Part shown: positions 1 through 64,000 of the stretch, piece by piece
Position numbering within the stretch: the stretch's first letter is position 1
Layout: each line of letters opens with the position of its first letter
Virus record (IMG/VR): IMGVR_UViG_3300020165_000007
Location: 1-64,000 of that record
DNA length: 64,000 nt
Reading direction: 5' to 3' (one strand)
The notes under the pieces: model-generated
The model's input: the letters and a program-made list of their open reading frames with translations, nothing else
Database searches by the model: none
What the model was told of the DNA's origin: nothing
Position numbers and translations under genes: made by a program

Positions 1-688
1 CTGAACTACCTGACGTTCCACTACTTCCTGAAGAACCTGACGTTCCACTACTTCCTGAAGAACCTGATTCTCCACTTGAACCTGAAGAACCTGATGTTCC
101 ACTACTTCCTGAAGAACCTGATGTTCCACTACTTCCTGAAGAACCTGATTCTCCACTTGAACCTGAAGAACCTGATGTTCCACTACTTCCTGAAGAACCT
201 GATGTTCCTGACGAACCTGAACTACCTGATTCTCCACTTGAACCTGATGAACCTGATGTCCCACTACTTCCTGAAGAGCCTGACGTTCCTGAAGAACCGC
301 TACTTCCGCTAGTTCCTGATGAACCTGATGTTCCACTAGAACCTGACGTTCCTGATTGTCCCGTTCTTATCCATTGAGTACCATCGGTTTGAAGTTGGAT
401 GGATTGTAAAGGTGTTAGTACTATATCATCTTGTGATAAGTCAATTAGTGTATCATCATCTGTACCAATAATTAGATTACTAGTTTCTGATAAATTTTTA
501 AATATATATAACTTACCTGTTAAAGTAGTCGCAGATGCCGGAATAGTTACCACAATGTTGGTACTACCGCTCGCTACAATACTGTAATCATCATCTAAAA
601 GAATATAATCACCGTCCTCATTTCTAATAGGTAACGTTATATCACCTTTAGAAACTAAACCATTCCTTATTACAAGTTCATTTGCCAT
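1..688 (-). CDS. GSS/GTS collagen-like fibre protein, partial (runs off the left edge; absent from the ORF track)
   Basis: ATG at 688 gives MANELVIRNGLVSKGDITLPI...LQSIQLQTDGTQWIRTGQSGTSGSSG..., a paralogue of the 755..4960 N-terminus, followed by Gly-X-X repeats up to the edge. Confidence 0.85.
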   Translation of the reverse strand, partial: MANELVIRNGLVSKGDITLPIRNEDGDYILLDDDYSIVASGSTNIVVTIPASATTLTGKLYIFKNLSETSNLIIGTDDDTLIDLSQDDIVLTPLQSIQLQTDGTQWIRTGQSGTSGSSGTSGSSGTSGSSGSSGTSGSSGSSGTSGSSGSSGESGSSGSSGTSGSSGSSGTSGSSGSSGESGSSGSSGTSGSSGSSGTSGSSGSSGESGSSGSSGTSGSSGSSGTSGSS

Positions 689-707
689 ATATAAATATTG
701 TTATATT

Positions 708-743
708 TTAAACTGAACCTGACGGTTGCCAGGTTCAGTTTAA
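708..743 (-). terminator. Hairpin, probable intrinsic terminator
   Basis: 14-bp inverted repeat TTAAACTGAACCTG/CAGGTTCAGTTTAA just downstream of the 755 stop. Confidence 0.6.
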
Positions 744-754
744 TAATTTTATTA

Positions 755-3700
755 TTACATATACTCACCTAAAGGGCGAACATTTATAGTAATAGTATAT
801 GTACCACTTGTTATTGTGAAGCCTAAACTAGCTACTCCGCCAGTGGAGGTTACCCTAAACGAAAGTCCTGCCGTGGAACCTCCAGCATCTCTAGTTGAGG
901 TGTCCGTAAATTGTACCGATGTACTTGTTCCGTCCCAAGCTGATAAGATTGTTCCTGTTCTTGCTCCTGTTGTAGCGTCTGTCTTTTTAACCACATAATC
1001 AATAACCATACCGTCATAATCTGACTGGTTTACAGAGTAGAATGTAGTGTTACTACTCACGACTCCCGCTTGACTAAAGGTTTTAACACCTCTAAACAAG
1101 TCAAATTGTATACAAACGTTATCTACAGGTGTATTTGAAGTGTCAACAAGTGGTGACGCGTATACTGCAGTTGGTGTTATAGTTAGTATGTTACTTGAGA
1201 ATGAAGTTCCTTCCGCATCGAATTCATAGATGATATAACTATCAGTATCATTAAGTTCTGTAATAGTTAACGTTCCACTTAACCGTCTGCCGTTAATCAT
1301 TGTGTAATACTGAGTCCAATCAACACCATCAAAGTTTGTATCAAATATTCTAATAGTACTTGCTGTTGTAATACCTCCAACAAATTGAATGTCACCGTTC
1401 GCATCGGGTACGTTAGAATCTACCTTATAAGTATTACATATTCCTTCACCTGATGTTCCTGAAGAACCACTACTTCCTGAAGTACCTGAAGAACCTGACG
1501 TTCCGCTACTTCCTGAAGAACCTGACGTTCCTGAAGAACCGCTACTACCACTAGTTCCGCTTGAACCTGAACTACCTGACGTTCCACTACTTCCTGAAGA
1601 ACCTGATGTTCCTGATGAACCGCTTGAACCTGAAGTTCCTGAAGAACCTGAACTACCTGATGTTCCGCTACTTCCTGAAGAACCTGATGTTCCTGAAGAA
1701 CCGCTACTTCCACTAGTTCCGCTTGAACCTGAACTACCTGACGTTCCACTACTTCCTGAAGAACCTGATGTTCCTGAAGAACCGCTACTTCCACTAGTTC
1801 CGCTTGAACCTGAACTACCTGACGTTCCACTACTTCCTGAAGAACCTGAAGTTCCTGAAGAACCTGAACTACCTGATGTTCCGCTACTTCCTGAAGAACC
1901 TGACGTTCCTGATGAACCGCTTGAACCTGAAGTTCCTGAAGAACCTGAACTACCTGATGTTCCACTACTTCCTGAAGAACCTGATGTTCCTGAAGAACCG
2001 CTACTTCCACTAGTTCCGCTTGAACCTGAACTACCTGACGTTCCACTACTTCCTGAAGAACCTGAACTACCTGATGTTCCGCTACTTCCTGAAGAACCTG
2101 ATGTTCCTGAAGAACCGCTACTTCCACTAGTTCCGCTTGAACCTGAACTACCTGACGTTCCACTACTTCCTGAAGAACCTGATGTTCCTGAAGAACCGCT
2201 ACTTCCACTAGTTCCGCTTGAACCTGAACTACCTGACGTTCCACTACTTCCTGAAGAACCTGAAGTTCCTGAAGAACCTGAACTACCTGATGTTCCGCTA
2301 CTTCCTGAAGAACCTGACGTTCCTGATGAACCTGAAGAACCTGATGTTCCTGAAGAACCGCTACTACCACTAGTTCCGCTTGAGCCTGAACTACCTGACG
2401 TTCCACTGCTTCCTGAAGAACCTGATGTTCCTGATGAACCGCTTGAACCTGAAGTTCCTGAAGAACCTGAACTACCTGATGTTCCGCTACTTCCTGAAGA
2501 ACCTGACGTTCCTGATGAACCTGAAGAACCTGATGTTCCTGATGAACCTGAACTACCTGACGTTCCACTACTTCCTGAAGAACCTGACGTTCCTGAAGAA
2601 CCAGATGAACCTGAAGTTCCGCTACTTCCTGATGAACCTGAAGAACCTGATGTTCCTGAAGAACCTGAACTACCTGAGGTTCCTGATGAACCACTACTTC
2701 CTGAAGAACCTGACGTTCCTGAAGAACCAGATGAACCTGAAGTTCCGCTACTTCCTGATGAACCTGATGTTCCTGAAGAACCTGAACTACCGGATGTTCC
2801 GCTACTTCCTGAAGAACCTGACGTTCCTGATGAACCACTACTTCCACTAGTTCCTGATGAACCTGAACTACCTGATGTTCCACTACTTCCTGATGAACCT
2901 GATGTCCCTGAAGAACCACTACTTCCGCTAGTTCCTGAAGAACCAGATGAACCTGATGTTCCTGAAGAACCACTACTTCCACTAGTTCCTGATGAACCTG
3001 AAGAACCTGATGTTCCTGAAGAACCACTACTTCCACTAGTTCCTGATGAACCTGAAGAACCTGATGTTCCTGATGAACCACTACTTCCACTAGTTCCTGA
3101 TGAACCTGAACTACCTGATGTTCCACTACTTCCTGATGAACCTGATGTTCCTGAAGAACCACTACTTCCACTAGTTCCTGATGAACCTGATGAACCTGAT
3201 GAACCTGATGAACCACTACTTCCACTAGTTCCTGATGAACCTGAAGAACCTGATGTTCCGCTACTTCCTGATGAACCTGATGTTCCGCTACTTCCTGATG
3301 AACCTGATGTTCCTGATGAACCTGAACTACCTGACGTTCCACTACTTCCTGAAGAACCTGACGTTCCACTACTTCCTGAAGAACCTGATGTTCCTGATGA
3401 ACCTGAAGAACCTGATGTTCCACTACTTCCTGAAGAACCTGATGTTCCACTACTTCCTGAAGAACCTGATGTTCCTGATGAACCTGAAGAACCTGATGTT
3501 CCTGATGAACCTGAACTACCTGATGTTCCACTACTTCCTGATGAACCTGAAGAACCTGACGTTCCGCTACTTCCTGATGAACCTGATGTTCCTGATGAAC
3601 CTGAACTACCTGATGTTCCACTACTTCCTGATGAACCTGATGTTCCTGATGAACCTGAACTGCCTGATGTTCCACTACTTCCTGATGAACCTGAAGTTCC

Positions 3701-4960
3701 GCTACTTCCTGAAGAACCTGATGTTCCTGATGAACCACTACTTCCGCTAGTTCCTGATGAACCTGAAGAACCTGATGTTCCTGATGAACCTGAAGAACCT
3801 GATGTTCCGCTACTTCCTGATGAACCTGATGTTCCTGATGAACCTGAAGAACCTGATGTTCCTGAAGAACCACTACTTCCACTAGTTCCTGATGAACCTG
3901 AACTACCTGATGTTCCACTACTTCCTGATGAACCTGATGTTCCTGATGAACCTGAACTACCTGATGTTCCACTACTTCCTGATGAACCTGAAGTTCCGCT
4001 ACTTCCTGAAGAACCTGATGTTCCTGATGAACCACTACTTCCGCTAGTTCCTGATGAACCTGAAGAACCTGATGTTCCTGATGAACCTGAAGAACCTGAT
4101 GTTCCTGAAGAACCACTACTTCCACTAGTTCCTGATGAACCTGAAGAACCTGATGTTCCGCTACTTCCTGATGAACCTGATGTTCCTGATGAACCTGAAG
4201 AACCTGATGTTCCTGATGAACCTGAAGAACCTGACGTTCCACTACTTCCTGAAGAACCTGATGTTCCATTGGTAAATGGTGTAAAGCAAATTACCGCTGA
4301 CCCTAAATCAAGCGACATAGGATTAGTACCTACAAAATTATTAGTTTGAATAGTAAATCTATAGTATGTTGTAGCTGACTGAACCGCCTGAGGTGTGATT
4401 GAAGTGAAATTATCACTACTATCAGTTATTGTTATTAAACCAGACTCATTTTCAAACTGAGATAATAGACTTGTAATATCAATTCCGTTTTGAGTCGTAT
4501 CAACAACGATAGCTGTGTTAGTAGGGATACTATTATCTATAGTAATATTGTTATCTGCAGGTGTGACTTGTGACCCACTAATATTGGAAATATTTGTGTC
4601 GTAACATCCAGCACCTAATGAACCTCCTGTTTCACTTATAGTTAACCAGTTAGTACCATTAGTAATGATTTGTAAACTTTCATTAACAGATAAAGTAATT
4701 GTACTTTCACCATCAATAGTATTACCATTACCATCTACAATGACTTTTTGGCTTGAATTAAAATTATTTTTTATGATTAGATTTAACCCCTCTACAGGTG
4801 TAGGTAGGGTCATCGTTCTATTCGACGAAGATGCTGTTACATCTATATAGTAATCTGTGTCCGCATCTATTGAGTAATTAGCGTCATTTATCTCAATCAA
4901 CGGTAGTCTAACACCCCCAAGGGATATTAGACCTTTTCTTAATACAAATCCATTTGCCAT
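755..4960 (-). CDS. Long collagen-like (GSS/GTS) fibre protein, 1401 aa
   Basis: Globular N-terminal region, ~940 aa of unbroken Gly-X-X, globular C-terminal region; lies in the tail-appendage cluster. Confidence 0.85.
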   Translation of the reverse strand: MANGFVLRKGLISLGGVRLPLIEINDANYSIDADTDYYIDVTASSSNRTMTLPTPVEGLNLIIKNNFNSSQKVIVDGNGNTIDGESTITLSVNESLQIITNGTNWLTISETGGSLGAGCYDTNISNISGSQVTPADNNITIDNSIPTNTAIVVDTTQNGIDITSLLSQFENESGLITITDSSDNFTSITPQAVQSATTYYRFTIQTNNFVGTNPMSLDLGSAVICFTPFTNGTSGSSGSSGTSGSSGSSGTSGSSGSSGTSGSSGSSGTSGSSGSSGTSGSSGSSGTSGSSGSSGTSGSSGSSGTSGSSGSSGTSGSSGSSGTSGSSGSSGTSGSSGSSGTSGSSGSSGTSGSSGSSGTSGSSGSSGTSGSSGSSGTSGSSGSSGTSGSSGSSGTSGSSGSSGTSGSSGSSGTSGSSGSSGTSGSSGSSGTSGSSGSSGTSGSSGSSGTSGSSGSSGTSGSSGSSGTSGSSGSSGSSGTSGSSGSSGTSGSSGSSGTSGSSGSSGTSGSSGSSGTSGSSGSSGTSGSSGSSGTSGSSGSSGTSGSSGSSGTSGSSGSSGTSGSSGSSGTSGSSGSSGTSGSSGSSGSSGSSGSSGTSGSSGSSGTSGSSGSSGTSGSSGSSGTSGSSGSSGTSGSSGSSGTSGSSGSSGTSGSSGSSGTSGSSGSSGTSGSSGSSGTSGSSGSSGTSGSSGSSGTSGSSGSSGTSGSSGSSGTSGSSGSSGTSGSSGSSGTSGSSGSSGTSGSSGSSGTSGSSGSSGSSGTSGSSGSSGTSGSSGSSGSSGTSGSSGSSGTSGSSGSSGTSGSSGSSGTSGSSGSSGTSGSSGSSGTSGSSGSSGTSGSSGSSGTSGSSGSSGTSGSSGSSGTSGSSGSSGTSGSSGSSGTSGSSGSSGTSGSSGSSGTSGSSGSSGTSGSSGSSGTSGSSGSSGTSGSSGSSGTSGSSGSSGTSGSSGSSGTSGSSGSSGTSGSSGSSGSSGTSGSSGSSGTSGSSGSSGTSGSSGSSGTSGSSGSSGTSGSSGSSGTSGSSGSSGTSGSSGSSGTSGSSGSSGTSGSSGSSGTSGSSGSSGTSGSSGSSGTSGSSGSSGTSGSSGSSGTSGSSGSSGTSGSSGSSGTSGSSGSSGTSGSSGSSGTSGSSGSSGTSGSSGSSGTSGSSGSSGTSGSSGTSGSSGSSGTSGEGICNTYKVDSNVPDANGDIQFVGGITTASTIRIFDTNFDGVDWTQYYTMINGRRLSGTLTITELNDTDSYIIYEFDAEGTSFSSNILTITPTAVYASPLVDTSNTPVDNVCIQFDLFRGVKTFSQAGVVSSNTTFYSVNQSDYDGMVIDYVVKKTDATTGARTGTILSAWDGTSTSVQFTDTSTRDAGGSTAGLSFRVTSTGGVASLGFTITSGTYTITINVRPLGEYM
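1448..4268 (-). repeat. Coding tandem repeat, 27-nt unit encoding (GSSGSSGTS)n
   Basis: Degenerate 9/27-nt periodicity with synonymous variation; Gly at every third codon. Confidence 0.95.
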
Positions 4961-5042
4961 ATTTTATTTTTTTTAGGTTCTTTTTATTTTTTATATAAAT
5001 ACTTTTATATTGTATATTGTTATCTATTTCTACCTTATATTA

Positions 5043-6590
5043 TTAGAATAATATTTCAGTTCTTATTTTAACGTCCCATATCGTACTATTGGTCGTTGTG
5101 GCCCTTAAAATTATATTACTACCACTAATTAAAGTACTAAATACTATATCATCAGTATTAAATGTACCGTCTAAAGTTGAGTAATCCGTAAATACGTTAC
5201 TACTTCCATTTTTACTTACCGCCGATAATATTTTTCCAGTTCTAAATCCGCTTGTTGATTGTTCATTTACATAATATGTGAATTCGTATGAACTTCCTCC
5301 TGTAGTTGGTAGTGAGACTAAATTATGATTACCATTTGTGGTGATAGTCGTATTAACTGATTGTTGATATGAACTACCATATTGTACACTGTTTCCAGAT
5401 ATTAATAGGTTATTAGTTATTCCGTCAAATGTTAAATTACTTTCTACACTTCCAGTACCATCACCATCATAAGTAATAACCCCATTTACTGTATCTCCAT
5501 CTAACTCTAAAAACCCTGATGTTCCACTACTTCCTGAGGAACCTGATGTTCCACTAGAACCTGAACTACCTGATTCTCCTGAAGAACCTGAAGAACCTGA
5601 CGTTCCACTACTTCCTGAGGAACCTGATGTTCCACTAGAACCTGAACTACCTGATTCTCCTGAAGAACCTGAAGAACCTGACGTTCCACTACTTCCTGAT
5701 GAACCTGATGTTCCACTACTACCTGAACTACCTGATTCTCCTGAAGAACCTGAAGAACCTGACGTTCCACTACTTCCTGAGGAACCTGATGTTCCACTAG
5801 AACCTGAACTACCTGATTCTCCTGAAGAACCTGAAGAACCTGACGTTCCACTACTTCCTGATGAACCTGATGTTCCACTACTACCTGAACTACCTGATTC
5901 TCCTGAAGAACCTGAAGAACCTGACGTTCCACTACTTCCTGAGGAACCTGATGTTCCACTAGAACCTGAACTACCTGATTCTCCTGAAGAACCTGAAGAA
6001 CCTGACGTTCCACTAGAACCTGAACTACCTGATTCTCCTGAAGAACCTGAAGAACCTGATGTTCCACTAGAACCTGAACTACCTGATGTTCCTGATGAAC
6101 CTGAAGAACCTGACGTTCCACTACTTCCTGAGGAACCTGATGTTCCACTAGAACCTGAACTACCTGATTCTCCTGAAGAACCTGAAGAACCTGATGTTCC
6201 ACTAGAACCTGAACTACCTGATGTTCCTGAGGAACCTGATGTTCCACTAGAACCTGAACTACCTGATTCTCCTGAAGAACCTGAACTTCCTGACGTTCCA
6301 CTAGAACCTGATGAACCTGATTCTCCACCCGCACCTCCTTCTTTTAATACTAAATCCGAATCTGTAATACCTGAAAAATACCAATAATTTTGTATTCCAT
6401 CTTCAGCCTCTGTTAATTGTAGTCCGTTATATGTTGTTGTACCAGTAACTATACCTACAGTTAACCCTACAAACCTATTCGCACTTACAATACTACTATT
6501 AGCGACTGTAGTGCTACTATACGGACCATATCTTGAATCGAGTGGTAAACCACCTTGTAAATCTATATTACTACTTAAAACTATTCCCAT
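5043..6590 (-). CDS. Collagen-like (GSS/GTS/GES) fibre protein, 515 aa
   Basis: N-domain LPLDSRYGPY...RFVGLTV, ~270 aa Gly-X-X, C-domain homologous to that of 755..4960 (RTG.ILSA...FTD.ST.D). Confidence 0.85.
   Translation of the reverse strand: MGIVLSSNIDLQGGLPLDSRYGPYSSTTVANSSIVSANRFVGLTVGIVTGTTTYNGLQLTEAEDGIQNYWYFSGITDSDLVLKEGGAGGESGSSGSSGTSGSSGSSGESGSSGSSGTSGSSGTSGSSGSSGTSGSSGSSGESGSSGSSGTSGSSGSSGTSGSSGSSGTSGSSGSSGTSGSSGSSGESGSSGSSGTSGSSGSSGESGSSGSSGTSGSSGSSGTSGSSGSSGESGSSGSSGTSGSSGSSGTSGSSGSSGESGSSGSSGTSGSSGSSGTSGSSGSSGESGSSGSSGTSGSSGSSGTSGSSGSSGESGSSGSSGTSGSSGSSGTSGSSGSSGESGSSGSSGTSGSSGSSGTSGFLELDGDTVNGVITYDGDGTGSVESNLTFDGITNNLLISGNSVQYGSSYQQSVNTTITTNGNHNLVSLPTTGGSSYEFTYYVNEQSTSGFRTGKILSAVSKNGSSNVFTDYSTLDGTFNTDDIVFSTLISGSNIILRATTTNSTIWDVKIRTEILF
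5513..6330 (-). repeat. Coding Gly-X-X repeat with GES roughly every 27 aa
   Basis: Near-exact ~81-nt higher-order repeats visible in the DNA. Confidence 0.9.
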
Positions 6591-6594
6591 GATA

Positions 6595-9516
6595 TTATAC
6601 TGTAGATGTTCTTAATTGCATCGACCCAAAACTTTGGGTTTCTGTTTGATAGTTACCTATGTAAATTTTATACCCTACTCCATTCCAATAACCGTCAGGA
6701 CTATCAATATTTGCAGTATCAAAGGTTTGGAATAATCCAGTTGAACCAAAGTTCCCTTTGTTTAAATCAGACACGAAATAACTCTGCTTTGTGTTATATT
6801 CTTCGAAATGTGCAAACCATAAGAACTCAGAAGAAGCATTAAATGTTATTGTTAATGTACTATCTTGGTTATTCGTAATTGATGACTTATTAGCCGTTCC
6901 TCCCGATATTGCGTCTTGAATAGAACTAATTGTTGGTTGGGTGGATGATGTACCATACCAATATGGATATACACCTGTAATCGTTCTGTTGGACGCATCT
7001 AAGTTTGTCCTGGCAGCCTGTGGGGTATTACTATTCGTTCCAAAACTTCTAGTATCGTCATTACCTTTATTGTCTTTTTTAACAACACCTGCGTCGCAAT
7101 CACCTTCCGCGTCATACGTAGTTGAACTACTTGTATTACTTCCTGTTGGTGTGGGTACTGTTAATGTTTCACTAAGTGCCGTACTAGTATATGTGTGGTT
7201 AGGGTTATTATTATTTGTAAATCCAAATTGGTCTGGTATATCAGTAGCGGACCCTTCTGTTGGTGAATTATCTGTTATAACATCGGATGAATTTTTTCTT
7301 AGTCTGATGGACGTGAACTCACCCGCATCATTCTTAGTAGCGACACCTGTAAAGTTTATACTTTCTGTAGTTCCTACCTCAAGAGTTTGACTATTTATAC
7401 CACTAGTAGTAATTGAAGGTGTTGTATATGTTGGTAATACAGTTGGGAATAGTAAGTCGTTAAATAAATCAACCATAGTTTTTCCTGTTAAATCGGCAAC
7501 TGTCGTTCCAGCCTCTATACCTCCTACATCTGCATCCATTTCTAAAGAACTCGTTAAATTAGTATTATATATTGTGTCCGCAGTATAAGGTGTTGATGTG
7601 GTTCCTGAACCTGTTATTCTCACTCCTTCACCACCTACAGTTTCACCACCTATACCTGATGTTCCTGATGAACCTGAACTACCTGATTCTCCTGAAGAAC
7701 CTGAACTTCCTGATGTTCCACTAGAACCTGAACTACCTGATTCTCCACTACTTCCTGATGAACCTGATGTTCCACTACTACCTGAACTACCTGATTCTCC
7801 ACTACTTCCTGATGAACCTGATGTTCCACTACTTCCTGATGAACCTGATTCTCCACTACTTCCTGATGAACCTGACGTTCCACTAGAACCTGAACTACCT
7901 GATTCTCCACTAGAACCTGATGAACCTGACGTTCCACTAGAACCTGAACTACCTGATTCTCCACTACTTCCTGATGAACCTGATGTTCCACTACTTCCTG
8001 ATGAACCTGATTCTCCTGAAGAACCTGAACTTCCTGATGTTCCACTACTACCTGAACTACCTGATTCTCCACTACTTCCTGATGAACCTGATGTTCCACT
8101 ACTACCTGAACTACCTGATTCTCCTGAAGAACCTGAACTTCCTGATGTTCCACTACTACCTGAACTACCTGATTCTCCACTACTTCCTGATGAACCTGAT
8201 GTTCCACTACTACCTGAACTACCTGATTCTCCACTACTTCCTGATGAACCTGATGTTCCACTAGAACCTGAACTACCTGATTCTCCACTAGAACCTGATG
8301 AACCTGACGTTCCACTACTTCCTGATGAACCTGATTCTCCTGAAGAACCTGAACTTCCTGATGTTCCACTAGAACCTGAACTACCTGATTCTCCACTACT
8401 TCCTGATGAACCTGATGTTCCACTACTTCCTGATGAACCTGATTCTCCTGAAGAACCTGAACTTCCTGATGTTCCACTACTTCCTGAACTACCTGATTCT
8501 CCACTACTTCCTGATGAACCTGACGTTCCACTACTTCCTGATGAACCTGATTCTCCTGAAGAACCTGAACTTCCTGATGTTCCACTAGAACCTGAACTAC
8601 CTGATTCTCCACTACTTCCTGATGAACCTGACGTTCCACTACTTCCTGATGAACCTGATTCTCCTGAAGAACCTGAACTTCCTGATGTTCCACTACTACC
8701 TGAACTACCTGATTCTCCACTACTTCCTGATGAACCTGATGTTCCACTACTTCCTGATGTTCCACTACTTCCTGATGAACCTGAACCTCCACCAGTAAAA
8801 CCCGTGACACTTACCGTATCACCTAAATTATTATAAAGTTCTAATGTTGAAGTTCCGCTTAAGTATGTTCCACCTGTTATTGTCGTTAATCCACTTATGG
8901 TAACCGTGTTACCACTATTTGAACTTAAGCTTAAATCTCCGGTACTATTATAATCTACAGTACCTCCCGTAACTTGCCAGTCAGTACCCCAAAATATCCT
9001 CCATCTTGCATTAGTGGCACTAACTCCATTATATCCTTCAACTGTTGAACCTGTCCAAGCGTTTAGTAAGTTTGTACCATCGGTTGTTGCGTTGGTGACA
9101 CTATATAGCCCATCTCCCGAATTATATGAAATCGACCCCGCACTGTCAGCAGCATTAAATAAACTTTCATAATTTGGTATGACATACTGATATGTTTTAT
9201 CAACTTCTCTGACGTAAACCAACATACCAATTTTTCTTCTTCCTGAAGATATCCCATCAGCCCAAAGTTTAACAGTGTCGGGTAAAAAAGATAATCCTCT
9301 TTCGACATACCTTATCGGTATGGTGTTAGCAGATAATTGTATATCTGAACCAGGACTACCGGTTAATATTAAATCTAAATCGCTTATAGTATTAACTTCC
9401 CTATAACCTCCAATATTATTAATACTAAAGTTACTACCTACATATGTTTCAGGTTGTAATGATATCGCGTCTGTATTAACTATTGACGATTTTGGAGTTC
9501 TATATTCGTATGCCAT
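6595..9516 (-). CDS. Collagen-like fibre protein, 973 aa
   Basis: N-domain with RRKIGMLVYV, ~380 aa (GESGSSGSSGTSGSSGSS)n, beta-rich C-terminal region. Confidence 0.85.
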   Translation of the reverse strand: MAYEYRTPKSSIVNTDAISLQPETYVGSNFSINNIGGYREVNTISDLDLILTGSPGSDIQLSANTIPIRYVERGLSFLPDTVKLWADGISSGRRKIGMLVYVREVDKTYQYVIPNYESLFNAADSAGSISYNSGDGLYSVTNATTDGTNLLNAWTGSTVEGYNGVSATNARWRIFWGTDWQVTGGTVDYNSTGDLSLSSNSGNTVTISGLTTITGGTYLSGTSTLELYNNLGDTVSVTGFTGGGSGSSGSSGTSGSSGTSGSSGSSGESGSSGSSGTSGSSGSSGESGSSGSSGTSGSSGSSGESGSSGSSGTSGSSGSSGESGSSGSSGTSGSSGSSGESGSSGSSGTSGSSGSSGESGSSGSSGTSGSSGSSGESGSSGSSGTSGSSGSSGESGSSGSSGTSGSSGSSGESGSSGSSGTSGSSGSSGESGSSGSSGTSGSSGSSGESGSSGSSGTSGSSGSSGESGSSGSSGTSGSSGSSGESGSSGSSGTSGSSGSSGESGSSGSSGTSGSSGSSGESGSSGSSGTSGSSGSSGESGSSGSSGTSGSSGSSGESGSSGSSGTSGSSGSSGESGSSGSSGTSGSSGSSGESGSSGSSGTSGSSGSSGESGSSGSSGTSGIGGETVGGEGVRITGSGTTSTPYTADTIYNTNLTSSLEMDADVGGIEAGTTVADLTGKTMVDLFNDLLFPTVLPTYTTPSITTSGINSQTLEVGTTESINFTGVATKNDAGEFTSIRLRKNSSDVITDNSPTEGSATDIPDQFGFTNNNNPNHTYTSTALSETLTVPTPTGSNTSSSTTYDAEGDCDAGVVKKDNKGNDDTRSFGTNSNTPQAARTNLDASNRTITGVYPYWYGTSSTQPTISSIQDAISGGTANKSSITNNQDSTLTITFNASSEFLWFAHFEEYNTKQSYFVSDLNKGNFGSTGLFQTFDTANIDSPDGYWNGVGYKIYIGNYQTETQSFGSMQLRTSTV
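7655..8790 (-). repeat. Coding 54-nt repeat (GESGSSGSSGTSGSSGSS)n
   Basis: Strict alternation of GES and GTS every 9 aa. Confidence 0.9.
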
Positions 9517-9527
9517 TTATTATATTT

Positions 9528-11711
9528 TTACGAGACGGTTCCACCTCTTAGGAATACATCATTTGAAGTGTTGTTTATCTGCATCCCAGAGGCCGCCCAT
9601 GTTGAATACAGTCTATACTCTGTGTTCGTATATACTGTACCTGTGTAGTCAAGTAATCTATCATATAAAGTATTACTAGTATTAAAAGTGGTTCCGTATG
9701 AACTAGAAGTGCCATACTCTATTTGTGTAACTCTATTACTTGAACCACCTAAGGTGTTCTGTGGTACCGCAACTATATACCATGCACTTTCACTTACAGT
9801 TCCATCAGGTACTTCAAATTCATCAAATAAGTTTTGTCTAGGTCCTGATTGAGGAACCGTTGATGTGTATACCTGTGGTAATCCGGTAACTCCCGAAGTA
9901 GCATACATTTCCATCCATGTGAGTAATGAATCGTTTGTTGTTGCTGCGAATCCAGCGTTAAATCCGAAGAAATCAGGGAAAGAAATTCCTTGACCATTTA
10001 AATAACCTGATATGTCGCTACTCTTGGATGCAGGCTCGATAAATAGAAGTGCGGGTCCTAAGGCAGCCGCACTAGGTGTTATACTTGGTGTCACTGTTGC
10101 TGATGGTGTTATAGTCGGCGTTGCCGTGATTGATGGCGTTGCCGTGATTGATGGCGTTGCCGTGATTGATGGCGTTGCCGTGATTGATGGCGTTGCCGTG
10201 ATTGATGGCGTTGCGGTAATTGATGGAGTTGCGGTAATTGATGGAGTTGCGGTGATTGATGGAGTTATCGATGGTGTTGCAGTTATCGATGGTGTGGCTG
10301 TTATTGACGGTGTAGCTGTTATTGACGGAGTTGCGGTGATTGATGGAGTTGCAGTTATTGATGGTGTTACTGAAGGAGTCGCGGTTATTGACGGAGTGGC
10401 TGTTATTGATGGTGTTGCGGTGACTGATGGTGTTGCAGTTATCGATGGTGTTGCAGTTATCGATGGAGTTACTGATGGTGTTGCAGTTATCGATGGTGTT
10501 GCAGTTATCGATGGTGTGGCTGTTATTGACGGTGTAGCTGTTATTGACGGAGTTGCGGTGATTGATGGAGTTGCAGTTATTGATGGAGTTGCGGTGATTG
10601 ATGGTGTTACTGAAGGAGTCGCGGTTATCGATGGTGTTGCAGTTATCGATGGTGTTGCAGTTATCGATGGTGTTGCAGTTATCGATGGAGTTACTGATGG
10701 TGTTGCAGTTATCGATGGTGTTGCAGTTATCGATGGTGTTGCAGTTATCGATGGTGTTGCAGTTATCGATGGTGTGGCTGTTATTGACGGTGTAGCAGTT
10801 ATTGACGGAGTTGCGGTGATTGATGGAGTTGCAGTTATTGACGGAGTTGCGGTGATTGATGGAGTTGCAGTTATTGATGGAGTTGCGGTGATTGATGGTG
10901 TTGCAGTTATCGATGGTGTTGCAGTTATCGATGGAGTGGCCGTTATCGATGGTGTTGCTGTTATCGATGGTGTTGCGGTTATCGATGGAGTTGCGGTGAT
11001 TGATGGAGTTGCAGTTATTGATGGTGTTGCGGTTATCGATGGCGTTGCAGTTATAGACGGTGTTGCCGTTATCGATGGTGTTGCGGTTATCGATGGAGTT
11101 ACCGATGAAGTAGGTGTAGGAGACTCTCCTGGTGTTACTGAAGGAGTCGCGGTTATCGATGGAGTTGCAGTTATCGATGGTGTTGCAGTTATCGATGGTG
11201 TTGCTGTTATCGATGGTGTTGCGGTTATCGATGGAGTTGCAGTTATCGATGGTGTGGCTGTTATTGACGGTGTAGCAGTTATTGACGGAGTTGCGGTGAT
11301 TGATGGAGTTGCCGTTATCGATGGTGTTGCAGTTATCGATGGTGTTGCGGTTATCGATGGAGTTACCGATGAAGTAGGTGTAGGAGACTCTCCTGGTGTT
11401 GCTGTTATCGATGGAGTGGCCGTTATCGATGGAGTGGCCGTTATCGATGGAGTTGCTGTTATTGATGGAGTTGGTGTTGGTGATACACCAATATTAACGG
11501 TAGTGGTAGTACCACTGCACGGTCCCGCATCACTAACAACTATATACACACTATTAGTGTCGTCATCTAAAAAAGTAATTCCGTTTACTAACTGGTTTCT
11601 AGTCACTCCAGTTATAAAGTTTGCGGGAATCTGTGAAGTGTGGTATATATCCAAGGTCGATATGTCCACACCCACACTTGTACCGCTTAATGTTACTTCT
11701 CTTTGCGCCAT
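9528..11711 (-). CDS. Mucin-like (TPSITA)n stalk protein, 727 aa
   Basis: Short N-domain, ~470 aa Thr/Pro/Ser repeat, ~180-aa globular C-domain; ATG preceded by the TATTTAT element. Confidence 0.85.
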   Translation of the reverse strand: MAQREVTLSGTSVGVDISTLDIYHTSQIPANFITGVTRNQLVNGITFLDDDTNSVYIVVSDAGPCSGTTTTVNIGVSPTPTPSITATPSITATPSITATPSITATPGESPTPTSSVTPSITATPSITATPSITATPSITATPSITATPSITATPSITATPSITATPSITATPSITATPSITATPSITATPSVTPGESPTPTSSVTPSITATPSITATPSITATPSITATPSITATPSITATPSITATPSITATPSITATPSITATPSITATPSITATPSITATPSITATPSITATPSITATPSITATPSITATPSITATPSITATPSITATPSITATPSVTPSITATPSITATPSITATPSITATPSVTPSITATPSITATPSITATPSITATPSITATPSITATPSITATPSVTPSITATPSITATPSVTATPSITATPSITATPSVTPSITATPSITATPSITATPSITATPSITATPSITPSITATPSITATPSITATPSITATPSITATPSITATPSITATPSITATPTITPSATVTPSITPSAAALGPALLFIEPASKSSDISGYLNGQGISFPDFFGFNAGFAATTNDSLLTWMEMYATSGVTGLPQVYTSTVPQSGPRQNLFDEFEVPDGTVSESAWYIVAVPQNTLGGSSNRVTQIEYGTSSSYGTTFNTSNTLYDRLLDYTGTVYTNTEYRLYSTWAASGMQINNTSNDVFLRGGTVS
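10070..11480 (-). repeat. Coding 18-nt repeat (TPSITA)n
   Basis: 18-nt periodicity with synonymous variation. Confidence 0.95.
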
Positions 11712-11791
11712 CCTTAAACCTTTTTATTTTTTATATAAATAGTGGTTAGTTTTAATTTGTACCACATTATTTTACCTATAAAAATATTTTT

Positions 11792-14692
11792 TTATTTAAT
11801 TTCACCTACAGATAATAAATCATAAGCCACAACATTTACCGAACCTTCGACATTTAATTCGCAACTTATTTGTCTAGAGGTACCAACGACCGTAAGAGTA
11901 CAACTATATACGGGTTGAGTACTCGATGGAGTCGGTGTTAAAGTAACTGTTGGGGTTGATGTTGGGGTCGCACCTGGAGTAGCGGTTAAACTAGGTGTAA
12001 CCGTTATAGTTGGAGTTACTGTAGGAGTTACTGTAGAGGTGGGTGTTGGTGACACGGGACCTATTCTTCCCGCACAATTAACATTTATTTCTATTTCAAC
12101 CTTTAGTTCAATAAATGCACCATTTAATGGGTCTATATCACCCTCACAATCACCTTTTACCGTAAATATATTATTTAGTAAATCCGTGGTATATGTAATT
12201 CCACTAAATTGTGATAACATTCCTTGAACTATAGTTTCCCATTCATTATCTGAAGGAACATCATTTAAGGTATATCCAGTATAAAATGCGTTTTCTATAG
12301 TTTGACCTACACCATAACTACCCCCTGATATCGTGAGAACTCCAGTAAACACCGCGCTTTCTAAGTAACATCCATTTCCTGGTTGATTTAAATCTAAGAA
12401 AGCCTCGTTTAACATTTCATAAAACCCTCTCTTACCTTCTGAACTGGTTACAAACTCTTGCTCACATAAAGTATTAATTACGTAGTCATCAACGTTTTCA
12501 TCATTACAGGTTATTGAAACACTCTTAATTATTGAACAACCTTCACTATCTACAATTGTTGCCGTATATGTACCTCCTGAAAGACCTGTTAAATATAAAC
12601 CTGTCTGCGAAGTAGGTACATTAGCTGACCACGTAATTGTGAATGGTGCGATACCATCTGTTATAGTTAAACTTGCAGTTCCATCATTACCTGAAACACA
12701 TGGTGTACTATATAGTACTGCCTGTACTCCTCCTGTCCCTTCTAATATAGTAAAGTACTGTGTTACTGCACATCCTTCATTATCCGTAACAACAACTTGA
12801 TACGAACCCTGAGGTAAGTTATTTACTAATTCAACATTACTTAAAGACCCAATATTGTTAGAAACTACAGTTCCATCACTAATTTGTGATACCACATAAC
12901 TAAGTGGATATTTAATCTCAGTAGTACCCGATGAAACCTCTATATTTACCTCTCCATTTGACTGTCCGCAAGTTGTTGCGGTTAATGATGTCGCAACAGT
13001 AAACTTATTCTCATTTAATATTGTGGCAGTGTCAGTATATTTACACCCATTAATTAATTCTATTCCGATTTGATATGTCCCAGAAGCAAGATTCTCAAAG
13101 GTATATGATTGATTTGTTGTTGTTACCGTTTGGATATTACCTCCACTACCCGTTAAAGTATACGTTAATGGACCTTGATTGGCATTTACATTTATTTGAA
13201 TTGACCCATCTTCACCACAATCAGAATTTTCAGTTATAATACTAACCAAACTAAATCCCGCGGTTGAGGTTAATTGAACGGGTTGGTTAATTGAACATTG
13301 TCCAGCATCTTCAATTAAGATATTATAAGCCCCTCCACATAAACTATTTAACGTAAATGTTGTTGAACCGTTCTGTATTTGTCCCGTACTACCTGAGAAA
13401 TAATAAGGTAAGGTACCTCCAGTAACTGTAACAGTGATTGTACCATCACAATCAAAACAAGTTGGTTGTGTTCCTACTATATTTGAAACCCCCAATAATG
13501 GTAACTGCGGTACTGTAAACCGTTTCGTTATTACACACCCATTCGCATCTGTCACAGTAACCGATGCATCCCCCGCGGGTAAATTAGATACAGATGGGGT
13601 AGTATCTAATGTTGACCAAAAATATGTAAAGGGAGGAGTACCACCTGTAAAGTTAGTAACCTCACCATACCCAGTATTTGCAACTAAACAAGGACTCGCA
13701 CCTGTTATTAAAACTTCATAATCAAAACTAGCAACTGAGTTAATTGTAACGGTATCCGTTTGTCCTGTTTGTCCGTTACCGTCTACTACAATTGCGTAGT
13801 ATTCACCAGGTAAAATATCACTATCTATAGTAATTATATTTTCATTATAGAATTCGTCACTAAACTCATTTCCATTATAATAAAGATATACATGATACGG
13901 ATACGACAATGAATTACCTGAAATATTAATAATACCTGTAGTTAAGTTACATGTGATATCAACACCAGATATATCAACCTCAAAACAAGGGTTAACTACC
14001 ACCTGTGTTGTTAATTCTCTAGCGGTAGGTAAAGTACTATCACTAATATTAAAAACGTAAGTAGTTGCAGATAAACCACTAAAATTAAATGGACCGTTAC
14101 CTTGCGTTGTAGGTATAGTCCCTGGTGAGGAGTTAACTATTAAGTAAGGGTTAGTTCCCCCCTCTACATCAAGATATATTGACCCGTCATCACCACAGTC
14201 AGGGGTTCCTGAAAAAGTCACACTTAACGGTCCTTCATCACAATTGGGTGTACATTCAAAACTTGTAACGTCAATACCTGAATAAGGTAATGTAGTGTTT
14301 ACGCAAAATACAACTCCTAAACTTGAACCTCTTTGTGTGACTCCACAACAATCCATAAATTCATAGTTACCATTTGTTGTACCTGAAACACAATCAGGAA
14401 CAACAGGTGGAGTCGGGGTAGGTGTCGGCGTTATAGTAGGTGTCGGTGTTGGGCTTGTGGGGATGTTAGCCGATGCATAACATATAGCACCTGAATCCAT
14501 ATCAATAACTTGATATTCAAAACAAGTCCCAGTAATAAACGACTCAACGTCAAATTGAAATGGGAAATCACTATATGTTAGTGAAGACGCAACGTCTGTA
14601 TATGTTGTTACATCACAATCTTTTACACTAACTGTATAATTACCCGGATTTGGGTCTGAAACTCCTAATGATATGTTTACTATTTGACTCAT
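11792..14692 (-). CDS. SprB-repeat-like adhesin / virion appendage protein
   Basis: Repeated GGTPPFTYFWS...LPAG...VTVTDANGC-type units typical of Bacteroidota SprB repeats; start trimmed to ATG 14692 (MSQIVN). Confidence 0.75.
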   Translation of the reverse strand: MSQIVNISLGVSDPNPGNYTVSVKDCDVTTYTDVASSLTYSDFPFQFDVESFITGTCFEYQVIDMDSGAICYASANIPTSPTPTPTITPTPTPTPPVVPDCVSGTTNGNYEFMDCCGVTQRGSSLGVVFCVNTTLPYSGIDVTSFECTPNCDEGPLSVTFSGTPDCGDDGSIYLDVEGGTNPYLIVNSSPGTIPTTQGNGPFNFSGLSATTYVFNISDSTLPTARELTTQVVVNPCFEVDISGVDITCNLTTGIINISGNSLSYPYHVYLYYNGNEFSDEFYNENIITIDSDILPGEYYAIVVDGNGQTGQTDTVTINSVASFDYEVLITGASPCLVANTGYGEVTNFTGGTPPFTYFWSTLDTTPSVSNLPAGDASVTVTDANGCVITKRFTVPQLPLLGVSNIVGTQPTCFDCDGTITVTVTGGTLPYYFSGSTGQIQNGSTTFTLNSLCGGAYNILIEDAGQCSINQPVQLTSTAGFSLVSIITENSDCGEDGSIQINVNANQGPLTYTLTGSGGNIQTVTTTNQSYTFENLASGTYQIGIELINGCKYTDTATILNENKFTVATSLTATTCGQSNGEVNIEVSSGTTEIKYPLSYVVSQISDGTVVSNNIGSLSNVELVNNLPQGSYQVVVTDNEGCAVTQYFTILEGTGGVQAVLYSTPCVSGNDGTASLTITDGIAPFTITWSANVPTSQTGLYLTGLSGGTYTATIVDSEGCSIIKSVSITCNDENVDDYVINTLCEQEFVTSSEGKRGFYEMLNEAFLDLNQPGNGCYLESAVFTGVLTISGGSYGVGQTIENAFYTGYTLNDVPSDNEWETIVQGMLSQFSGITYTTDLLNNIFTVKGDCEGDIDPLNGAFIELKVEIEINVNCAGRIGPVSPTPTSTVTPTVTPTITVTPSLTATPGATPTSTPTVTLTPTPSSTQPVYSCTLTVVGTSRQISCELNVEGSVNVVAYDLLSVGEIK

Positions 14693-14696
14693 GATA

Positions 14697-17363
14697 TTAT
14701 GAACAACCACTACTTGATGAGAAATCGAATGATATAGTTGTAAGAAGATTTTGGTTAGTTCTACTAAATACCATTGAGTTTATATTTGCACATCCATTTG
14801 TACCTGAAAGGAATGATGAGCCTCCAGCGGGTATATTTTCTGTTGTTAAGTTTCCACTACCTGATAAACCACACCTTAGGTATGTTATAGATTGTGCACT
14901 AAGAGATGTGTTAGTTATTGTAACATCATTTAAGCAGTTACAGTCCGTTCCACCACACGCAGTTGTCGAATCCGCACTTTCCAACCATGAAGTACCTACA
15001 GTCGTATTTTGATACGTCTTCATCGATGAAGTGTTACCAACTATAGTGAAACAAATTCCATCGAATCCATCAGTTACTATTATATTATTTTGTGCTCCAC
15101 CTAAGTAACCACCCGCACCTCCTAACAATTCAGGCGCCTGTATTATATCTGACAATTGTACAACTCCACCACCCAATGAACTACCCGATACGAAATCACA
15201 GGTCATGTAAACAAGTGCGTCTAATTTACTATTAGTAAGACCCCCTACCGTTGTCCCTGTATATGTATCACAACTTCTTAAGACAACATACGCTCCAGAA
15301 CATTTAGCACCAGGCGTGTCGGGCTGACAACAAGATGTTCCGTTTGAACTGTGGAATTTTAACAATGCGGTTTCGTCGTAAGTTGGGTCATATACGTAAC
15401 AGTCTTCAAAACTTACATTTTGACTTGCAGTGTTAGTTACGGTGTGTGTGAATTGTAGGTATTCATCACCCGTTCCTGTGGGGTCTACAAATGGTATAAG
15501 GTCATTATATTTTGTAGGCGCTGCCATGAGGTCGCCAGCACCATAATTTTCCTCAAAACATGCGACATATGTATGTACACACCAATATGTTTGACTTTGA
15601 GATGATAAGCAAGTATCACAGTCGAGATATGTATTTTGTGTCGATGGTGTATTGGATGATGTAAATGGTGCAACATTACCTAATGTGTAACATATACTAT
15701 CTAAGGATACTATATCTCCTGTTGTAACACTTAATGAGTCTAATACTTGTGCGTGGTTAAGGACTGTAAGACCTGAGAAGTTGTTTTCACAACAAGGCGT
15801 TAATAAGAAAGAGGTATACGAAGGTGGTGAACTTGTTGGTGTAATTGTTGGTGTAACTGTTGGTGTAATTGTTGGTGTAACTGATGGAGTATTACTAGGA
15901 GCAATACATTCATTCTCGACTATACAATCATCACAGTTATCATAATACTCTCCAGCGGTGAATACCGCATTGGTAGCTCCGGCTGGGTATGACTCGTCAT
16001 ATGTTACTCTCTTATAACAATTATTTATTATGAAATCCTGATTTCCTCCAAATTGGAAAGTTATTGCTCCTGTTTCTCCCAATGCTGGCCCATTACTCAT
16101 ATTGGTAACATTATAAACTAACCCATCACAACATCCGCTTAATGAAACGTTATTCTCCACACATGCGTTACTAACCTGACAAGTATTACAATCCGTGTAA
16201 GTATTATTGGTCCCAAAAAGATTTGGGTATCCCGCAGTTGTATTGTAATACTCGGTATAACTTGAGTTATATTCTATCCTCTCAAAACATTGGTTCGTTT
16301 CAAGCGGACTCTCTCCTGTGATTGGTGTGATTATATCTCCTATATCCGGTATTGGAAATGTCAGGTTAAATGTCGTGCTCGTTCCCGTGAATATTGTAAA
16401 CTCTCCCACTCCAGAACAACATCCACTAAACGAAAACGCATTTATAGGAGCCGCAGGTGGTGTTCCTGACGGCGTTACGGTTATAGATGGAGTTGCGGTT
16501 ATTGACGGAGTTGCTGTTATTGTTGGAGTTGCAGTTATCGATGGAGTGGATGTAATTGACGGAGTCACAGTTATTGACGGAGTTGCCGTTATTGTTGGAG
16601 TTGCGGTTATTGTTGGAGTTGCGGTTATTGTTGGAGTTTGAGTTAACGATGGAGTAACACTATTAGACGCACCAGGTGTTGCGGTTATTGATGGAGTTGC
16701 AGTAATTGATGGAGTTGCCGTAATTGATGGTGTAGTAGTTACTGATGGAGTTACGGTAATTGACGGAGTGGTAGTAATCGAAGGAGTCGCACTTATCGAA
16801 GCTCCTGGCGTCGCGGTTACTGATGGAGTTGCGGTAATTGACGGAGTGGTAGTAGGGGTAGGGGGTCCAAACTCTAAATCACAATCTAAAAAAGTAGGTA
16901 TACATGAAGAACACTTACCATAGTATAAGTTATTAGGTATTCCACTTAAGTCGGTAGGGTCAGTATTTACAACTAAAGAGGTTATTTCATAACATACTCC
17001 ATAATATAAAATACTATCGTCTATTGGTGTGTCGGTTATTAGTGTATATAAGTGTCCCGAACCTGCATCACATCTATCCCACCGATAACAACTTTGGGAT
17101 GGGTCCGACATTAACGATGAGATAAGTAAATTTGCCTCTTCACACGTTTCACAATCAACATACTCAATAAATGTACAATCGTCTCCATTTATTTCATCTA
17201 AAACTTTATTAGTATCTTCATTAATGTAATAACACCCATTATTTATATTATTACATTCAATATCCCAAATCTCACCTGAATTTAGGTGCGTAGTATTATT
17301 AAAAGTTAACCTATATTCGGATTGGTCGTTACAATTTTGTATGATATAATTTACTGATGTCAT
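14697..17363 (-). CDS. Cys-rich repeat protein with TPSITA stalk, putative virion appendage
   Basis: Repeated CC...C[YF]...DCxxC modules and Thr/Pro linkers; ATG 17363 overlaps the upstream TGA (ATGA). Confidence 0.75.
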   Translation of the reverse strand: MTSVNYIIQNCNDQSEYRLTFNNTTHLNSGEIWDIECNNINNGCYYINEDTNKVLDEINGDDCTFIEYVDCETCEEANLLISSLMSDPSQSCYRWDRCDAGSGHLYTLITDTPIDDSILYYGVCYEITSLVVNTDPTDLSGIPNNLYYGKCSSCIPTFLDCDLEFGPPTPTTTPSITATPSVTATPGASISATPSITTTPSITVTPSVTTTPSITATPSITATPSITATPGASNSVTPSLTQTPTITATPTITATPTITATPSITVTPSITSTPSITATPTITATPSITATPSITVTPSGTPPAAPINAFSFSGCCSGVGEFTIFTGTSTTFNLTFPIPDIGDIITPITGESPLETNQCFERIEYNSSYTEYYNTTAGYPNLFGTNNTYTDCNTCQVSNACVENNVSLSGCCDGLVYNVTNMSNGPALGETGAITFQFGGNQDFIINNCYKRVTYDESYPAGATNAVFTAGEYYDNCDDCIVENECIAPSNTPSVTPTITPTVTPTITPTSSPPSYTSFLLTPCCENNFSGLTVLNHAQVLDSLSVTTGDIVSLDSICYTLGNVAPFTSSNTPSTQNTYLDCDTCLSSQSQTYWCVHTYVACFEENYGAGDLMAAPTKYNDLIPFVDPTGTGDEYLQFTHTVTNTASQNVSFEDCYVYDPTYDETALLKFHSSNGTSCCQPDTPGAKCSGAYVVLRSCDTYTGTTVGGLTNSKLDALVYMTCDFVSGSSLGGGVVQLSDIIQAPELLGGAGGYLGGAQNNIIVTDGFDGICFTIVGNTSSMKTYQNTTVGTSWLESADSTTACGGTDCNCLNDVTITNTSLSAQSITYLRCGLSGSGNLTTENIPAGGSSFLSGTNGCANINSMVFSRTNQNLLTTISFDFSSSSGCS

Positions 17364-20311
17364 GACGTACAATTAATATTTATGTTGACTCCAGCGTTTA
17401 TTTGCAAACTTTCATTAGTAAAATCATTATTACACCCTATATTAGTAACTGTTATGTTATTACCGTTGATACTATAGGATAATCCGTCCTGAGATAAATT
17501 AGAAAGAGACGTTTCTACCGCAGTCAACCACTCAGTACTAGATGGGTAATCACCACTTCCATATCCAGTGTAGAATAAATCTTTTCTAAGTAATGAACCA
17601 CTAAGTCTTATATCCACATACCACAAACTTGTCAAAGTGTTTAATTGACAGTCACTTACATTATACCCTTCATTACCAACCGCACTGTTAATACTATTTA
17701 TTAATGTAGTTTGTGGGTTTGTTAATCCAATATCACAACTTAAAGTTTGTGTAGTGCAATCATTACCAAGTAATTGACCTGTAAATGTACATGGAATACA
17801 TGGTATCGGTACTAACTCACATCCTCTTTGTCTTCTCCATACTACTTTTTGTCTCTGTAATACATTATTTTCCATTTTTTGACCCCCCATCCATATAGTA
17901 GATGCGGGAATCATTTGTTCAATTAACTTCATCCAATAATCACCTATACCATTAGTGAAATCAATCATTTTTTGATAGGTATATTTGTTGGATGGTATAC
18001 CTACGGACTCCTCTGAGTTTAAATATTTCCAATAAACTGATTGTAGTGTTGGATATCCACCTCCTTTACCGTCTGTTATTGTCTGTCTATTCCTAACATT
18101 AATCATGTTACGATAAAAGGTCTGAGCAAATTCAAAAAATGTCTTTTCTTTTGGTTTTGGGTTAATTACTGTCCAATCAATCCCTTCAGGATATGGATAA
18201 GGTGATGTTAAACCAGTTGAAGGGAACGGGTAATTATATTTTTTTGACATATCCCATATGTCGTATATAATCCCTTGTCCCATATTTAAACCTAAGTCAA
18301 CATTTTTAGCATTTAATACTAATTTTTCATTATTTACCACATAATAGGCATTATAACCAGCTTCGGTATTCCTCCTTAAACCTAATTCATTATCTGTCCA
18401 AGATTTATTATTATCGTAGGTTCTTGTTAAACCAAAACCCAAATCCATATATGGAAAATCTCTAAATCTATCAAAATATTTTTGACCATAAGTAAATGGT
18501 TCTAATGTTGTCTGTATGTCAGGGTTTTGTCCTGTGAATACCGAACCTGTAGTGTCTAATACTGTAGGTGCTCTATGTTCAGGAGTCTGCTCATACCATC
18601 CCGCACCTTTTTCAAAAAATATTTCTTCACTGGATACCGGAGATTGTGGATATCCAAAACTATCAATAGGATAATCATTTCTAACAGTGTCTACGTTACT
18701 TAATGTTAGTTGAGTTGTGAATCCGGTATATGTCACCCCTTCAAAACTGAATGTGATGTTTGGGTCCAAGACCGGCGTTTCTGTAGTTTTAGTACCTCCC
18801 GTTATAGTTGCGTATTCTTCATTAAATCTTTCCACATTTATCGGACCATCAGCCAAATAAATAATTTCATTAAAATCTATTAACGCGTCGGGAGCACCGA
18901 CTAATCTCATAAGTGCCTCTATTGAACGTCTTGTACCTTTAGATTTAAATAAGTAAGCAGAATTTAAAATTAAATTTCTATAATATTGATAACTAAGTTC
19001 GGTTGGTGTCTTATTTACTGTCTGTCCAGGAAATACATTAGAATCTTGGTTTCCAAATACACTACTTAAGAACTTATCATTAGTTATGGGTGAGATGTTA
19101 GTGTCCCAACCTATTGTCTGAGCCAAATTTGTTAGTAACTGAGAAGGTATATCGTTTTGTACAACATAATGAACTGAATTCATATATGATAACGCATCAA
19201 TAAACTTTTTTGTTTCGTCAAAACTTCTACCATATAGTTGTAAAACCTTTTCTACATTTTTATTAGGTGTATCAAAATCTTTAAAAGCCCCTGTAGTTAA
19301 AAATCTCGATATTAAATTACTTTTATATTCATCTATCTCATCAGATATACTATTTAATTGTGTTAAATAATTATCAAACCTATTTGTTCTTATATCTAAA
19401 TTCCATACCCCATCTAAACTCCATGTTATACTCTGATAAGCTTTATACACTTGTCCGTCTTGACCTTCCCTTAATATTTCAAATTTAGAAGTATAGGTTG
19501 GAACTACTAAACGATTTAATAAGAAGTCCTCAACTTCGTTAAAGTCGTCAATAAATACTTTATCAGTTTCTTGTTTATTTGGTTTTAATAAAATATTATC
19601 TACTGAAGTAGATTGACCACTGAAAGGATTTCCTTCTACTACAATTTGTACCGTCCCCGCCGATAGTTTTGGTGAGGGGTCGAAATCAACAAATTTATAC
19701 TCAGTCTCTAAATCTTCAAAAAATAAAGAATACTGTAAGAAACTTCTAGTAAGATTTCTTAATGGGCTTACCTCAAAAGGTCTAACAGAAATATTTCTAT
19801 CCGAATTTTCTGAGTAATCGATATCGAATGGATTTTTAAATCTGGTAACGTCAATATCAAAAGTCGTTAAACCTTCAACATCATCATAAGAAATGTTATA
19901 AGCGGTGTATCCAGTGTTAAAATCATAATAAATTTTATCTACAGATATTGCGGCCGGAAAAAAATTAACTATATTTGTTACTGAAGATGACATTCTTTTT
20001 CTTAAAGAACCATACATCGCAAAATTAGTAACCTGACTTATATCGTAATTAGGATAAACTTTAAAGTTTTTAGCTAAGACTATCTTAGACTCTTCAATAC
20101 TGTCAAAGTCTAAATCATTTAATGAAATAGGATTAGAAAAGACACCAGTATCAAAAGTTCTATTAACCTTTTCAACAACATTTGTTGTGAACTCAAAATT
20201 TGACTGCGTAAGACCTCCACCCTCAACAAGTTGTAAACCAACTAAGTTGTCAGAAAATGTTCCTCTAGCGTTAGGAGGAGCCGGTGGGTATCTAAACTTA
20301 TTATCGGCCAT
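17360..20311 (-). CDS. Baseplate wedge protein (P2 gpI / T4 gp7-like), 983 aa
   Basis: LTNLAQTIGWD...AYLFKSKGTRRSIEALMRLVG resembles the tail protein I motif; lies downstream of the gp6-like gene. Confidence 0.6.
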   Translation of the reverse strand: MADNKFRYPPAPPNARGTFSDNLVGLQLVEGGGLTQSNFEFTTNVVEKVNRTFDTGVFSNPISLNDLDFDSIEESKIVLAKNFKVYPNYDISQVTNFAMYGSLRKRMSSSVTNIVNFFPAAISVDKIYYDFNTGYTAYNISYDDVEGLTTFDIDVTRFKNPFDIDYSENSDRNISVRPFEVSPLRNLTRSFLQYSLFFEDLETEYKFVDFDPSPKLSAGTVQIVVEGNPFSGQSTSVDNILLKPNKQETDKVFIDDFNEVEDFLLNRLVVPTYTSKFEILREGQDGQVYKAYQSITWSLDGVWNLDIRTNRFDNYLTQLNSISDEIDEYKSNLISRFLTTGAFKDFDTPNKNVEKVLQLYGRSFDETKKFIDALSYMNSVHYVVQNDIPSQLLTNLAQTIGWDTNISPITNDKFLSSVFGNQDSNVFPGQTVNKTPTELSYQYYRNLILNSAYLFKSKGTRRSIEALMRLVGAPDALIDFNEIIYLADGPINVERFNEEYATITGGTKTTETPVLDPNITFSFEGVTYTGFTTQLTLSNVDTVRNDYPIDSFGYPQSPVSSEEIFFEKGAGWYEQTPEHRAPTVLDTTGSVFTGQNPDIQTTLEPFTYGQKYFDRFRDFPYMDLGFGLTRTYDNNKSWTDNELGLRRNTEAGYNAYYVVNNEKLVLNAKNVDLGLNMGQGIIYDIWDMSKKYNYPFPSTGLTSPYPYPEGIDWTVINPKPKEKTFFEFAQTFYRNMINVRNRQTITDGKGGGYPTLQSVYWKYLNSEESVGIPSNKYTYQKMIDFTNGIGDYWMKLIEQMIPASTIWMGGQKMENNVLQRQKVVWRRQRGCELVPIPCIPCTFTGQLLGNDCTTQTLSCDIGLTNPQTTLINSINSAVGNEGYNVSDCQLNTLTSLWYVDIRLSGSLLRKDLFYTGYGSGDYPSSTEWLTAVETSLSNLSQDGLSYSINGNNITVTNIGCNNDFTNESLQINAGVNININCTS

Positions 20312-21219
20312 TACTGAGTGATATTAGTGAAGTTTTTACTGAAGTCTATATTGTCTCCTCTATTTTGTCTAACCTCGTATAATAAATTATTAAACTCATC
20401 TCTAATCTCATATAGGTTATATTGTTTGTAAATGTTAAGGTCGTTGTCATATAAGGTATAAACACCATCTTCAATAGATTTAGTCTGATTACCGTAAAGA
20501 GCAATCGCTAACGTATCTATATCATGCTCAGCTAATTCAATATCCAACGTTATCGGATTAAAAAATGTATTAGTGATTATTATATTTTGATTAGGTTGAC
20601 CTATAAATGGAGTCGCACTCGGTTTATTAGATGGTGCACTTGCCGGTGAAACTGTACAAAACAATAAATCACTACCACTATCCACATATCTGTATCTAAT
20701 AGACTTTTGTGATGAGTTAGTAAGATTAGTAACTACAGGTTCGCAATAAAATGATGATGTTATAATTCTATAAAAATTAGTAATTTTTGTACCGTCATTA
20801 TTTAAATACTCTACTCTATGACCAACTAATCCTTGATTAATAAATCTATTCCTGTATTGAGAGGGAACATTATTTAAATCTACGATTATTCCTTTTACGT
20901 TAGGTAATGACGATAATACTCCACAATCGGTAATTGTGGTTCGTATCTCCACAGGTCTGATATATAAAGTATATATACCTATTTGATTAAATTCATCCGC
21001 AGGTAATTTAAGGTTATATAACCCCCCTAATATCTCAAGGTCGGCATTTCCTCCTGTATCCGCGTTATGAAAATAAGGTGTTAATACTTCCGCAGCATTT
21101 AAAGTTTTTAACTCGAAGTTATTGGTCACATCCCTTGACGGGGTATAATTTAATATTATTTCCACGTCCTCAGGGGACATGTCTGCTGGTCTTGTTGTTC
21201 CGTATGTTCCTAAAGCCAT
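20311..21219 (-). CDS. Putative baseplate/structural protein, 302 aa
   Basis: Intact, tightly coupled ORF in the baseplate operon; family not recognised. Confidence 0.5.
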   Translation of the reverse strand: MALGTYGTTRPADMSPEDVEIILNYTPSRDVTNNFELKTLNAAEVLTPYFHNADTGGNADLEILGGLYNLKLPADEFNQIGIYTLYIRPVEIRTTITDCGVLSSLPNVKGIIVDLNNVPSQYRNRFINQGLVGHRVEYLNNDGTKITNFYRIITSSFYCEPVVTNLTNSSQKSIRYRYVDSGSDLLFCTVSPASAPSNKPSATPFIGQPNQNIIITNTFFNPITLDIELAEHDIDTLAIALYGNQTKSIEDGVYTLYDNDLNIYKQYNLYEIRDEFNNLLYEVRQNRGDNIDFSKNFTNITQ

Positions 21220-21220
21220 T

Positions 21221-22291
21221 TTACAATTGTTCTTTTATTTTAAAGAAACCGTACCCATAAGATACTAAGTCTCCGATGTTATCAACTTCTCCGAGTCTCT
21301 GTATTCCTTCGAACGCAGAATTTTTACCTCTATCAATAAATATTTGGGATTGTATTTCCGGTGAGGAAACTACACCAAATAATACTTCTTCTTTAGTAAT
21401 TGGGTCTGCAACAATCATGTTGTCGGTTATTCCACTAGATTCTATAAAAAATAAGGTCTTACCGTTAGGGTAATCGTAGTACACTACATCTTGTATTGTA
21501 TATGCAGTATACTCATCTGTTATCTCCGTAACTCTACCATAATCTTCATTATTCTTTTTTACGACAACCGAAGTATCATACTTTGTAGGTCCGTAAAGTT
21601 TTAAATTATTAAGTTGTGAAGAAGTAAATCCTGTTATAGTAAATGTCTCGTCACTTGTTTGAGCACTTACAGTATTTTCTGAGTCCCCCGTAAAAATAAA
21701 ATTATAATTAATCGGAATATTAGCCCAATTACCCCCTTGTTGAGTAAATGTTATAGTTTCTAAGGGATTTGTTATAGTGACTAATGTATTAGGTATCGAC
21801 ACTCCTTTAACTATATTTGTCACACCCCACGGATTATTTTGTGTTAACTTTATTTTATACGATAAAGTTAATGGCGGATACTCATGTTCCATATAATTTG
21901 GATAAATCGCAGTAAAAGGTTCCACAGTACCATCCCCCCAATCTATAGTGTATGTAGATAGTTTTAAAAACTTTTTTAATTGGTCTGATGTGTTATATAA
22001 TTTGATTTTAAAGTGGTTGGATGGGTCTCCACTAACTATAAAGTTAGATACCACATCTTTTTGTAAGACAAAACCATCAAATGCTGAGTAGAATCCCATA
22101 TCATCAAAAGTCTGATTAAAAACAATAGGTATTGTTAAATCTGTTAATAAACTGTCTCCGTTAGTCCCTCCACTTAATATTTGTGTCATAGCAGAATAAA
22201 CTCCAAACGTATTACCACTATACGTTTGCTGAACAACATCACTTTTAAGTGATTCTGGAGATATTTTTATGTAGTGTATATCTTCGTTCAT
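21221..22291 (-). CDS. Putative structural protein with PKD-like motif, 356 aa
   Basis: YTIDWGDGT motif; operon context. Confidence 0.5.
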   Translation of the reverse strand: MNEDIHYIKISPESLKSDVVQQTYSGNTFGVYSAMTQILSGGTNGDSLLTDLTIPIVFNQTFDDMGFYSAFDGFVLQKDVVSNFIVSGDPSNHFKIKLYNTSDQLKKFLKLSTYTIDWGDGTVEPFTAIYPNYMEHEYPPLTLSYKIKLTQNNPWGVTNIVKGVSIPNTLVTITNPLETITFTQQGGNWANIPINYNFIFTGDSENTVSAQTSDETFTITGFTSSQLNNLKLYGPTKYDTSVVVKKNNEDYGRVTEITDEYTAYTIQDVVYYDYPNGKTLFFIESSGITDNMIVADPITKEEVLFGVVSSPEIQSQIFIDRGKNSAFEGIQRLGEVDNIGDLVSYGYGFFKIKEQL

Positions 22292-23679
22292 GACGGATTT
22301 ACATATTCATACCAGTTTATTGGTGTTACCGTACCGACCCTGTTTTGAGTGTTCATATTAATAACATCATATTCATAATTTTCGTAATCAATATTAACTT
22401 GGTAGTAAAAATACTTAGAACTTTCAAAATTAAACTTCTGAGATAATGCAGACTGTCGAGTATTCATCATCCTAACAAATTGTCCAGTTTTAGCGTTAAA
22501 AAACTTAGCACTCATATAAAACTTATCTATATCGATATAATTCGGATTTTTTAACCAATAAATAAAGTATCCTTCTTTATCACCAACATAATCCAATAAA
22601 AAATTAGGCATCTTTATCTGCGAATCAGAAGGTGCCACCGCAGTAGACGCAGTATTAGGAGGTAAATTTCCTGCATTATTGTTTATTTCCCCACCACTTC
22701 CAGGTGGTTGGAATGATGCTGATGGTGTTGGTGATGGGGGTGTTGGTGTAGGTGTAGGCGTTGAACTGATTGATGGTGTTGGAGTCATCGACGGGTTTAT
22801 ACAATCGCAATTTCCAAGCGTAAAATCACTAAAATCATCTATTATATCATTAGGGGGTGCGTCCGGTATAATATCATCACCTATACTAATTATTTCAAAA
22901 CATGTTCCCTGATAATCTATTGTATAATTATTTTGAGGCCATGATAAAAGTTCATTAACGATTTGAACATCAATATATTTAGTTAACGAAACGCTATTAC
23001 AGTTTAAAAATGTCGTCTCATAAGTATCGGGAAAAAACAATATTACATCATTAATTTTTGATGTAGATGGTGTAGGTGTAGGTGTGGGCACATAGTAAAG
23101 TGGGGCCGCAAGACCAAAATCTCCACCACCTGGTAATATGTCTGGAATTGTTGGTCCCGAAACATATGGGTTAGATATCGGAGGTTCCGTTCCGGATAAT
23201 CTAGTTAATCCTTGTTGTGTAGGTAATATAATGGTTAAATAAAGTTTTTGTGTCTCACTATTGTCAGTATCATATAAATCTAACTTAAAGAAACTATTTT
23301 TATATGAGTTAGCATTATAATATATCTCACCCTCAGTAAAGCAAGTTCCTGTGAAATTTGGGTTATCGGTAAACACATAGTCACTTGTCCATAAATTGAC
23401 GTTAGATGGATTAGTTGCTCCTACATCAATACTTCTATCGAAAAAACTAAATTTGTGGTTAATACTAGTCTGTAATATATTATCTTTGTACCAATCTTTG
23501 TGAGTAAATCTTGTTAACTCAAAGTCTTCAATAGGATTTATTACTTTTTCTAAAGTCTCTTCTTCAAACTTATCCACCAAATCATCTCTACCTAATAAAT
23601 CGGTATCAATTTGAATGGGTATGTTTATATACCTATCGTTAGGTGATATTTTAATTCTATATTTATTCACAGTAGTCAT
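22288..23679 (-). CDS. Putative structural protein with Pro/Thr-flanked insertion, 463 aa
   Basis: Overlapping start/stop coupling; internal PTPTP linkers flanking a Cys-containing module. Confidence 0.5.
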   Translation of the reverse strand: MTTVNKYRIKISPNDRYINIPIQIDTDLLGRDDLVDKFEEETLEKVINPIEDFELTRFTHKDWYKDNILQTSINHKFSFFDRSIDVGATNPSNVNLWTSDYVFTDNPNFTGTCFTEGEIYYNANSYKNSFFKLDLYDTDNSETQKLYLTIILPTQQGLTRLSGTEPPISNPYVSGPTIPDILPGGGDFGLAAPLYYVPTPTPTPSTSKINDVILFFPDTYETTFLNCNSVSLTKYIDVQIVNELLSWPQNNYTIDYQGTCFEIISIGDDIIPDAPPNDIIDDFSDFTLGNCDCINPSMTPTPSISSTPTPTPTPPSPTPSASFQPPGSGGEINNNAGNLPPNTASTAVAPSDSQIKMPNFLLDYVGDKEGYFIYWLKNPNYIDIDKFYMSAKFFNAKTGQFVRMMNTRQSALSQKFNFESSKYFYYQVNIDYENYEYDVINMNTQNRVGTVTPINWYEYVNPS

Positions 23680-25375
23680 TTATTGGGGCGAATGAAATAT
23701 TACTATTGTTAATATTTCTCTTCATAGGAGTTAGTAAAAATAGTATCTCACTAAATGGGTAGTGACATCCATTTAAAAAAGGATTATCTAAACCATTACC
23801 GTCACTGTCTTTATATCCATATGGGTATAAATCTCTCCATCTCCATTGTTTTTCATATTTAGATAAAAAAGCGTAATCCGGAACTAAATCAACTGAATTT
23901 TCATCTCCAAGTTCAATATAGTCCGAATACACTCTTATGGGTACTGAATAATGTGGATTAAAAGCATATCCAGAAGGTAACGTATTAATACTGTTATTAT
24001 CAAATACTTGTGGGTTATACGATATCTTGTGACTTATGTTAGACAATACAACTTCTTTTTGATTATACTTATTAAACTCACATATACCACCCATTAATTT
24101 ATGACCAATTTCTAAATTTTCATTATAATGAAATGTATTTCCATTTTTAACGTAACTTCCGTTTGGTATGTCGTCTCTATTAGATGTGTTGTTTATATCC
24201 CACCACTCGTCTATTTCATCTTCTAAAAAGTTTAATTCCCATCCGACCTGCACTCCCGTATTATTATTACTTACGTAAGGGTTATTAAACCAACCCATAT
24301 AACCTTTATTTAGAATAGTTACAAACAATTCAGTTATAGGTCTATCTAAATTATCCCTAAGTGAAGATATATCTATATCTTTATCAAAAGAAAACCCTAC
24401 TGTAGTATTACCATCTTTAATTGAAACTCTCTGCACATTATTTGGTGTTAATGCCGAATACTCCAATTGTTTTTTAACGGGAAAAGGGTTAGTTTCATAT
24501 GCCAACTTAGTAATATCAGCATGAGTATTTTTAGTTAAAACTTTATGACACCTAACATAATATTCTGAGGTAGTCTCTTCTTTATTATTTATATCTGTAA
24601 CTTTTTTAAAATTACCTGTAGCGTAGTTACCAAAAAGTGGGTCAGTAAATCCATAATTAAATATAGAAAAAACTTTTTCCTGATTTCCGTAGTACAAATC
24701 ACCTATTTCATAAACTTCAAAATATCGTTTACCATTTATTTCGTCTTTAGTGTAAATCCAATCACCAAGAGATAAGTTATGTTTAAATCCACAATAAAAC
24801 GTAATAAGATTTTTCCCCCTGTCTTGTGTGTTAAGTATATAATACGGTACCCCTTCACTAACTACAAAATTATTTACCGAAGTTCCACTTTCAAAGTTTA
24901 CAGTCTGTCTTAAATTTTGGTCTGTTTTATTTTCAGATGCATATGTGACATACGAAACCCAATTATATGACGAAGCGCTTTTATTTATAAATGGTATGTG
25001 ACCTTCAATACCTCTAGTCCTAAAAAAAGTAAATTCGTCATATTGAGGATATCCTTTCCATTCACCTCCAAAAGTGAGAGTATTTAAAGTATCTGTATAG
25101 TATAGAGAGTTTCTAAATGGTTCGTAACTTGTTTGACCGCTAACAATATTATTAAATATATTAACTATCTTTCCAGCAATTCTAAATTTACTTGAATTTT
25201 GTCTTTCGTAGTTAAACCTTTCTTCTAAATTAAGTATTTTAGACCTTTCACCCTCTATAATATTTTTATTATTTCCTTGTAAATTTACATTTATTAATAA
25301 ATCAGTATTAGACGCACCGGCAAAACGGTCCTCTCCTCTAACAATTCTAATATCTGAATTTTTCTTATTACTCAT
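23663..25375 (-). CDS. Putative baseplate/structural protein, 570 aa
   Basis: Intact ORF overlapping both neighbours. Confidence 0.5.
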   Translation of the reverse strand: MSNKKNSDIRIVRGEDRFAGASNTDLLINVNLQGNNKNIIEGERSKILNLEERFNYERQNSSKFRIAGKIVNIFNNIVSGQTSYEPFRNSLYYTDTLNTLTFGGEWKGYPQYDEFTFFRTRGIEGHIPFINKSASSYNWVSYVTYASENKTDQNLRQTVNFESGTSVNNFVVSEGVPYYILNTQDRGKNLITFYCGFKHNLSLGDWIYTKDEINGKRYFEVYEIGDLYYGNQEKVFSIFNYGFTDPLFGNYATGNFKKVTDINNKEETTSEYYVRCHKVLTKNTHADITKLAYETNPFPVKKQLEYSALTPNNVQRVSIKDGNTTVGFSFDKDIDISSLRDNLDRPITELFVTILNKGYMGWFNNPYVSNNNTGVQVGWELNFLEDEIDEWWDINNTSNRDDIPNGSYVKNGNTFHYNENLEIGHKLMGGICEFNKYNQKEVVLSNISHKISYNPQVFDNNSINTLPSGYAFNPHYSVPIRVYSDYIELGDENSVDLVPDYAFLSKYEKQWRWRDLYPYGYKDSDGNGLDNPFLNGCHYPFSEILFLLTPMKRNINNSNISFAPINDYCE

Positions 25376-28300
25376 CTTGAGCGAAAATGTATTTTTTTAT
25401 GTATCTATTCATCGCACTTTTACCCCTTTTAAGACCAAAATAATAGTAAAAGGGTCCACCTACTTTAAAGTTACCACCATTCACATCATTCGTAGGGTAT
25501 GAGTCGTATTCAGGGTCTGTCGAGCTTCTGTTATAAATATAACCAAGACCATATCCTGAATTAGGTTTCATATATGTACTATTGTTATTATAAAAATCAT
25601 CTCCTTGGTATTTAGAGTTGAATATATATTCAGTATTCCATGAGTTATGTTGGGTCCCAAATAATCCATTGTCATTTACGTTCCACATATAATACGGAAC
25701 TACTTGGGTATTCGAATATCCAAATGTATTTGTCGGACCTGTCGGTTCGGTTCCAAATGTAGTCACTCCATTCGTAATAACTCTCCTATTAATTGTATTC
25801 GAACTAAACCAAATACCAAATCTATCATCTATTAAAGAAATACTATCTTCATAATTACCTTCTAAAAATGGTATAACACCATACTCAGAGTTAATACCTA
25901 CCATTTGAGCGTAGTCCCCATCAACCCGACTGTCAAGTGGATTTGAGAGCCCTAAAATCTGAGTCTCTCTTGAGAAAAGCATTCCCACAGAACCGTCTCC
26001 AGCACCTAACACTTGTTCCAAAAAGTTGGCGTTCGCCAAACGGGAGACTATAAATAAAATATCAATATTAGATGGGTCGTTATAACTTGTAGTTTCTATT
26101 GTATCAATTATATAACCTTCAAATTCAGGTGAAAACGCAATCTCTTTTGTGAACTCATCTCTTGGTCCTAACTCATTAATAGTTGTTGGGTACCAAATGT
26201 TTTTATCATTTTGACCGGAGTAATAATCCCTACCTGGCTCCTGACCTATAAATTGATTCGTATCATCATTAAAAGGTGTCGAACGATAAAAGAATGAGTT
26301 TGTTTCGGTATTAAAATATAATGGTCCTTGGTACCTTCTATTGACCCAAAATTGTTGGGGGTCACCACAGAAACGATACCGTTTAGGTTGATTATCTGAA
26401 TTATATATGGTTTGTTTTTGAAATGAGGGCATATATAGAGACCCATTTAACCAGTTATTTTGAAACATTTGCCCAATAACTCCCTGGCATAGTGCAAACA
26501 TAAATCTTATCCTTACTCTCCATTCAAAAAACATTTGTATGTCTCTAGGAATTGTAAGTATTAATCTTCTAATCACGAAACGGTAACATCCGTTAACAAC
26601 TCTTTCATCACTATCAATAGGTCCAGGTAGGTCACATGGGTTAACAACTTCAAATTCCTCACCCTGTCCTTGATAACAGTTTAAAGGTACCATACCTTGA
26701 CATCCGAAACTTTGTATTACTTCCGATGTTACTGAATTTGCGTCTTCTGAAGCGTCGGCAGCATTGCCAGTGTCGTCCGATGAAGTCACCACTTCTCCCT
26801 CTATATTTGTTACCGTACCCTCTTCATCTAAAAAGAATAACTGTTGTCTTAGATTTAAATGTAATCCATACCTTCTAAATTCAGGTTCGTTATTGTTATA
26901 TTCAAACCTATCAAATTGGTCTCCTGTTGGTATTCTATCCGACCTAAACACTAACCTGTTGACATTAGACATATTAGTAATTACCTGTTGGTCTGATAAA
27001 TTTCTAGAGAGGTATAGTGGAGATACCGTAATGATTTTCGTATCGTCAGTATTTTTTAAGTTCCTTTTATCATTATTTTTATCTGAGTATTGATACCCGC
27101 AACCTTCTATTCCTCTTTGAAACCATGGGTCCATACCTTTGTTGGGGTATCCACTACCTGGTCCGTCAGGACAATTTACCCCATTACCATCAACACCCAT
27201 ATAATTTTTGTAACGGTTATCATTAACTAATTGTTTATCTAAAGAAACGTATTTGTTAAAACATTCGGTAGAAAAGGATTGGTAATTTTCCCCGCTATTA
27301 CCAAAATTAGCAGTATAAGATGGGTGATATAACGCTTTGGCACTAAATCCGTCTCCACCATATCCATAGTTATTAGTGTCTTCGAACTTAAGGTCATCAC
27401 CCACCCACTTAAAGTGAGGTACTGGGGTTTTATTCGAATTTCTCCAAATACCGTCTTGGGTTGCGGTATTTTCACCTGTTAATACATTGGGTTGTATCGG
27501 TATATTTAAGTAGTATTCTCCTTCTACAGTTACTTCATTAGCCCAATCATCAAACTCACCCGAACTAGTCTCATATCCAAATAGTTTAGATAAATCATAT
27601 TTCATCTTTTGCTTTGGACTATATGGGTCAACTCCTCTTGTTGCAAATACAATAACTAAATCATTTTCGTTAGTATTACCCTGTTTATAGAAGTGACTTA
27701 CCGTCGCTAAGTTATGGGCATCTCCATCAGTTTGGTCATTTTCCTCACATTGGTAACCCACCTTATAATCTAAGAGATACCTCCTAAGTAATCCGTTAGT
27801 GGTTCCAGTAGTTATAGAGTTAACCTCAGACCTAGTCATACCTGTTATAACTTGGAAGTACTCTACTCCCGCCTTATATTTATAACTTGTAGTTGCACCA
27901 GTATTTACTATAGTGACTCCCTGTGCAGTACTTGCGACACCATTAGGTTTCAAATATTTTATATCTATAGTAGTGTAACCATTTTCATTATAATTTATGG
28001 AATTACCCGTAAGACCATTATTATTAAACTGATTACCGCTAGGGTAACGATTAACGTTAGGGTCTGAAATGGTAGACGGGTCATTAAAGGTAAATAACTG
28101 TCCTGGTATTACTACACTACCTGGGTCCAATACCATAATAAAACAACTGTCTGTCCATGGCGTAGATGCGTTATATCCAAAGTGGTCGTTTACTGTCCTA
28201 ACAAGCATTCTGTTAGTTGTTGATGGACCGAAGTTTTGGTTACCGTTATCTCCGAAGTACATATGTCTTCGGTTCATAAGATTTAAAGCTTGAGCCCATG

Positions 28301-30422
28301 TTGGGTTAGGTGAAAATCTCCATCTAGTTTTGCTCGGAGGTTCATTTGGCCCGTCTTTATATATGGGATATACAGGTGATTTATACCATTCGGGTTGGTC
28401 CCTTTCTCCATCTTTATCAGTTTCTAGTTTTATTTGGTTTTTATAAAATCCAGGACCACTGTTACTGTCATATCCACTACTTAAAAATCTACCAGTCCAT
28501 GGAGACATAATGGTTGGTGTAGATGTTCCGTCAACATTCGCATTACACGCGTTTACCTGATAAGACTCACTCCAAGTAATATCCGCAATTGGTCCAAATG
28601 TTAGCTCATCCGCTAAGTCATTTAACTCTTGACTATCTTCTTCTGAAACACTATCAGAACTACAATTACAAGTCTCACAATCAGGATAACTAATCATAGG
28701 TAGTGAAATGTTTTTAAATGGATTTTCTTTAGGTAGTGGTTCGATTAATGCACTTTTACAATCTTCCCTACTTAGTCTCCTTGAGAAAATGGATATGATA
28801 ACACACATCACATATATAATTCCATTTATAATTGCTATTATAATATTTAGTATGGCCCTTACTATCGGATATAAAACAGCCAAAACATGCATTAAAATTA
28901 TTAACGAAATAAATGAAGGAACTAAAATAGTGATAAGATAATTAAATAAAAGTATAAAAAAGTTACCGTTTCTTTGTGCGTCATTTATGGGTGGTTTATT
29001 AATTTCTGACTGACACGTTTTATCGTTAATCTCTTTTATCCCAAGATGTTTTATTCTATTAAACCCCCATTTAAATCTGTCAATATGAGACGCAACTGTA
29101 TAAACTTTATTAAAATTAAACTCATAAAAACTATCATCACAATTAATAGCCGCGTTCTTATCGTAGTAATCATCCCAATTCAAAGAAAATGAATACGATT
29201 TATTCCATGTCTCTTCATCAGGTCTATCGTTAACGGTCGTTCCTGTCCATCCATGTTCTTTTATGTTGGGAATTAAGTAGTTCGCTCTTATTATTTCCCC
29301 GTCTAATCCCGACTCATTTTGCCATTTTATTTTAAATCTACTTTTACTTTTAGTAGGGATTCCGATAGATGGGTCTATTGATATAATTTGTTCCCCGAAT
29401 TCATTAGTTATTACATAGTCTAAATTCATCGGAAGGTCAATTAACCACGTACCGTTATCGTCAATTATATTACCACCTTCTTCAAAAATAAATTGTTCTA
29501 AAATAGGATTACCTGAAAAATCGACATCCGTTGTTTGTCTTATACATAGTATTTGACCCGGACCTGTAGATAAATCACATAATTTACCTGTATCATTTTT
29601 AGGTTTACAATTCCCTTTTAAATAATCCTCATCAGTACTACTAAATATGGAGCCCATAAAAACTGCCTGTGGTTGTATTTCAATACCTAAATCTCTTAAA
29701 TCGAAATCACTTCTAGTAATCCCAACATCACATAAATCATTTTCACCCCAAAATGGTGTGACATCCACTTCTTGTACGCTATTGACTATTTGTGGTAAAC
29801 TTTTTAAATCTTGTGAAGCTTTAAATTGTTGTCCATTAAACTGTGTCGGAACTCCCATCCCCATCCTTATTAAGTCAGAGGGTCGTAATGAGAATTGACC
29901 TATATTAGATAGGTCTAAGTCCATAACTAACTTTTGTTGACCCAATGGTACCCCGACTATCATAAAGTCTCCTGAGTTGTTTGTTTTTACTGTGTACTTG
30001 TAATATTTCTCGTAAACGTGTAAAACTTCTTTTCGAGTTAAAACATCTTCTCGGTCAGGAAAAGTACCCGTAGGTGTATGACCTCCATACTCTTTTACGT
30101 ATGGTAAAAGATTATATCTATACCCATCTTCATTTTTTGTCTGTATATTTTTATAAGGGTAAAGAGTAGATATAATATTATCATTTTGGTCAATATCATC
30201 TAATGGTACAAATATAGAAATATTTACATTAGGTACTCCAAATCCACCATTAGCAATCACTCGTCCAGTTACAACTCCATAATCCGCACAAAATCTTTCA
30301 TATAAATCTTCTTGTCGTAATTTTAACGATAAGATTTCCAAAAAATCAAAATCTTGCTCTATATTAAGACGTACTTCCCTGTCGACCCCAACTTTTGTTC
30401 TAAACCTATATGACTTTGACAT
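25368..30422 (-). CDS. Large baseplate-associated protein with long hydrophobic segment, 1684 aa
   Basis: N-terminal Ig/transthyretin-like signature (GVVTGRV...GVPNVNISIF...TNNSGDFMIVGVP); ~60-aa hydrophobic stretch near residues 490-547. Confidence 0.6.
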   Translation of the reverse strand: MSKSYRFRTKVGVDREVRLNIEQDFDFLEILSLKLRQEDLYERFCADYGVVTGRVIANGGFGVPNVNISIFVPLDDIDQNDNIISTLYPYKNIQTKNEDGYRYNLLPYVKEYGGHTPTGTFPDREDVLTRKEVLHVYEKYYKYTVKTNNSGDFMIVGVPLGQQKLVMDLDLSNIGQFSLRPSDLIRMGMGVPTQFNGQQFKASQDLKSLPQIVNSVQEVDVTPFWGENDLCDVGITRSDFDLRDLGIEIQPQAVFMGSIFSSTDEDYLKGNCKPKNDTGKLCDLSTGPGQILCIRQTTDVDFSGNPILEQFIFEEGGNIIDDNGTWLIDLPMNLDYVITNEFGEQIISIDPSIGIPTKSKSRFKIKWQNESGLDGEIIRANYLIPNIKEHGWTGTTVNDRPDEETWNKSYSFSLNWDDYYDKNAAINCDDSFYEFNFNKVYTVASHIDRFKWGFNRIKHLGIKEINDKTCQSEINKPPINDAQRNGNFFILLFNYLITILVPSFISLIILMHVLAVLYPIVRAILNIIIAIINGIIYVMCVIISIFSRRLSREDCKSALIEPLPKENPFKNISLPMISYPDCETCNCSSDSVSEEDSQELNDLADELTFGPIADITWSESYQVNACNANVDGTSTPTIMSPWTGRFLSSGYDSNSGPGFYKNQIKLETDKDGERDQPEWYKSPVYPIYKDGPNEPPSKTRWRFSPNPTWAQALNLMNRRHMYFGDNGNQNFGPSTTNRMLVRTVNDHFGYNASTPWTDSCFIMVLDPGSVVIPGQLFTFNDPSTISDPNVNRYPSGNQFNNNGLTGNSINYNENGYTTIDIKYLKPNGVASTAQGVTIVNTGATTSYKYKAGVEYFQVITGMTRSEVNSITTGTTNGLLRRYLLDYKVGYQCEENDQTDGDAHNLATVSHFYKQGNTNENDLVIVFATRGVDPYSPKQKMKYDLSKLFGYETSSGEFDDWANEVTVEGEYYLNIPIQPNVLTGENTATQDGIWRNSNKTPVPHFKWVGDDLKFEDTNNYGYGGDGFSAKALYHPSYTANFGNSGENYQSFSTECFNKYVSLDKQLVNDNRYKNYMGVDGNGVNCPDGPGSGYPNKGMDPWFQRGIEGCGYQYSDKNNDKRNLKNTDDTKIITVSPLYLSRNLSDQQVITNMSNVNRLVFRSDRIPTGDQFDRFEYNNNEPEFRRYGLHLNLRQQLFFLDEEGTVTNIEGEVVTSSDDTGNAADASEDANSVTSEVIQSFGCQGMVPLNCYQGQGEEFEVVNPCDLPGPIDSDERVVNGCYRFVIRRLILTIPRDIQMFFEWRVRIRFMFALCQGVIGQMFQNNWLNGSLYMPSFQKQTIYNSDNQPKRYRFCGDPQQFWVNRRYQGPLYFNTETNSFFYRSTPFNDDTNQFIGQEPGRDYYSGQNDKNIWYPTTINELGPRDEFTKEIAFSPEFEGYIIDTIETTSYNDPSNIDILFIVSRLANANFLEQVLGAGDGSVGMLFSRETQILGLSNPLDSRVDGDYAQMVGINSEYGVIPFLEGNYEDSISLIDDRFGIWFSSNTINRRVITNGVTTFGTEPTGPTNTFGYSNTQVVPYYMWNVNDNGLFGTQHNSWNTEYIFNSKYQGDDFYNNNSTYMKPNSGYGLGYIYNRSSTDPEYDSYPTNDVNGGNFKVGGPFYYYFGLKRGKSAMNRYIKKYIFAQDE

Positions 30423-30495
30423 AAAATTACTTTTAAAATAAATAGTTATTTATACTAATTTTAAAACTATTTAAATAAAAGTATATGGAAGAAAA

Positions 30496-32334
30496 TTATG
30501 AGAAATCTACGTTCTTCAATTGTTTTATTCTAACTTTGATATCTTTTTCAGGAAACTTTACCTGATATATCTGATTTGGTTGTGCAAAAATAGTATCATC
30601 AATTAATTCAATTTGTTTAGTGTTTTTGTCCAAATATCTTTGTGAAGTTTCTGAAGACGAATATTGACCCCCAGTTTTATTAAAAACTTTTAAATCCGCC
30701 AATGTACTAACTCCAGGAATATCTTGTATTAATCTCCTTATGTCGGATATATTTATGTTCTTACCTAATAGATTAGTCGATGGTGACATATATGAATTAA
30801 CACTATCAACTATACTCGTTATTACTTGTCCTTGATTTTCACTAGATTCCATTGACACTGAAAATACAAATTCTAAATCAATTACTTGAGCACTTCTTAC
30901 TGAAATATAATCATTAATCATCCTGTAATTAGATAAATAATTTGCAATATTTTGTTTTAATGTATTTGATACGTTACTAGTTAACTTACCATTATCATCA
31001 AATGATAATATTTCTATTTTAATCTTATTATCCTCTTCCGTTATAGACGCCTTAGCCGGCGCTCCAAACCTACTCGGCATAGTTCTAATTAAAGAATTAT
31101 AATCATTTACCGTAACGGCCCTTTTTTGTGCCGCAAAATTATAGGTAACCATATTACGCACTTCCTCAGTAGTAGGTAAGTTACCCCCACCTATCGCTGC
31201 GGTTACATTATTAGACCTTAAACTTTGAATTACATTCTGATTAATGTTAGGTGATGGTCCGTTAACCGAAAAATTAATGGTTCCGATTTGGTTGATTGTG
31301 TTTACCCCGATGTTAGAACCTATCCCACCCCCTATTCTATATTTAACAAATAGTGTAGTATTAGCCTTAACAGTTCTACCTAACCCAATATTGTTTTGAT
31401 AATTTTCAAGCCTAAGCGGTATTCCTGTTTTTGCAAATTGAGCTAACTGGTCGTCAGCAGTAACTGTAGCGGAACCGAAAGTTAATTTACAATAACCCTC
31501 AGGTGTATATTCAGAAATAAATCTACTTTCAGTTTCAATATAACGACCCACTTTTATCCCTGGATTATCTGAAGCCTTTGTGGGGTCTTCAACAAATACT
31601 GTATTTTCTGCCAACGCATCTACCTCATACCATCTATCAGGTGCAGTTATAAATTCACCATAAGTAGGTGGGCTTGAGTAAGTAATACCATCTTTCTGAA
31701 TTAATGATGTTATACTTATAACGTTTTTTTCAGGTAAGAAGAACTCATAAAATGGTTTAACATCATTATTATTAATTACTTTTTTAAATATTTTAGTGGT
31801 ACCATTAACAACAACCTCTCGTTTAGTTATAGTATAATTAATAATTCGATTATTACTATCAAAATTCGGTATTTTAGTTCTGTTAGGGAATCCACTACTA
31901 TTATATTGAGTACTAAAGTCGATATCGTCTTGGTTTTCAAATATTTGACCCGCACCTATAAACTGAGAACCTGACCTTATAATACCTAAATACCTACTGT
32001 CTTCTTGGTCTCCAAAAGCTGGAACAGTAATAGACACATCTAATAACGCAATAGAAGGTCTATTACCAGGTATTTTTAATCCATATGTTCTAGCGATATT
32101 ATATATTGAAGATTTTTGTTGAGCGTATTGTAATACAGTTTCTTGTATACTTCTGTCTATATGATAATTTAAGTTGTCTCCAATAGCCGCGTTTAAATCT
32201 AAAAATACTGAGAATACGGAAGCGTCATTAAAATTATCAATGAGGTCCGGATAATACTGTCTTGTAAAGTTTATAAGGTCTTGTCTTAAACCTTCAAAAT
32301 CTCTTTCCGTATATGATATTTTACGATTAGCCAT
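30496..32334 (-). CDS. Baseplate wedge protein (T4 gp6 / baseplate J-like)
   Basis: N-terminal YTERDFEGLRQDL, YRIGGG..SN, AQKRAVTVNDY motifs; follows the gp25-like gene. Confidence 0.85.
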   Translation of the reverse strand: MANRKISYTERDFEGLRQDLINFTRQYYPDLIDNFNDASVFSVFLDLNAAIGDNLNYHIDRSIQETVLQYAQQKSSIYNIARTYGLKIPGNRPSIALLDVSITVPAFGDQEDSRYLGIIRSGSQFIGAGQIFENQDDIDFSTQYNSSGFPNRTKIPNFDSNNRIINYTITKREVVVNGTTKIFKKVINNNDVKPFYEFFLPEKNVISITSLIQKDGITYSSPPTYGEFITAPDRWYEVDALAENTVFVEDPTKASDNPGIKVGRYIETESRFISEYTPEGYCKLTFGSATVTADDQLAQFAKTGIPLRLENYQNNIGLGRTVKANTTLFVKYRIGGGIGSNIGVNTINQIGTINFSVNGPSPNINQNVIQSLRSNNVTAAIGGGNLPTTEEVRNMVTYNFAAQKRAVTVNDYNSLIRTMPSRFGAPAKASITEEDNKIKIEILSFDDNGKLTSNVSNTLKQNIANYLSNYRMINDYISVRSAQVIDLEFVFSVSMESSENQGQVITSIVDSVNSYMSPSTNLLGKNINISDIRRLIQDIPGVSTLADLKVFNKTGGQYSSSETSQRYLDKNTKQIELIDDTIFAQPNQIYQVKFPEKDIKVRIKQLKNVDFS

Positions 32335-32339
32335 ATAAT

Positions 32340-32819
32340 TTAAATATTAATTATTATAAAATCTCTACTTTCAAATGTAGTATCTTTAATAGAATAGTCT
32401 ATTTTTACTTTCGCAGTATATTCATCTACCCCTTCACCTGCAGTTCTAAAAATGTCAAACATTTCATATTCAGAATTTTCGTCTTCGGTATTTAGAGTAC
32501 CCGAAACATTCCTATCATCTTCACTATAAGGGGATATAGATATGTCATTAATCTGTAAATTAGGTATGTATTTATCAACTGATGTTTGTATATCTGATTT
32601 TATTGCATCAAATGTTGGTCCGTCCATTGGTTCAAAAATAAACTCATATATCCTAGTTCCAAAGTCAGGTAAGTAATATCTACTACCTTTCCTTGTTAAT
32701 ATTAAATGTAATAAATCCGTCCTTATCTCATCTTCGGCAGTTTTTGTCCGAGTGAGATAGTTACCATTAACACTTTCAGAAAATGGAAATTTTATACCAT
32801 ATGATTTATTTATTGCCAT
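32340..32819 (-). CDS. Baseplate wedge / sheath initiator (gp25-like)
   Basis: LILTRKGSRYYLPDFGTRIYEFIFEP is the GPW/gp25 signature. Confidence 0.9.
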   Translation of the reverse strand: MAINKSYGIKFPFSESVNGNYLTRTKTAEDEIRTDLLHLILTRKGSRYYLPDFGTRIYEFIFEPMDGPTFDAIKSDIQTSVDKYIPNLQINDISISPYSEDDRNVSGTLNTEDENSEYEMFDIFRTAGEGVDEYTAKVKIDYSIKDTTFESRDFIIINI

Positions 32820-32849
32820 AACAATAAATATTCGATATAATATTTTTAT

Positions 32850-32883
32850 AAATAAAACCCACCTTTTTAGATGGGTTTTATTT
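32850..32883 (-). terminator. Intrinsic terminator after nrdA
   Basis: AAATAAAACCCA...TGGGTTTTATTT inverted repeat with U-rich tail immediately after the stop. Confidence 0.7.
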
Positions 32884-32885
32884 TA

Positions 32886-34592
32886 TTATCCTTCACAAGC
32901 AACACATTGTAAGTCGTTGAGGTTTAATTTCTTCCTTGAGAAAGCCTGAGCTGAGTTCATCGAATGTTGATAATATAGTGTTTTTACTCCTAGTTTCCAA
33001 GCGTCAATTAACAGTTTATTTATATCTTTTGTTGGCATATCAGGTGAAACCATTAAGTTTAATGACTGTGATTGGTCAATATAGTCTTGTCTGATAGCCG
33101 CTTGGTTGATTATGGACGCTTGATTTATTTCGGCAAATGTTCTAAATACATCTTTTTGCTCTTTAGTTAAAAAATCTAAGTGTTGAGCTGAACCATCTCT
33201 TTTCTTAATACTGTCCCACACTTGTTTGGTATCTTTACCTAACTCTTGTAATAGTTTTTTAAGTACCGGATTTTTAATAGTAACTTTTAATTTAGCAACG
33301 TCTTTAACATAACAATTAGACCATATAGGTTCTATTGATTGTGATACTTGTCCTAAAATAAACGCTGATGAGGTAGTAGGTGCAATTGCATTTAGAGTAA
33401 CATTTCTTCTACCATAACCTTCAAGATATTCAGGTTCTCCAAAAATTTTAGCCAAGTCTTCAGAAGCCTTATATGACTTTTCTTTTATCAATTTAAAAAC
33501 TTCTACATTAAGTTTAGCGCTTTCTTTAGTGTCAAAAGGTAAGTTTTTAGATTGTAATAGTGAGTGCCAACCTAAAACACCTAAACCTAACGCTCTTTGT
33601 CTTTTTGCGAAGTTATATGCCTTCTCCAAATAAAAGAATCCTCTTTTACCTTCTATAGTACCATCGTCTCTAATATTTTCAATTTTTGTTAAAAATTCAC
33701 TTACAACGGCATCTAAAAAGAAGGTCATTATCTCAACCGCATCTGTATTTTTCCACTCATCATAATGAAGTACATTCATGGATGAAAGAACACATACGAA
33801 TGACTCCTCATCTGAGTTATGTAAAGCTATTTCCGAACAAAGGTTAGAGTTATAAATTTTAGCACCTTTATCTCTATAAACATCGGGAGCTTTATTATTC
33901 ATAGTATCGTTAAACATAATATAAGGATATCCAATTTCCCCCCTTCTTTGTATTACTTTAGCCCAAATCGCTCTTTTTTCATTATCCCCACCTATCATAT
34001 CATTCATAAACTCATCAGTAACAGTTACCGCATGTGTTAAGTCCTGAATAGGAAAACCTTCGGTACCAATTTCTAAAAATTCCATAATATCAGGATGTTC
34101 TACAGGTAAATATGGAGAGAATCTACCTCTTCTAGTAGACCCCTGTGAAATATTATCGACAACACTTTCAAATAAGTTCATAAAATGAACTGAGCCTGGA
34201 GCATGTCCATTGTCTGTAATCTCAGCACCTCTTTCTCTAATATTACCAAAGTAACCTGAGGTACCTCCACCCATTTTACTCATTTCGCCCACTTCTGCTT
34301 GTGTATATAATATTGACTCTATGTTGTCACATATATTTGACCCAAAACAACTGACAGGTAGACCTCTTTTTTTACCAAAATTAGCCCAAACAGGTGAAGA
34401 TAGTGAATACCATCCTCGACCCATATATTCATAAAATTTATCCGCGAACCCTTCAATTCCTAGTATTTTTTCAGCGTGATTAGCTATAGTGCGAATTCTA
34501 TCTAACGCCTCTTCTCCGTCACTAAGATATCCTCTACGAAGAAAGGTAATGGACTCCTCATTTATCCATTCAAAATTTTCTCTATTTTCCAT
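32886..34592 (-). CDS. nrdA: Class I ribonucleotide reductase alpha subunit, no ATP-cone
   Basis: GGGTSG, SNLCSEI (radical Cys), VCVLSS, APTTSS, KTLYY and C-terminal CVAC. Confidence 0.95.
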   Translation of the reverse strand: MENRENFEWINEESITFLRRGYLSDGEEALDRIRTIANHAEKILGIEGFADKFYEYMGRGWYSLSSPVWANFGKKRGLPVSCFGSNICDNIESILYTQAEVGEMSKMGGGTSGYFGNIRERGAEITDNGHAPGSVHFMNLFESVVDNISQGSTRRGRFSPYLPVEHPDIMEFLEIGTEGFPIQDLTHAVTVTDEFMNDMIGGDNEKRAIWAKVIQRRGEIGYPYIMFNDTMNNKAPDVYRDKGAKIYNSNLCSEIALHNSDEESFVCVLSSMNVLHYDEWKNTDAVEIMTFFLDAVVSEFLTKIENIRDDGTIEGKRGFFYLEKAYNFAKRQRALGLGVLGWHSLLQSKNLPFDTKESAKLNVEVFKLIKEKSYKASEDLAKIFGEPEYLEGYGRRNVTLNAIAPTTSSAFILGQVSQSIEPIWSNCYVKDVAKLKVTIKNPVLKKLLQELGKDTKQVWDSIKKRDGSAQHLDFLTKEQKDVFRTFAEINQASIINQAAIRQDYIDQSQSLNLMVSPDMPTKDINKLLIDAWKLGVKTLYYQHSMNSAQAFSRKKLNLNDLQCVACEG

Positions 34593-34607
34593 TTTAGTTA
34601 TATCGTT

Positions 34608-35888
34608 TTAAAATAAATCGTTTGATGTGATTGATTTTGATTTTTTACTATAGTTAATACTTCTTTTATTAAAGAAGTCTGTGTGTTTTGTAGTTAAAAT
34701 CTCATCGTCAAACCATTCCGTGGTTTCTAATATTGTTTCATTAACTTCAAAAACACTATCAATACCAATTGAATTTAAAGATACATTAAATCTGTGTTTA
34801 ATAAACTCCAATGTTTGTTTTTTAGTGAGAAATTCTAAGTCTCCCTCTTCAAAAATCCAATTTACCACTTCTTGCTCAGCCTCATACGCTTCGTGAGTTG
34901 AGATTATTAAATCCTCCACTAGTTCTTGTGTCCACCAATCGGGGTTTTCTTGTTTGATTAAGTTAACCAACTCAAATCCAAATTCAGCGTGAATATTTTC
35001 TTCTTTCGATGTCGCTTCAACCGCATTACTAATCCCTTTCAATTTGTTTTTATGTTTATTAAATGACATAATAACTAAAAATTGTGAAAATAATGATACA
35101 TTTTCAATAAACATAGAGAACAATACAATCGATTCAAAGTATTCTTTGTTTTCTACCGCTTTTGAGTTAGTAATAGATTTTTCTAAGTATTTAATTCTTC
35201 TTCTAATTGCGGGTACTTCAAGTAAATTTTCAAATTTTTTATTTAAACCTAAAAGCTGTATTAGGTGTGAATAAGCATCCGCATGTCTAACCTCTGATTC
35301 CGCAAAAGTAGCCCCTACACTTCCAATCTCAGGTTTAGGCATTCTTTTGTATATGTCACCCCAAAATGTTTTAACTGCAATTTCTATTTGTGATATTGCT
35401 AACATAGCTCTTTCAACTGCAGATTTTTCTTTCTTATTTAAATGGACCTTATAGTCTTGTATGTCGGACGTAAAATTAAATTCTGTGTGAACCCAATATG
35501 AATGTCTTATAGCGTCTACATATTCATTAAGATTAGGGTAATCATATGGTTTTAGATTTGTTCTTTTAGAAAAAATATTGGGTCTACTTTTTGAACGGTA
35601 AATGATGTACTCTTTCGCAACGTCATTCAAACCATTATCCATTAATTTATTTTCCACCATGTCGTGTATTTCATCAACATGAGGAACGTGTTCTTTATTA
35701 TTCCTAAAAATCGCTTTAGTGGTTAGTCTAGCGATTTTTTCAGCCATTTCCTCATCTACCATTTCGATGCTTTTCATCGCCTTTATGACCGCCCTTTCAA
35801 TTTTTTCAGAATGAAATGGTACTTTATCTCCACTTCTTTTTACGACATAGCGTATATCTCTATCAATTTTATCTATTAATCTTTCCAT
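34608..35888 (-). CDS. nrdB: Ribonucleotide reductase beta subunit with N-terminal ATP-cone, class Id-like
   Basis: VVKRSG...F..EKI...VAKEYIIYR ATP-cone; ferritin-like ligands QIE, ESEVRHADAY, IEN, KEENIH; C-terminal DFF. Confidence 0.93.
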   Translation of the reverse strand: MERLIDKIDRDIRYVVKRSGDKVPFHSEKIERAVIKAMKSIEMVDEEMAEKIARLTTKAIFRNNKEHVPHVDEIHDMVENKLMDNGLNDVAKEYIIYRSKSRPNIFSKRTNLKPYDYPNLNEYVDAIRHSYWVHTEFNFTSDIQDYKVHLNKKEKSAVERAMLAISQIEIAVKTFWGDIYKRMPKPEIGSVGATFAESEVRHADAYSHLIQLLGLNKKFENLLEVPAIRRRIKYLEKSITNSKAVENKEYFESIVLFSMFIENVSLFSQFLVIMSFNKHKNKLKGISNAVEATSKEENIHAEFGFELVNLIKQENPDWWTQELVEDLIISTHEAYEAEQEVVNWIFEEGDLEFLTKKQTLEFIKHRFNVSLNSIGIDSVFEVNETILETTEWFDDEILTTKHTDFFNKRSINYSKKSKSITSNDLF

Positions 35889-35911
35889 TTTTATAATAAT
35901 TTTAGGGTTTA

Positions 35912-37288
35912 TTAATTACTCTCCTTTTGTTTTTTTCTATCAAGGAGTTCTTTAATTCGTTTCCTATTGTTTTCTTCTTTTTGTTCTTCCAAACCTAAGA
36001 AGGTTACACTTTGTTCAGTATCTATAACTAACATCTCGTTATCAAATTTACAATTTTCAAACACAACACCGTCTTTCCCAATTCTAGACTTAGTGATGGC
36101 GATTGTAGCTAAATTCATTTCTTTTTGCTGTAAGGATTTCGCGACAGAAATAATTACGTGCCCTACTTGAGCCTTTTTAATCGAGCCTCCCATTTGGTCA
36201 GTAGTAACCACATCAGAAGATATAGAACTTCTATTACCTTGGGTTGCTGTCCATCCTACCAAATCCAATTCGTGACACATCGATTCAAATCCTCTCATTA
36301 CTGAACCCTCACTTTTCCACTCATCACCTAAGTTTTTGTCAGGAACTACACAATCAATATAATCTAGTACTACCATGTCAACTTTATTACCTTCTGCAGT
36401 CATCTTACGAATTTGATTTTTAATCTGATTCATAGTAAGTGTATCTGACGGAAGTTTCTTTAAGATTAACTTATTTGGTGTATTTTCACGAATATCTTTA
36501 ATTTTGTCCATGACTTTGTCCTTATGTAAAGACAATAAATCAGGAGCTATTTCAGTCCATAACGTAAAATGTTTTCTTTGTATAATTTTAGGGTTATCCT
36601 CAAAGAATATCTGAAGTACGTTATAACCTAAATTAAATGCGTGGTTAGAGATTTTAGTTAGGAGGGTGGATTTTCCAACACCTGTAGGTGCTAATATAAC
36701 TCCCAATTCTCCTTTCGCCATACCTCCTTTCAAAAGGTTATCAATACCTGGTATACCCATAGGTATCGGATGTCTAAAATCTTCTTCTAAAACGTCATCT
36801 AAGTTAGCAAAAACATCTGCAGTTCCAGTGTCTACCTCACCAACTTGTAATGCTTCTCTAACCATTTCCTCCAAATGGTCATAACTCTCAAAATCACCTT
36901 TATCAATGATTTTCTGAGCCTTACCCATAACCTTTTGTAGTTCTTGTTGTTTACAGAATTTTAAAGCCTTTTCTTGTACAAAAATTTCACCTTCCGATGG
37001 GGCTTCCTTAATTTGTTCTACCATATCCAAAACCATTTTTTGAGCCATGGGTGAGGACACTTCAGACTTAATAAGTTGTTCTAAGGTGTTGTAAGAAGGA
37101 GTATGTTCATACTTTATATAATACTCCTTAATAATTTGCATAATCAGTTTAAAGTACTGATTGTCAAAGTATTTTGGTTCAATTACATCAACAATAGACG
37201 CCGCAAAGTCCTTGTAAAGAACGATGTTATTAAGTAGTTGATTTTGAAATGTGTTTCCGAGATAACCAAAATTTTTTTCCTTAGACAT
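35912..37288 (-). CDS. dnaB: Replicative DNA helicase (DnaB / T4 gp41-like)
   Basis: Walker A APTGVGKS, VVLDYID, ATQGNR, KSRIG. Confidence 0.9.
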   Translation of the reverse strand: MSKEKNFGYLGNTFQNQLLNNIVLYKDFAASIVDVIEPKYFDNQYFKLIMQIIKEYYIKYEHTPSYNTLEQLIKSEVSSPMAQKMVLDMVEQIKEAPSEGEIFVQEKALKFCKQQELQKVMGKAQKIIDKGDFESYDHLEEMVREALQVGEVDTGTADVFANLDDVLEEDFRHPIPMGIPGIDNLLKGGMAKGELGVILAPTGVGKSTLLTKISNHAFNLGYNVLQIFFEDNPKIIQRKHFTLWTEIAPDLLSLHKDKVMDKIKDIRENTPNKLILKKLPSDTLTMNQIKNQIRKMTAEGNKVDMVVLDYIDCVVPDKNLGDEWKSEGSVMRGFESMCHELDLVGWTATQGNRSSISSDVVTTDQMGGSIKKAQVGHVIISVAKSLQQKEMNLATIAITKSRIGKDGVVFENCKFDNEMLVIDTEQSVTFLGLEEQKEENNRKRIKELLDRKKQKESN

Positions 37289-37327
37289 GTTTATCAGTTT
37301 TTAAAATACGTGTCTTAATAAATATAA

Positions 37328-37783
37328 TCAAACTAGGTTATATCCCGCGATTTCATATGTCAATTTGTCAGTAGAAAAAACATTAGTTAATGCCTTTAAT
37401 ACAGACTTCAAATGAGGTCTTACGTCAACGGTATACCTTACTTTGGGTGGGTAAACTTTCCCATCCCATATACGATGGTATATAACATCATCATTCAATT
37501 TAATGTATACGTTAAAATCTTCTGCCTCGTCCGTCATAGACGTCTCCATAATCTTTGGGTCAGCAGCAATTTGATACTCGTTATCTAACATATAGGTTAT
37601 AGATTTCATTTTAAGGTCGTTATGAATCTCCTCTTGAATTCCCATAACTGTCTCGTACAACTCAAAACTATTTTTCGCGTTTTTGTTATAACTTTTAACA
37701 TTATAATATCTCTGAACAATGATATTATCATTAAGAGTTAGAAGAAACTCCATTTTAGTCATTTCACTTTTTTCCTTACTCAT
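37328..37783 (-). CDS. Hypothetical protein, 151 aa
   Basis: Intact ATG ORF inside the replication cassette. Confidence 0.7.
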   Translation of the reverse strand: MSKEKSEMTKMEFLLTLNDNIIVQRYYNVKSYNKNAKNSFELYETVMGIQEEIHNDLKMKSITYMLDNEYQIAADPKIMETSMTDEAEDFNVYIKLNDDVIYHRIWDGKVYPPKVRYTVDVRPHLKSVLKALTNVFSTDKLTYEIAGYNLV

Positions 37784-37801
37784 TTTTTAATTTTTTTTAA
37801 G

Positions 37802-38809
37802 TTAGTTTTTTTTAAATCTTCTTTTTTCTTTTCTTGTTAGTTTCATAAATGGGGTAAGAAAATAAACCCATGCGTTGTCAGTTTTAGGTAGGTATTTGAA
37901 TATTCCATCATCCATCATCATCCTCATCAAATTTTGATACCCCCTACCTTCAGGGTCAATATCTTCAGAGTAATAAAGTTCAACTAGTTCTTTCGCTTCT
38001 TCAGTTAACAAAGGTACTGATAAATCCACAAGTTTCCTATTAATAACATAAAATTCATCACCATATACCCCTCTCTTAGTTTTACCCGATAGTAGGTTTT
38101 GTAACGCTCTGTTATCCTTATCATTTTCGTGTAGTTTTTCACCTTTTTCTAAAATATCGTCAACAGAGACCACGGAATCAACTATCTCAGGGAAAAGTTT
38201 TACAAAAGTTTTTTCACCAAAATAGTAAATACCATCAATATTGTCGGACTTATCTCCTGATATAATTTTAAAAGTAGAAACATTTTGATGGGGTATTGAT
38301 ATATCTTTCAATTTAACTTTATCTCCGTACTTAATCATTTGTTTCTGTGTTGGAGAATATATTTGTACTTTTTCAGATATTAGTTGTGTTAGGTCTTTAT
38401 CCGCAGAAAATATAGTTTTGTTTTCATCCTCAGAGATATGACAATAATACGCTATCATATCATCTGACTCATTACCATCAACTATAATCTGACGTATAAA
38501 CATTTCCTCAAGATACTCTTTTACTCTTTTGAGTTGCCATTCAAATGATTGTTTTTGAATATCATTAAGTCTGTTATACCTTCTATTTTCTTTATATTCT
38601 GCGAAAATTTTCTTCCTCTGTATTGAGTTATCATTTCCGTCCCAAAAAACGATTACCTTATCATAGTTATACTCTGAAATAAATCTACGTAAAGTATTAA
38701 CAAAGTGATATATACCACCAATATGGTTACCTTTATGATAATACTCACGTACTCCATGATAACCTATCTTAAATAGGTTATTTCCATCCACTAATAAGGT
38801 CTTAGTCAC
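37802..38809 (-). CDS. 5'-3' exonuclease / flap endonuclease (T4 RNase H-like)
   Basis: LLVDGNNL, YKENR, ESDDMIA, SADKDLTQL, GDKSDNIDG motifs. Confidence 0.92.
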   Translation of the reverse strand: MTKTLLVDGNNLFKIGYHGVREYYHKGNHIGGIYHFVNTLRRFISEYNYDKVIVFWDGNDNSIQRKKIFAEYKENRRYNRLNDIQKQSFEWQLKRVKEYLEEMFIRQIIVDGNESDDMIAYYCHISEDENKTIFSADKDLTQLISEKVQIYSPTQKQMIKYGDKVKLKDISIPHQNVSTFKIISGDKSDNIDGIYYFGEKTFVKLFPEIVDSVVSVDDILEKGEKLHENDKDNRALQNLLSGKTKRGVYGDEFYVINRKLVDLSVPLLTEEAKELVELYYSEDIDPEGRGYQNLMRMMMDDGIFKYLPKTDNAWVYFLTPFMKLTRKEKRRFKKN

Positions 38810-38819
38810 ATTAAAATAC

Positions 38820-39824
38820 TTAAAGAATTAAACTTTCTTCTTCCAACTTAAAGTCACTACCTGTACCAATAATATCTTTCCAATATTCAGAGTTTTCAGA
38901 TTTATACTTTTCGATAGATTTTTTTTCCTCAGAGGAATCCTTTCCGGGTAAAAACCCGTGAGCAGTAACTAATATTCTACCGTCTTCATAACCTAACCCA
39001 TTAATGTGGTTTTTCATAACTGAGACCTTAGTTCTAGTTGCAAATTTTACTTTTCTTTTATCTTTAACCGCAGTTATCTTTGTAGTACCCGCATTTTTTT
39101 GATTTCCAAAAAGAAAAACTAATGATGAGTTTAACCAAATAGCCTCTCCTCCTTTAGCTTTAATCTTAGGCTGACCAAAAGGATTATCTGGAAGTTCAAC
39201 CCATGGTTGGTTAACAATTACTAAAGTATTTTCGTGTTTTGAATCTGACCTACGAGAACCTGATATTCTTTGGTTTATTCCCATACCTATCTTATCTGCC
39301 AAAACTGCCGCATTATGTTGCTTACCACCTTTACCGTCATATGTCATCTTACATGGAACTGAACCAACTGAATCCCATAAAAATAGTAAGTCATAATCCA
39401 AATCTCCACTACTTTGAGCATCTAACAATTCATTAATAAAATTAGTAATTTGTTCAATATATTCAAAGTTATTATTAAAAAGGAAAAATCCATCCCAATC
39501 TAATTCTCCCGTTTCTTTATCAACAACTTCTTCACATTCAAAACCCATAAGTTTTGCATGCTCAAAAGACCATTTCTGCTCTGTTATTATAAAAACAGGG
39601 AGTATACCTTTTTTTTGTGCGTCAACAGCAGCTTTAACAAGTGCTGTAGTTTTTCCTGTATCCGAGTGACCTAAAAACATATTAAGGTGACCCATTGCCG
39701 GTCCAGGTACCCCTACTGCATCTAAGAAATCAGTACCTAAATCATAAAACCTTTGCGGTTTAAACTTAGCTGATGAAGAAAATTTCTTCTTAATATCTTT
39801 AAAGTCTTTCTTTTTAATTGCCAT
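38820..39824 (-). CDS. recA: RecA/UvsX-family recombinase
   Basis: GHSDTGKTT Walker A, LFLWDSVGS Walker B, VNQ, KGG and KNH motifs. Confidence 0.88.
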   Translation of the reverse strand: MAIKKKDFKDIKKKFSSSAKFKPQRFYDLGTDFLDAVGVPGPAMGHLNMFLGHSDTGKTTALVKAAVDAQKKGILPVFIITEQKWSFEHAKLMGFECEEVVDKETGELDWDGFFLFNNNFEYIEQITNFINELLDAQSSGDLDYDLLFLWDSVGSVPCKMTYDGKGGKQHNAAVLADKIGMGINQRISGSRRSDSKHENTLVIVNQPWVELPDNPFGQPKIKAKGGEAIWLNSSLVFLFGNQKNAGTTKITAVKDKRKVKFATRTKVSVMKNHINGLGYEDGRILVTAHGFLPGKDSSEEKKSIEKYKSENSEYWKDIIGTGSDFKLEEESLIL

Positions 39825-39840
39825 TTTTTTTTAATTAAAA

Positions 39841-39874
39841 TAATGGTGAGGAGGATTATCCCTCCTCACCATTA
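39841..39874 (-). terminator. Perfect 14-bp hairpin between SSB and recA
   Basis: TAATGGTGAGGAGG-ATTATC-CCTCCTCACCATTA followed by T-run on the minus strand. Confidence 0.7.
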
Positions 39875-39887
39875 ACATTTGTAATCT

Positions 39888-40742
39888 TTAGAAAGGAAGA
39901 TTTTCATCGACTTTAGTAGTCGACTGTGGGTCCTTTTCTTCATTAATTTTTACTTTCTCATCACCACCACCAATCGTTTCAATAGTATTGTCTCCATAAA
40001 CAAACTTTTTAAGTTCTGAGTCCCATACAGGTGTCTCTCCCCTTGCGACCGCTTCAAGATACTCTACAGGTCTTTGTGCGTACACATCAGACCACGTCAT
40101 TTCATCCTCCATCCATTCTTTCATCGTATCACTATCATCACTTAGAGGTGTTGGGTCATCGTACATAATAGTTTGAACTACAGTGTACTCAATACCTGAG
40201 TTAGTTTTAGATTTAGAAAGTTCGACAATTAAGTCTCTGCCCTCTTGAGAGTCAGTAACGTCTCCCTTAGCTCTCCATATTGGGATAATCTTATCCAAGA
40301 TACCTTCTTGTTTATAGTTATCCTTAAATCTCCAAAATTTAACCCCGTCTGATTCATTATCACGGTCAACAACCTTTACTATATAAAACTTGCGTGGACG
40401 GTACTGCATAGCCAGTTTTTTATCTGACTCTTTTCCTGTTGACATAAGTTCTTCGTAGACTTCAGTCAATGGGGAGCGTTCACCATCATTTTTACCTGGG
40501 TCGTATAGTTTAACCCATCTACCGTCTACTTGAACCTCGTGAAACCAAACTTCCTTAAATGGTGATGAACCATCGGGTGTTGGTAGTATCCTTATCTTAG
40601 ACTGTCCGGATTTAGTACCTTTAGGTAGGTACGTAGTGAAGTACTTCTTCAACCTTTGCTCTTGAGTCATTCCATCCCCGTTACCGCGAGATGTGACATT
40701 TTTGTCGTACTGAGCTAGTACTGCGTCGAGTGCGTTTGCCAT
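39888..40742 (-). CDS. Single-stranded DNA-binding protein (gp32-like)
   Basis: KIRILP, FKEVWFH, GRDL motifs, acidic tail ending LPF; next to recA; start trimmed to ATG 40742 because the upstream start lies within the promoter. Confidence 0.75.
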   Translation of the reverse strand: MANALDAVLAQYDKNVTSRGNGDGMTQEQRLKKYFTTYLPKGTKSGQSKIRILPTPDGSSPFKEVWFHEVQVDGRWVKLYDPGKNDGERSPLTEVYEELMSTGKESDKKLAMQYRPRKFYIVKVVDRDNESDGVKFWRFKDNYKQEGILDKIIPIWRAKGDVTDSQEGRDLIVELSKSKTNSGIEYTVVQTIMYDDPTPLSDDSDTMKEWMEDEMTWSDVYAQRPVEYLEAVARGETPVWDSELKKFVYGDNTIETIGGGDEKVKINEEKDPQSTTKVDENLPF

Positions 40743-40781
40743 TTTTCTTTTATTCTTTAAAAATTTATCTATTATTCTATA

Positions 40782-40812
40782 CAAATATAAATGATTTTTA
40801 ACTTAAGTCAAA
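40782..40812 (-). promoter_or_regulatory. Bacteroidota primary-sigma promoter
   Basis: Minus strand TTTG-N19-TATATTTG matches the -33 TTTG / -7 TAnnTTTG consensus. Confidence 0.75.
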
Positions 40813-40825
40813 TTACTGAGAATAA

Positions 40826-40851
40826 AAAAAGAGACTCAATAGTCTCTTTTT
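40826..40851 (-). terminator. Intrinsic terminator upstream of the replication cassette
   Basis: AAAAAGAGACT-CAAT-AGTCTCTTTTT with A/T tails on both sides. Confidence 0.7.
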
Positions 40852-40875
40852 AATAAAAATATTTACACGGTTTAA

Positions 40876-41496
40876 TTACATGAGACCTTCATCTTCAAAT
40901 GGTTGGTCGAACGATTTTTTAATATTGCCGTCCGAATAACTTTCAATGTCATCACTTGTAAGTACGTATTCGTTTTTTCCTGTCTTTTCTAAATCTTCTT
41001 GCTTATCCATAAAGAAGTCAGTTAGTTTTTGATTATATGGATAACTATCTAAACTCCTTAACTGTAATTTTTCTTCAGGAGATTTTTGTCTATATTTTTC
41101 TATTTTAGTTTCCAACTGATTAATTCGGTCTAATATACTATCCATCTCTCCGAGTTTACTTGTTAAATCATCTAATTTACCAAACATAGTATCCATATAT
41201 TCATCCTGTTTATTAGACATATCTTTTTGTGTCGTCACTAAATCTGTAATGTCTAACTCTTCGGTACCGACTTCATCGGTAACATCAACTTCATCATCAC
41301 CACTAACAACTTCAACGTCTGGGTCATCACTTACATCCACAGGTTCAGGGACTTCGTCAACCTCTAAGTCATCTGTCTGAGCAATGTCTTCACCACCTTC
41401 ATCAGGTAAGTCCGTAACTTCCTCTTGCTCAAAAACATAATTATTTATGTTTTGATGTCTTTTTATTTCTTTTAATATTTTTTTATCTATTGACAT
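40876..41496 (-). CDS. Acidic coiled-coil protein, 206 aa (possibly virion-internal)
   Basis: Basic leader, D/E-rich region, heptad segment LDDLTSKLGEMDSILDRINQLETKIE. Confidence 0.7.
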   Translation of the reverse strand: MSIDKKILKEIKRHQNINNYVFEQEEVTDLPDEGGEDIAQTDDLEVDEVPEPVDVSDDPDVEVVSGDDEVDVTDEVGTEELDITDLVTTQKDMSNKQDEYMDTMFGKLDDLTSKLGEMDSILDRINQLETKIEKYRQKSPEEKLQLRSLDSYPYNQKLTDFFMDKQEDLEKTGKNEYVLTSDDIESYSDGNIKKSFDQPFEDEGLM

Positions 41497-41509
41497 AATA
41501 TTTTTTATT

Positions 41510-41734
41510 TTATCCGTTTAATAGTGTCTTCATTCCCTGTGGGGTCTCAACTCTTAGAGTTTTATTAACTTTCATAGTATTATCTACTCTTTCGATTAAC
41601 CCGTCTCTCATTCTTACCGTATAACAGTCTCCGGTATCTAAATCACACACTTCTTTATATCCGTTTCCGTTATCACGCTCAGTTAATCGACTATCCTTTT
41701 GTAGATATGTGTCTAATAAATTTTTTATGTTCAT
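41510..41734 (-). CDS. Hypothetical protein, 74 aa
   Basis: ATG ORF preceded by TATTTAT; contains EVCDLDTGDCY. Confidence 0.7.
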   Translation of the reverse strand: MNIKNLLDTYLQKDSRLTERDNGNGYKEVCDLDTGDCYTVRMRDGLIERVDNTMKVNKTLRVETPQGMKTLLNG

Positions 41735-41773
41735 TACTCTTTTTTATATAAATATATTGATTATTTGGAATAT

Positions 41774-44700
41774 TCAAATATCCCCCCTAGAAACTACCGA
41801 TGTAAAAATATCAAGCCATTCTTGATACTCATCTTTGTATTGAGTATTACCATTTATTTTAGTTTTTATAATGGCAATAATCTGTTGTGGAGTCCCTTGT
41901 ATTGGCTCAATCTCATATATTTGAGCTAAATATAAATACGCTAAAGCCTTAGGTGTTGTATTAGTCGTTTGAGTTTGTTGAAGTTCATTATCCATCGCCT
42001 CAAGTATTGAACCCAGTGGGTTAAATGTAGCTCTCATAAAATCGAGCGAATCTTTAATACTTGAAAATGAAGCGATAGGAAATGTTTGTTCGTTAACAAT
42101 AATACAAGTTTGAGAGTTGAAATATTGCGTCCTTTGTGTTGGTTTTATTTCTCTACTTGTAACCAAATCCATTAAATTATTATTATACACATTTTGCCTA
42201 ACTGGTAGGTTATGAGTAGCAATTCCATATATGAAAAATTTTAATTTATTGTTTGTGAATTGGTTGTTATTTACGTATTCTTTTACTTCTTGTCCATTAA
42301 CAGTAGTTGGTGTCATATCAACAAATGTCTTATCACTATATTTAGTTAGTGATTTACATTTTTCTTCAGGGACTTGACTAACATTTTTGGATTCAGATAA
42401 TGCAATTGTATTATTTGTTTTTCCTGATGGGTTATTAACTTCAATAGACCTTAACTTCTTTTGATATAGGCCTAACAATTCTCTGTTTACACTGGCAACC
42501 AATTTATCTGGTTTTGGGAATGAGTATTTAGGCATTCTTACCCCTTCAAAATTAGTCGTGAATCCCCTCGTACTTATACTATGATTAACATTCATTATAT
42601 AATATGGACCGTAAAACATAGGTACATTTGTTAGGTTAAAGTACATAGTCGGTTGTATCATAACATTACCTAAAGACTGTACCTGACATGTATAACTTCT
42701 AGATTTATAAAAATTATAAAGTGATTGAGTTTGTTGTGCAACCTTTTGACCTGACGCCTGCGCACCTAATTGTTCTAAGACCCCAAATGTCGGTCCAATA
42801 TTTTTATGTTGATTCATGTCAATAGATACTGAGTTAAATACTCCTTGGTTTCTTTTACCAAAGTCTACTTGAAACCCAACACATCTATTACTATCCGAAT
42901 AATTATCTTTATTTTGTTGATTTTCTCTCAATGGACAGTCTGACGGGTTAGTAATATCAAATGAGTCATTACCTTTCCTAATATTTTTATTTTGTTCCAT
43001 ACCTAAATTTTCTGATGGAGGTCCCATCCATATCCCTAACATTTTTGGTCTACTGTTTCTCGCATCGACCTCCATGAATGTTCCAAACAAATCATTCGGT
43101 ATATCTTGTGGGAAAGGTTCCCCTTTTTTTACTCTATCATCTCTACCATAAAAGTTTGTATATGCCGGTGTTGGCATAAAAACAAAATTATTTTTTTCAT
43201 ATATTGTCCCAAGTAAAGAATATACGGTAGTTTTATCATTTCTACCTCTTAAATACCCCTCAAGTTCTTTAATATTTATCACAATTTTATCCCCTATAGG
43301 TCTGTTGGCCCGGTCTAAAAATAAAAAATCTTCAAATATAGTTCTAGTTTTAAAATCTTGTCCAGACACCCACTTATCATTTAGTAGTTGGAACGATTTC
43401 CATAACTCTAACTTAGGTACATTTCCATCAATTTTTGAAATTCTAAGCGCGTCATCCGTGACCGAAACAGAGGGTAATTGTCTGTTTAGTTTAATAAAAA
43501 TATTATTTAATATATTCTGTTGGAATTTTTCCTTACCTATAAGTGCGTCATTTAAATCTTTTATGAATTTACTCTTATTGTATGTGTTGTCTTGTGATTT
43601 TTTAGCTGCGTATATTTTTATTAGGGATGATAAGTTTACAACGTTACTTTCGTTGAATTCGTAATCCATGTCTACGAAAAAATCTGTTAAATACGAACCA
43701 TTATCAGAGTATTTAAATCCGACCTCACTAAACTCTCCCACATTTAGATACATAGAGTTCCATGCGTCTGTGTAATTTCCCCTACTTTCACCTAAAGTAG
43801 TACTTCCACTTTGTGTTGGTAAACTGTTAGGGATGTATGTTTTAAAGTCATAAGGGTCCTTAATCATTTGATTACTGACTGTGGTTATTGAGCCGTAAAC
43901 TTTATTGTCATATTTTCCCGGATTTCCTATTTTTAATACAACTTCACGATATAACGCCTTTTCAATATGATAATTTAAAAAAGTAGTTAATTGCCCGTCA
44001 CTTATATTCTTAAGGTCTTCATCTATGTTATTGGTTATTGTTGGCTTATCGATGATAAATAGTGACTTCATAACCGTAGATAAATTTATATTGTATCCGT
44101 TAACGTTTAATCCGTTAAATGTAGATGGTATGTTGTTATATATCCTTTCTAATTCTAGTATCCTTTCATTATCTATTTCGACAGGACCCATACTTAATTC
44201 TACAAACTTTTCAAATGTAGTTTCACCTCTATTTACCTTATTAATGTTATATTTAGTATCTACTTCACAAAAGTTTAAGAAGTAAGACTCAAAATTATCC
44301 AACATTTCTTTTGTGAATACTCCAAATATATCGTCTATAGATGAGTATTGTAAAGTATCTGAATTACTTATATTAAACGGTTGAGTGTTTTTATTTTCGG
44401 GGTCTATATTTTTAATGTACTGTAATGGTGTTGGTTTATTTACCATTTCATTAGAAAAATACCCGAAGTTAGATGACGCCCAAAAAGACCTGACACTTCC
44501 ATTATAAATAGAATTATTAGTTGTTAAATTCTGTTTATATTTACCCTGATTATTAAAACATTCAAACTCCGCTTGATTAAATTTAACATCACCAAAAGAC
44601 GGTATAATTAATATCTTATCTTCTTGGTTTTCTCTAAAATCATAATTTCCTTTTATGTTAAAGTACTGTGACCAACTGTTCATATTGTATTGACCCCTCG

Positions 44701-47700
44701 TATCTCCGCTAGATATTATTTTATCTATACTTCCATTATCTGAATTACCTATTTTTAAATTTTTCTCAGTTTGTGCGGTTTGTATTTCATCTGAAGTGTA
44801 AGACGTAAAAATATCTTTTTTAGTGAAGTAGTAATATAGTTCGTTTATTACCTTTGGATAAAATCCATTTTCTACTTTCTTAGTGACGTATGGGTATGTT
44901 ATATTTAACACCTCATTAGGTATAGGGGAAATATCTTCCACTATAGTTCCGCTCACCTCCTCTAATTGTTTTATTGTAACGTTATTCCCACCATAATCTT
45001 CAAAAGTGTATGACTTAGATGTATCTCCTCCAATAGGGTCATACGCAAATTTATAGTCAAAGTCTTTCCATACATCATCTAAAATGTCGACACCACTCTC
45101 TTTATATTCTTTATATCTATGCCATATGGAACCATATTTTAATATCCAATAATAAGGGACTTTATGTACTGAAGAAAATTTATTTAATGTTGCAAAAATA
45201 TAGTTTAAATCTGTAGTGACATTATTATTGTATGATTTAAATTTTTCTTTTAATGTTGTTAGAGGTAAGGAATTTAAATATAGATACCCTAAAGCCACGT
45301 ATGGATTTTCTATTTCATTTTTTTCATTTTCAACTCCTTTAAGAATTGCGTTAGTAAAATAAGGCGTATTTAATAATGACGTGGTTTGAGTTTTAGTTAT
45401 AAAGTTTTTGGTAGTATCGTAATTATTACCGTATTCTAAAGTAGATTCTGTAATTATAAATTTTTCTTTTGTTCTATTATTATAATAGTTAATTACTTGA
45501 TTATTAGTCTCAAATATATTTTCACTGTTACTGTTTGGATTTGGATTAATTTCCGAAACTTCTTGGTTAGGTGAGGTAGACGTGTTTGTTATCCATTCAA
45601 AATATGAAAACATTTTTTTATCATATGTTTCGTCCTCATTAGAAAACGAAGCTATTGTCTTTTGGTCCTCGTTAAATGAAAACATTTTAGAAGTGTCGTT
45701 ACTAATTCTTATAGAATTGACTTTACTCCCTTCCGATAGATTGTTTTGTAACCAAGTAAGGTTATTAAATGGATAACCATCCGTAAATGTTAACTCGTCT
45801 GATTGATTTGAGTTAAGATATTTTATCAGTTTATCACTACTCTCACTAGACGAGGATACCCTAATCGAATTACCCTCTAAATATGAAAGTTTATAAACCC
45901 CAAAATCTTGATTTATTAAAGACTTAATATATGGGGTAGTAAAATCACCCCTGTTAAATAAATTCCAACTCTGACCCTGTCCGTTATTAGAAATACTTCT
46001 CATGTATTTTAATAAGTTTTCGTAACTGAATGAAAAGTTTTTTAATAGTTCAATTAATTCAGGAGATTTTACTACCGATTCTTGTAAATTAATGTATTCA
46101 AAATCACTGAAAACACTATACAATTCATTATTATAACCACTTTCTCTATATAATTTAGTGTAGTTAGAATTTAAAAAAGTTCTTTCAAATAATTCGTAAA
46201 AAAATGAAACAATCCTTAAATCATTATATGGCTGTCCTTGAAATGGGAACTCAATGGCGTTACAACTAATAAATGGGTTTTCTTTAAGTTCGTTGGGATA
46301 GTTAAAACCTAATGTTTGATTTTCAATCTGTACCGACCCTTTAACAAACTCTTCAACAAACTGTATTTCAGGCCACACACTATATTTCCACCCTTGTACT
46401 TTATTAACTTCCGACGAGTCGCCAGGATATTTGTCTTCATATAGCTCGTTACCATCCTCATCTATAGAGGTTACAAAATATTGAGGCCACGGGTATATTG
46501 TTGGTGAATCTTCTTTTTCAGTTCCGTAAGCACTTAACCCATTTAATAAGGCGTTTACCATAGTTGTCTCTGTTCCTTCCGATTTTTCGGGTGACATAAT
46601 GGCACCAACTCTAATGGGGTCTTTTCTTTTATCCCAAGCATCATCGTGAACTTTATCCATTAACCTTAAAAATCCGTCTGCGGATGCACATATCACAGCC
46701 ATAACGTTATTTATTGTAGGGTTAAATCCTAAACCAACATCAGGAGACTTTATTTTTTCGGCTAAAGCATAAGAAATTGTTTCTTCAACTTGTTGTTTTT
46801 TAGTTTCAAAATTATCTTGTAATTCTTCTAATTTTCTTAAAAAACTATTTTTAGTTAAATTGTTAGAATTATTTTGGTCTCCAAATACAATATACTGATT
46901 TAATAAAGAATCTTCTTCGACTGTCAATGTTTCCGCGTTAACAACTGTAGGTGGCACCGCAAGTTCCTTTATAATCACATTATTTTTAAAGTCGGATAAC
47001 TCTAACTCAGTAGGCGTCCCTTTGTATCTTAACTCATATGTATTATTATAATCCACTTCCGATTCTGTCGGTTTTTGTTTCTTAAAGTCAGATATCTTAA
47101 TATCACAATTTAATGAAGTCTCTATTTTTTTTCCATTCACTTTCACACTCCCATTAGTACCAAAAACAGGATTTTCATTAAGTATGGTATTGTATTTTTT
47201 AATTATACTTTCTAAGTTTGAGATTGAGTCTTTTCTTTTTTGTAGTTTTTCGTTTTTTCCTCCGTTATTTTTTATGGGATATAATATAGGTGAGTTTGGT
47301 GTTCTGTCTATTAAACCTAACCTGTTACTAATGTTTTCACTAAACCAATTATCCGTAAATAACCCATATATTTGATTCCTATATTCTGTAATCGTGTTTG
47401 AGTATTTTTGAATTTCAGTTAGTGGAGACATATCTTCCTTACCATAGGCCTCCATAACATACCTTTCAAAATTTTGTAGTTTCATTAACATTTGATTAAT
47501 TGTTAACTCTGGAAAATTATCTTCTATGAGTCCTTTGGCTTTGTAAGCGGAGTAGACCTCTTTAATTGTGTCGTAACCTTTTGTGGATTTTATTTGACGT
47601 AATTCTTGTGTATCCAAACCTGGTTGACTACTAGTCTTATTAGTTCCTATTGTTGTAGTCCTACTGTACATATGTGGTAATGCAAATAACGCCTCTATTG

Positions 47701-48388
47701 GAATGTCCGATAACATTGCATATGTTCGACTTATAAAATTGGTACTGATTTTATAGTTACCTGAAGATGGTTCAAATCTAGCGTTAAAATCTTTTAACAT
47801 TAACTCATACCTAATAGCCTTACCATAGTATCCTTTAAGTGTTAATGTAAATAATGGATATGGGAACTGAAAGAATGCACTATACGGTGAGTTTTCTCCT
47901 TGTTCAAATAGAACTCTTCCTTGCACATCCTCCATTTCAATACTAACTATAGCAGCAAAAGACGCATTAACTTTAACTGAAATATTAGTAATTCCTAACA
48001 TTTGACTGTCAGCGTCCCCACCTCTATTTTGACCTAAAGTTAAATTATCAGTCCATGAGGTATCTAAGTAATCGTCTTGCGTTTGAGATTGACCATTATT
48101 AACGGTCTGAGGTTTCATAAAATTTATAACAGTAGACTTATCTTGGTCTAACGCCCCTATTCGTATATTTTCAATAGTATCCTGAAAATTACTACCCACA
48201 ACTAATTTACTTCTAGGTATAACTTTAGTCTCTAAATTAGCGTACATAACTAACTCTTCTTGGTTGATTAACCGTTCAGATACTGTACCATCACTATCAA
48301 CAACTTTATTTGGGTCTATAATTATTATGTTGTCATAGTCTGTTTCTACATATACGTCTTGATTGTTAAAAAATTTGTTACCTGCCAT
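41774..48388 (-). CDS. Very large baseplate hub protein (gp27/VgrG/gpD-like), 2204 aa
   Basis: C-terminal SYTCQVQSLGNVMIQPTMYFNL...GPYYIMNVNHSIS..GFTTNFEGVR resembles the hub signature; follows the LysM/gp53-like gene. Confidence 0.65.
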   Translation of the reverse strand: MAGNKFFNNQDVYVETDYDNIIIIDPNKVVDSDGTVSERLINQEELVMYANLETKVIPRSKLVVGSNFQDTIENIRIGALDQDKSTVINFMKPQTVNNGQSQTQDDYLDTSWTDNLTLGQNRGGDADSQMLGITNISVKVNASFAAIVSIEMEDVQGRVLFEQGENSPYSAFFQFPYPLFTLTLKGYYGKAIRYELMLKDFNARFEPSSGNYKISTNFISRTYAMLSDIPIEALFALPHMYSRTTTIGTNKTSSQPGLDTQELRQIKSTKGYDTIKEVYSAYKAKGLIEDNFPELTINQMLMKLQNFERYVMEAYGKEDMSPLTEIQKYSNTITEYRNQIYGLFTDNWFSENISNRLGLIDRTPNSPILYPIKNNGGKNEKLQKRKDSISNLESIIKKYNTILNENPVFGTNGSVKVNGKKIETSLNCDIKISDFKKQKPTESEVDYNNTYELRYKGTPTELELSDFKNNVIIKELAVPPTVVNAETLTVEEDSLLNQYIVFGDQNNSNNLTKNSFLRKLEELQDNFETKKQQVEETISYALAEKIKSPDVGLGFNPTINNVMAVICASADGFLRLMDKVHDDAWDKRKDPIRVGAIMSPEKSEGTETTMVNALLNGLSAYGTEKEDSPTIYPWPQYFVTSIDEDGNELYEDKYPGDSSEVNKVQGWKYSVWPEIQFVEEFVKGSVQIENQTLGFNYPNELKENPFISCNAIEFPFQGQPYNDLRIVSFFYELFERTFLNSNYTKLYRESGYNNELYSVFSDFEYINLQESVVKSPELIELLKNFSFSYENLLKYMRSISNNGQGQSWNLFNRGDFTTPYIKSLINQDFGVYKLSYLEGNSIRVSSSSESSDKLIKYLNSNQSDELTFTDGYPFNNLTWLQNNLSEGSKVNSIRISNDTSKMFSFNEDQKTIASFSNEDETYDKKMFSYFEWITNTSTSPNQEVSEINPNPNSNSENIFETNNQVINYYNNRTKEKFIITESTLEYGNNYDTTKNFITKTQTTSLLNTPYFTNAILKGVENEKNEIENPYVALGYLYLNSLPLTTLKEKFKSYNNNVTTDLNYIFATLNKFSSVHKVPYYWILKYGSIWHRYKEYKESGVDILDDVWKDFDYKFAYDPIGGDTSKSYTFEDYGGNNVTIKQLEEVSGTIVEDISPIPNEVLNITYPYVTKKVENGFYPKVINELYYYFTKKDIFTSYTSDEIQTAQTEKNLKIGNSDNGSIDKIISSGDTRGQYNMNSWSQYFNIKGNYDFRENQEDKILIIPSFGDVKFNQAEFECFNNQGKYKQNLTTNNSIYNGSVRSFWASSNFGYFSNEMVNKPTPLQYIKNIDPENKNTQPFNISNSDTLQYSSIDDIFGVFTKEMLDNFESYFLNFCEVDTKYNINKVNRGETTFEKFVELSMGPVEIDNERILELERIYNNIPSTFNGLNVNGYNINLSTVMKSLFIIDKPTITNNIDEDLKNISDGQLTTFLNYHIEKALYREVVLKIGNPGKYDNKVYGSITTVSNQMIKDPYDFKTYIPNSLPTQSGSTTLGESRGNYTDAWNSMYLNVGEFSEVGFKYSDNGSYLTDFFVDMDYEFNESNVVNLSSLIKIYAAKKSQDNTYNKSKFIKDLNDALIGKEKFQQNILNNIFIKLNRQLPSVSVTDDALRISKIDGNVPKLELWKSFQLLNDKWVSGQDFKTRTIFEDFLFLDRANRPIGDKIVINIKELEGYLRGRNDKTTVYSLLGTIYEKNNFVFMPTPAYTNFYGRDDRVKKGEPFPQDIPNDLFGTFMEVDARNSRPKMLGIWMGPPSENLGMEQNKNIRKGNDSFDITNPSDCPLRENQQNKDNYSDSNRCVGFQVDFGKRNQGVFNSVSIDMNQHKNIGPTFGVLEQLGAQASGQKVAQQTQSLYNFYKSRSYTCQVQSLGNVMIQPTMYFNLTNVPMFYGPYYIMNVNHSISTRGFTTNFEGVRMPKYSFPKPDKLVASVNRELLGLYQKKLRSIEVNNPSGKTNNTIALSESKNVSQVPEEKCKSLTKYSDKTFVDMTPTTVNGQEVKEYVNNNQFTNNKLKFFIYGIATHNLPVRQNVYNNNLMDLVTSREIKPTQRTQYFNSQTCIIVNEQTFPIASFSSIKDSLDFMRATFNPLGSILEAMDNELQQTQTTNTTPKALAYLYLAQIYEIEPIQGTPQQIIAIIKTKINGNTQYKDEYQEWLDIFTSVVSRGDI

Positions 48389-48695
48389 AATAGAAGAAGT
48401 GAGTGTCTAATGCCTTTTTATAATCTTGTAAAGAATTTACCAAAGGAAAGGGTATAATTAAAACTGACCCGTCACTAATGTTGTTTTCCAACCCACCATA
48501 TTTTGGGTTAGCCATTAATATTAACCAACCAAAATAAGGAGTACCATAAAATTCTTGGCTTAATTTATCTAACCTACTCTGTGTCACTTTATAAATAAAT
48601 TTTTTATCTGTGGGTTTTGCAGGTAATGACACAAACGGTACAACCGTTTGTTTTCCGTTGATTAAGAAGTCTTGATATCTGTCGTAGTATCTCAT
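48378..48695 (-). CDS. LysM-like baseplate wedge protein (gp53/gpX-like)
   Basis: RLDKLSQEFYG.P..GWLILMANP...G.VLIIP. Confidence 0.8.
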   Translation of the reverse strand: MRYYDRYQDFLINGKQTVVPFVSLPAKPTDKKFIYKVTQSRLDKLSQEFYGTPYFGWLILMANPKYGGLENNISDGSVLIIPFPLVNSLQDYKKALDTHFFYYGR

Positions 48696-51600
48696 TAGTT
48701 AAATGTATATTTTCCGTTAAATTCTAAGTCTGTCCCTGAGTTTATACCATCAGTAAATATTGTATTAAAATAAAACACTTGATTGCTGTCAGCCTGCGAT
48801 TGTGGTTTTTGTATGTACGTAAAGTTTCTTTCTTTTTCTAAATTAAATGGATTATACAATGTAAATTTCTGAGAGAATCCAAACTTTAAAGAAGATATTT
48901 CTAGGTCGGACGAACGTTTTAATTCTTTATATACGTCAACCAATCCTGACTGTCCATCAATCGTTATCGGGTCTTGTCCGTCAAGTGATTCTGATGTGTT
49001 AGGGATTATTAACGTATCAAAACCGTATAGAATTTCATTTATATATTTTACCCAATCCTCTTTAAGTATAAGCTCTTCACCTAAAATTGTTTTTTTAACA
49101 GATTCAGGGTCATTTAATATGTTAAAATACGATGCAGTGCAAAATCTTGTTTGTGGTTCAGTATCATAGTCTTCAGATAAAAACCCTTGATAAAGGTTGT
49201 CTTTCCTTGGGTATTTTCCAAGTTCATCATCAAATAGAATATTATAGAACGCCTCTAAATCTCCCGCAACTGTTTGTATGTCCGCAATCATTTCTAAATT
49301 TGTATTTGCCTGTGATGATGATGGGTCAACAGTACTACTACCTGAGAGTTCAAAAATATCTATACTTCCTGTTTTATTTTTATACCCATCCGTATTTGCC
49401 GTAATTAAATTTGAAATATCGTTTTGTCTAACAAAATCGGTCTGAACATTTAATAAGTCCGTAATTTTACTGTTAAAAATACTTTGAAATACTCCCATCC
49501 TTAGATTAATAAAAGATTTTAGATTTTTTTTGAATTTTTTAACATCGCTGTTTTTGAAGTTTTGTTTGTCAATATTAGTAAATGGACTCTTTAAGAAAGG
49601 ATTTAAATTGTTATCAATATCTTCTATTAATTTAGTTTTAAGGTCGGATTCTTTATCTTGTAGTTTAATTGGTTTACCAAAAATTCTTGTAGTAAATCCA
49701 TCGGAACCGCTTAGGTATCCAGTTGAAGTTCCATTGGTATAGAGTCTATCTTGTGTGAAGTAACACACACCAATCTTAGATTGTAATCTGCTTATTGTTT
49801 CTAAAGAACTAATTACATTTTGTACATATGCCTGAGATTTTAAAACATAATCTTTCATAAATGATTTATAGTTAATATCACCCGTTAAAAAATCTTCAAC
49901 CTCTGTAGACGTTACCTGTCCTATAGTTTCGCCAGCCTCTTCGGTCCTTTCAACTTTCCCGTCTTTAACTGTAAAGTTACTATTCGCCTCTATTTTATCT
50001 AACTCGGACCTATCCAAATCTGTAGTATCTTCTGTAGGTACTGAACGTTCATCATATATTTCAGTATTACCAAAATAATTAAATGAAACCGCATTTTGTA
50101 ATCTACTAACAGGTTCTTTAAGACCTTGTCCCCCTATAAAATTAAATGACATATTTATATCGGCAATCATTGGTTGAACTCCTATACCTTCCGGATTTAA
50201 ATCAAACGTTAATGGTTCATAATTAATACTCATTTGTTGTATAACAATTTTAGTATGATAAAAATCACCTATTCTTAATATACAAATAGGTGGTGAACCA
50301 AACGCAGTATTTTTTATATCTCCCTGTCTAGGTTTACCGTCTTCACCTATTACCGGTATTGTGTCTCCGGGTCTTAAACATTGTTGTAAAAAAGTAAGAC
50401 GTGAGTTTAGTCCTTCAGGTGTTATTGAGTGAAATGTCGGATGAAAAAAACTAAGTTTATCTTTTATTCCTTGATATACTTGTGGTGAGTCCTCTTTCAT
50501 TTTGTTGAAGTAGTCGCACTCGGTTAGTAATTTTTTGACTATTATCTTAGCAACATTTCTTTTTTCTCTCACTTCTTTGGCTTCTATTTGTCTTTGAACT
50601 TCCGTCTTACCTGTAACGGTTTCAGTTATAATTGTTTCTTCAATAATAGGCTCTAAGTCTTGTGGATTGGGTTCTGGTGGAATTTCCTCAATTGTAGTAG
50701 CAAAGGAAACCGCTCTACACCCCATAGCTGCTGTGGAATATATTTTGTCAGCTCCTGTTAATTCTTCACTACACGAAACACCATTAATATTTGTGTTTTC
50801 ACCTACGGTCACTTCAATAATATTTAACTTATCTTGATGCTTGTCTAAATCTGAAAAACTTAAAATATATTTTTTTACTGAGTCTACCCTTCTTTTACTT
50901 AAGGATAAATTGTACGCATCACTATTAGGTGAAGAGGCGGAACCCTCTAATTTTATATTAACTATAGCTCCCTTATCAATCGCTTCTTTTATTTTAACAC
51001 ATAATTCTTTTGTTTTTTGTTCAATATTAAAAATATTTTCTTGGAAGAATACTCCAGTAGGTTCTTTTTGGTCCTCATCGGCGTATGTATAATAATTCGC
51101 TTGATTAAGAATATATGCGGATAAATTAGACGAGTAAGACTCTTCGGTGGTGGTTGAGTTTGCGTTTTGGGGGCCAGGAACATCATTGTCAAAGTAGAAC
51201 GAATAACTATAATCATTTGTAGTTATTATGGGTGTATATTCTTCAATGACGGGCTCTGTGGTTGTTATCTGAGTGCTTTGTATTTCATTTTGAAAATATT
51301 CATAGTCAGTGACATTTTGTGTTGTAGTCACAATATCATATATATCTTTAAGAGTAAACTGAGGAAACCTCTGAGCTAATTCGTAAATATCATATTTTCT
51401 ACATCCTGCAAAGAACGAATCAACAATATCATTTATCTTTTGGTTGTCTTTCCCGTCTAATTCTTTATCGACTATAGCGTTCAATATTGATGGGTGGTCA
51501 ACAACTATCTTCCAGTTTAAATTACCCTGTCTAGTCGTGTAATTATATGTGTAAATGGGTTCAGGTCTTCCTAAAAATTGATTTGTAGTCCAGTCAGCAC

Positions 51601-53452
51601 TATTTTGTTCACTTACTTTCATATCATATGGTGGGAACCACATAATTCTACCACCGTTCGGACCTCTTTCACATGAAGGTAAATCTTGTACTGTAAAACC
51701 AGGTTTAGAGGATGTTCTCCAAGCTAAATTTTCTATCGAAAACATGTACTTTTTTACCTTTCCGTCTTGAATATTAGTTGATTCATTACCTCTCCAAGGT
51801 GCGATATTTAAATTATAGGTATTATCCAGTACTGAATATGTGAATTTTCTATTTTTTGTTGTTATACCCTCACTTTTTTGTAATTCATCGTTACTAAAGT
51901 ACGGCATATCTTTAGTGAAAACTCTACAATACTCTATTCCTTTAATTTCACCAGTACTTAAGTCTTCGTATTTAAAAACTGTTGAGCCTTTTGTAATCTC
52001 GCGAGTACCGTCATTAAATACTTTTGATACTTGATTTATTGCAGTACCAACGTGTTGTAACCTTGCGTCTCCTTGTAACCCTTCTGCAGAGTTAATTAAC
52101 CTTTGTGTGTCGTCTAATATAGACCCTTGAGTAAAGGTGTATTGTGTTGATACACCCGCATCAAATGATGACCTAATACTCGATGGTGCTTTCTGCGTTT
52201 TCTTTTCAAACCTATCCGTTTCAAAATTACTGTCGAAATTGGTATTATCTATATTTCCCCCTATACCTACAAATTTTCCCGCAGATTTTACACCGTCTAA
52301 ACTAGTCCATGTAAATCCTCCTTGTAATCTAGGTGCGTCATAATTACTATTGGTTTTGGTGTTAGACCTTAAAAATTTACTTCCGTTTAATCCAAATTTA
52401 AAATCGTTTGGTCCGTCTTTGGTTTCATATAATTTGGCAATTTCACCATACCCCCTTACTGCGGTTCTTACCTTATTACCAAATTGGTCTGTGGGTAATT
52501 CACCTGCCGGAGCGACCATATCAGTTAATTCTTGTTCTTTACTCCCTACGTAGTAATTTCCGGCGGGAGCTCGTAACCCAAAACTTCTACTATTTTCGGT
52601 ATAGTCAGGCGCAAAAACATTTAATGATATACTCTTAAATAATCTTTTAGTTTGTCCCCTACCTGTATTTGATATGAATGTGTCAGACGACTTTTTATTG
52701 GCTTGTGGAAGTAATGTACCTCTACTACTGAATTCACCTTTATTACCTGAAGCCTGATTAATACTAGATTGTTGAGCCACTTCACCAAAATAACTTCCTG
52801 GTATCCATGAGTATGGTGAGTATATTCCAGAAATTCTACTTATAAAATCTAAACCTTTACCTACTATGTTATTTGGAACAGAAATTTTCCAGTCACTTTC
52901 AATTAATTGTTCATTTCCAGTCGCAATGGCTAACACATCAAAAGGGTCTCCTAACGCATCAAGTATATTTACCCTACCAAGTGTTTGTTGATAGGTTTCT
53001 TCCGCAACTCTAAATTGAAATTGTGTTTTTAGTTGGTTTCCTGCTATTTGAGCTAATGTAGAATCTTGTGCTAGTCTTCCGTTGGAACCCATAGGGTCTA
53101 AAGTTGTCAGTAGAGTAAGTGAGTTGTACGTTGAAGCAACAAACGTATAGTACGTCTCTCGTTGTTCTATTTTTCTTTCTATATCTCTAATGTTTATTAA
53201 ATCATTGAATCCACCTTCAGGTCCATATTGATTTTGTATAAACGCTCTTTTTTGTGCTTGGTCAGTTACTTGAGACTCTTCGATTCTAATGGCATCTAAA
53301 ACTGCGACATCGTTAATTGAGAACTCCGAATTACCCGGTGAATCATTACCTTTATAACCTTCAGCATATGGTTCTAAATTCCTTACTAAAAGTTTTTTTC
53401 TAAAACCTTCAGTAGCGCTAAACGTTAATTGACTATTTGATTGGTTCGCCAT
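48695..53452 (-). CDS. Tail-tube initiator-like protein with inserted OmpA-like domain, 1585 aa
   Basis: W....FLGRPEPIYTY..T.R and PPICILRIGDF...I..MSINYE segments; internal LEGSASS..SDAYNLSLSKRRVDSVKKY; lies between tape measure and LysM genes. Confidence 0.6.
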   Translation of the reverse strand: MANQSNSQLTFSATEGFRKKLLVRNLEPYAEGYKGNDSPGNSEFSINDVAVLDAIRIEESQVTDQAQKRAFIQNQYGPEGGFNDLINIRDIERKIEQRETYYTFVASTYNSLTLLTTLDPMGSNGRLAQDSTLAQIAGNQLKTQFQFRVAEETYQQTLGRVNILDALGDPFDVLAIATGNEQLIESDWKISVPNNIVGKGLDFISRISGIYSPYSWIPGSYFGEVAQQSSINQASGNKGEFSSRGTLLPQANKKSSDTFISNTGRGQTKRLFKSISLNVFAPDYTENSRSFGLRAPAGNYYVGSKEQELTDMVAPAGELPTDQFGNKVRTAVRGYGEIAKLYETKDGPNDFKFGLNGSKFLRSNTKTNSNYDAPRLQGGFTWTSLDGVKSAGKFVGIGGNIDNTNFDSNFETDRFEKKTQKAPSSIRSSFDAGVSTQYTFTQGSILDDTQRLINSAEGLQGDARLQHVGTAINQVSKVFNDGTREITKGSTVFKYEDLSTGEIKGIEYCRVFTKDMPYFSNDELQKSEGITTKNRKFTYSVLDNTYNLNIAPWRGNESTNIQDGKVKKYMFSIENLAWRTSSKPGFTVQDLPSCERGPNGGRIMWFPPYDMKVSEQNSADWTTNQFLGRPEPIYTYNYTTRQGNLNWKIVVDHPSILNAIVDKELDGKDNQKINDIVDSFFAGCRKYDIYELAQRFPQFTLKDIYDIVTTTQNVTDYEYFQNEIQSTQITTTEPVIEEYTPIITTNDYSYSFYFDNDVPGPQNANSTTTEESYSSNLSAYILNQANYYTYADEDQKEPTGVFFQENIFNIEQKTKELCVKIKEAIDKGAIVNIKLEGSASSPNSDAYNLSLSKRRVDSVKKYILSFSDLDKHQDKLNIIEVTVGENTNINGVSCSEELTGADKIYSTAAMGCRAVSFATTIEEIPPEPNPQDLEPIIEETIITETVTGKTEVQRQIEAKEVREKRNVAKIIVKKLLTECDYFNKMKEDSPQVYQGIKDKLSFFHPTFHSITPEGLNSRLTFLQQCLRPGDTIPVIGEDGKPRQGDIKNTAFGSPPICILRIGDFYHTKIVIQQMSINYEPLTFDLNPEGIGVQPMIADINMSFNFIGGQGLKEPVSRLQNAVSFNYFGNTEIYDERSVPTEDTTDLDRSELDKIEANSNFTVKDGKVERTEEAGETIGQVTSTEVEDFLTGDINYKSFMKDYVLKSQAYVQNVISSLETISRLQSKIGVCYFTQDRLYTNGTSTGYLSGSDGFTTRIFGKPIKLQDKESDLKTKLIEDIDNNLNPFLKSPFTNIDKQNFKNSDVKKFKKNLKSFINLRMGVFQSIFNSKITDLLNVQTDFVRQNDISNLITANTDGYKNKTGSIDIFELSGSSTVDPSSSQANTNLEMIADIQTVAGDLEAFYNILFDDELGKYPRKDNLYQGFLSEDYDTEPQTRFCTASYFNILNDPESVKKTILGEELILKEDWVKYINEILYGFDTLIIPNTSESLDGQDPITIDGQSGLVDVYKELKRSSDLEISSLKFGFSQKFTLYNPFNLEKERNFTYIQKPQSQADSNQVFYFNTIFTDGINSGTDLEFNGKYTFN

Positions 53453-53468
53453 ACGAATCTATTTTTAT

Positions 53469-53475
53469 ATAAATA
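53469..53475 (-). promoter_or_regulatory. TATTTAT element, representative copy of a putative late promoter
   Basis: The same heptamer precedes 13 minus-strand operon-leading starts (listed under findings). Confidence 0.6.
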
Positions 53476-53491
53476 GATTAGATATTCATTT

Positions 53492-55585
53492 TTAAGCGGA
53501 ATATGTATTATTAGAATCGGTAAGTATTGTCATTAGTTTACTTGTAAAAGTAGGGTTATTAACAATTTCATTTGCCAATTGTTCAGATGATATGTTTTGT
53601 GGGAGATTTCTTCCGTCAACCGATAAATCTATTTTACCACCCACATTTAGATTAATTTCACCATTAACATTATTGCCGGTGTCGTCCATATTTTCTAATA
53701 AACTAGTTCCACCAATTATTATATCATCTTTCAAGAATCTTTGAACGGGCATTCCAGGTCTAGAAATAAAATCCTGATTCACAGGTGAGGTTGTGTCTGC
53801 AGATGTGTCAGGTGTTCCGGCAGCCGCATCGTCTATATTTTCACCCAAAAACATAGCAGCATTTGTAGCTAAATCACCAACTATATCACTAAAATTACCA
53901 AATAGTGTTTTGGCTGTAGTAAGTTGAGATAAAACACTATCAGGTATTAAACCTTCCATTTTAGTTTTAAATTCTGTAAGTCCACTCTCAGTTGATTGAT
54001 ATGCTGCGGTTATAAAATTCTCAACACTAAGACCAGAATCTTTCATTAAGTTAGTTTCGGGTAACTTATCATTCATATCTATAAGTGACGTCTCAATCGC
54101 GGTTCCAAATGTAGATGAAATGTTAAATGCGGCATTTTTAAAATGTTTTCTTGCTTCTTCATCTTGAAATCCTTCAGCGATATTCTGAGTTAACGCGTTT
54201 CCATAAATTTTTAAATTTTCTTCATTAATAGAGGCGTCTAAACCTTCCCTAACAACTTCAGCGTAAGCATCTAAACCACCTAAAGCATCAATCACTCCAT
54301 CAGTTTTTACACCCACTAAAGTAGTTGCCGACTTAGCGCTTTGATTGGCCCCCGCAATTTCTTGAAGTGCTGTAAGTTGTTCCATAGCGATTTCTCTATC
54401 GCTCATTTCATTCTTACTTTGTTGCTCTTTTAACGCCTTAAAATCATCTTGATTTAAATCTGCTGCCGATTTAATTGCGGGAATCATCTTTTTAGTCGCC
54501 TCATCAAAAGTAGGTATGGACACTTTTAAGTCACCTCCCTCAATTGTACTCATATTTGCAACTAGTTCTTTAAACTCTTCAGGAACTGTGGCCGTTCCCA
54601 ACATATCTAATTTTTTTGTTCTTTCAGCGGCTTTAAATGCGGTTTGAGTCATATCTTGGTAGGACATTCCAGCTAAATTAGCCGCCTCTCTTAGTCGATA
54701 CATTTCCGTAACAGGTATATCAAACTCACCAGTTTCCTCATTAAATACTGCAGCACTTTCAGCCATACCAACAACCGCATCCATCAATCCTTCAGTGTCT
54801 GTCTGAGCTAAATGTAGTAATTTAAATGGGTCACCTAAATCTCCTACAGCACCTCCCAACATCTGAAATCCGGCTGCAGTTTCTATTGCCGTTTCAGGGT
54901 CAAGTAACTTTTCAGAAAGTGAAAACGTTTGGGATACGTCCATCCTTAACGCTTGTGCCTTCGCCACCATACGAGAAAATCCTTCTACACCATCTTTAAA
55001 ATTGTAACTAGATAACATTTTTATGTTACTACCTATATCTTTCATAAACTTACCAACATTAATACCATAATCCCTGGCTTGTTTTTGCATGTCACTAATT
55101 TTTGAGATTGCATCTGATGTACCTACACCAATATTTCTAAATCCTTCAACAATTGGGACTATCTCAGCAGATGTAAGTCCAGCGTTACGTGCTAAGAGTT
55201 GCATATTTTCAACTTGCTCAGAAGATAGTAAAGTATTAACCCCCATTACATCATTTATTTGTTGTATTAAAATTAAGTTCTCTTCTAATCCAACTCCAAA
55301 TTTAGTAGTTTCAAATGTGGCTTCAGCCATAGTGGTCATTAACGCATTACCAATCGCACTAGTTTGTCCCATGGACTTAGTAGTTAGATTAAATGTTAGT
55401 TCTTGTAATTTAGCAGTATCTTCTATTACTGATGTCGGCATAATCATCCTCGCTAAACTTGAGGTTATATTTAATACCGTTGTATCTAAAAGTCCGGCGG
55501 CTTTATTTAAGCCGTCCATACCTTTACTAATATCGTTTATCGCGTTTTTAGCGTTATCTGCCGCTTCTCCAATTTTGTTAGCCAT
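53492..55585 (-). CDS. Tape measure protein, 697 aa
   Basis: Ala/Met/Leu-rich helical protein in the canonical position after the tube and chaperones. Confidence 0.7.
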   Translation of the reverse strand: MANKIGEAADNAKNAINDISKGMDGLNKAAGLLDTTVLNITSSLARMIMPTSVIEDTAKLQELTFNLTTKSMGQTSAIGNALMTTMAEATFETTKFGVGLEENLILIQQINDVMGVNTLLSSEQVENMQLLARNAGLTSAEIVPIVEGFRNIGVGTSDAISKISDMQKQARDYGINVGKFMKDIGSNIKMLSSYNFKDGVEGFSRMVAKAQALRMDVSQTFSLSEKLLDPETAIETAAGFQMLGGAVGDLGDPFKLLHLAQTDTEGLMDAVVGMAESAAVFNEETGEFDIPVTEMYRLREAANLAGMSYQDMTQTAFKAAERTKKLDMLGTATVPEEFKELVANMSTIEGGDLKVSIPTFDEATKKMIPAIKSAADLNQDDFKALKEQQSKNEMSDREIAMEQLTALQEIAGANQSAKSATTLVGVKTDGVIDALGGLDAYAEVVREGLDASINEENLKIYGNALTQNIAEGFQDEEARKHFKNAAFNISSTFGTAIETSLIDMNDKLPETNLMKDSGLSVENFITAAYQSTESGLTEFKTKMEGLIPDSVLSQLTTAKTLFGNFSDIVGDLATNAAMFLGENIDDAAAGTPDTSADTTSPVNQDFISRPGMPVQRFLKDDIIIGGTSLLENMDDTGNNVNGEINLNVGGKIDLSVDGRNLPQNISSEQLANEIVNNPTFTSKLMTILTDSNNTYSA

Positions 55586-55609
55586 TATTAAGTATTATAT
55601 TATAAATAC

Positions 55610-55802
55610 TTATCTTTTAGATTTTACTTTTTCGGACTGTTGTTTTCGTTTATCAAATTCCTCAACTAACTTTCCTATAAAGTATTTTCTTTCGTATGTA
55701 GGCATATTAATTAAGTCGTTATAAGAAAAATTTGCATGACGAGTTAAGTAATATATTTCATCAAGCACAGATACCCTAGATTCAGAAGAAAGGCCGAAAA
55801 AA
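55610..55802 (-). CDS. Tail chaperone C-terminal extension (probably made by frameshift)
   Basis: EIYYL....FSYNDLINMPTYERKYFI resembles tail-chaperone second ORFs; no ATG near its start; overlaps the upstream gene in the +1 frame. Confidence 0.65.
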
Positions 55803-56537
55803 CTCCACCCCAAAGGTGACTCTAACTGTCAACTCTTCTCCTGACGGGGCGTTTAAACTCCTTTCTAAGTCTAATTTTGGTTCCGAATTAGAAAGGCTAT
55901 TTCTTATGAATTTAGAATCCATAATTGGTAATTTTATGACGAAGCTTGTTATAAACTCTCTATCGGTGTTGTTGTCTACACTTACTATTTGTTTTGATAA
56001 CCTATTGGTTACTATGGGGGCCGTAACATTGTTTGGGTACTTCTCTAACATATCGTTAAGTTCCTGTACTTCTCCTACCGTAAGTAGTTTACATTTTACC
56101 ATATTTCCTGACTTAGGTAGTTTAAATGTAAATGTCCCGTCTTCTTCGGGTTCTTTTTCAAGTTTTTTGAAATTTAGCTCATCGAGACGAACCGTATGTT
56201 CAAATGAATTATTAGTTTTAGGGTCTCTTAATGTAAAATTATAATCGGGACCAAACGCTGTGTTTCTCAAAAATATTAAAATAGCCTCTAAATCACCTTC
56301 TAATAAGTCATTAACCTTAACGTCTGGTTCATATATCTTATTTTTAACTAAATCATTTATAATGTTTGGATTTTTACCGTTTCCGGCAGATACCAAAATA
56401 TTTTCATCCTGAGCTGTCAGATATCCAATTTTAAGACTCTTTTTTTTGTTTTTATAAAACTTACCCTGCGAGGGAAGTGTTACCACGTCATGTGGTAAAT
56501 TAAAGTCTTGTTGTCCATATTGTTTCGCTTCGTCCAT
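55782..56537 (-). CDS. Tail/baseplate assembly chaperone (T4 gp26-like), 251 aa
   Basis: VTLPSQGKFY, YLTAQDENIL, GDLEAILIFLR..AFG.DY, ends EFFRP; lies between tube and tape measure. Confidence 0.75.
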   Translation of the reverse strand: MDEAKQYGQQDFNLPHDVVTLPSQGKFYKNKKKSLKIGYLTAQDENILVSAGNGKNPNIINDLVKNKIYEPDVKVNDLLEGDLEAILIFLRNTAFGPDYNFTLRDPKTNNSFEHTVRLDELNFKKLEKEPEEDGTFTFKLPKSGNMVKCKLLTVGEVQELNDMLEKYPNNVTAPIVTNRLSKQIVSVDNNTDREFITSFVIKLPIMDSKFIRNSLSNSEPKLDLERSLNAPSGEELTVRVTFGVEFFRPFF

Positions 56538-56554
56538 ATTTTTGTGTAAAAAAA

Positions 56555-56580
56555 AACCATAGGGAATAAACCCTATGGTT
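56555..56580 (-). terminator. Intrinsic terminator after the tail tube gene
   Basis: AACCATAGGG-AATAAA-CCCTATGGTT followed by a long T-run on the minus strand. Confidence 0.75.
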
Positions 56581-56614
56581 AATTATATAAACTATTATTT
56601 TTTTTTCAATAGTA

Positions 56615-57103
56615 TTAGTAAACCAAAATACATCTATCAGGACGTAATGTCGCTGTAATTGTTGCCAATGCGTCATCACTATATCCCAAACTATCAAAAT
56701 TAACATCAGTTAAGAAAGTACCCTGTAGAATCCATTTTTCAACCGCAACTCCTGTAGGGTCTAACATTTCAAGGTCTAGGTCTTTCTTATAACCAGCTGC
56801 GTATCCCATACGACCTGTAACGGACTCTGAGGTTAATCTTACCCATTCCATTAAGGCTTGTGCTGCCGATGGTCCTATGGGGTCTCTAAACGTCACGTTT
56901 ATCGTATTCCAAGTAAATCTACCAGCAACATAAGTAGATGTGTTTAAGAAAGGAATCTCAGTTGCGTTAATTTGGACGTTAGGTCTAGATGTGGACTCAA
57001 CATACCAAGAGTTAATACCCAATGATGAAGGAAAACTTAGAACAAATCTATTTTTTCTTTTCGGTTCATACGGTACGGGCATTTTCATTAATAAATCAGC
57101 CAT
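56615..57103 (-). CDS. Tail tube protein (gp19-like)
   Basis: EPKRKNRF, YVAGRFTWNTINVTFRD, YKKD..L..LDP.G..VEKW.L.G.F. Confidence 0.88.
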   Translation of the reverse strand: MADLLMKMPVPYEPKRKNRFVLSFPSSLGINSWYVESTSRPNVQINATEIPFLNTSTYVAGRFTWNTINVTFRDPIGPSAAQALMEWVRLTSESVTGRMGYAAGYKKDLDLEMLDPTGVAVEKWILQGTFLTDVNFDSLGYSDDALATITATLRPDRCILVY

Positions 57104-57224
57104 TGTATTTTGGTTTTAAATTTCGTTGTTTATTTTATTATAAATATCAGTGTTAAACTTTTTTCTCTTTACTTTTACTTTTTTAATTGTAAAATCCTTA
57201 ACTAGAGATTAGAAACTAGAATTT

Positions 57225-58076
57225 TTAAACTTCTTTTTTTTCTCCTCCTTTAGTTAAATAAGTTTTTACTGGGCTTTCATCTTTATATTCTTTATCTAAA
57301 AATGTTTTTATAGATTCTATATTTCCTGGGTCGTCATCAGAAAATCCTATTTGAGGTACAAAGTTATTACTCACATCATTAGTAAATGATACTTTTTGAC
57401 CTAATTTTTTACTTTGGTATTTAACGTAATTAATAAACTCTCTTAACGCTTTTATCTTACCTTCCTCCGGATTAGAGGCCGACCCCTCACCATAAGTAAC
57501 AGGATAATATTTATTCATATCTAAATATTCTTTTATTAAAAGTTGGTCGTCTTTCATAAGTTCTCCTGATAAATCCCGATATTTTTTTAAGTTTTCTACT
57601 AACTTACTTGAGTCTATTCCATTGTGGTTTGTAACAATAAGGTTATAAATAGAGTCTCTTAACACTGACGGAGTGTGACCTCTAGCAGTAATAATTGCAA
57701 ATATAGAACCTCCGTTAATACATTCCACAAAATCATTCCATGAAGGACCTGGAGAAGCTAATAAAGAGTCCACTATAAATTTCTTATCACCATCTACTCC
57801 AAAATTACGATAGGGATTTTCGGAATAACCTACAACAGTCTCATTATTATATTCAAAAGGCTCCACACCAATCTTTTGTCGATATTCGGCAAAATCTTCA
57901 GTAGACATACCTATCTCATTACCTTCATCAGTTTTTAAAATTATTCGAGTCGGCATAACGACAATATTATCATCCCAGTCAAAAGCATAATACTTTAAGT
58001 CAGGTTGACCGTCTTCGATACCTTCACTTATAAATAATTTATTAAGACTTTGATGTATAATACTTCTTAGACTCAT
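57225..58076 (-). CDS. HAD-superfamily phosphatase-like protein
   Basis: Motif I AFDWDDNI, motif II ITARGH, Lys (EEGK), motif IV FSDDD..N. Confidence 0.75.
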   Translation of the reverse strand: MSLRSIIHQSLNKLFISEGIEDGQPDLKYYAFDWDDNIVVMPTRIILKTDEGNEIGMSTEDFAEYRQKIGVEPFEYNNETVVGYSENPYRNFGVDGDKKFIVDSLLASPGPSWNDFVECINGGSIFAIITARGHTPSVLRDSIYNLIVTNHNGIDSSKLVENLKKYRDLSGELMKDDQLLIKEYLDMNKYYPVTYGEGSASNPEEGKIKALREFINYVKYQSKKLGQKVSFTNDVSNNFVPQIGFSDDDPGNIESIKTFLDKEYKDESPVKTYLTKGGEKKEV

Positions 58077-58081
58077 GTATT

Positions 58082-58219
58082 TTAATTATTTAGATTTTCA
58101 ATTAATCTCTCTAATTGTGATTCCGTCAAAACAATATTTTGAGGTTTTTCAGAATAGGTCTTAACTCCATTACCATTAATTTGTAATGACTCTCTTAGTA
58201 ATTTTTTTTTAAATTCCAT
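58082..58219 (-). CDS. Small 45-aa protein (not in ORF track)
   Basis: MEFKKKLLRESLQINGNGVKTYSEKPQNIVLTESQLERLIENLNN; A-rich 5' context; stop 5 nt before the next ATG. Confidence 0.65.
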   Translation of the reverse strand: MEFKKKLLRESLQINGNGVKTYSEKPQNIVLTESQLERLIENLNN

Positions 58220-58255
58220 TTTTTTATTTTATTAAACGTTTAATTATATGGCTAA

Positions 58256-58285
58256 AAATGGGGGATACTTTTGTACCCCCCATTT
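58256..58285 (-). terminator. Hairpin after the tail sheath gene
   Basis: AAATGGGGG...CCCCCATTT inverted repeat with T-run. Confidence 0.6.
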
Positions 58286-58293
58286 AATAAATA

Positions 58294-61200
58294 TCAGATA
58301 TCCTCAAATGATGCACCTGTCGGAGTAATTAAGAATTCTATATCGATGAATTCTAACGCTCTTGTTGGTTTTAGATATATTTTACCTACTAAGGTGTTAT
58401 TATCTAAATCTTCAGGAGTGTTCTGAACGACAACTCTAAAGTCAATCAAACCTCTATCTCTTCTGATAGAATCTAAGATTGGGTTTACTGAGTCCAAGAA
58501 TTCTTGTCTTACTTGGTCATCATTCTGTTCGAACAATAGTCTTACCGCTACTGCTGAAATCAACTTACGAGCTTGTAATAACAATCTTCTAACATTGATT
58601 CTGTCGAGTGCTGACTGTTTAACTTGAGTAGTTTTATTACCCCATATTACTGTACCAACATCTGAGAAAGTTGCGATTGGGTTGATTCTACCTTTATATA
58701 GAATGTCTCTATCATCTTGAGTTAACTTCTTACGAGCTTTAATACCATTTACTAAACCTCTTGTATAACCCGCGGATGCGAACCATGGGAATGATATATT
58801 ATCTGTTAACGCTAAGTTTCTAACAACTTCAGCGGTAGGTGGTAAGTAAATCTGTGTGTTATTAACAGTATCTCTTGTAAGAATCCATGGGTAATAAGTT
58901 GCAGTATAGTTAGAGTCAATTCCAGTATCTTCTAAGTTTTCGGTCGCTTCTTGTGGGTAAATAAAGTCAGTTGTAAAATTAGACGTAGTATTAACAAACA
59001 TGTTATAGTCAGGTGTGGTACAGATATAAATTGAGTCCGCTCTATCCGTTTCAATCATATCAATCGCCTCCTCTACTAAGTTTGAGTTATTAACATAATC
59101 TATACCTGAAGTAGTAAACACATTAATATTTACAGCTTCAGGGTTAACAAAAGTCCACTGACCCCATAAGTAAGCATAATAGTCAGTATTACCCCAATCT
59201 TGTTTATCTGGACCAACAATTGTTTTAAACGCCCCCCATCCTGTTGCACTTGGGAATCTAACTGATGGTGCCGCTCCACGTAGATATCCATTATTACCTA
59301 ATATAAATGTATCTCCATTAGTACGAGACTCTCGATAGATATCCCATCCATCAAATCCTCCAGTAGGAACTAATGTAAATTTACGAGAATTTAATCTGTA
59401 ATATGGACTATCTTCGTTAGGTTCACTATCGAATGATGCGTCACCAACCTCAAACGCAGTTTCACCCGAAGTTACATACTGAGATGGGATTAGAACTACA
59501 GTCGCTCCTGAGTCCATATGATATCCTTTTGTTAATTCCGCCCACGGAGATGACTCAGTAGCGGTAGATAAGTTAGTCGGATTTTGTTTACCCTTATAAG
59601 AGGTAAAGTCGACATCAATACCGACAGTATTCGATACACCTAAGAAAACTCTTCTTGGGTTATCGCCCGCACTTCTTGTTAAGTTATCTCCATTAGAAGA
59701 CCCAAAAGGAGGGTTAAATAACACCTCACCTGGAGTATCATACTTAGTCTTATAAAGTAGGTGTGGTGATTTATAACTACTGTACTGTCGAGTTTGGTAA
59801 CCTTTAAAACCACAAGGTAATGAATCGGACGGAGCCTCTTCATTTACTTCTAACATAATATATCTTGACTTTAACTCAAAATCTCCATTAGCTGTACCGA
59901 TTTTTTTAGCCACATAACTATTAAGATTTATATCCATGGTACAGTTTGTGAATTTTTCTAATACGATTGGGTTAGAATCGGTATCATAAAAACTTCTAAC
60001 AACAACGTCAAAGGTTAGGTTATTAAATGATATATTCATTATAGAGACTTTAATCTCTCTGTTCGCCGAGTTACCGTCTGAGATTGAAATAACTTTAAAT
60101 AAGTCGGAAACTTCATTACCTCTTAATTCTGAAACTAAATATGGTGTAGAGGGGGTTTGATACCTATCTAAGTACCATCCGATACCTGTATTATCAACAT
60201 CTTCTCTCGCACTTTGTAATCCTAATAAAGTAGTATTTAATCCTCTAATCTTACCTTCTTTGTATCCTGTATTTAATAAGTTATAATAAATTTCCTCGAC
60301 AAATAATGGAATTTCATTACTTGGTTTAGAAAAATTACTTTGACCTAACACTTTACTTATAAAGTTAGGGTCACTTAAAGAAAGTGATGTGTTGAACGTA
60401 AATATCTCTGAGTCGTTTGTTATACCTGAAATTTGGAAATTAGAGAATGGATTATTAGTTATTCCTGAATATACTCCTGTAGAGTTAATTGTTACATTGG
60501 TTAATCCTGAAACTTCGTAATCGGGATTATTAGAATTACTAGTTGTTGATATCCCTCTTGACCTTAGTGTACTAACAACCATATTATGGTAATCAGTGAT
60601 TGGTGTTCCTGTATATGTGGTAGTATATACAACACCCACACCTGTATAATTGTTACCTACAGTATTTGTTAATCCTGTGATAGACAATCCAAAACCGACA
60701 CCACTGTATTCACCTGTACCACTATTATATGGGAATAAAGCGTAATACCATGAATCATTTTCAGACGCTTCAAAATCTGCGGTATCAATGGTAAGACCAT
60801 CCACACCCAATACGTTAGTTGTACCTGTCCATGTTCCCGAAGCTCCAGTTATTGCGTCATAAGTTTCGCCACTAACAGTACCAAACATAAATGATGTGGC
60901 TCCTGAACTGACGGGGTTAACAATACTTTGATAAACCGCAGATTCAAAGTTGCCCTGTAATGTTGATATATTACCTGAAAATGTTGTATAAGGTAATCCG
61001 AACACACTTTCTATAGATGAAGGTAAGTTACTAAAATCAGTAATTTCAGTTGAACTACTATTACCTGATACACCACTAAAAGTTATTGTATAAGCAATTC
61101 CGTCAGAATCTTTAGGAGTAATTAATGATTTATTTACGTTACCCACCGTTGATATTGACCATGATGGTCCAGCATCGTATCCTGATAAACCTAAGACACG

Positions 61201-61479
61201 AGTCACAAAAAGTTGATTGGATTGTTGTAAGTAGGCTTTGGCAATATATGCCGCCTCATATTTTGGAATCTGTGTGTTTACAAATTTAGTTGGTTCTGTC
61301 CCCCCAAAAAATGAGGTAAACTCATCAAAGTTTGTAATGAAGATAGGTTCGAACGCCGGACCTGATAAGGTTTCACCGACGACACCTAAAGTCGTTACAC
61401 CGACACTTTGAGCCACAAAACTTAAATCTCTTTCTGATGTATATACACCTGGAGATACGAATACTTTTTCTGCTGCCAT
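58294..61479 (-). CDS. Contractile tail sheath protein (gp18-like), 1061 aa
   Basis: SPGVYTSERD, GPAFEP, YYPW, PWFASAGYTRG, RINPI, WGNKT, RINVRRLL, FEQND, EFIDI. Confidence 0.95.
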   Translation of the reverse strand: MAAEKVFVSPGVYTSERDLSFVAQSVGVTTLGVVGETLSGPAFEPIFITNFDEFTSFFGGTEPTKFVNTQIPKYEAAYIAKAYLQQSNQLFVTRVLGLSGYDAGPSWSISTVGNVNKSLITPKDSDGIAYTITFSGVSGNSSSTEITDFSNLPSSIESVFGLPYTTFSGNISTLQGNFESAVYQSIVNPVSSGATSFMFGTVSGETYDAITGASGTWTGTTNVLGVDGLTIDTADFEASENDSWYYALFPYNSGTGEYSGVGFGLSITGLTNTVGNNYTGVGVVYTTTYTGTPITDYHNMVVSTLRSRGISTTSNSNNPDYEVSGLTNVTINSTGVYSGITNNPFSNFQISGITNDSEIFTFNTSLSLSDPNFISKVLGQSNFSKPSNEIPLFVEEIYYNLLNTGYKEGKIRGLNTTLLGLQSAREDVDNTGIGWYLDRYQTPSTPYLVSELRGNEVSDLFKVISISDGNSANREIKVSIMNISFNNLTFDVVVRSFYDTDSNPIVLEKFTNCTMDINLNSYVAKKIGTANGDFELKSRYIMLEVNEEAPSDSLPCGFKGYQTRQYSSYKSPHLLYKTKYDTPGEVLFNPPFGSSNGDNLTRSAGDNPRRVFLGVSNTVGIDVDFTSYKGKQNPTNLSTATESSPWAELTKGYHMDSGATVVLIPSQYVTSGETAFEVGDASFDSEPNEDSPYYRLNSRKFTLVPTGGFDGWDIYRESRTNGDTFILGNNGYLRGAAPSVRFPSATGWGAFKTIVGPDKQDWGNTDYYAYLWGQWTFVNPEAVNINVFTTSGIDYVNNSNLVEEAIDMIETDRADSIYICTTPDYNMFVNTTSNFTTDFIYPQEATENLEDTGIDSNYTATYYPWILTRDTVNNTQIYLPPTAEVVRNLALTDNISFPWFASAGYTRGLVNGIKARKKLTQDDRDILYKGRINPIATFSDVGTVIWGNKTTQVKQSALDRINVRRLLLQARKLISAVAVRLLFEQNDDQVRQEFLDSVNPILDSIRRDRGLIDFRVVVQNTPEDLDNNTLVGKIYLKPTRALEFIDIEFLITPTGASFEDI

Positions 61480-61617
61480 ATTAATTATTTTTCTTTTTAT
61501 TTATTTTATTGATAAATATTATAGAAAAAACCAAACGACAAATGTTATGGCGTTATATTTATTTACAAGTATGAAAAATTTCTTACTTTTTTCTACCTTT
61601 TTAAAAACCTTTCTTAA

Positions 61618-61767
61618 ATGATAAAAATAAAGAATTTAAAAATATCTGAAGAATCACATGATATGTTGAAAAAACACTGTCAAAAAAACGGATTAAAAAT
61701 GTTTAAGTTTATTGAAAAACTTATTGAAGAAAACTGTAAAGAAGAAATCGACATCTATGGTGAATAA
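61618..61767 (+). CDS. Small ribbon-helix-helix-like DNA-binding protein, 49 aa (not in ORF track)
   Basis: MIKIKNLKISEESHDMLKKHCQKNGLKMFKFIEKLIEENCKEEIDIYGE has a strand-helix-Gly-helix pattern; stop abuts the convergent gene. Confidence 0.65.
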   Translation: MIKIKNLKISEESHDMLKKHCQKNGLKMFKFIEKLIEENCKEEIDIYGE

Positions 61768-62817
61768 TTAATTACTATAGGGTATGTGTGCTTTTGTCTT
61801 AATAGTGGAATCCTTACTGTCATCTATTTTAACGACATCGAACTTAATGATGTCATTGGTGTTAACCTGTATATTACTTAAATCATCTCCCATATAATTG
61901 TCGTTAATATATACTGAAAACTCATCGACGTTATCTGTCGACAAAAAAGTTAGGTCTATGGTATATGGATATTTTTCAGATAAACTATTAATTCCCGACA
62001 TAAATAAAATATCTATGTCGAAGTTCTGAGGATTAGGTGGGTTTTTTCTAGCCCTTCTTGATTGTGTCCCCGTCTCCACTTCATATAATGTTAATGCCCT
62101 ACTAATTGCCGGAGAAACTTGGAACTCTTCCTCGTCAATTAAAAAACCCATCATTAAGAACTCATAGTTTTGAACGTAGTACTTCCTTTTTTCAATATCC
62201 AATACTGACTCATCAGATATACCATTTAAAATTATAGGAACGTAATGACCCTTAACAAATGTATAAGCTTGTCTTGAAGAAAATTTCTGTAAAACTAATT
62301 TGTTAAACTCATTCAAGTGTCGCATTTTAGTACAAAATATTTTTATATTATACGTAATATCTACAGGTACGGGTTGAGGGATTTTATAAATATCCATTCC
62401 TTTTCTTTGACCGTCCCACGTTGGAACCTTAGCGTAGTAAAATTGTTTTCTGTTTGGTATGGTGTACTGTAGTGAAGGGTTGGTACCGTACTTAACGTCT
62501 GGATTTCTTACAGTTGCAATAAATGGGGGTTTGATGTTTTTATCTAAGTTCTGAAAATCCCAAGTCTCAGCAAACTGAGACCAGTTTTGAGTTGTAATAA
62601 TAATATCAACAGGGTTAACTTTTTTACCCTCTGCAGTCATCTCTAAATCGTTCTTAACAAAATCTAACATACCCCTATCTAAGTCAGCATGTAAAACACT
62701 CTTAGGTAAATATGTACCATCTTTTTGAATATATTCCAGTAGTTGCTCCCTCCTCTCTAATAAAATTTTATCAGGAGTTAAAGGTAGATGTTTTTTTATT
62801 TTTTTAGGAAATGACAT
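61768..62817 (-). CDS. Putative tail terminator / neck protein (gp15-like)
   Basis: PQPVPVDITYNIKIF motif; position between head-closure and sheath genes. Confidence 0.55.
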   Translation of the reverse strand: MSFPKKIKKHLPLTPDKILLERREQLLEYIQKDGTYLPKSVLHADLDRGMLDFVKNDLEMTAEGKKVNPVDIIITTQNWSQFAETWDFQNLDKNIKPPFIATVRNPDVKYGTNPSLQYTIPNRKQFYYAKVPTWDGQRKGMDIYKIPQPVPVDITYNIKIFCTKMRHLNEFNKLVLQKFSSRQAYTFVKGHYVPIILNGISDESVLDIEKRKYYVQNYEFLMMGFLIDEEEFQVSPAISRALTLYEVETGTQSRRARKNPPNPQNFDIDILFMSGINSLSEKYPYTIDLTFLSTDNVDEFSVYINDNYMGDDLSNIQVNTNDIIKFDVVKIDDSKDSTIKTKAHIPYSN

Positions 62818-63290
62818 TAGATTACTATTTCATTTATATGGAAGATTTTATTTCGAGTATTAATCATATCAATCTCATTTGCGTTATAAATTGGTTCTTC
62901 GCTATCTTTTTTAACAAATGAATCGTATTTGTATGGGTTATATGTGATTACGTTATCATTAGTTTCTGCAGGCATTTCTTCACAAGGGAACTGACAATAG
63001 TCAACTAAATCACCAATAACAAATGCGTGTACGTTCTTTCTCATTTCTTGTCTTACTTTGTCTTTTCCCCCCTTTCTTACCCTAAACTCTACATTTCTTA
63101 ATTTAACGTAGTCGGCATACAAAATTACCCTACCCCCATAAGTCACTGAAAATGTATGTTTATGTAAGTTATAATATACCATAACCCTCAAACCAGTTAA
63201 ATCCTCAGGAGTTAATTCTTCCTCCTGTTCAATAATTAAACCCATATGAGTCTTCATTTTATTAATTTCTTTTAATAGATATCTATTCAT
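62817..63290 (-). CDS. Conserved-looking phage hypothetical protein, 157 aa
   Basis: VYYNLHK..FSV, RKNVHAFVIG, YNPYK core preceded by a ~30-aa leader. Confidence 0.7.
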   Translation of the reverse strand: MNRYLLKEINKMKTHMGLIIEQEEELTPEDLTGLRVMVYYNLHKHTFSVTYGGRVILYADYVKLRNVEFRVRKGGKDKVRQEMRKNVHAFVIGDLVDYCQFPCEEMPAETNDNVITYNPYKYDSFVKKDSEEPIYNANEIDMINTRNKIFHINEIVI

Positions 63291-63802
63291 AATCCTCTAA
63301 ATTCATTTTCACTAACAGGTGATGCAGTAATTGACCTATAATAAGGTTTGTAACCACCATAAGTATGTTTATTATCACTCGTGACTCTTCCGTCATTAGA
63401 TACCGAGTAGTATCTAACACGAGATTCAGTCTCATAGTAACCTATATAATCACCATAATTAATATCTATTTCTAACTCATCTAAAGTCGTTTGATATACG
63501 CCAACCTTTAAGTTACCCGGCTCCATTTGTGTCATGTTACTATTACCGTAATTTTGATTTTCAGGTTGTTCTATTTGGACGTACCCCCTAAATTCAACGG
63601 GAGGATGGAACTTTACTCCGTCTTCTACGGTTTCACCGTAAACATCATCAGTTACTGTTTTTTGTTGGTCGATTCTATATAAAACTAACCTAAAATTCAT
63701 ATCACCCTCAAGCCATTCTCGACCCATTGCGATATCTAACTCAAAGTCTTCCGACCCGAAAAACTTTTCTAATCTTGTAATTGGAACCTTTCTATTACTC
63801 AT
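63287..63802 (-). CDS. Putative head-closure / neck protein (gp14-like)
   Basis: LYRID....DDVYGE......F.PPVE, L...I..GDYI pattern; position upstream of the tail genes. Confidence 0.55.
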   Translation of the reverse strand: MSNRKVPITRLEKFFGSEDFELDIAMGREWLEGDMNFRLVLYRIDQQKTVTDDVYGETVEDGVKFHPPVEFRGYVQIEQPENQNYGNSNMTQMEPGNLKVGVYQTTLDELEIDINYGDYIGYYETESRVRYYSVSNDGRVTSDNKHTYGGYKPYYRSITASPVSENEFRGL

Positions 63803-63853
63803 TATTGATAAATATTAAGTTATTTGTTATATTTAAGTGTATTTAGTCGACTT

Positions 63854-64000
63854 TTGGAAAATAAAACATTAAATAGCTTGCCTGAAGTGAGGGCTCTTCG
63901 TATTTTAGAGAAATACGAGGGGTATAATAATTACATTATCCGGTTACAGGATAAGATGAAAAAATTTAATCATTTTAAACTTACTCGTGCCCAAGCGGAT
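63854..64000 (+). CDS. Start of a divergent gene, partial
   Basis: TTG-started frame (MENKTLNSLPEVRALRILEKYEGYNNYI...) open for 49 codons to the edge; function not assignable. Confidence 0.55.
   Translation, partial: MENKTLNSLPEVRALRILEKYEGYNNYIIRLQDKMKKFNHFKLTRAQAD

What the first reader, a model, noticed from the sequence alone, without database searches (positions are those of the whole stretch)
1..9516. Four tandem proline-free Gly-Ser-Ser collagen-like fibre genes
Seen: four adjacent genes each carry an unbroken Gly-X-X tract made only of G/S/T(/E): ~940 aa in 755..4960, ~270 aa in 5043..6590, ~380 aa in 6595..9516, plus a truncated one. Known: collagen needs Gly at every third position and normally gains stability from Pro or charged pairs, which are nearly absent here. 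Inference: these are either Ser-based triple helices (~270 nm for the longest at ~0.29 nm/residue), polyglycine-II bundles, or flexible tethers carrying a binding domain far from the virion, possibly stabilised by O-glycosylation.
Basis: partly seen in the sequence, partly recalled or inferred. Interest (0 to 1): 0.8.

Follow-up and report, generated by a model that had tools for sequence, protein, structure and literature searches.

The report
Serine-only collagen-like phage fibre genes
A large uncultured marine phage carries a row of fibre genes whose middle parts are hundreds of proline-free Gly-Ser-Ser/Gly-Thr-Ser triplets; this is an unstudied extreme form of the known collagen-like phage fibre, and it most likely acts as a length-adjustable shaft between a virion anchor and a host-binding tip.

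Summary
Four adjacent minus-strand genes hold unbroken Gly-X-Y tracts of at least 40, 313, 91 and 125 triplets. X is Ser, Thr or Glu and Y is Ser; there is no Pro and no basic residue.

The window is the first 64 kb of a 270-kb IMG/VR contig from a marine/estuarine T4-like jumbo myovirus. The genes lie after the baseplate wedge genes. The "truncated" gene is cut by the contig end. A ~95-98% relative shows it complete (1041 aa, 221+15 triplets) and followed by a fifth such gene.

What relatives show:
- **The tract is optional.** It sits at a fixed hinge, and orthologues carry 0 to 125 triplets.
- **Its length varies** in steps of whole triplets.
- **It is a recombination joint.** N- and C-terminal modules are found in new combinations across it.
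- **Gly is constrained.** Across 14,068 similar triplets from other viral contigs, Gly is lost about 20-30 times less often than X or Y changes.
- **The flanking domains look like phage fibre parts** by predicted fold.

Best reading: trimeric fibres with a Ser/Thr-only collagen-like shaft. The triple helix is inferred, not shown; a flexible tether is the main rival. Tracts of about 220 triplets are reproduced in three assemblies, but the exact lengths of genes B and C are uncertain. I rate this a new variant of a known kind.

The parts
1..688 (-). Gene A, 5' part only (229 codons). N-terminal anchor-type module (aa 1-109, window 362..688), then at least 40 Gly-X-Y triplets (2..361) that run off the contig end.
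   Evidence: The N module is 37% identical to that of gene B. The full-length homologue in L128 is 1041 aa with 221+15 triplets and two globular modules.
755..4960 (-). Gene B, 1401 aa. N-terminal region aa 1-231 (4268..4960) holds the anchor-type module plus a Cys-bracketed module. The tract is aa 232-1170 (1451..4267; 313 triplets, GSS/GTS only). The C-terminal region is aa 1171-1401 (755..1450).
   Evidence: AF2 model of the N region: pLDDT 84. Fold match to a phage tailspike and a capsid spike. The L128 homologue has 242 triplets.
5043..6590 (-). Gene C, 515 aa. N module aa 1-88 (6327..6590), tract of 91 triplets (5508..6326), C domain aa 362-515 (5043..5507), which is weakly similar to the end of B.
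   Evidence: The same N and C domains occur with 15 to 65 triplets in other assemblies.
6595..9516 (-). Gene D, 973 aa. N region aa 1-245 (8782..9516), tract of 125 triplets (7657..8781), C-terminal beta-sandwich region aa 621-973 (6595..7656).
   Evidence: There are 65 homologues, with 0 to 125 triplets at the same hinge. AF2 pLDDT 90.8. Fold matches to phage tail and tail-fibre proteins.
9528..14710 (-). Context: two further repeat-rich structural genes just upstream in transcription order. One is a PSITAT-hexapeptide-repeat protein (9528..11711). The other is a SprB-repeat protein (11792..14710). Both are syntenic in relative L003.
30496..32819 (-). Context: gp6-like (30496..32334) and gp25-like (32340..32819) baseplate wedge genes. 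These place the array at the distal end of a baseplate/fibre module.
   Evidence: Sheath, tube and hub lie at 55782..61479.

Best explanation
The array encodes paralogous, modular virion fibres (adhesins) of an uncultured marine/estuarine T4-like jumbo myovirus. Its host is probably a member of the Bacteroidota.

Each protein has three parts:
- an N-terminal module that fixes it to the virion;
- a Gly-X-Y tract of almost pure Gly-Ser-Ser/Gly-Thr-Ser;
- one or more C-terminal beta-sandwich modules that bind the host surface.

Three chains most likely wind the tract into a thin collagen-type triple helix. The globular modules at both ends hold it in register. It serves as a shaft whose length sets how far the binding tip stands from the particle.

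Because the DNA is a 9/27-nt repeat, slippage and unequal crossing-over add or remove whole triplets, so fibre length changes quickly. Any repeat can also act as an in-frame crossover point for swapping anchors and tips between fibre genes.

Shown:
- gene structure, composition and position in the genome;
- the tract is optional and variable in length;
- module shuffling across the tract;
- the constraint on Gly;
- fold resemblance of the flanking domains to phage fibre and spike parts;
- reproducible assembly of a tract of about 220 triplets.

Inferred:
- trimer state and triple-helical conformation;
- presence in the virion;
- tail rather than head attachment;
- the host.
For: Position:
- All genes are co-directional and follow the gp25/gp6-like wedge genes and large structural ORFs. 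Sheath, tube and hub lie upstream.

Flanking domains:
- The ~110-aa N module of A/B is found in 472 protein clusters.
- Its AF2 model (pLDDT 84) matches a solved Acinetobacter phage tailspike (100 columns, rmsd 1.9, probability 1.00) and the Pseudomonas phage Pa223 capsid spike.
- The D C-terminal model (pLDDT 90.8) matches predicted tail and tail-fibre proteins of crAss-like and Tenacibaculum phages (E down to 2.5e-14, TM about 0.5).

Spacer role:
- D orthologues have 0, 6, 27, 33, 91 or 125 triplets at one hinge, and the rest of each protein aligns.
- C occurs with 15 to 91 triplets between identical end domains.
- B and its 98%-identical relative differ only by in-frame indels (19 gaps, 16 of them multiples of 9 nt).

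Shuffling:
- P0075 combines a D-type N domain (59% identity) with a C-type C domain.
- P0003 combines an E-type N domain (49%) with a D-type C domain (91%).

Collagen-type constraint:
- In 411 Pro-free Ser/Thr-rich runs (14,068 triplets) from 121 other viral loci plus this window's own tracts, X is not Ser/Thr in 8.7% of triplets and Y is not Ser in 16%.
- In-phase loss of Gly occurs only about 70 times, roughly 0.5%.
- Homologues with the same N module carry ordinary GPT/GPQ/GAT/GIQ/GEQ collagen tracts that start at the same residue, about 110.
- Both Ser codon families (TCN and AGY) are used at every Ser position of the 9-residue unit, so Ser is kept at the protein level.

The long tracts are real:
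- The gene A homologue is 99.9% identical in three metagenome assemblies, with 215, 220 and 221 triplets. It has no exact repeat of 141 nt or more.
- The flanks of B and C are found without a difference in runs from 2014, 2022 and 2025.

Precedent:
- Collagen-like prophage side-tail fibres of E. coli O157 are trimers with two globular ends on a stalk (PMC3368898).
- Gly-X-Y tail-fibre candidates are known in marine cyanophage P-SSM2 (PMC1079782).
Against: - Neither of the stabilising features named in PMC3368898 (Pro in X, charged residues) nor imino acids in general are present: no Pro, no Lys or Arg, and therefore no ion pairs.
- From my own knowledge of host-guest peptide work, Ser has a modest triple-helix propensity in both X and Y.
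- (GSS)n is used by protein engineers as a flexible linker (for example PMC12752949).
- No coiled coil or known trimerisation domain was found next to the tracts. Pfam and PHROGs gave nothing for the flanks.
- The D C-terminal model shows tandem Ig-like sandwiches. Its best solved-structure match is weak (E 7.5e-4, TM 0.17) and is to the binding region of a streptococcal adhesin, so that model says nothing about a trimer.
- Only monomer structure prediction was available.
- No Logan contig crosses a tract, so tract lengths in this genome are unverified.
- Short forms of C come from k141 assemblies that could have collapsed the repeat.
- Presence in the virion is not shown. RNA-run contigs cover the flanks but could be DNA carry-over.
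Confidence: 0.6

Rival explanations
1. Flexible tether. The tract does not fold. Each chain (or three unassociated chains) is a highly soluble, non-sticky, protease-poor random coil that lets the binding tip search a volume around the virion (fly-casting). In this reading the Gly periodicity is mostly a legacy of amplifying a 9-nt unit.
For: - (GSS)n is a standard synthetic flexible linker.
- There is no Pro and there are no charge pairs.
- The tract is dispensable in orthologues, and its length is very free.
- The neighbouring gene uses a different low-complexity spacer (PSITAT repeats), which cannot be a triple helix.
- The D C-terminal model gives no indication of a trimer: its solved-structure matches are weak hits to Ig-like folds, the best to the binding region of a streptococcal adhesin.
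Against: - In a random coil, Gly to Ser or Ala would be neutral. Yet Gly is lost about 20-30 times less often than X or Y change over 14,068 triplets.
- No out-of-register break occurs in up to 313 triplets.
- Homologues place canonical Pro-containing collagen tracts in the same slot.
- The solved phage collagen-like fibre protein (EPclA, PMC3368898) is a trimer, and the N module matches parts of a tailspike and a capsid spike.
Confidence: 0.25
2. Head (capsid) fibres rather than tail fibres. The proteins have the same architecture but are anchored on the capsid, giving a 'hairy' head like that described for the flavobacterial jumbo phage PTm1.
For: - The second-best solved match of the A/B N module is a capsid spike (Pa223).
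- Tenacibaculum jumbo phages PTm1 and PTm5 have hair-like capsid protrusions (PMC13282480).
- A PTm5 protein matches the D C-terminal fold.
- Five long fibres is a large number for one baseplate.
Against: - The array directly continues the baseplate wedge module.
- The best solved match is a tailspike.
- The best predicted-structure matches with a name are called tail protein or tail fibre.
- No capsid gene is nearby in the window.
Confidence: 0.2
3. Polyglycine-II bundle. Each chain folds back on itself into a lattice of antiparallel polyproline-II helices, as in snow-flea antifreeze protein or the gp38-type adhesin tip, giving a compact block rather than a long rod.
For: Gly at every third residue with small side chains elsewhere suits tight packing of PPII helices.
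Against: - From my own knowledge, known PGII domains use short helices of about 8-12 residues joined by turns and are richer in Gly.
- Here Gly is exactly 33.3%, and there is no periodic turn signal in 273 to 939 residues.
- Relatives tolerate bulky Ile, Val, Leu, Glu and Asn at X and Y.
- Free variation by single triplets would upset a lattice.
Confidence: 0.05
4. Assembly artefact. Short-read assemblers inflated or invented the tracts, and the real genes have few or no triplets.
For: - The source contig ends inside a tract.
- All five related metagenome contigs begin and end inside tracts.
- There are exact repeats of up to 295 nt in C and more than 251 nt in B.
- C is assembled with 15 to 91 triplets in different projects.
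- No contig crosses the C tract in four runs.
Against: - The gene A homologue is assembled three times independently with 215-221 triplets at 99.9% identity, and its longest exact repeats are under 141 nt.
- D has no exact repeat of 127 nt or more.
- The repeat units differ at synonymous sites (59-90% matches), and every version stays in frame with both end domains.
- De Bruijn assemblers usually collapse repeats rather than expand them.
Confidence: 0.04

Closest known systems
EPclA-D, collagen-like side-tail fibre proteins of E. coli O157:H7 prophages (PMC3368898)
   Same: Both are phage fibre proteins with a globular N end, a Gly-X-Y stalk and a globular C end. In EPclA the protein was shown to be a trimer and dumbbell-shaped. 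The stalk acts as a spacer in a host-attachment protein.
   Different: The EPclA collagen domain is short and rich in Pro at X and in charged residues, which the authors use to explain its 42 degree melting point. It also has PfN, coiled-coil and PfC trimerisation modules. Here there is no Pro, no basic residue and no detected coiled coil. No Pfam family other than Collagen was found. The tracts are 91 to 313 triplets long.
Gly-X-Y tail-fibre candidates of marine T4-like cyanophages and pelagimyophages (P-SSM2 orf023/orf028, PMC1079782; 'triple collagen repeats' in host-recognition clusters, PMC7029224)
   Same: These are also marine T4-type myoviruses with simple Gly-X-Y triplet repeats in genes next to baseplate and fibre genes. 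X and Y are described as often Pro, Ser or Thr.
   Different: Those tracts still contain Pro, and they were only noted in passing. The present ones are Ser/Thr-only. They come as an array of four or five paralogues. The data here also show optional presence, length variation and module swapping.
BclA of the Bacillus anthracis exosporium (own knowledge, not checked here)
   Same: BclA has a collagen-like region of simple triplets (GPT) between an N-terminal anchor and a C-terminal trimeric knob. The number of triplets varies between strains and sets filament length. Its Thr residues are O-glycosylated.
   Different: BclA has Pro in every triplet. It is a bacterial spore protein, not a phage fibre. 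There is no sequence relation.
Synthetic (GSS)n and (GGS)n flexible linkers (for example PMC12752949)
   Same: The composition is the same as the natural tract.
   Different: The linkers are single chains of tens of residues, chosen because they do not fold. The natural tracts are hundreds of residues long, sit between domains of likely oligomeric fibres, and show a constraint on Gly.
Hair-like capsid fibres of Tenacibaculum jumbo phages PTm1 and PTm5 (PMC13282480 citing Kawato et al. 2020)
   Same: These are marine flavobacterial jumbo myoviruses with many long thin appendages. A PTm5 protein shares the predicted fold of the D C-terminal region.
   Different: The relation is by fold only (TM 0.47). 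I could not check whether the PTm fibres contain Gly-X-Y tracts.

Membership tests
Collagen-like (Gly-X-Y) proteins of bacteria and phages, Pfam PF01391 | Gly at every third residue over a long uninterrupted stretch | tested here: met
   313, 125, 91 and at least 40 triplets without a break. These are the only such runs in the window.
Collagen-like (Gly-X-Y) proteins of bacteria and phages, Pfam PF01391 | Score above the Pfam gathering threshold | tested here: met
   423, 179, 135 and 65 bits against a cut-off of 27.2. The score is largely compositional, so it is weak as evidence of fold.
Collagen-like (Gly-X-Y) proteins of bacteria and phages, Pfam PF01391 | Sequence features known to stabilise a triple helix: imino acids, or Lys/Arg-Glu/Asp pairs | tested here: not met
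   No Pro, Lys or Arg in 1138 X/Y positions. Glu is present only in A, C and D, in 8-16% of their triplets.
Collagen-like (Gly-X-Y) proteins of bacteria and phages, Pfam PF01391 | Selective constraint on Gly stronger than on X and Y | tested here: met
   About 0.5% in-phase Gly loss, against 8.7% change at X and 16% at Y, over 14,068 triplets from 121 other viral loci plus this window's own tracts. Substitutions in D-family tracts keep Gly.
Collagen-like (Gly-X-Y) proteins of bacteria and phages, Pfam PF01391 | Trimeric, triple-helical conformation (CD, melting, protease resistance) | not testable with these tools
   Only monomer AlphaFold2 was available, and no experiment was possible.
Phage tail fibre or tailspike proteins | Gene lies in the tail/baseplate module | tested here: met
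   The genes are downstream of and co-directional with the gp25-like and gp6-like genes. Sheath, tube and hub are in the same strand block.
Phage tail fibre or tailspike proteins | Domains related to known fibre or spike parts | tested here: met
   By fold only. The N module matches a solved tailspike and a capsid spike. The D C region matches predicted tail and tail-fibre proteins. Sequence searches of PDB, Pfam and PHROGs found nothing informative.
Phage tail fibre or tailspike proteins | Conserved anchor with a variable, exchangeable distal part | tested here: met
   A and B share the N module. Modules are recombined in P0075 and P0003.
Phage tail fibre or tailspike proteins | Protein present in virions | not testable with these tools
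   The phage is uncultured and no proteome is available.
EPclA-type prophage collagen-like side-tail proteins | PfN, coiled-coil and PfC flanking domains | tested here: not met
   Pfam finds only Collagen in all four proteins, so none of the named flanking domain families is detected. Coiled coils were not scanned with a dedicated tool.
Polyglycine-II bundle domains (snow-flea antifreeze, gp38-type adhesin tip) | Short PPII segments joined by turns, with Gly well above one third | tested here: not met
   Gly is exactly one third, and there is no break or turn motif in up to 939 residues. The family features are from my own knowledge.
Serine-rich-repeat adhesins of Gram-positive bacteria | Ser-X dipeptide repeats, a signal peptide for the accessory Sec system, and an LPXTG anchor | tested here: not met
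   The repeat here is a Gly-led triplet. No signal peptide or anchor motif is seen in the translations. The fold match of the D C region to an SRR binding region is weak (E 7.5e-4, TM 0.17).

The most novel reading that the evidence does not exclude
Gly-Ser-Ser/Gly-Thr-Ser tracts form a true collagen triple helix with no imino acid and no charge pair. This would be a new stability class, held by end domains, by sheer length and perhaps by Ser/Thr hydroxyl-water networks or glycosylation. Aquatic phages would use it widely as a cheap, trypsin-proof shaft of tunable length, reaching more than 200 nm.
Probability: 0.4. Interest if true: 0.75.

Novelty: new variant of a known kind. Interest (0 to 1): 0.55.

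Why it matters
**For collagen biophysics.** Textbook stability rules rest on Pro/Hyp or on charge pairs. Here is a natural tract of 200 to 300 triplets that has neither, that is under selection, and that recurs in over a hundred viral contigs. It offers a clean test of the minimal sequence needed for a triple helix. It would also be a simple, repetitive, recombinantly accessible scaffold.

**For phage ecology.** The data show one way a fibre can change its reach and swap its tip. A coding microsatellite serves both as a length dial and as an in-frame recombination joint. The phage is present in many marine and estuarine samples from 2014 to 2025.

**For metagenomics.** These tracts are systematic contig breakpoints, and their unit counts differ between assemblies. 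Fibre genes of such phages will therefore be truncated or mis-sized in short-read catalogues.

Tried and rejected
- **Other reading frames.** The long ORFs in the other two minus frames and on the + strand across the tracts are rejected. Only the Gly-Ser-Ser frame joins conserved end domains.
- **Sequence searches of the flanking domains.** PDB gave nothing significant. Pfam gave only Collagen. PHROGs gave only unnamed families. GenBank phages gave no hit for the C C-domain, three weak hits for the D C-domain and two Arthrobacter phage hits for the B N-module.
- **B C-terminal domain.** A search among proteins of 770-2450 aa found no hit. The ESM Atlas gave only unnamed viral clusters.
- **Laying reads on 1..6000.** The allowed part, 4100..6700, gave perfect flanks but only fragments inside tracts, so tract length could not be verified in this genome.
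- **Circular closure.** I looked for the missing end of gene A and for the fifth gene elsewhere in IMG/VR, including the far end of the source contig. Nothing was found.
- **Glycosyltransferases.** None was found among the ORFs of 150 aa or more that were scanned.
- **tRNAs as a host clue.** None found.
- **Homology among the Cys-bracketed modules.** BLAST E-values of 0.4-0.9 do not establish it.
- **Literature.** Searches for Gly-Ser-Ser or serine-rich collagen in phages found no study of this composition.

Full report
**1. What is in the sequence**

The window's first 9.5 kb hold four adjacent minus-strand genes (the frame of the cut one is). I call them A (1..688, partial), B (755..4960, 1401 aa), C (5043..6590, 515 aa) and D (6595..9516, 973 aa).

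Each has an unbroken Gly-X-Y tract: at least 40, 313, 91 and 125 triplets.
- The triplets are GSS, GTS and, in A, C and D, GES. There is also one GQS at the start of A's tract and one GFL at the end of C's.
- Y is Ser in 568 of 569 triplets.
- There is no Pro, Lys or Arg at 1138 X/Y positions. Neighbouring structural proteins have 4.8% Pro and 7.2% Gly.
- No other Gly-X-Y run of 8 or more triplets exists in any frame of the window.
- All four pass Pfam Collagen, though that score is mainly compositional.

At the DNA level the tracts are imperfect tandem arrays with periods of 27, 54, 81, 108 and 162 nt and 59-90% matches. Both Ser codon families (TCN and AGY) are used at every Ser position of the 9-residue unit. 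Ser is therefore maintained at the protein level, not only by copying of DNA.

**2. Where it comes from**

The window is bases 1-64000 of IMGVR_UViG_3300020165_000007, a contig of 270,383 bp. Gene A is therefore cut by the contig end, not by mutation.

The window encodes the following, all on one strand:
- a T4-type tail sheath, tube and baseplate hub (55.8-61.5 kb);
- gp25-like and gp6-like wedge proteins (30.5-32.8 kb);
- RNR, DnaB, UvsX, SSB and an exonuclease between them.

The sheath is at most about 30% identical to that of any deposited phage; the best match is Microcystis phage Mel-JY01.

The fibre array closes a run of large unannotated structural ORFs that follow the wedge genes. Directly before it come a SprB-repeat protein and a PSITAT-repeat protein.

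The same DNA is held by at least 14 marine or estuary metagenome runs from 2014 to 2025 and by metatranscriptome runs.

Three hints point to a Bacteroidota host, none decisive:
- the SprB repeats;
- a 31% homologue of the D tip in a tail-like cluster of Chryseolinea sp. T2;
- fold matches to crAss-like and Tenacibaculum phage tail proteins.

**3. Are the tracts real?**

Short reads struggle here.
- Exact repeats reach 295 nt in C and more than 251 nt in B. D has none of 127 nt or more.
- Laying Logan contigs of four runs on 4100..6700 gave flanks with no difference at depth 10-28, and 7-20 in an RNA run. Inside the tract there were only fragments and no spanning contig.
- All five related metagenome contigs begin and end inside tracts.
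- Gene C, with 100% identical end domains, is assembled with 15, 23, 26, 41, 45, 47, 56, 65 and (here) 91 triplets. The shortest form comes from four k141 assemblies, where collapse is plausible.

Against inflation:
- The homologue of A is assembled in three different metagenomes at 99.9% identity with 215, 220 and 221 triplets.
- Two of those differ by a single 9-nt indel.
- That tract has no exact repeat of 141 nt or more.

Tracts of more than 200 triplets therefore exist. The exact numbers for B (313 here, 242 in the relative) and for C are uncertain.

**4. What relatives teach**

(a) *The array is longer than four genes.* Contig L128 is a relative with ~95% identical proteins (~98% DNA identity over gene B). 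It carries D', C', B' and a complete A'. A' is 1041 aa: the N module, 221 triplets, a ~105-aa globular module, 15 triplets, and a ~115-aa end module. A fifth gene E' follows, with a 267-aa N domain and at least 73 triplets, cut by the contig end.

(b) *The tract is an optional insert at a fixed hinge.* Among 65 homologues of D, proteins of 584-633 aa have no tract at all, and others have 6, 27, 33, 91, 119 or 125 triplets. One N-terminal sequence type occurs with 0, 6, 91 and 37+16 triplets. In the alignment the tract opens exactly after a conserved beta-rich module that ends in VTGFTGG.

(c) *Length changes by whole triplets.* B and B' are 98% identical and differ by 19 indels, all multiples of 3 nt and 16 of them multiples of 9 nt.

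(d) *The tract is a recombination joint.* P0075 joins a D-type N domain (59% identity) to a C-type C domain (59%). P0003 joins an E-type N domain (49%) to a D-type C domain (91%).

Those loci, together with relative L003 and this window's own tracts, hold 411 Pro-free, Ser/Thr-rich runs, 14,068 triplets in all; the longest single run found in them is 785 triplets.

(f) *Gly is constrained.* In those runs X differs from Ser/Thr in 8.7% of triplets and Y differs from Ser in 16%. An in-phase triplet without Gly, flanked by at least 8 good triplets on each side, occurs only about 70 times, roughly 0.5%. The seed pattern biases this somewhat, but most triplets lie outside the seeds.

(g) *The slot is a collagen slot.* The ~110-aa N module shared by A and B (37% identity) is found in 472 clusters. 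In several of them (P0108, P0114, P0115) it is followed, from the same residue, by ordinary bacterial-type collagen triplets: GPT, GPQ, GAT, GIQ and GEQ.

**5. The end domains**

No sequence method named them.

AlphaFold2 with alignments gave confident monomer models.
- **D C region:** pLDDT 90.8, all-beta, tandem sandwiches.
  - Against solved structures it gives only weak Ig-like hits. The best is the binding region of a streptococcal serine-rich-repeat adhesin (E 7.5e-4, TM 0.17).
  - Against predicted viral structures it matches proteins named tail protein, tail fibre or minor tail protein, from crAss-like phages, Tenacibaculum phages PTm5 and pT24, and others (E to 2.5e-14, TM about 0.5).
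- **B N region:** pLDDT 84. The first module matches a solved Acinetobacter phage tailspike (100 columns, rmsd 1.9, probability 1.00) and the Pa223 capsid spike.

In A' and B the globular modules next to the tracts are bracketed by Cys pairs 102-108 residues apart. The pair in the B N region is kept in a 50% homologue. I could not measure whether the pairs touch in the model.

**6. Most likely mechanism**

The parts fit the usual plan of a phage fibre: a conserved anchor, a shaft and an exchangeable tip. The shaft is a collagen-type tract of an extreme composition.

I think the three chains of a fibre form a triple helix. My reasons:
- Gly, and only Gly, is nearly untouchable.
- The register is never broken in the window.
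- Homologues use canonical collagen tracts in the same slot.
- The one studied prophage collagen-like fibre is a trimeric dumbbell (PMC3368898).

If so, B would be about 270 nm long at 313 triplets, or about 210 nm at 242. A' would be about 190 nm.

The steps that are inferred are the trimer, the helix, virion presence and the attachment site.

The composition has plausible side benefits, which are also inference:
- no trypsin or chymotrypsin sites;
- high solubility;
- amino acids that cost little nitrogen and carbon.

The repeat DNA itself gives fast change of length and in-frame module exchange. Both are seen in the data.

**7. Rivals**

*Flexible tether (0.25).* (GSS)n is a standard engineered linker. 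None of the usual stabilisers is present. The neighbouring gene uses a Pro/Thr-type spacer that cannot be collagen. The Gly constraint and the shared slot argue against it.

*Head fibres rather than tail fibres (0.2; this concerns location only, not the mechanism).* It is suggested by the capsid-spike match and by the hairy capsids of PTm1 and PTm5 (PMC13282480). Gene position argues for the baseplate.

*Polyglycine-II bundles (0.05).* There are no turns, Gly is only one third of residues, and bulky X/Y residues are tolerated.

*Pure assembly artefact (0.04).* See section 3.

**8. Comparison with what is known, and novelty**

Collagen-like tracts in phage fibres have been known since 'Bacteriophage collagen' (Smith et al. 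1998, cited in PMC1079782).
- They were noted in marine cyanophage P-SSM2, with X and Y 'often proline, serine, or threonine' (PMC1079782).
- They were noted in pelagimyophage host-recognition clusters (PMC7029224).
- EPclA has been characterised biochemically (PMC3368898). There, stability is ascribed to Pro at X and to charged residues.

The present tracts meet the periodicity and Pfam criteria of the family. They fail the stabiliser criterion, and the fold is untested. I therefore file them as a new variant of a known kind, not as a proven triple helix.

I found no paper on this composition.

- the fibre-with-distant-tip idea holds;
- the choice among conformations stays open, with the triple helix favoured and PGII unlikely;
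- glycosylation has no support in the 64 kb seen.

**9. Verdict**

It is a widespread but unstudied Ser/Thr-only form of the phage collagen-like fibre. There is clear evidence for its role as an optional, length-variable, recombinogenic spacer, and indirect evidence for a triple helix.

Interest is 0.55. The question it opens, whether a triple helix can exist without imino acids or charge pairs, can be tested directly with one recombinant construct.

Noticed in passing
window 9528-11711 (-): A 727-aa protein whose middle is about 75 copies of the hexapeptide PSITAT (18-nt period, 10120-11473) between small N and C domains. The syntenic gene in L003 uses TPSVTN/TPSNTN instead. This is a second, Pro/Thr-type low-complexity spacer right next to the Gly-Ser-Ser genes. 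The + strand ORF 10012-11742 is a repeat by-product.
   Followed up: partly
window 11792-14710 (-): A 972-aa protein with SprB repeats (Pfam PF13573, 43 bits) and Pro/Thr linkers at both ends. It is syntenic in L003. SprB repeats are typical of Bacteroidota gliding adhesins, so this is a host hint.
   Followed up: partly
L128 9613-11076 (+), and L127/L129 ends: A fifth collagen-like fibre gene (267-aa N domain, at least 73 triplets) follows gene A in the close relative. It would lie beyond the start of this window's contig. Neither it nor the end of gene A was found elsewhere in IMG/VR.
   Followed up: yes
window 1; loci L124, L125, L127, L128, L129: The source contig starts inside a tract, and all five related metagenome contigs both begin and end inside tracts. 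These repeats are systematic breakpoints of short-read assemblies.
   Followed up: yes
window 4100-4273 and 5492-6361: Summed word depth of Logan contigs inside tracts is 10 to 1000 times that of the flanks. It reaches about 50,000-80,000 in metatranscriptome run X15. The same 31-mers must occur in many other abundant sequences of these samples.
   Followed up: no
window 4268-4618 and 1076-1450 (gene B); L128 8779-9585 (gene A'): The globular modules of about 105 aa next to the tracts are bracketed by Cys pairs 102-108 residues apart. The pair in the B N region is conserved in a 50% homologue. They may be disulfide-closed 'beads' on the fibre. Sequence similarity among the modules is not significant.
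   Followed up: partly
window 32886-40784 (-): A block of nucleotide-metabolism and replication genes (RNR large and small subunits, DnaB-like helicase, exonuclease, UvsX-like recombinase, SSB) sits between the sheath/tube/hub genes and the wedge/fibre genes.
   Followed up: no
window 41774-53452 (-): Two giant ORFs (2204 aa and 1585 aa) with no PHROG hit. The only Pfam hit is a short OmpA-like stretch (29 bits) in the 1585-aa one.
   Followed up: no
L132 (ENA k141 contig), 3107-3961: The 284-aa form of gene C (15 triplets, identical end domains) is followed here by an opposite-strand gene instead of gene B. This is either another phage carrying the same gene or a chimeric join at the repeat.
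   Followed up: no
L130 (Chryseolinea sp. T2), 4630-12480: A tail-like cluster in a Bacteroidota genome. It has the D-type tip as a separate 334-aa gene, a 212-aa protein ending in the A/B-type module, and a 1092-aa protein with a C-type N terminus. It holds the same modules without collagen tracts.
   Followed up: partly

What the first reader, a model, noticed from the sequence alone, without database searches (positions are those of the whole stretch)
1..9516. Mix-and-match fibre cassette: shared end domains joined by near-identical repeat DNA
Seen: <1..688 and 755..4960 share an N-domain (MAN..V.R.GL.S.G...LP...S.Q..T.GT.W). 755..4960 and 5043..6590 share a C-domain (RTG.ILSA...FTD.ST.D) but have different N-domains. 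5043..6590 and 6595..9516 have weakly similar N-motifs (RFVGLTV / RKIGMLV) but different C-domains. All four use the same DNA repeat words in direct orientation. Inference: recombination between repeat tracts (the phage encodes RecA and SSB) that keeps the Gly-X-X register would swap anchor and tip domains and change fibre length in frame. This would be an RT-free, invertase-free diversification system for receptor-binding appendages.
Basis: partly seen in the sequence, partly recalled or inferred. Interest (0 to 1): 0.75.

Follow-up and report, generated by a model that had tools for sequence, protein, structure and literature searches.

The report
Collagen-stalked phage tail fibre gene array
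Four neighbouring genes of a marine jumbo phage encode tail-fibre-like proteins with end domains joined by long Gly-Ser-Ser stalks; related phages carry these domains in other pairings, which fits the known way phage fibres evolve rather than a dedicated diversity engine.

Summary
The repeats are real. Four same-strand genes (O1 <1-688, O2 755-4960, O3 5043-6590, O4 6595-9516) carry uninterrupted Gly-X-Y tracts of 40+, 314, 92 and 128 triplets, almost all GSS, GTS or GES.

The shared N-domain of O1 and O2 is confirmed (36% identity). The shared C-domain of O2 and O3 holds only for the last ~75 residues. The N3/N4 motif is not significant.

Tract DNA shares short words. Long identical stretches join only O1-O2 (73 nt), O3-O4 (70 nt) and O2-O3 (51 nt). 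Within one gene they reach 283-295 nt.

In 40 related metagenome loci the N-C pairing is not fixed. I found N4-GXY-C3, N4-C3 and N3-C3 without a tract, N3-GXY-C2, and an N1/N2-type domain on C4. These include the fusions expected from recombination between tracts.

Breakpoints also lie outside tracts. Tract "dialects" mostly stay gene-specific across lineages, and no within-population chimera was seen. Short-read assemblies cannot give trustworthy tract lengths.

Best reading: these are trimeric collagen-stalked fibres next to the baseplate genes, evolving by ordinary homologous recombination. The tracts are one of several junction types. Repeat-mediated exchange in phage collagen is already a published idea.

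The parts
1..688 (-). O1, 5' part only (cut by the contig start). N1 attachment-type domain at 350-688. Gly-X-Y tract at 2-361 (40 triplets seen).
   Evidence: The full gene in near-identical locus L010 is 1041 aa: N1, 221 triplets, a domain, 15 triplets, a domain.
755..4960 (-). O2, 1401 aa. N2a 4622-4960 (homologue of N1). N2b 4268-4621. Tract 1442-4267 (314 triplets, GTS/GSS only). C2a 1076-1441. C2b tip 758-1075.
   Evidence: The N2a model has pLDDT 86 and resembles CBA120 TSP4 N-terminal domains and T4 gp10/gp9.
5043..6590 (-). O3, 515 aa. N3 6336-6590. Tract 5508-6335 (92 triplets, in 27-aa units that begin with GES). C3a adaptor 5376-5507. C3b beta-sandwich tip 5046-5375.
   Evidence: Pfam Collagen hit of 135 bits. 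Homotrimer model of a short allele scores 0.75 against a best control of 0.00. Tip model and fold matches to phage tailspike and gp9 C-terminal domains.
6595..9516 (-). O4, 973 aa. N4a 9067-9516 (variable). N4b 8791-9066 (conserved). Tract 7639-8790 (128 triplets, 18-aa GES units). C4 6598-7638.
   Evidence: Part of C4 matches a crAss-like phage 'tail protein' at 39% identity.
9021..9061 (-). Recombination breakpoint inside O4 at the N4a|N4b boundary. Against loci L009 and L029, identity jumps here from about 50% to 90-100%.
   Evidence: Coordinates 6450-6490 in locus L008 correspond to window 9021-9061.
6336..7638 (-). C4 plus N3 block: the end of O4, a 4-nt spacer and the start of O3. It is bounded by the O4 and O3 tracts and is co-inherited in every relative that has either part.
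   Evidence: 23 of 23 loci in the same allele class. (also adjacent in L043 and L044). (codon-level identities).
9528..11711 (-). Upstream neighbour U, 727 aa. It has N- and C-domains joined by a Pro/Ser/Thr hexapeptide repeat tract. This is the same 'domain-spacer-domain' design with a different spacer.
30496..32819 (-). Baseplate wedge genes: gp6-like at 30496-32334 and gp25-like at 32340-32819. They lie upstream on the same strand and place the cassette at the distal end of a tail/baseplate module.
   Evidence: phrog_219 at 3e-19; phrog_261 at 4e-18..
37802..40784 (-). Recombination genes: exonuclease at 37802-38809, UvsX-like recombinase at 38820-39824, SSB at 39888-40784.
   Evidence: The Pfam RecA hit is weak, E 2.5e-5 and below the cut-off.

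Best explanation
The region is the distal part of the tail/baseplate module of an uncultured marine jumbo myovirus (270 kb). Its nearest isolates are Flavobacterium phages.

It encodes a tandem array of modular appendage (fibre) proteins: four in the window, and at least a fifth beyond the contig start. Each has three parts. The first is an N-terminal attachment domain; for O1 and O2 this has a gp10/TSP4-like fold. The second is a Pro-free collagen-like Gly-Ser/Thr-Ser stalk of very variable length. The third is a C-terminal beta-sandwich tip.

The proteins most likely form homotrimers nucleated by the end domains. If the tracts fold as triple helices, they act as long spacers of roughly 80, 110 and 270 nm for O3, O4 and O2. 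That is inference from about 0.29 nm per residue.

The array evolves by general homologous recombination between related co-infecting phages and, occasionally, between tracts of neighbouring paralogues. This has repeatedly re-paired N and C modules, fused or split genes, and added or removed stalks.

Shown: the domain anatomy, the repeat statistics, the alternative pairings in relatives and the mapped breakpoints. Inferred: the triple helix, the fibre function, and the claim that tract-to-tract crossing-over produced the fusions. I see no evidence of a dedicated or high-frequency diversification mechanism.
For: - Anatomy and repeats.
- Collagen Pfam hit of 135 bits against a cut-off of 27.
- Baseplate genes upstream on the same strand.
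- N1/N2 domain family: 3756 representative proteins, often N-terminal. Its fold resembles CBA120 TSP4 N-terminal domains and T4 gp10/gp9.
- The C3 tip fold resembles tailspike and gp9 C-terminal domains.
- Trimer model 0.75 against a best control of 0.00. That mark was reached by 21 of 30 solved homodimers and 0 of 23 solved monomers.
- Alternative architectures in 40 related loci.
- Module identity, allele-class and codon tables show mosaicism. Examples: L009 has N4a 50% but C4 97% and N3-N2a 99-100%. L029 has N4b 87%, C4 99% and N3 96% between flanks of 29-58%.
- Inter-gene exact matches of 51-73 nt exceed the codon-shuffle null for adjacent genes only.
- UvsX-like recombinase, SSB and exonuclease are present.
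- The literature already proposes collagen-like repeats as phage recombination hotspots (PMC7242381; PMC5601072, citing Duplessis and Moineau 2001).
Against: - No virion, structural or host data exist, so 'fibre' rests on gene context, fold resemblance and a model.
- The tract has no Pro or charged pairs, and the trimer model gave no confident interface inside it. It could be a flexible linker rather than a triple helix.
- All relatives come from short-read assemblies, which break or collapse tracts. Tract lengths are therefore unreliable.
- A mis-join through a tract cannot be formally excluded for any single contig.
- Strong conservation of the C4-N3 block is partly purifying selection rather than recent transfer. 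Amino-acid identity is 90-95%, but only 56-68% of conserved codons are identical in several lineages.
Confidence: 0.72

Rival explanations
1. The tracts work as an active, intragenomic, recombinase-driven cassette system. At appreciable frequency within a phage population it swaps anchors and tips and resets fibre length in frame, producing host-range variants each generation.
For: - Direct-repeat tracts share 51-73 nt of exact identity between neighbours.
- A UvsX-like recombinase and an SSB are encoded.
- Fusion products of the predicted kind exist in relatives.
- O3 alleles with 100% identical ends carry 15 to 92 triplets in different assemblies.
- GES units appear in O3 only in this lineage.
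Against: - All near-identical assemblies (L006, L007, L009-L012) and the contigs of four runs keep the same pairing.
- The fused forms sit in lineages 20-50% diverged, so they are old fixed events.
- Tract dialects stay gene-specific across lineages.
- Within-gene repeats (283-295 nt) are far longer than between-gene matches.
- Crossing-over between direct repeats deletes the intervening domains rather than swapping them.
- Length differences are what k-mer assemblers produce on such repeats. Most contigs start or end inside tracts, and Logan contigs shatter into 48-60-nt pieces there.
Confidence: 0.12
2. The tracts play no special part in recombination. Mosaicism arises from recombination anywhere (legitimate or illegitimate), followed by selection for functional joins at domain boundaries. 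Tract DNA is alike only because the same amino-acid pattern and codon preferences are selected.
For: - Breakpoints occur at N4a|N4b, C3|N2a and N2a|N2b without any tract.
- The same domains are joined with no tract in L037-L040, L043 and L044.
- O1 and O3 share the same 27-aa unit written in different codons.
- Three of the six gene pairs share no more than the codon-shuffle null.
Against: - Adjacent pairs share 51-73 nt, above the null maximum of 38-47.
- The L029 breakpoint lies in the first triplets of the O3 tract.
- The co-inherited C4-N3 block is bounded by two tracts.
- Both observed gene fusions join exactly through a tract.
Confidence: 0.3
3. Most of the apparent variation, both tract lengths and chimeric genes, is a short-read assembly artefact caused by collapse or mis-joining through repeats.
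For: - The window contig and most related contigs begin or end inside tracts.
- Tract lengths differ among 100%-identical flanks, mostly in steps of the 27- or 81-nt unit.
- One allele has a register break (P0005).
- k=31 contigs join the O3 and O4 tracts through anchors of 20-33 nt.
Against: - N4-GXY-C3 occurs in three contigs. L004 is an ENA MEGAHIT assembly; L026 and L027 are two JGI records of near-identical sequence. L004 differs from L026/L027 in allele class for C3 and N2a. All three genes are intact ORFs.
- Tract-free joins (L037, L038, L039, L040, L043) cannot be repeat mis-joins.
- Module-level mosaicism lies in unique sequence.
Confidence: 0.15

Closest known systems
Bacteriophage collagen-like tail fibre proteins (Pfam PF01391 in phage tail genes; Smith et al. 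1998 'Bacteriophage collagen', as cited in PMC1079782; cyanophage P-SSM2 orf028)
   Same: Uninterrupted Gly-X-Y tracts lie between non-collagen end domains, inside a tail-gene module. X and Y are often Ser or Thr. A trimer is expected.
   Different: Here X and Y are almost only Ser, Thr or Glu, with no Pro. Tracts reach 314 triplets. At least five such genes sit in tandem.
Streptococcus thermophilus phage antireceptor (ORF18 of DT1-type phages; Duplessis and Moineau 2001, as cited in PMC5601072 and PMC7242381)
   Same: Host-range domains are separated by collagen-like repeats. The repeats have been proposed as recombination hotspots, and related phages carry different domain combinations.
   Different: That case is a single gene in small siphoviruses, with short repeats and experimental host-range swaps. 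Here there is a paralogue array, gene fusion and fission, and no experiments.
Guarani virophage ORF8 collagen-like gene (PMC7242381)
   Same: An in-frame 81-nt change in collagen-like repeats of 27-nt units is linked to host range. The unit sizes are the same as here (27 and 81 nt).
   Different: A virophage of giant viruses. The deletion was observed directly by PCR and sequencing.
T-even distal tail fibre locus, where recombination between conserved motifs swaps adhesin specificity (Tetart et al. 1998; recalled from my own knowledge, not checked here)
   Same: Fibre genes are mosaic, and short conserved segments flanking variable domains serve as crossover sites.
   Different: The conserved segments there are short motifs, not long low-complexity collagen tracts.
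Bacillus anthracis BclA exosporium filament (recalled from my own knowledge, not checked here)
   Same: A collagen-like tract of strain-variable length sets filament length, and a C-terminal globular trimerising head follows it.
   Different: A spore protein with GPT triplets. The head fold was not matched here.
CBA120 TSP4/TSP2 N-terminal domains and T4 gp10/gp9
   Same: The N1/N2a model matches these attachment domains (Foldseek E 3e-5 to 8e-4, TM 0.58-0.67).
   Different: Sequence identity is only 12-22%. There is no sequence-level match to any solved structure.

Membership tests
Collagen triple-helix repeat proteins (PF01391) | Long uninterrupted Gly-X-Y triplet runs | tested here: met
   The runs are 40+, 314, 92 and 128 triplets.
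Collagen triple-helix repeat proteins (PF01391) | Pfam model score above the gathering cut-off | tested here: met
   O3 scores 135.3 bits against a cut-off of 27.2.
Collagen triple-helix repeat proteins (PF01391) | Stabilising residues in X/Y (Pro/Hyp or charge pairs) | tested here: not met
   The triplets are GSS, GTS and GES only, with no Pro, Lys or Arg.
Collagen triple-helix repeat proteins (PF01391) | Formation of a triple helix | tested here: inconclusive
   The trimer model passes (0.75 against 0.00). Its confident contacts lie in the N3 and C3 domains, not in tract residues 86-129.
Phage tail fibre / baseplate-attached appendage | Gene lies in the tail/baseplate module | tested here: met
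   gp25-like and gp6-like baseplate wedge genes lie at 30496-32819 on the same strand, with an uninterrupted run of same-strand ORFs down to the cassette.
Phage tail fibre / baseplate-attached appendage | Attachment and tip domains with folds seen in known tail proteins | tested here: met
   N1/N2a resembles CBA120 TSP4 N-terminal domains and T4 gp10/gp9. The C3 tip resembles tailspike and gp9 C-terminal domains. N3, N4 and C4 have no fold evidence, apart from a 39% match of part of C4 to a crAss-like phage tail protein.
Phage tail fibre / baseplate-attached appendage | Homotrimer | tested here: met
   Prediction only: ipSAE 0.75, best control 0.00.
Phage tail fibre / baseplate-attached appendage | Present in the virion and binds a host receptor | not testable with these tools
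   The phage is uncultured and its host is unknown.
Collagen-repeat recombination modules (S. thermophilus phage antireceptor type) | Variable domains flanked by collagen-like repeats and re-assorted among related phages | tested here: met
Collagen-repeat recombination modules (S. thermophilus phage antireceptor type) | Recombinants or deletions arising at the repeats observed directly | not testable with these tools
   Only Logan k=31 contigs were available, and the tracts shatter in them.
Programmed diversification systems (DGR, invertase shufflons) | Reverse transcriptase with template repeat | tested here: not met
   No PF00078 match in the 270-kb contig.
Programmed diversification systems (DGR, invertase shufflons) | Site-specific recombinase and inverted crossover sites | tested here: not met
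   No resolvase or integrase match. All tracts are in direct orientation.

The most novel reading that the evidence does not exclude
Tract-to-tract recombination is still active within populations of this phage. It continually produces length alleles and O4xO3 or O3xO2 fusion or fission variants.

In this reading the always-co-inherited C4|N3 block is a non-covalent joint cassette. Inserting or removing it between two collagen tracts would convert a one-piece fibre (N4-stalk-C3) into a two-piece, jointed or branched fibre. That would be a recombinase-only way to remodel receptor-binding appendages.
Probability: 0.15. Interest if true: 0.7.

Novelty: new variant of a known kind. Interest (0 to 1): 0.45.

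Why it matters
Collagen-like repeats in phage fibre genes have long been suspected to act as crossover sites, but clean natural examples are few.

This locus offers one. It is a tandem array of at least five collagen-stalked genes in a phage detected in marine and estuarine runs filed from 2014 to 2025. Relatives show the very fusions, fissions and re-pairings that such crossovers predict, alongside counter-examples that set limits on the idea.

It is a good target for long-read viromics, to measure how fast fibre length and domain pairing really change in the sea. The Pro-free Gly-Ser/Thr-Ser stalk is also of interest as an unusual, possibly very long, protein spacer.

Tried and rejected
- **Phage genome collection.** megablast of two window stretches found nothing.
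- **IMG/VR scans.** Scans with N2 and with the C3 profile found no relatives besides the contig itself.
- **End-domain families.** Pfam and PHROGs gave no significant family. The N1/N2 and C3 profiles hit no solved structure by sequence.
- **Reads.** All 24 runs are kept as Logan contigs, none as raw reads. The k=31 contigs of the four runs I laid break into 48-60-nt unitigs in the tracts. Their 'joints' between the O3 and O4 tracts have only 20-33-nt anchors, so they say nothing about chimeras or lengths.
- **Four-gamete test.** Applied to allele classes of adjacent modules, it found no complete set of four combinations. The recombination argument rests instead on sharp identity jumps.
- **N3/N4 homology.** Rejected.
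- **Rejected hypotheses.** A DGR or invertase mechanism is excluded. The plus-strand ORF 10012-11742 is not a gene; it is the mirror frame of the Pro/Ser/Thr repeat gene.
Full report
**Where the window lies.** The window is the first 64 kb of a 270,383-bp IMG/VR viral contig, Ga0206125_10000015, classed as linear with a CheckV completeness of 88%. The contig starts inside a Gly-X-Y repeat and ends inside a different repeat. All genes of the region are on the minus strand.

**Gene context.** Upstream on the same strand lie gp25-like and gp6-like baseplate wedge genes at 30496-32819. After them comes a run of large ORFs. These include a protein with SprB repeats at 11792-14710 and two proteins with Pro/Ser/Thr hexapeptide repeat spacers. 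The nearest isolated phages are Flavobacterium myoviruses, at 26% identity in the baseplate protein. The cassette therefore sits at the distal end of the tail/baseplate module of an uncultured marine jumbo phage.

**The observation.** Four ORFs carry uninterrupted Gly-X-Y tracts:

| Gene | Window coordinates | Triplets |
|---|---|---|
| O1 | <1-688 | 40 seen (gene cut by contig start) |
| O2 | 755-4960 | 314 |
| O3 | 5043-6590 | 92 |
| O4 | 6595-9516 | 128 |

- The triplets are almost only GSS, GTS and GES. These are the only such genes in the contig.
- O3 matches Pfam Collagen at 135 bits.
- N1 and N2 are homologous: 36% identity over 113 aa, E 3e-13.
- C2 and C3 share only a terminal subdomain of about 75 residues. 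BLASTP finds a 31-aa motif. hhalign gives 83.7% probability, E 8e-6. In addition, the C2b query finds C3-type tips at 26-39% identity in related loci.
- The N3/N4 motif is not significant.

**Tract DNA.** The tracts share 9-mer words.
- The longest exact inter-gene matches are 73 nt (O1-O2), 70 nt (O3-O4) and 51 nt (O2-O3). The other three pairs share 32-34 nt, which is within a synonymous-codon-shuffle null (means 27-34, maximum 47).
- Within a gene, exact repeats reach 283-295 nt.
- Sharing of 27-mers shows two dialects, O1/O2 and O3/O4.
- O1 and O3 use the same 27-aa unit written in different codons.

**What the proteins are.**
- A profile of N1/N2 finds 3756 representative proteins, many with the domain at the N-terminus.
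- Its AlphaFold model (pLDDT 86) resembles the N-terminal attachment domains of CBA120 TSP4 and T4 gp10/gp9.
- The C3 tip folds as a beta-sandwich like the C-terminal domains of tailspikes and of gp9.
- A homotrimer of a short O3 allele scores 0.75 against 0.00 for the best control. That mark was reached by 21 of 30 solved homodimers and 0 of 23 monomers, and this job used three copies rather than two. The confident contacts lie in both end domains but not in the tract.
- I therefore read these proteins as trimeric stalked appendages. Whether the Pro-free tract is a true triple helix is open.

**Relatives.** A search with the C3 domain returned O3 alleles with identical ends but total lengths of 284-434 aa, against 515 aa in the window. 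It also returned relatives with other architectures. A scan of metagenome contigs gave 36 loci. Four more, L004, L005, L043 and L044, came from look-ups. One of the 36, L008, is the window's own contig. I mapped all of them by tblastn with the window's modules. The architectures found were:

| Architecture | Loci |
|---|---|
| Window-like, N3-GXY-C3 | 14 |
| O3 with two tracts and an extra middle domain | 11 |
| N4-GXY-C3 as one intact gene, no C4 or N3 | L004, L026, L027 |
| N4-C3 without a tract | L037, L038 (L037 has U_C 97% and N4a 95% but C3 only about 50%) |
| N3-C3 without a tract | L039, L040 |
| GXY, then a C2a-like domain, then a C3-type tip | L033-L035, L041 |
| N3-GXY-C2a | P0165/L043 |
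| N1/N2-type domain on C4, no tract | P0076/L044 |
| O2 orthologues with about 11 and 14 triplets | P0164 and P0026 |

N-C pairing is thus not fixed. Two of the forms (N4-GXY-C3 and N3-GXY-C2) are exactly what crossing-over between tracts of adjacent genes would give.

**Limits on the tract hypothesis.**
- *Breakpoints outside tracts.* Nucleotide profiles put the L009 and L029 left breakpoint at window ~9021-9061. This is the N4a|N4b boundary, inside a domain and not in the tract. Other switches lie between C3 and N2a (intergenic) and between N2a and N2b.
- *One breakpoint inside a tract.* The right breakpoint of L029 lies in the first triplets of the O3 tract.
- *The C4-N3 block.* C4 and N3 are in the same allele class in 23 of 23 loci and are bounded by two tracts. 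Codon-level data show this is partly purifying selection, with 56-68% identical codons at 90-95% amino-acid identity in several lineages.
- *Gene-specific dialects.* GES triplets mark O4 tracts in most lineages and never occur in O2 tracts. They appear in O3 tracts only in the window's lineage. This argues for a rare conversion event rather than constant homogenisation.

**Population data.**
- The phage is held by at least 14 DNA runs, filed from 2014 to 2025, and by several metatranscriptomes.
- Laid on window 4300-9600, the Logan contigs of four runs reproduce the unique parts with 0-2 differences.
- Inside the tracts those contigs break into 48-60-nt pieces, so neither length nor phase can be read.
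- JGI contigs with 100% identical flanks give O3 tracts of 47, 56, 65, 71, 74 and 92 triplets. Most contigs start or end in tracts.
- This pattern fits real unequal crossing-over and assembler collapse equally well.

**Genes for recombination.** The window encodes a UvsX-like recombinase, an SSB and an exonuclease at 37802-40784. The contig has no reverse transcriptase, resolvase or integrase.

**Comparison with what is known.**
- Collagen-like repeats in phage fibre genes are known. The source is Smith et al. 1998, as cited in PMC1079782.
- They have been proposed as recombination hotspots that flank host-range domains. The source is Duplessis and Moineau 2001, as cited in PMC5601072 and PMC7242381.
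- An 81-nt change in 27-nt collagen-like units alters virophage host range (PMC7242381).
- The present case is a variant of that kind. It differs in being a tandem paralogue array, in having very long Pro-free tracts, and in showing gene fusion and fission at tracts.

**Verdict.** Evolutionary mix-and-match is real and tracts are among the junctions. A dedicated, active diversification system is not shown.

Noticed in passing
window 1 and the contig's far end (G000:C1:~269980-270383): The contig begins inside the O1 Gly-X-Y tract and ends inside an 18-nt-period Pro/Ser/Thr-type repeat. Both ends are therefore assembly breaks at repeats, not genome termini.
   Followed up: partly
L010:6463-11076 (near-identical strain, JGI contig Ga0208134_1002058): O1 is complete here at 1041 aa: N1, 221 triplets, a domain, 15 triplets, a domain. 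A fifth Gly-X-Y gene follows, with a ~265-aa N-domain and at least 73 triplets. The array therefore extends beyond the window's left edge.
   Followed up: partly
window 2-361 compared with L010:6790-8778: The first 40 triplets of the window's O1 tract contain 3 GES triplets. The 221-triplet O1 tract of L010 has none, while the fifth gene's tract does have them. The contig start may be a mis-join or a different allele.
   Followed up: no
window 10012-11742 (+): A 576-aa plus-strand ORF of GVAVID repeats, with a GC-skew flip at 10001-11500, is the mirror frame of the minus-strand Pro/Ser/Thr repeat gene 9528-11711. It is not a gene.
   Followed up: yes
window 9528-11711, 14697-17372 and 11792-14710: Two proteins use Pro-Ser-Ile-Thr-Ala-Thr-type hexapeptide tracts as spacers between end domains. 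A third, of 972 aa, carries SprB repeats (PF13573), an adhesin repeat named after the Flavobacterium gliding-motility protein. This hints at a Bacteroidota host.
   Followed up: partly
window 6336-7638; also L043:3519-4746 and L044:8069-9395: The C-domain of O4 and the N-domain of O3 are adjacent, separated by a 4-nt spacer, in every lineage that has either one. This holds even where their partner domains differ. They may form a physical joint between two fibre segments.
   Followed up: partly
P0005 (an O3 allele); L043:~5218-5220: One O3 allele has a one-residue break of the Gly register inside the tract. The N3-GXY-C2 gene of L043 has a TGA where the window has a Cys codon, 36 nt from the contig end. 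Either could be a sequencing or assembly error, or a real defect.
   Followed up: no
window 4300-9600 in runs X1, X2, X4 and X10: Unique stretches of 1.2-1.4 kb are identical, or differ by 1-2 bases, in four runs from four studies, one filed in 2014 and one in 2025. Several metatranscriptome runs also hold the phage. It is a persistent and widespread phage.
   Followed up: partly
window 32886-37288: Ribonucleotide reductase large and small subunits and a DnaB-like helicase lie directly next to the baseplate genes.
   Followed up: no

What the first reader, a model, noticed from the sequence alone, without database searches (positions are those of the whole stretch)
691..63814. Coding-strand TATTTAT element before nearly every operon-leading gene, sometimes only 2-5 nt from ATG
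Seen: ATAAATA on + (TATTTAT on the coding strand) at 691, 4995, 11735, 30438, 32824, 37318, 41748, 53469, 55602, 57140, 58287, 61512 and 63808, with gaps to ATG of 2, 34, 23, 15, 4, 29, 13, 16, 16, 36, 67, 32 and 5 nt. A plus-strand copy at 61556 precedes the only internal plus-strand gene. Known: the T4 late promoter is TATAAATA on the coding strand; here the word is its reverse complement. Inference: a phage-specific late promoter. Gaps of 2-5 nt are too short for a normal -10 box plus leader, so initiation would be in or at the motif, or the mRNAs are leaderless. Caveat: the 58287 copy lies upstream of a terminator-like hairpin, and the genome is AT-rich.
Basis: partly seen in the sequence, partly recalled or inferred. 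Interest (0 to 1): 0.65.

Follow-up and report, generated by a model that had tools for sequence, protein, structure and literature searches.

The report
Phage-specific TATTTAT promoter element
A strict seven-letter word, TATTTAT, sits just upstream of about 70 genes of an uncultured 270-kb marine jumbo phage and is conserved at the same genes in its relatives. It is most likely the -10-type promoter box read by a phage-encoded sigma factor on the host RNA polymerase, a close analogue of the phage T4 late promoter.

Summary
All 13 listed copies and their gaps to ATG are correct, and one more copy lies at 32848. The whole-window count is not enriched (51 vs 45 expected), but the strand-aware intergenic count is. 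In the window, 14 of 30 coding-strand copies lie in 1.6 kb of intergenic DNA (expected 1.9). Genome-wide, upstream segments hold 76 sense copies against 15-17 in shuffles, and 81 copies point toward a gene against 16 away. No single-mismatch variant is enriched.

Presence or absence of the motif is conserved gene by gene in relatives with 63-100% identical sheaths. The 270-kb genome shows no RNA polymerase gene but has two sigma-like genes. A separate, nearly non-overlapping set of early-type genes carries classic Bacteroidota host promoters (TTTG-N~20-TAnnTTTG).

Both promoter classes show a spacing peak of 4-5 nt to ATG. Under the known Flavobacterium geometry this puts the transcription start on the A of ATG, so those mRNAs would be leaderless.

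Best reading: a phage middle/late -10-like element, TATTTAT(A), 6 of 8 identical to T4's TATAAATA on the same strand. It is not strictly "late", because it also heads the DnaB/ribonucleotide-reductase operon. Which sigma reads it, and the start sites themselves, remain untested.

The parts
691..697 (-). TATTTAT copy 2 nt upstream of the ATG at 688 (gene cut by the contig end)
4995..5001 (-). TATTTAT copy 34 nt upstream of the collagen-like tail-fibre gene 755-4960; followed by an A-run
11735..11741 (-). TATTTAT copy 23 nt upstream of gene 9528-11711
30438..30444 (-). TATTTAT copy 15 nt upstream of the 1684-aa gene 25368-30422, which leads a long run of tightly packed genes down to 11792
32824..32830 (-). 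TATTTAT copy 4 nt upstream of the gp25-like baseplate gene 32340-32819 (leaderless-type spacing)
32848..32854 (-).
37318..37324 (-). TATTTAT copy 29 nt upstream of the DnaB-like helicase gene 35912-37288, which leads the ribonucleotide-reductase genes
41748..41754 (-). TATTTAT copy 13 nt upstream of the 74-aa gene 41510-41734
53469..53475 (-). TATTTAT copy 16 nt upstream of the 1585-aa gene 48695-53452; the motif is present in 24 of 24 distinct orthologous upstream regions
55602..55608 (-). TATTTAT copy 16 nt upstream of the 697-aa gene 53492-55585; kept in 4 of 4 orthologous regions
57140..57146 (-). TATTTAT copy 36 nt upstream of the gp19-like tail-tube gene 56615-57103; kept in 41 of 41 orthologous regions
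58287..58293 (-). TATTTAT copy abutting the sheath stop codon and upstream of a GC-rich hairpin; 67 nt from the ATG of the conserved 45-aa ORF 58082-58219. This is the weakest copy: 19 of 35 relatives have it before the hairpin and 2 after it
61512..61518 (-). TATTTAT copy 32 nt upstream of the tail-sheath gene 58294-61479; invariant in about 50 distinct relatives' upstream regions while the flanks vary
63808..63814 (-). TATTTAT copy 5 nt upstream of gene 63287-63802 (leaderless-type spacing); present in 32 of 32 orthologous regions, at 5-6 nt in 26 of them
61556..61562 (+). Plus-strand TATTTAT copy 55 nt upstream of the 49-aa plus-strand ORF; in the sheath orientation it is the conserved ATAAATAT block seen in relatives
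61618..61767 (+). Conserved 49-aa ORF, possibly a ribbon-helix-helix protein (weak Pfam matches to RepB regulator and ParG, E 0.005-0.01), divergent from the sheath promoter

Best explanation
TATTTAT (extended form aTATTTATa, usually followed by w-n-w-AAAA) is the -10-region-like core of a phage-specific promoter class. It is used for middle and late genes of an uncultured marine jumbo myovirus that most likely infects Bacteroidota.

Proposed sequence of events:
1. Host RNA polymerase with host sigma-A first reads host-type promoters (TTTG-N~20-TAnnTTTG). These lie in front of early-type genes, including the operon that contains a phage RpoD-like sigma gene.
2. A phage-encoded sigma then redirects the host core enzyme to TATTTAT sites. 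The candidates are the RpoD-like 271-aa protein and a very highly conserved, divergent 250-aa sigma-like protein. No conserved -35 box accompanies the motif.
3. Transcription starts about 5-6 nt downstream of the motif. This gives either leaderless mRNAs (motif 4-5 nt from ATG) or short A-rich leaders (motif 13-17 nt from ATG; some at 30-37 nt).

Shown here: enrichment, orientation, strictness of the word, spacing classes, conservation at orthologous genes, presence of sigma-like genes, no RNA polymerase detected, and separation from the host-type promoter set.

Inferred, not shown: that it is a promoter rather than an RNA-level signal, the transcription start position, leaderless translation, and which sigma reads it.
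For: Enrichment and orientation:
- 76 sense copies in upstream segments against 15-17 +/- 4 in shuffles.
- 51 sense against 10 antisense copies in unidirectional intergenic regions.
- Only 4 copies, both strands together, in 2.7 kb of convergent gaps.
- 81 copies point toward the adjacent gene and 16 away.

Strictness:
- None of the 21 single-mismatch variants shows sense enrichment of its own. TATTTGT (14 sense, 2 antisense) overlaps the host-type box and TATTTAC is marginal (7 against 2).
- TATTTATA is 32 sense against 4 antisense; ATATTTAT is 32 against 2.
- TATTTAT and TATTTATA are the top-ranked sense-biased 7-mer and 8-mer.

Spacing:
- The gap to ATG peaks at 4-5 nt and at 13-17 nt.
- Among leadered sites, A peaks at +5 to +7 after the motif. 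That is where the A of ATG falls in the 4-5 nt class.
- Host-type TAnnTTTG promoters in the same genome have the same 4-5 nt class.
- In F. johnsoniae that element lies 4-5 nt from the transcription start (PMC6847099).

Conservation at orthologous genes in relatives:
- Genes with the motif here keep it in 24/24, 4/4, 41/41, 50/50, 32/32, 15/17 and 24/24 distinct orthologous upstream regions.
- Genes without it here lack it there: it is present in only 4/40, 1/51, 1/50 and 0/23.
- It is the invariant block in the sheath upstream alignment.

Transcription machinery:
- No match to the RNA polymerase families PF00562, PF00623 or PF00940.
- One sigma-70 protein with regions 1.2, 2 and 4 (Pfam E about 1e-15).
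- One 250-aa sigma-like protein. It matches Sigma70_r2 (E 7.6e-4 in the genome scan). Its residues 30-135 fold like sigma domain 2 (SigW Z 8.4, rmsd 2.8 A over 92 residues; T4 gp55 Z 6.0). All of the top 50 structural matches are sigma factors or complexes that contain one.
- A profile search of PDB sequences gives SigA at E 8e-4 and gp55 at E 0.14.

Two separate gene sets:
- 73 genes carry TATTTAT, 24 carry TAnnTTTG, and only 2 carry both.
- The TAnnTTTG set encodes an AAA protease, a nuclease, DNA methyltransferases and small unknown proteins.
- The TATTTAT set encodes portal, adaptor, protease, sheath, tube, gp25-like protein and fibres.
Against: - No transcription start data exist. The only RNA data are short metatranscriptome contigs, which cannot show 5' ends.
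- An RNA-level signal, such as a processing site, would give the same sense-strand and intergenic bias.
- Only 18 of 44 gene starts in divergent regions have the motif and 6 more have the host-type box, so other or degenerate promoters must exist.
- Three window genes that follow hairpins lack it (start codons at 39824, 40784 and 56537).
- The 58287 copy sits upstream of a terminator-like hairpin and is only partly conserved.
- The 250-aa sigma-like gene lies inside a TATTTAT-led gene run, with no recognised promoter of another class found upstream of it. It therefore cannot easily be the first activator of these sites.
- The RpoD-like sigma has a region 4, yet no -35 box is seen.
- In lineages whose sigma-like protein is only 36-38% identical, the motif is inconsistent or absent.
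Confidence: 0.75

Rival explanations
1. TATTTAT acts in the RNA, not the DNA. It would be a site-specific endoribonuclease processing site, or a translation-initiation or stability element in polycistronic transcripts of a host that lacks Shine-Dalgarno sequences.
For: - The sense-strand and intergenic bias would look the same for an RNA signal.
- Many copies sit in 11-12 nt junctions of the form stop codon, TATTTAT, 4-5 nt, ATG, inside gene runs.
- Only 7% of genes have a Shine-Dalgarno-like 4-mer.
- No start-site data exist.
Against: - The spacing to ATG has three classes (4-5, 13-17 and 30-37 nt), which is unlike a ribosome-positioning signal.
- Bona fide host-type promoters with a -33 TTTG box show the same 4-5 nt class.
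- Divergent intergenic regions, where no upstream transcript exists, carry one copy facing each gene, for example at 84546/84565 and at 178898/178910.
- The motif is nearly exclusive with host-type promoters.
- Only 73 of 312 genes have it.
Confidence: 0.1
2. TATTTAT is simply a variant -7 box read by the host's own sigma-A, with no phage sigma needed.
For: - Aligned by the inferred start site, TATTTATA shares T-12, A-11, T-8 and T-6 with the host TAnnTTTG box.
- It shows the same 4-5 nt spacing class (PMC6847099).
Against: - T-7 and G-5, which are nearly invariant in host promoters (PMC6847099), are A and A here.
- No TTTG box lies about 20 nt upstream.
- The word is stricter than the host box.
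- The two motifs mark different gene sets with different functions.
- The phage carries two sigma-like genes.
Confidence: 0.1
3. TATTTAT is the binding site of a phage transcription regulator rather than a sigma-read core element. Candidates would be a MotA-like activator box or the operator of the conserved 49-aa ribbon-helix-helix-like protein.
For: - A conserved small, possibly ribbon-helix-helix gene sits next to the sheath promoter.
- Some copies occur as inverted pairs, for example 30438/30447.
Against: - In the 4-5 nt class there is no room for a separate -10 box between the motif and the ATG.
- The motif is asymmetric and directional, while ribbon-helix-helix operators are usually repeats.
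- No second conserved box lies downstream, apart from the A-run.
Confidence: 0.04
4. Composition artefact: AT-rich intergenic DNA produces the word by chance.
For: - The whole-window count is not above shuffles.
- Intergenic DNA is about 75-80% A+T.
Against: - The observed count is 4-5 times the shuffle expectation within the same upstream segments.
- The antisense word is not enriched, although composition favours it.
- One-mismatch AT-only variants are not enriched.
- The position is conserved in relatives.
Confidence: 0.01

Closest known systems
Phage T4 late promoter (TATAAATA at -10, read by gp55 with gp33 and the gp45 clamp)
   Same: - A single, very strict AT-only 8-mer in the -10 region with no -35 box.
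- Many copies directly upstream of virion genes, in very short intergenic gaps.
- Used by a myovirus with a T4-type sheath, tube and baseplate (gp25- and gp6-like proteins) that relies on the host core polymerase plus a phage sigma.
- 6 of 8 positions are identical on the same strand.
   Different: - The central two bases are TT instead of AA.
- The motif also heads a DnaB/ribonucleotide-reductase operon.
- A clear gp55 orthologue is not shown: phrog_234 E 0.009, structural Z 6.0.
- No gp45 clamp was detected.
- Many sites are only 4-5 nt from ATG, implying leaderless mRNAs.
- The host is probably Bacteroidota, not Enterobacteria.
Bacteroidota sigma-A promoter (-33 TTTG / -7 TAnnTTTG)
   Same: - Same inferred distance to the transcription start (4-5 nt).
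- Shares T-12, A-11, T-8 and T-6.
- Occurs in the same genome, before other genes.
   Different: - A instead of T-7 and A instead of G-5.
- No -33 TTTG box.
- A different and nearly exclusive set of genes.
Sigma-factor cascades of large phages without their own RNA polymerase (Bacillus phage SPO1 gp28 and gp33/34; 'group 2' jumbo phages with minimal and RpoD-like sigmas, PMC7824862)
   Same: - Host-type early promoters, with phage sigma genes among the early or middle genes.
- A distinct promoter word for later genes.
- Two sigma types in one genome.
   Different: - The promoter word is new.
- The 250-aa sigma-like protein has no homologue in 50,697 GenBank phage records, although it has more than 8,000 metagenomic homologues.
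'Moraphages', aquatic jumbo phages predicted to infect Bacteroidota (PMC12619734)
   Same: - Aquatic, 200-300 kb genomes.
- T4-like structural core.
- No RNA polymerase; a sigma factor in the core genome.
- Bacteroidota hosts predicted.
   Different: - Membership of this genome in that lineage was not tested here.
- That paper does not analyse promoters.

Membership tests
T4-type late promoter system | Consensus TATAAATA centred near -10 on the non-template strand | tested here: not met
   The consensus here is TATTTATA (6 of 8 identical). TATAAATA in the sense orientation occurs 4 times against 32 antisense in unidirectional gaps.
T4-type late promoter system | No -35 element; a single short box is sufficient | tested here: met
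   The position matrix of 95 sites shows only a weak T-rich tract at -17 to -13 from the motif start (at most 0.36 bits per position) and no hexamer. The sheath alignment agrees.
T4-type late promoter system | A gp55 orthologue is encoded | tested here: inconclusive
   phrog_234 gives E 0.009 on the 250-aa ORF. T4 gp55 (7d7c_F) aligns with Z 6.0, but ECF sigma domain 2 scores higher at Z 8.4. The profile search of PDB sequences gives gp55 at E 0.14.
T4-type late promoter system | gp45 sliding clamp and gp33 co-activator are encoded | tested here: inconclusive
   phrog_223 (gp45) has no match in the genome. gp33 was not searched. The genome is estimated to be 88% complete.
T4-type late promoter system | Precedes virion (late) genes only | tested here: not met
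   It heads sheath, tube, gp25-like protein, portal and fibre genes, but also the DnaB/ribonucleotide-reductase operon.
Bacteroidota sigma-A -33/-7 promoter | TAnnTTTG with nearly invariant T-7 and G-5, often with TTTG near -33 | tested here: not met
   TATTTATA has A at both of those positions and no upstream TTTG. True TAnnTTTG sites exist elsewhere in the genome.
Sigma-70-family promoter -10 element (generic) | Located so that transcription starts 4-7 nt downstream | not testable with these tools
   This is inferred only. The A peak at +5 to +7 and the A of ATG at +5/+6 agree. No start-site data exist.
Leaderless mRNA | Transcript 5' end at or within a few nt of the start codon | not testable with these tools
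   17 TATTTAT genes and about 6 TAnnTTTG genes have gaps of 6 nt or less. The spacing of 5-6 nt is conserved in 26 of 32 orthologous regions of gene 63287-63802.
Sigma-70 family (the 250-aa protein) | A sigma domain 2 fold with region 2 sequence motifs | tested here: met
   Sigma70_r2 gives E 7.6e-4 in the genome scan and 0.017 in the Pfam scan, both below the curated cut-off. The structural match to SigW and sigma-E domain 2 gives Z 8.4, and all top 50 matches are sigma factors or complexes that contain one. SigA scores E 8e-4 in the profile search of PDB sequences.

The most novel reading that the evidence does not exclude
The 250-aa protein founds a new, cosmopolitan family of phage sigma factors. 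It has more than 8,000 metagenomic homologues and 1,394 clusters at 50% identity, but none in GenBank phage records. In this reading it recognises the single strict box TATTTAT(A). In a host phylum that lacks Shine-Dalgarno sequences, it would launch many leaderless or near-leaderless mRNAs. Together these would form a self-contained expression code shared by a whole lineage of uncultured aquatic Bacteroidota jumbo phages.
Probability: 0.35. Interest if true: 0.7.

Novelty: new variant of a known kind. Interest (0 to 1): 0.55.

Why it matters
- It gives a testable promoter code, and a likely early-to-late sigma switch, for a very widespread lineage of jumbo phages that has never been cultured. 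The sheath gene has about 600 or more relatives in IMG/VR, and the stretch is held in sequencing runs from 15 studies.
- The motif can be used to define operons and temporal classes in metagenomic phage genomes.
- The host-type TAnnTTTG promoters in the same genome support the assignment of hosts to Bacteroidota.
- The motif offers candidate orthogonal promoter and sigma parts for Flavobacteriia and Bacteroidota.
- The conserved 4-5 nt spacing suggests frequent leaderless mRNAs in a phylum where 87% of host transcripts have leaders longer than 10 nt (PMC6847099). That bears on how translation starts without Shine-Dalgarno sequences.

Tried and rejected
- Whole-window motif count: not enriched. 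Only the strand- and position-aware tests show the signal.
- Megablast of 20 kb of the window against GenBank phages: no match.
- Phage RNA polymerase: PF00562, PF00623 and PF00940 have no match. The PF00940 control rang in no genome, so that negative is weak.
- The giant ORFs of 2204, 1585 and 1684 aa are not RNA polymerase subunits by Pfam or PHROGs.
- Metatranscriptome evidence: four RNA runs hold the region, but only as 150-950 nt contigs. They show no molecule starts and cannot map start sites. One contig crosses the sheath promoter, which could be read-through or DNA.
- Terminator-then-promoter arrangement: a hairpin with a T-run precedes only 9 of 54 motif sites, the same rate as for genes without the motif (17 of 98). 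It does not discriminate.
- A third promoter word for the 68 upstream regions that lack both motifs: none was obvious by eye.
- Sigma-motif co-variation in distant lineages, using six encoding-contig look-ups. The motif is present where the sigma-like protein is 42-50% identical (L105, L106). It is patchy or absent at 36-38% identity (L108, L110, L111, L112). The sample is too small to conclude anything.
- Foldseek search of PDB with the sigma-like model: no match at E 0.001 or better, although the list is dominated by sigma factors.
- Literature searches found no description of this motif.
- No alternative genetic code was used.

Full report
**What the window is**

The window is the first 64 kb of a single 270,383-bp virus contig with GC 33%. 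IMG/VR classes it as linear and CheckV estimates it to be 88% complete.

It is a myovirus with T4-type structural genes:
- tail sheath at 58294-61479
- gp19-like tail tube at 56615-57103
- gp25-like baseplate protein at 32340-32819
- baseplate wedge protein at 30496-32334
- collagen-like tail fibres at 755-9516

It also carries ribonucleotide reductase, a DnaB-like helicase and a UvsX-like recombinase.

Nearly identical DNA is held in marine, seawater and estuary sequencing runs from 15 studies. The sheath protein has about 600 or more relatives in IMG/VR at 63-100% identity. No GenBank phage is close.

**Checking the observation**

All 13 coordinates and all 13 gaps to ATG are correct. One further intergenic copy lies at 32848.

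The simple count over the window is not above chance: 51 on both strands against 44.6 +/- 7.0. The signal appears when strand and position are taken into account.

- In the window, 14 of the 30 coding-strand copies lie in only 1,638 nt of intergenic DNA. That is 8.55/kb against 0.26/kb in coding DNA, with 1.9 expected from intergenic composition (Poisson P = 1.6e-8).
- The antisense word is favoured by composition but occurs only 3 times in intergenic DNA. Two of those three point at the one plus-strand ORF.
- With a crude greedy ORF call of the whole genome (312 ORFs, 5.5% intergenic), 91 of 227 copies are fully intergenic. 81 copies point toward the next gene and 16 away.
- Upstream segments hold 76 sense copies, against 15-17 +/- 4 in shuffles of the same segments.
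- In unidirectional gaps the count is 51 sense against 10 antisense. Convergent gaps, where no promoter is expected, hold 4 copies in 2.7 kb.

**Anatomy of the motif**

TATTTAT is the most sense-biased 7-mer in upstream DNA, and TATTTATA is the most sense-biased 8-mer.

The word is strict. None of the 21 single-mismatch variants shows sense enrichment of its own. TATTTGT is the apparent exception, but it belongs to the other motif described below.

The flanks prefer A on both sides (56% and 58%). No -35-like box is present, only a weak T-rich tract. Leadered sites read TATTTAT-w-n-w-AAAA, with A peaking at +5 to +7 after the motif.

The distance from the motif to the start codon has distinct classes: 4-5 nt and 13-17 nt. 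In relatives there is a third class at 30-37 nt, which comes from the sheath and tube genes.

**A second motif identifies the host**

The words TATATTTG and ATATTTGT are also enriched in upstream DNA. The 20 clear sites read TTTG-N~20-TAnnTTTG, which is the -33/-7 promoter of Bacteroidota sigma-A (PMC6847099).

Other features agree with that phylum. Only 17 of 248 genes have a Shine-Dalgarno-like 4-mer. A is enriched at -3 and at -14 to -11, and mRNAs of this phylum lack Shine-Dalgarno sequences (PMC6847099). A Bacteroidota host, probably Flavobacteriia, is therefore likely. This matches what was proposed for the aquatic 'moraphage' jumbo phages (PMC12619734). Whether this genome belongs to that lineage was not tested.

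**Two nearly exclusive gene sets**

73 genes have TATTTAT in their upstream gap, 24 have TAnnTTTG, and only 2 have both.

- TAnnTTTG-led genes encode an AAA protease, a nuclease, DNA methyltransferases and small unknown proteins. The operon that contains a phage RpoD-like sigma gene also starts with this motif.
- TATTTAT-led genes encode portal, head-tail adaptor, a protease, sheath, tube, gp25-like protein and fibres. They also include the DnaB/ribonucleotide-reductase operon.

The class is therefore middle and late, not purely late.

**Geometry and leaderless starts**

In F. johnsoniae the -7 element spans T-12 to G-5 and lies 4-5 nt from the transcription start. There, 87% of leaders exceed 10 nt (PMC6847099).

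In this phage about six host-type promoters sit 4-5 nt from ATG. On that geometry, transcription would start on the A of ATG. TATTTAT has the same 4-5 nt class: 17 genes have gaps of 6 nt or less. In the leadered sites the A-run lies at the equivalent position.

This internal agreement supports a start about 5-6 nt after the motif, and leaderless mRNAs for the short-gap class. The short gap is conserved. Gene 63287-63802 has it at 5-6 nt in 26 of 32 distinct orthologous regions.

Many short-gap sites are whole gene junctions of the form stop codon, TATTTAT, 4-5 nt, ATG.

**Conservation in relatives**

The motif lies about 30-40 nt upstream of the sheath ATG in all of about 50 distinct relatives' upstream regions. 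It is the invariant block of that alignment, while the flanks vary.

The test was repeated over eleven genes around the sheath.
- Genes with the motif here keep it in 24/24, 4/4, 41/41, 50/50, 32/32, 15/17 and 24/24 orthologous regions.
- Genes without it here lack it there: it is present in only 4/40, 1/51, 1/50 and 0/23.

This gene-by-gene conservation of presence and absence is the strongest evidence of function. The 58287 copy is weaker: 19 of 35 relatives have it before the hairpin and 2 after it.

**Transcription machinery**

No multisubunit or T7-type RNA polymerase was found. The T7-type control rang in no genome, so that negative is weak.

Two sigma-like genes lie outside the window.

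1. Genome 246459-247274 (minus strand), 271 aa. It has sigma-70 regions 1.2, 2 and 4 and matches phrog_351. It is RpoD-like, with 33-38% identity to sigma genes in other phage records.
2. Genome 103598-104350 (plus strand), 250 aa.
   - Sequence: weak matches to Sigma70_r2 and to T4 gp55.
   - Structure: the AlphaFold model has mean pLDDT 71. Residues 30-135 superpose on sigma domain 2 (SigW Z 8.4, rmsd 2.8 A over 92 residues; gp55 Z 6.0). All 50 best matches are sigma factors or complexes that contain one.
   - Profile search of PDB sequences: SigA at E 8e-4 and gp55 at E 0.14.
   - Distribution: more than 8,000 metagenomic homologues, the best 120 of them 74-97% identical. There are 1,394 clusters at 50% identity. 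None is found in 50,697 GenBank phage records.

This picture matches 'group 2' jumbo phages, which lack a polymerase and carry both a minimal and an RpoD-like sigma (PMC7824862).

**Which sigma reads TATTTAT is open**

- For the 250-aa protein: the promoter is a single box without a -35 element, as with gp55, and the protein is extremely conserved, like the motif.
- Against the 250-aa protein: its gene lies inside a TATTTAT-led run with no other recognised promoter upstream.
- For the RpoD-like protein: its gene sits in an operon led by a host-type promoter, and the motif shares geometry and four bases with the host box.
- Against the RpoD-like protein: it has a region 4, but no -35 box is seen.

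Contigs from more distant lineages gave no clear co-variation.

**Comparison with known systems**

On the same strand, TATTTATA differs from the T4 late promoter TATAAATA only at positions 4-5. That it is also the reverse complement is a consequence of the near-palindromic word and has no mechanistic weight.

It works like a T4 late promoter: one strict -10-region box, in many copies before virion genes, read by a phage sigma on the host core enzyme. Membership of the T4 system is not established, for four reasons:
- the consensus differs;
- a gp55 orthologue is not proven;
- no gp45 clamp was found;
- the motif is not confined to late genes.

It is not a host sigma-A promoter either.

I found no description of this word in the paper library. 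The moraphage paper does not analyse promoters.

**Limits**

- Gene calls are from a simple longest-ORF script, so some start codons, and hence some gaps, may be off.
- Orthologous loci are related to each other, so counts across them are not independent events.
- No start-site data exist, because the RNA data are assembled contigs.
- An RNA-level role cannot be excluded without 5'-end chemistry.

**Verdict**

The finding is real and functionally constrained. It is best explained as a phage-specific promoter core with a leaderless subclass. That makes it a new variant of a known kind.

Noticed in passing
genome outside the window, e.g. G000:C1 128523, 152278, 164098, 248578, 250558-253022 (upstream sides): About 20 classic Bacteroidota sigma-A promoters (TTTG-N~20-TAnnTTTG) precede early-type genes (AAA protease, nuclease, DNA methyltransferases, small ORFs) and the operon with the RpoD-like sigma gene. 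Six or seven lie only 4-5 nt from ATG. They point to a Bacteroidota host.
   Followed up: yes
window 61618-61767 (+): A conserved 49-aa ORF lies antisense and directly upstream of the sheath promoter and is found in 68 of 80 related loci. It has weak ribbon-helix-helix-type Pfam matches (RepB regulator, ParG; E 0.005-0.01). It has its own conserved TATTTAT copy, with a small hairpin between that copy and the ATG. It may be a regulator.
   Followed up: partly
window 58082-58219 (-) and hairpin about 58240-58285: A conserved 45-50-aa ORF (MEFKKK...) follows a GC-rich hairpin just downstream of the sheath stop codon, in the 24 relatives where its start codon was found. A conserved 'ttaaacgtttaa' block lies between the hairpin and the ATG. 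Function unknown.
   Followed up: partly
window 41774-48388, 48695-53452, 25368-30422 (all -): Three giant ORFs of 2204, 1585 and 1684 aa have no PHROG or Pfam family match, apart from one OmpA-like domain (residues 802-872 of the 1585-aa protein).
   Followed up: partly
window 10001-12000: A local composition anomaly: GC 0.45, GC skew +0.39 and AT skew -0.26 against about -0.1 to -0.2 elsewhere. It lies inside gene 9528-11711 (-), and a 576-aa ORF is open on the opposite strand (10012-11742).
   Followed up: no
window 1-590: Repeated units of about 27 nt (variants of 'gaacctgacgttccactacttcctgaa') lie at the contig start, inside the truncated minus-strand gene 2-688.
   Followed up: no
G000:C1 about 175290-175380 and 176330-176380: tRNA-like sequences were seen in upstream regions during the promoter listing. 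The window itself has no tRNA.
   Followed up: no
window gaps before the ATGs at 39824, 40784 and 56537: Three genes that follow hairpin and T-run structures have neither TATTTAT nor TAnnTTTG. In relatives the 56537 gene also lacks the motif (present in 4 of 40). Genome-wide, 20 of 44 gene starts in divergent regions have neither word, so at least one more promoter class, or read-through, is likely.
   Followed up: partly
G000:C1 102768-104751: The gene order glycosyltransferase family 2, then the 250-aa sigma-like gene, then a 123-146-aa gene is kept even in contigs whose sigma-like protein is only 36-42% identical. One of these contigs has GC 53%.
   Followed up: partly
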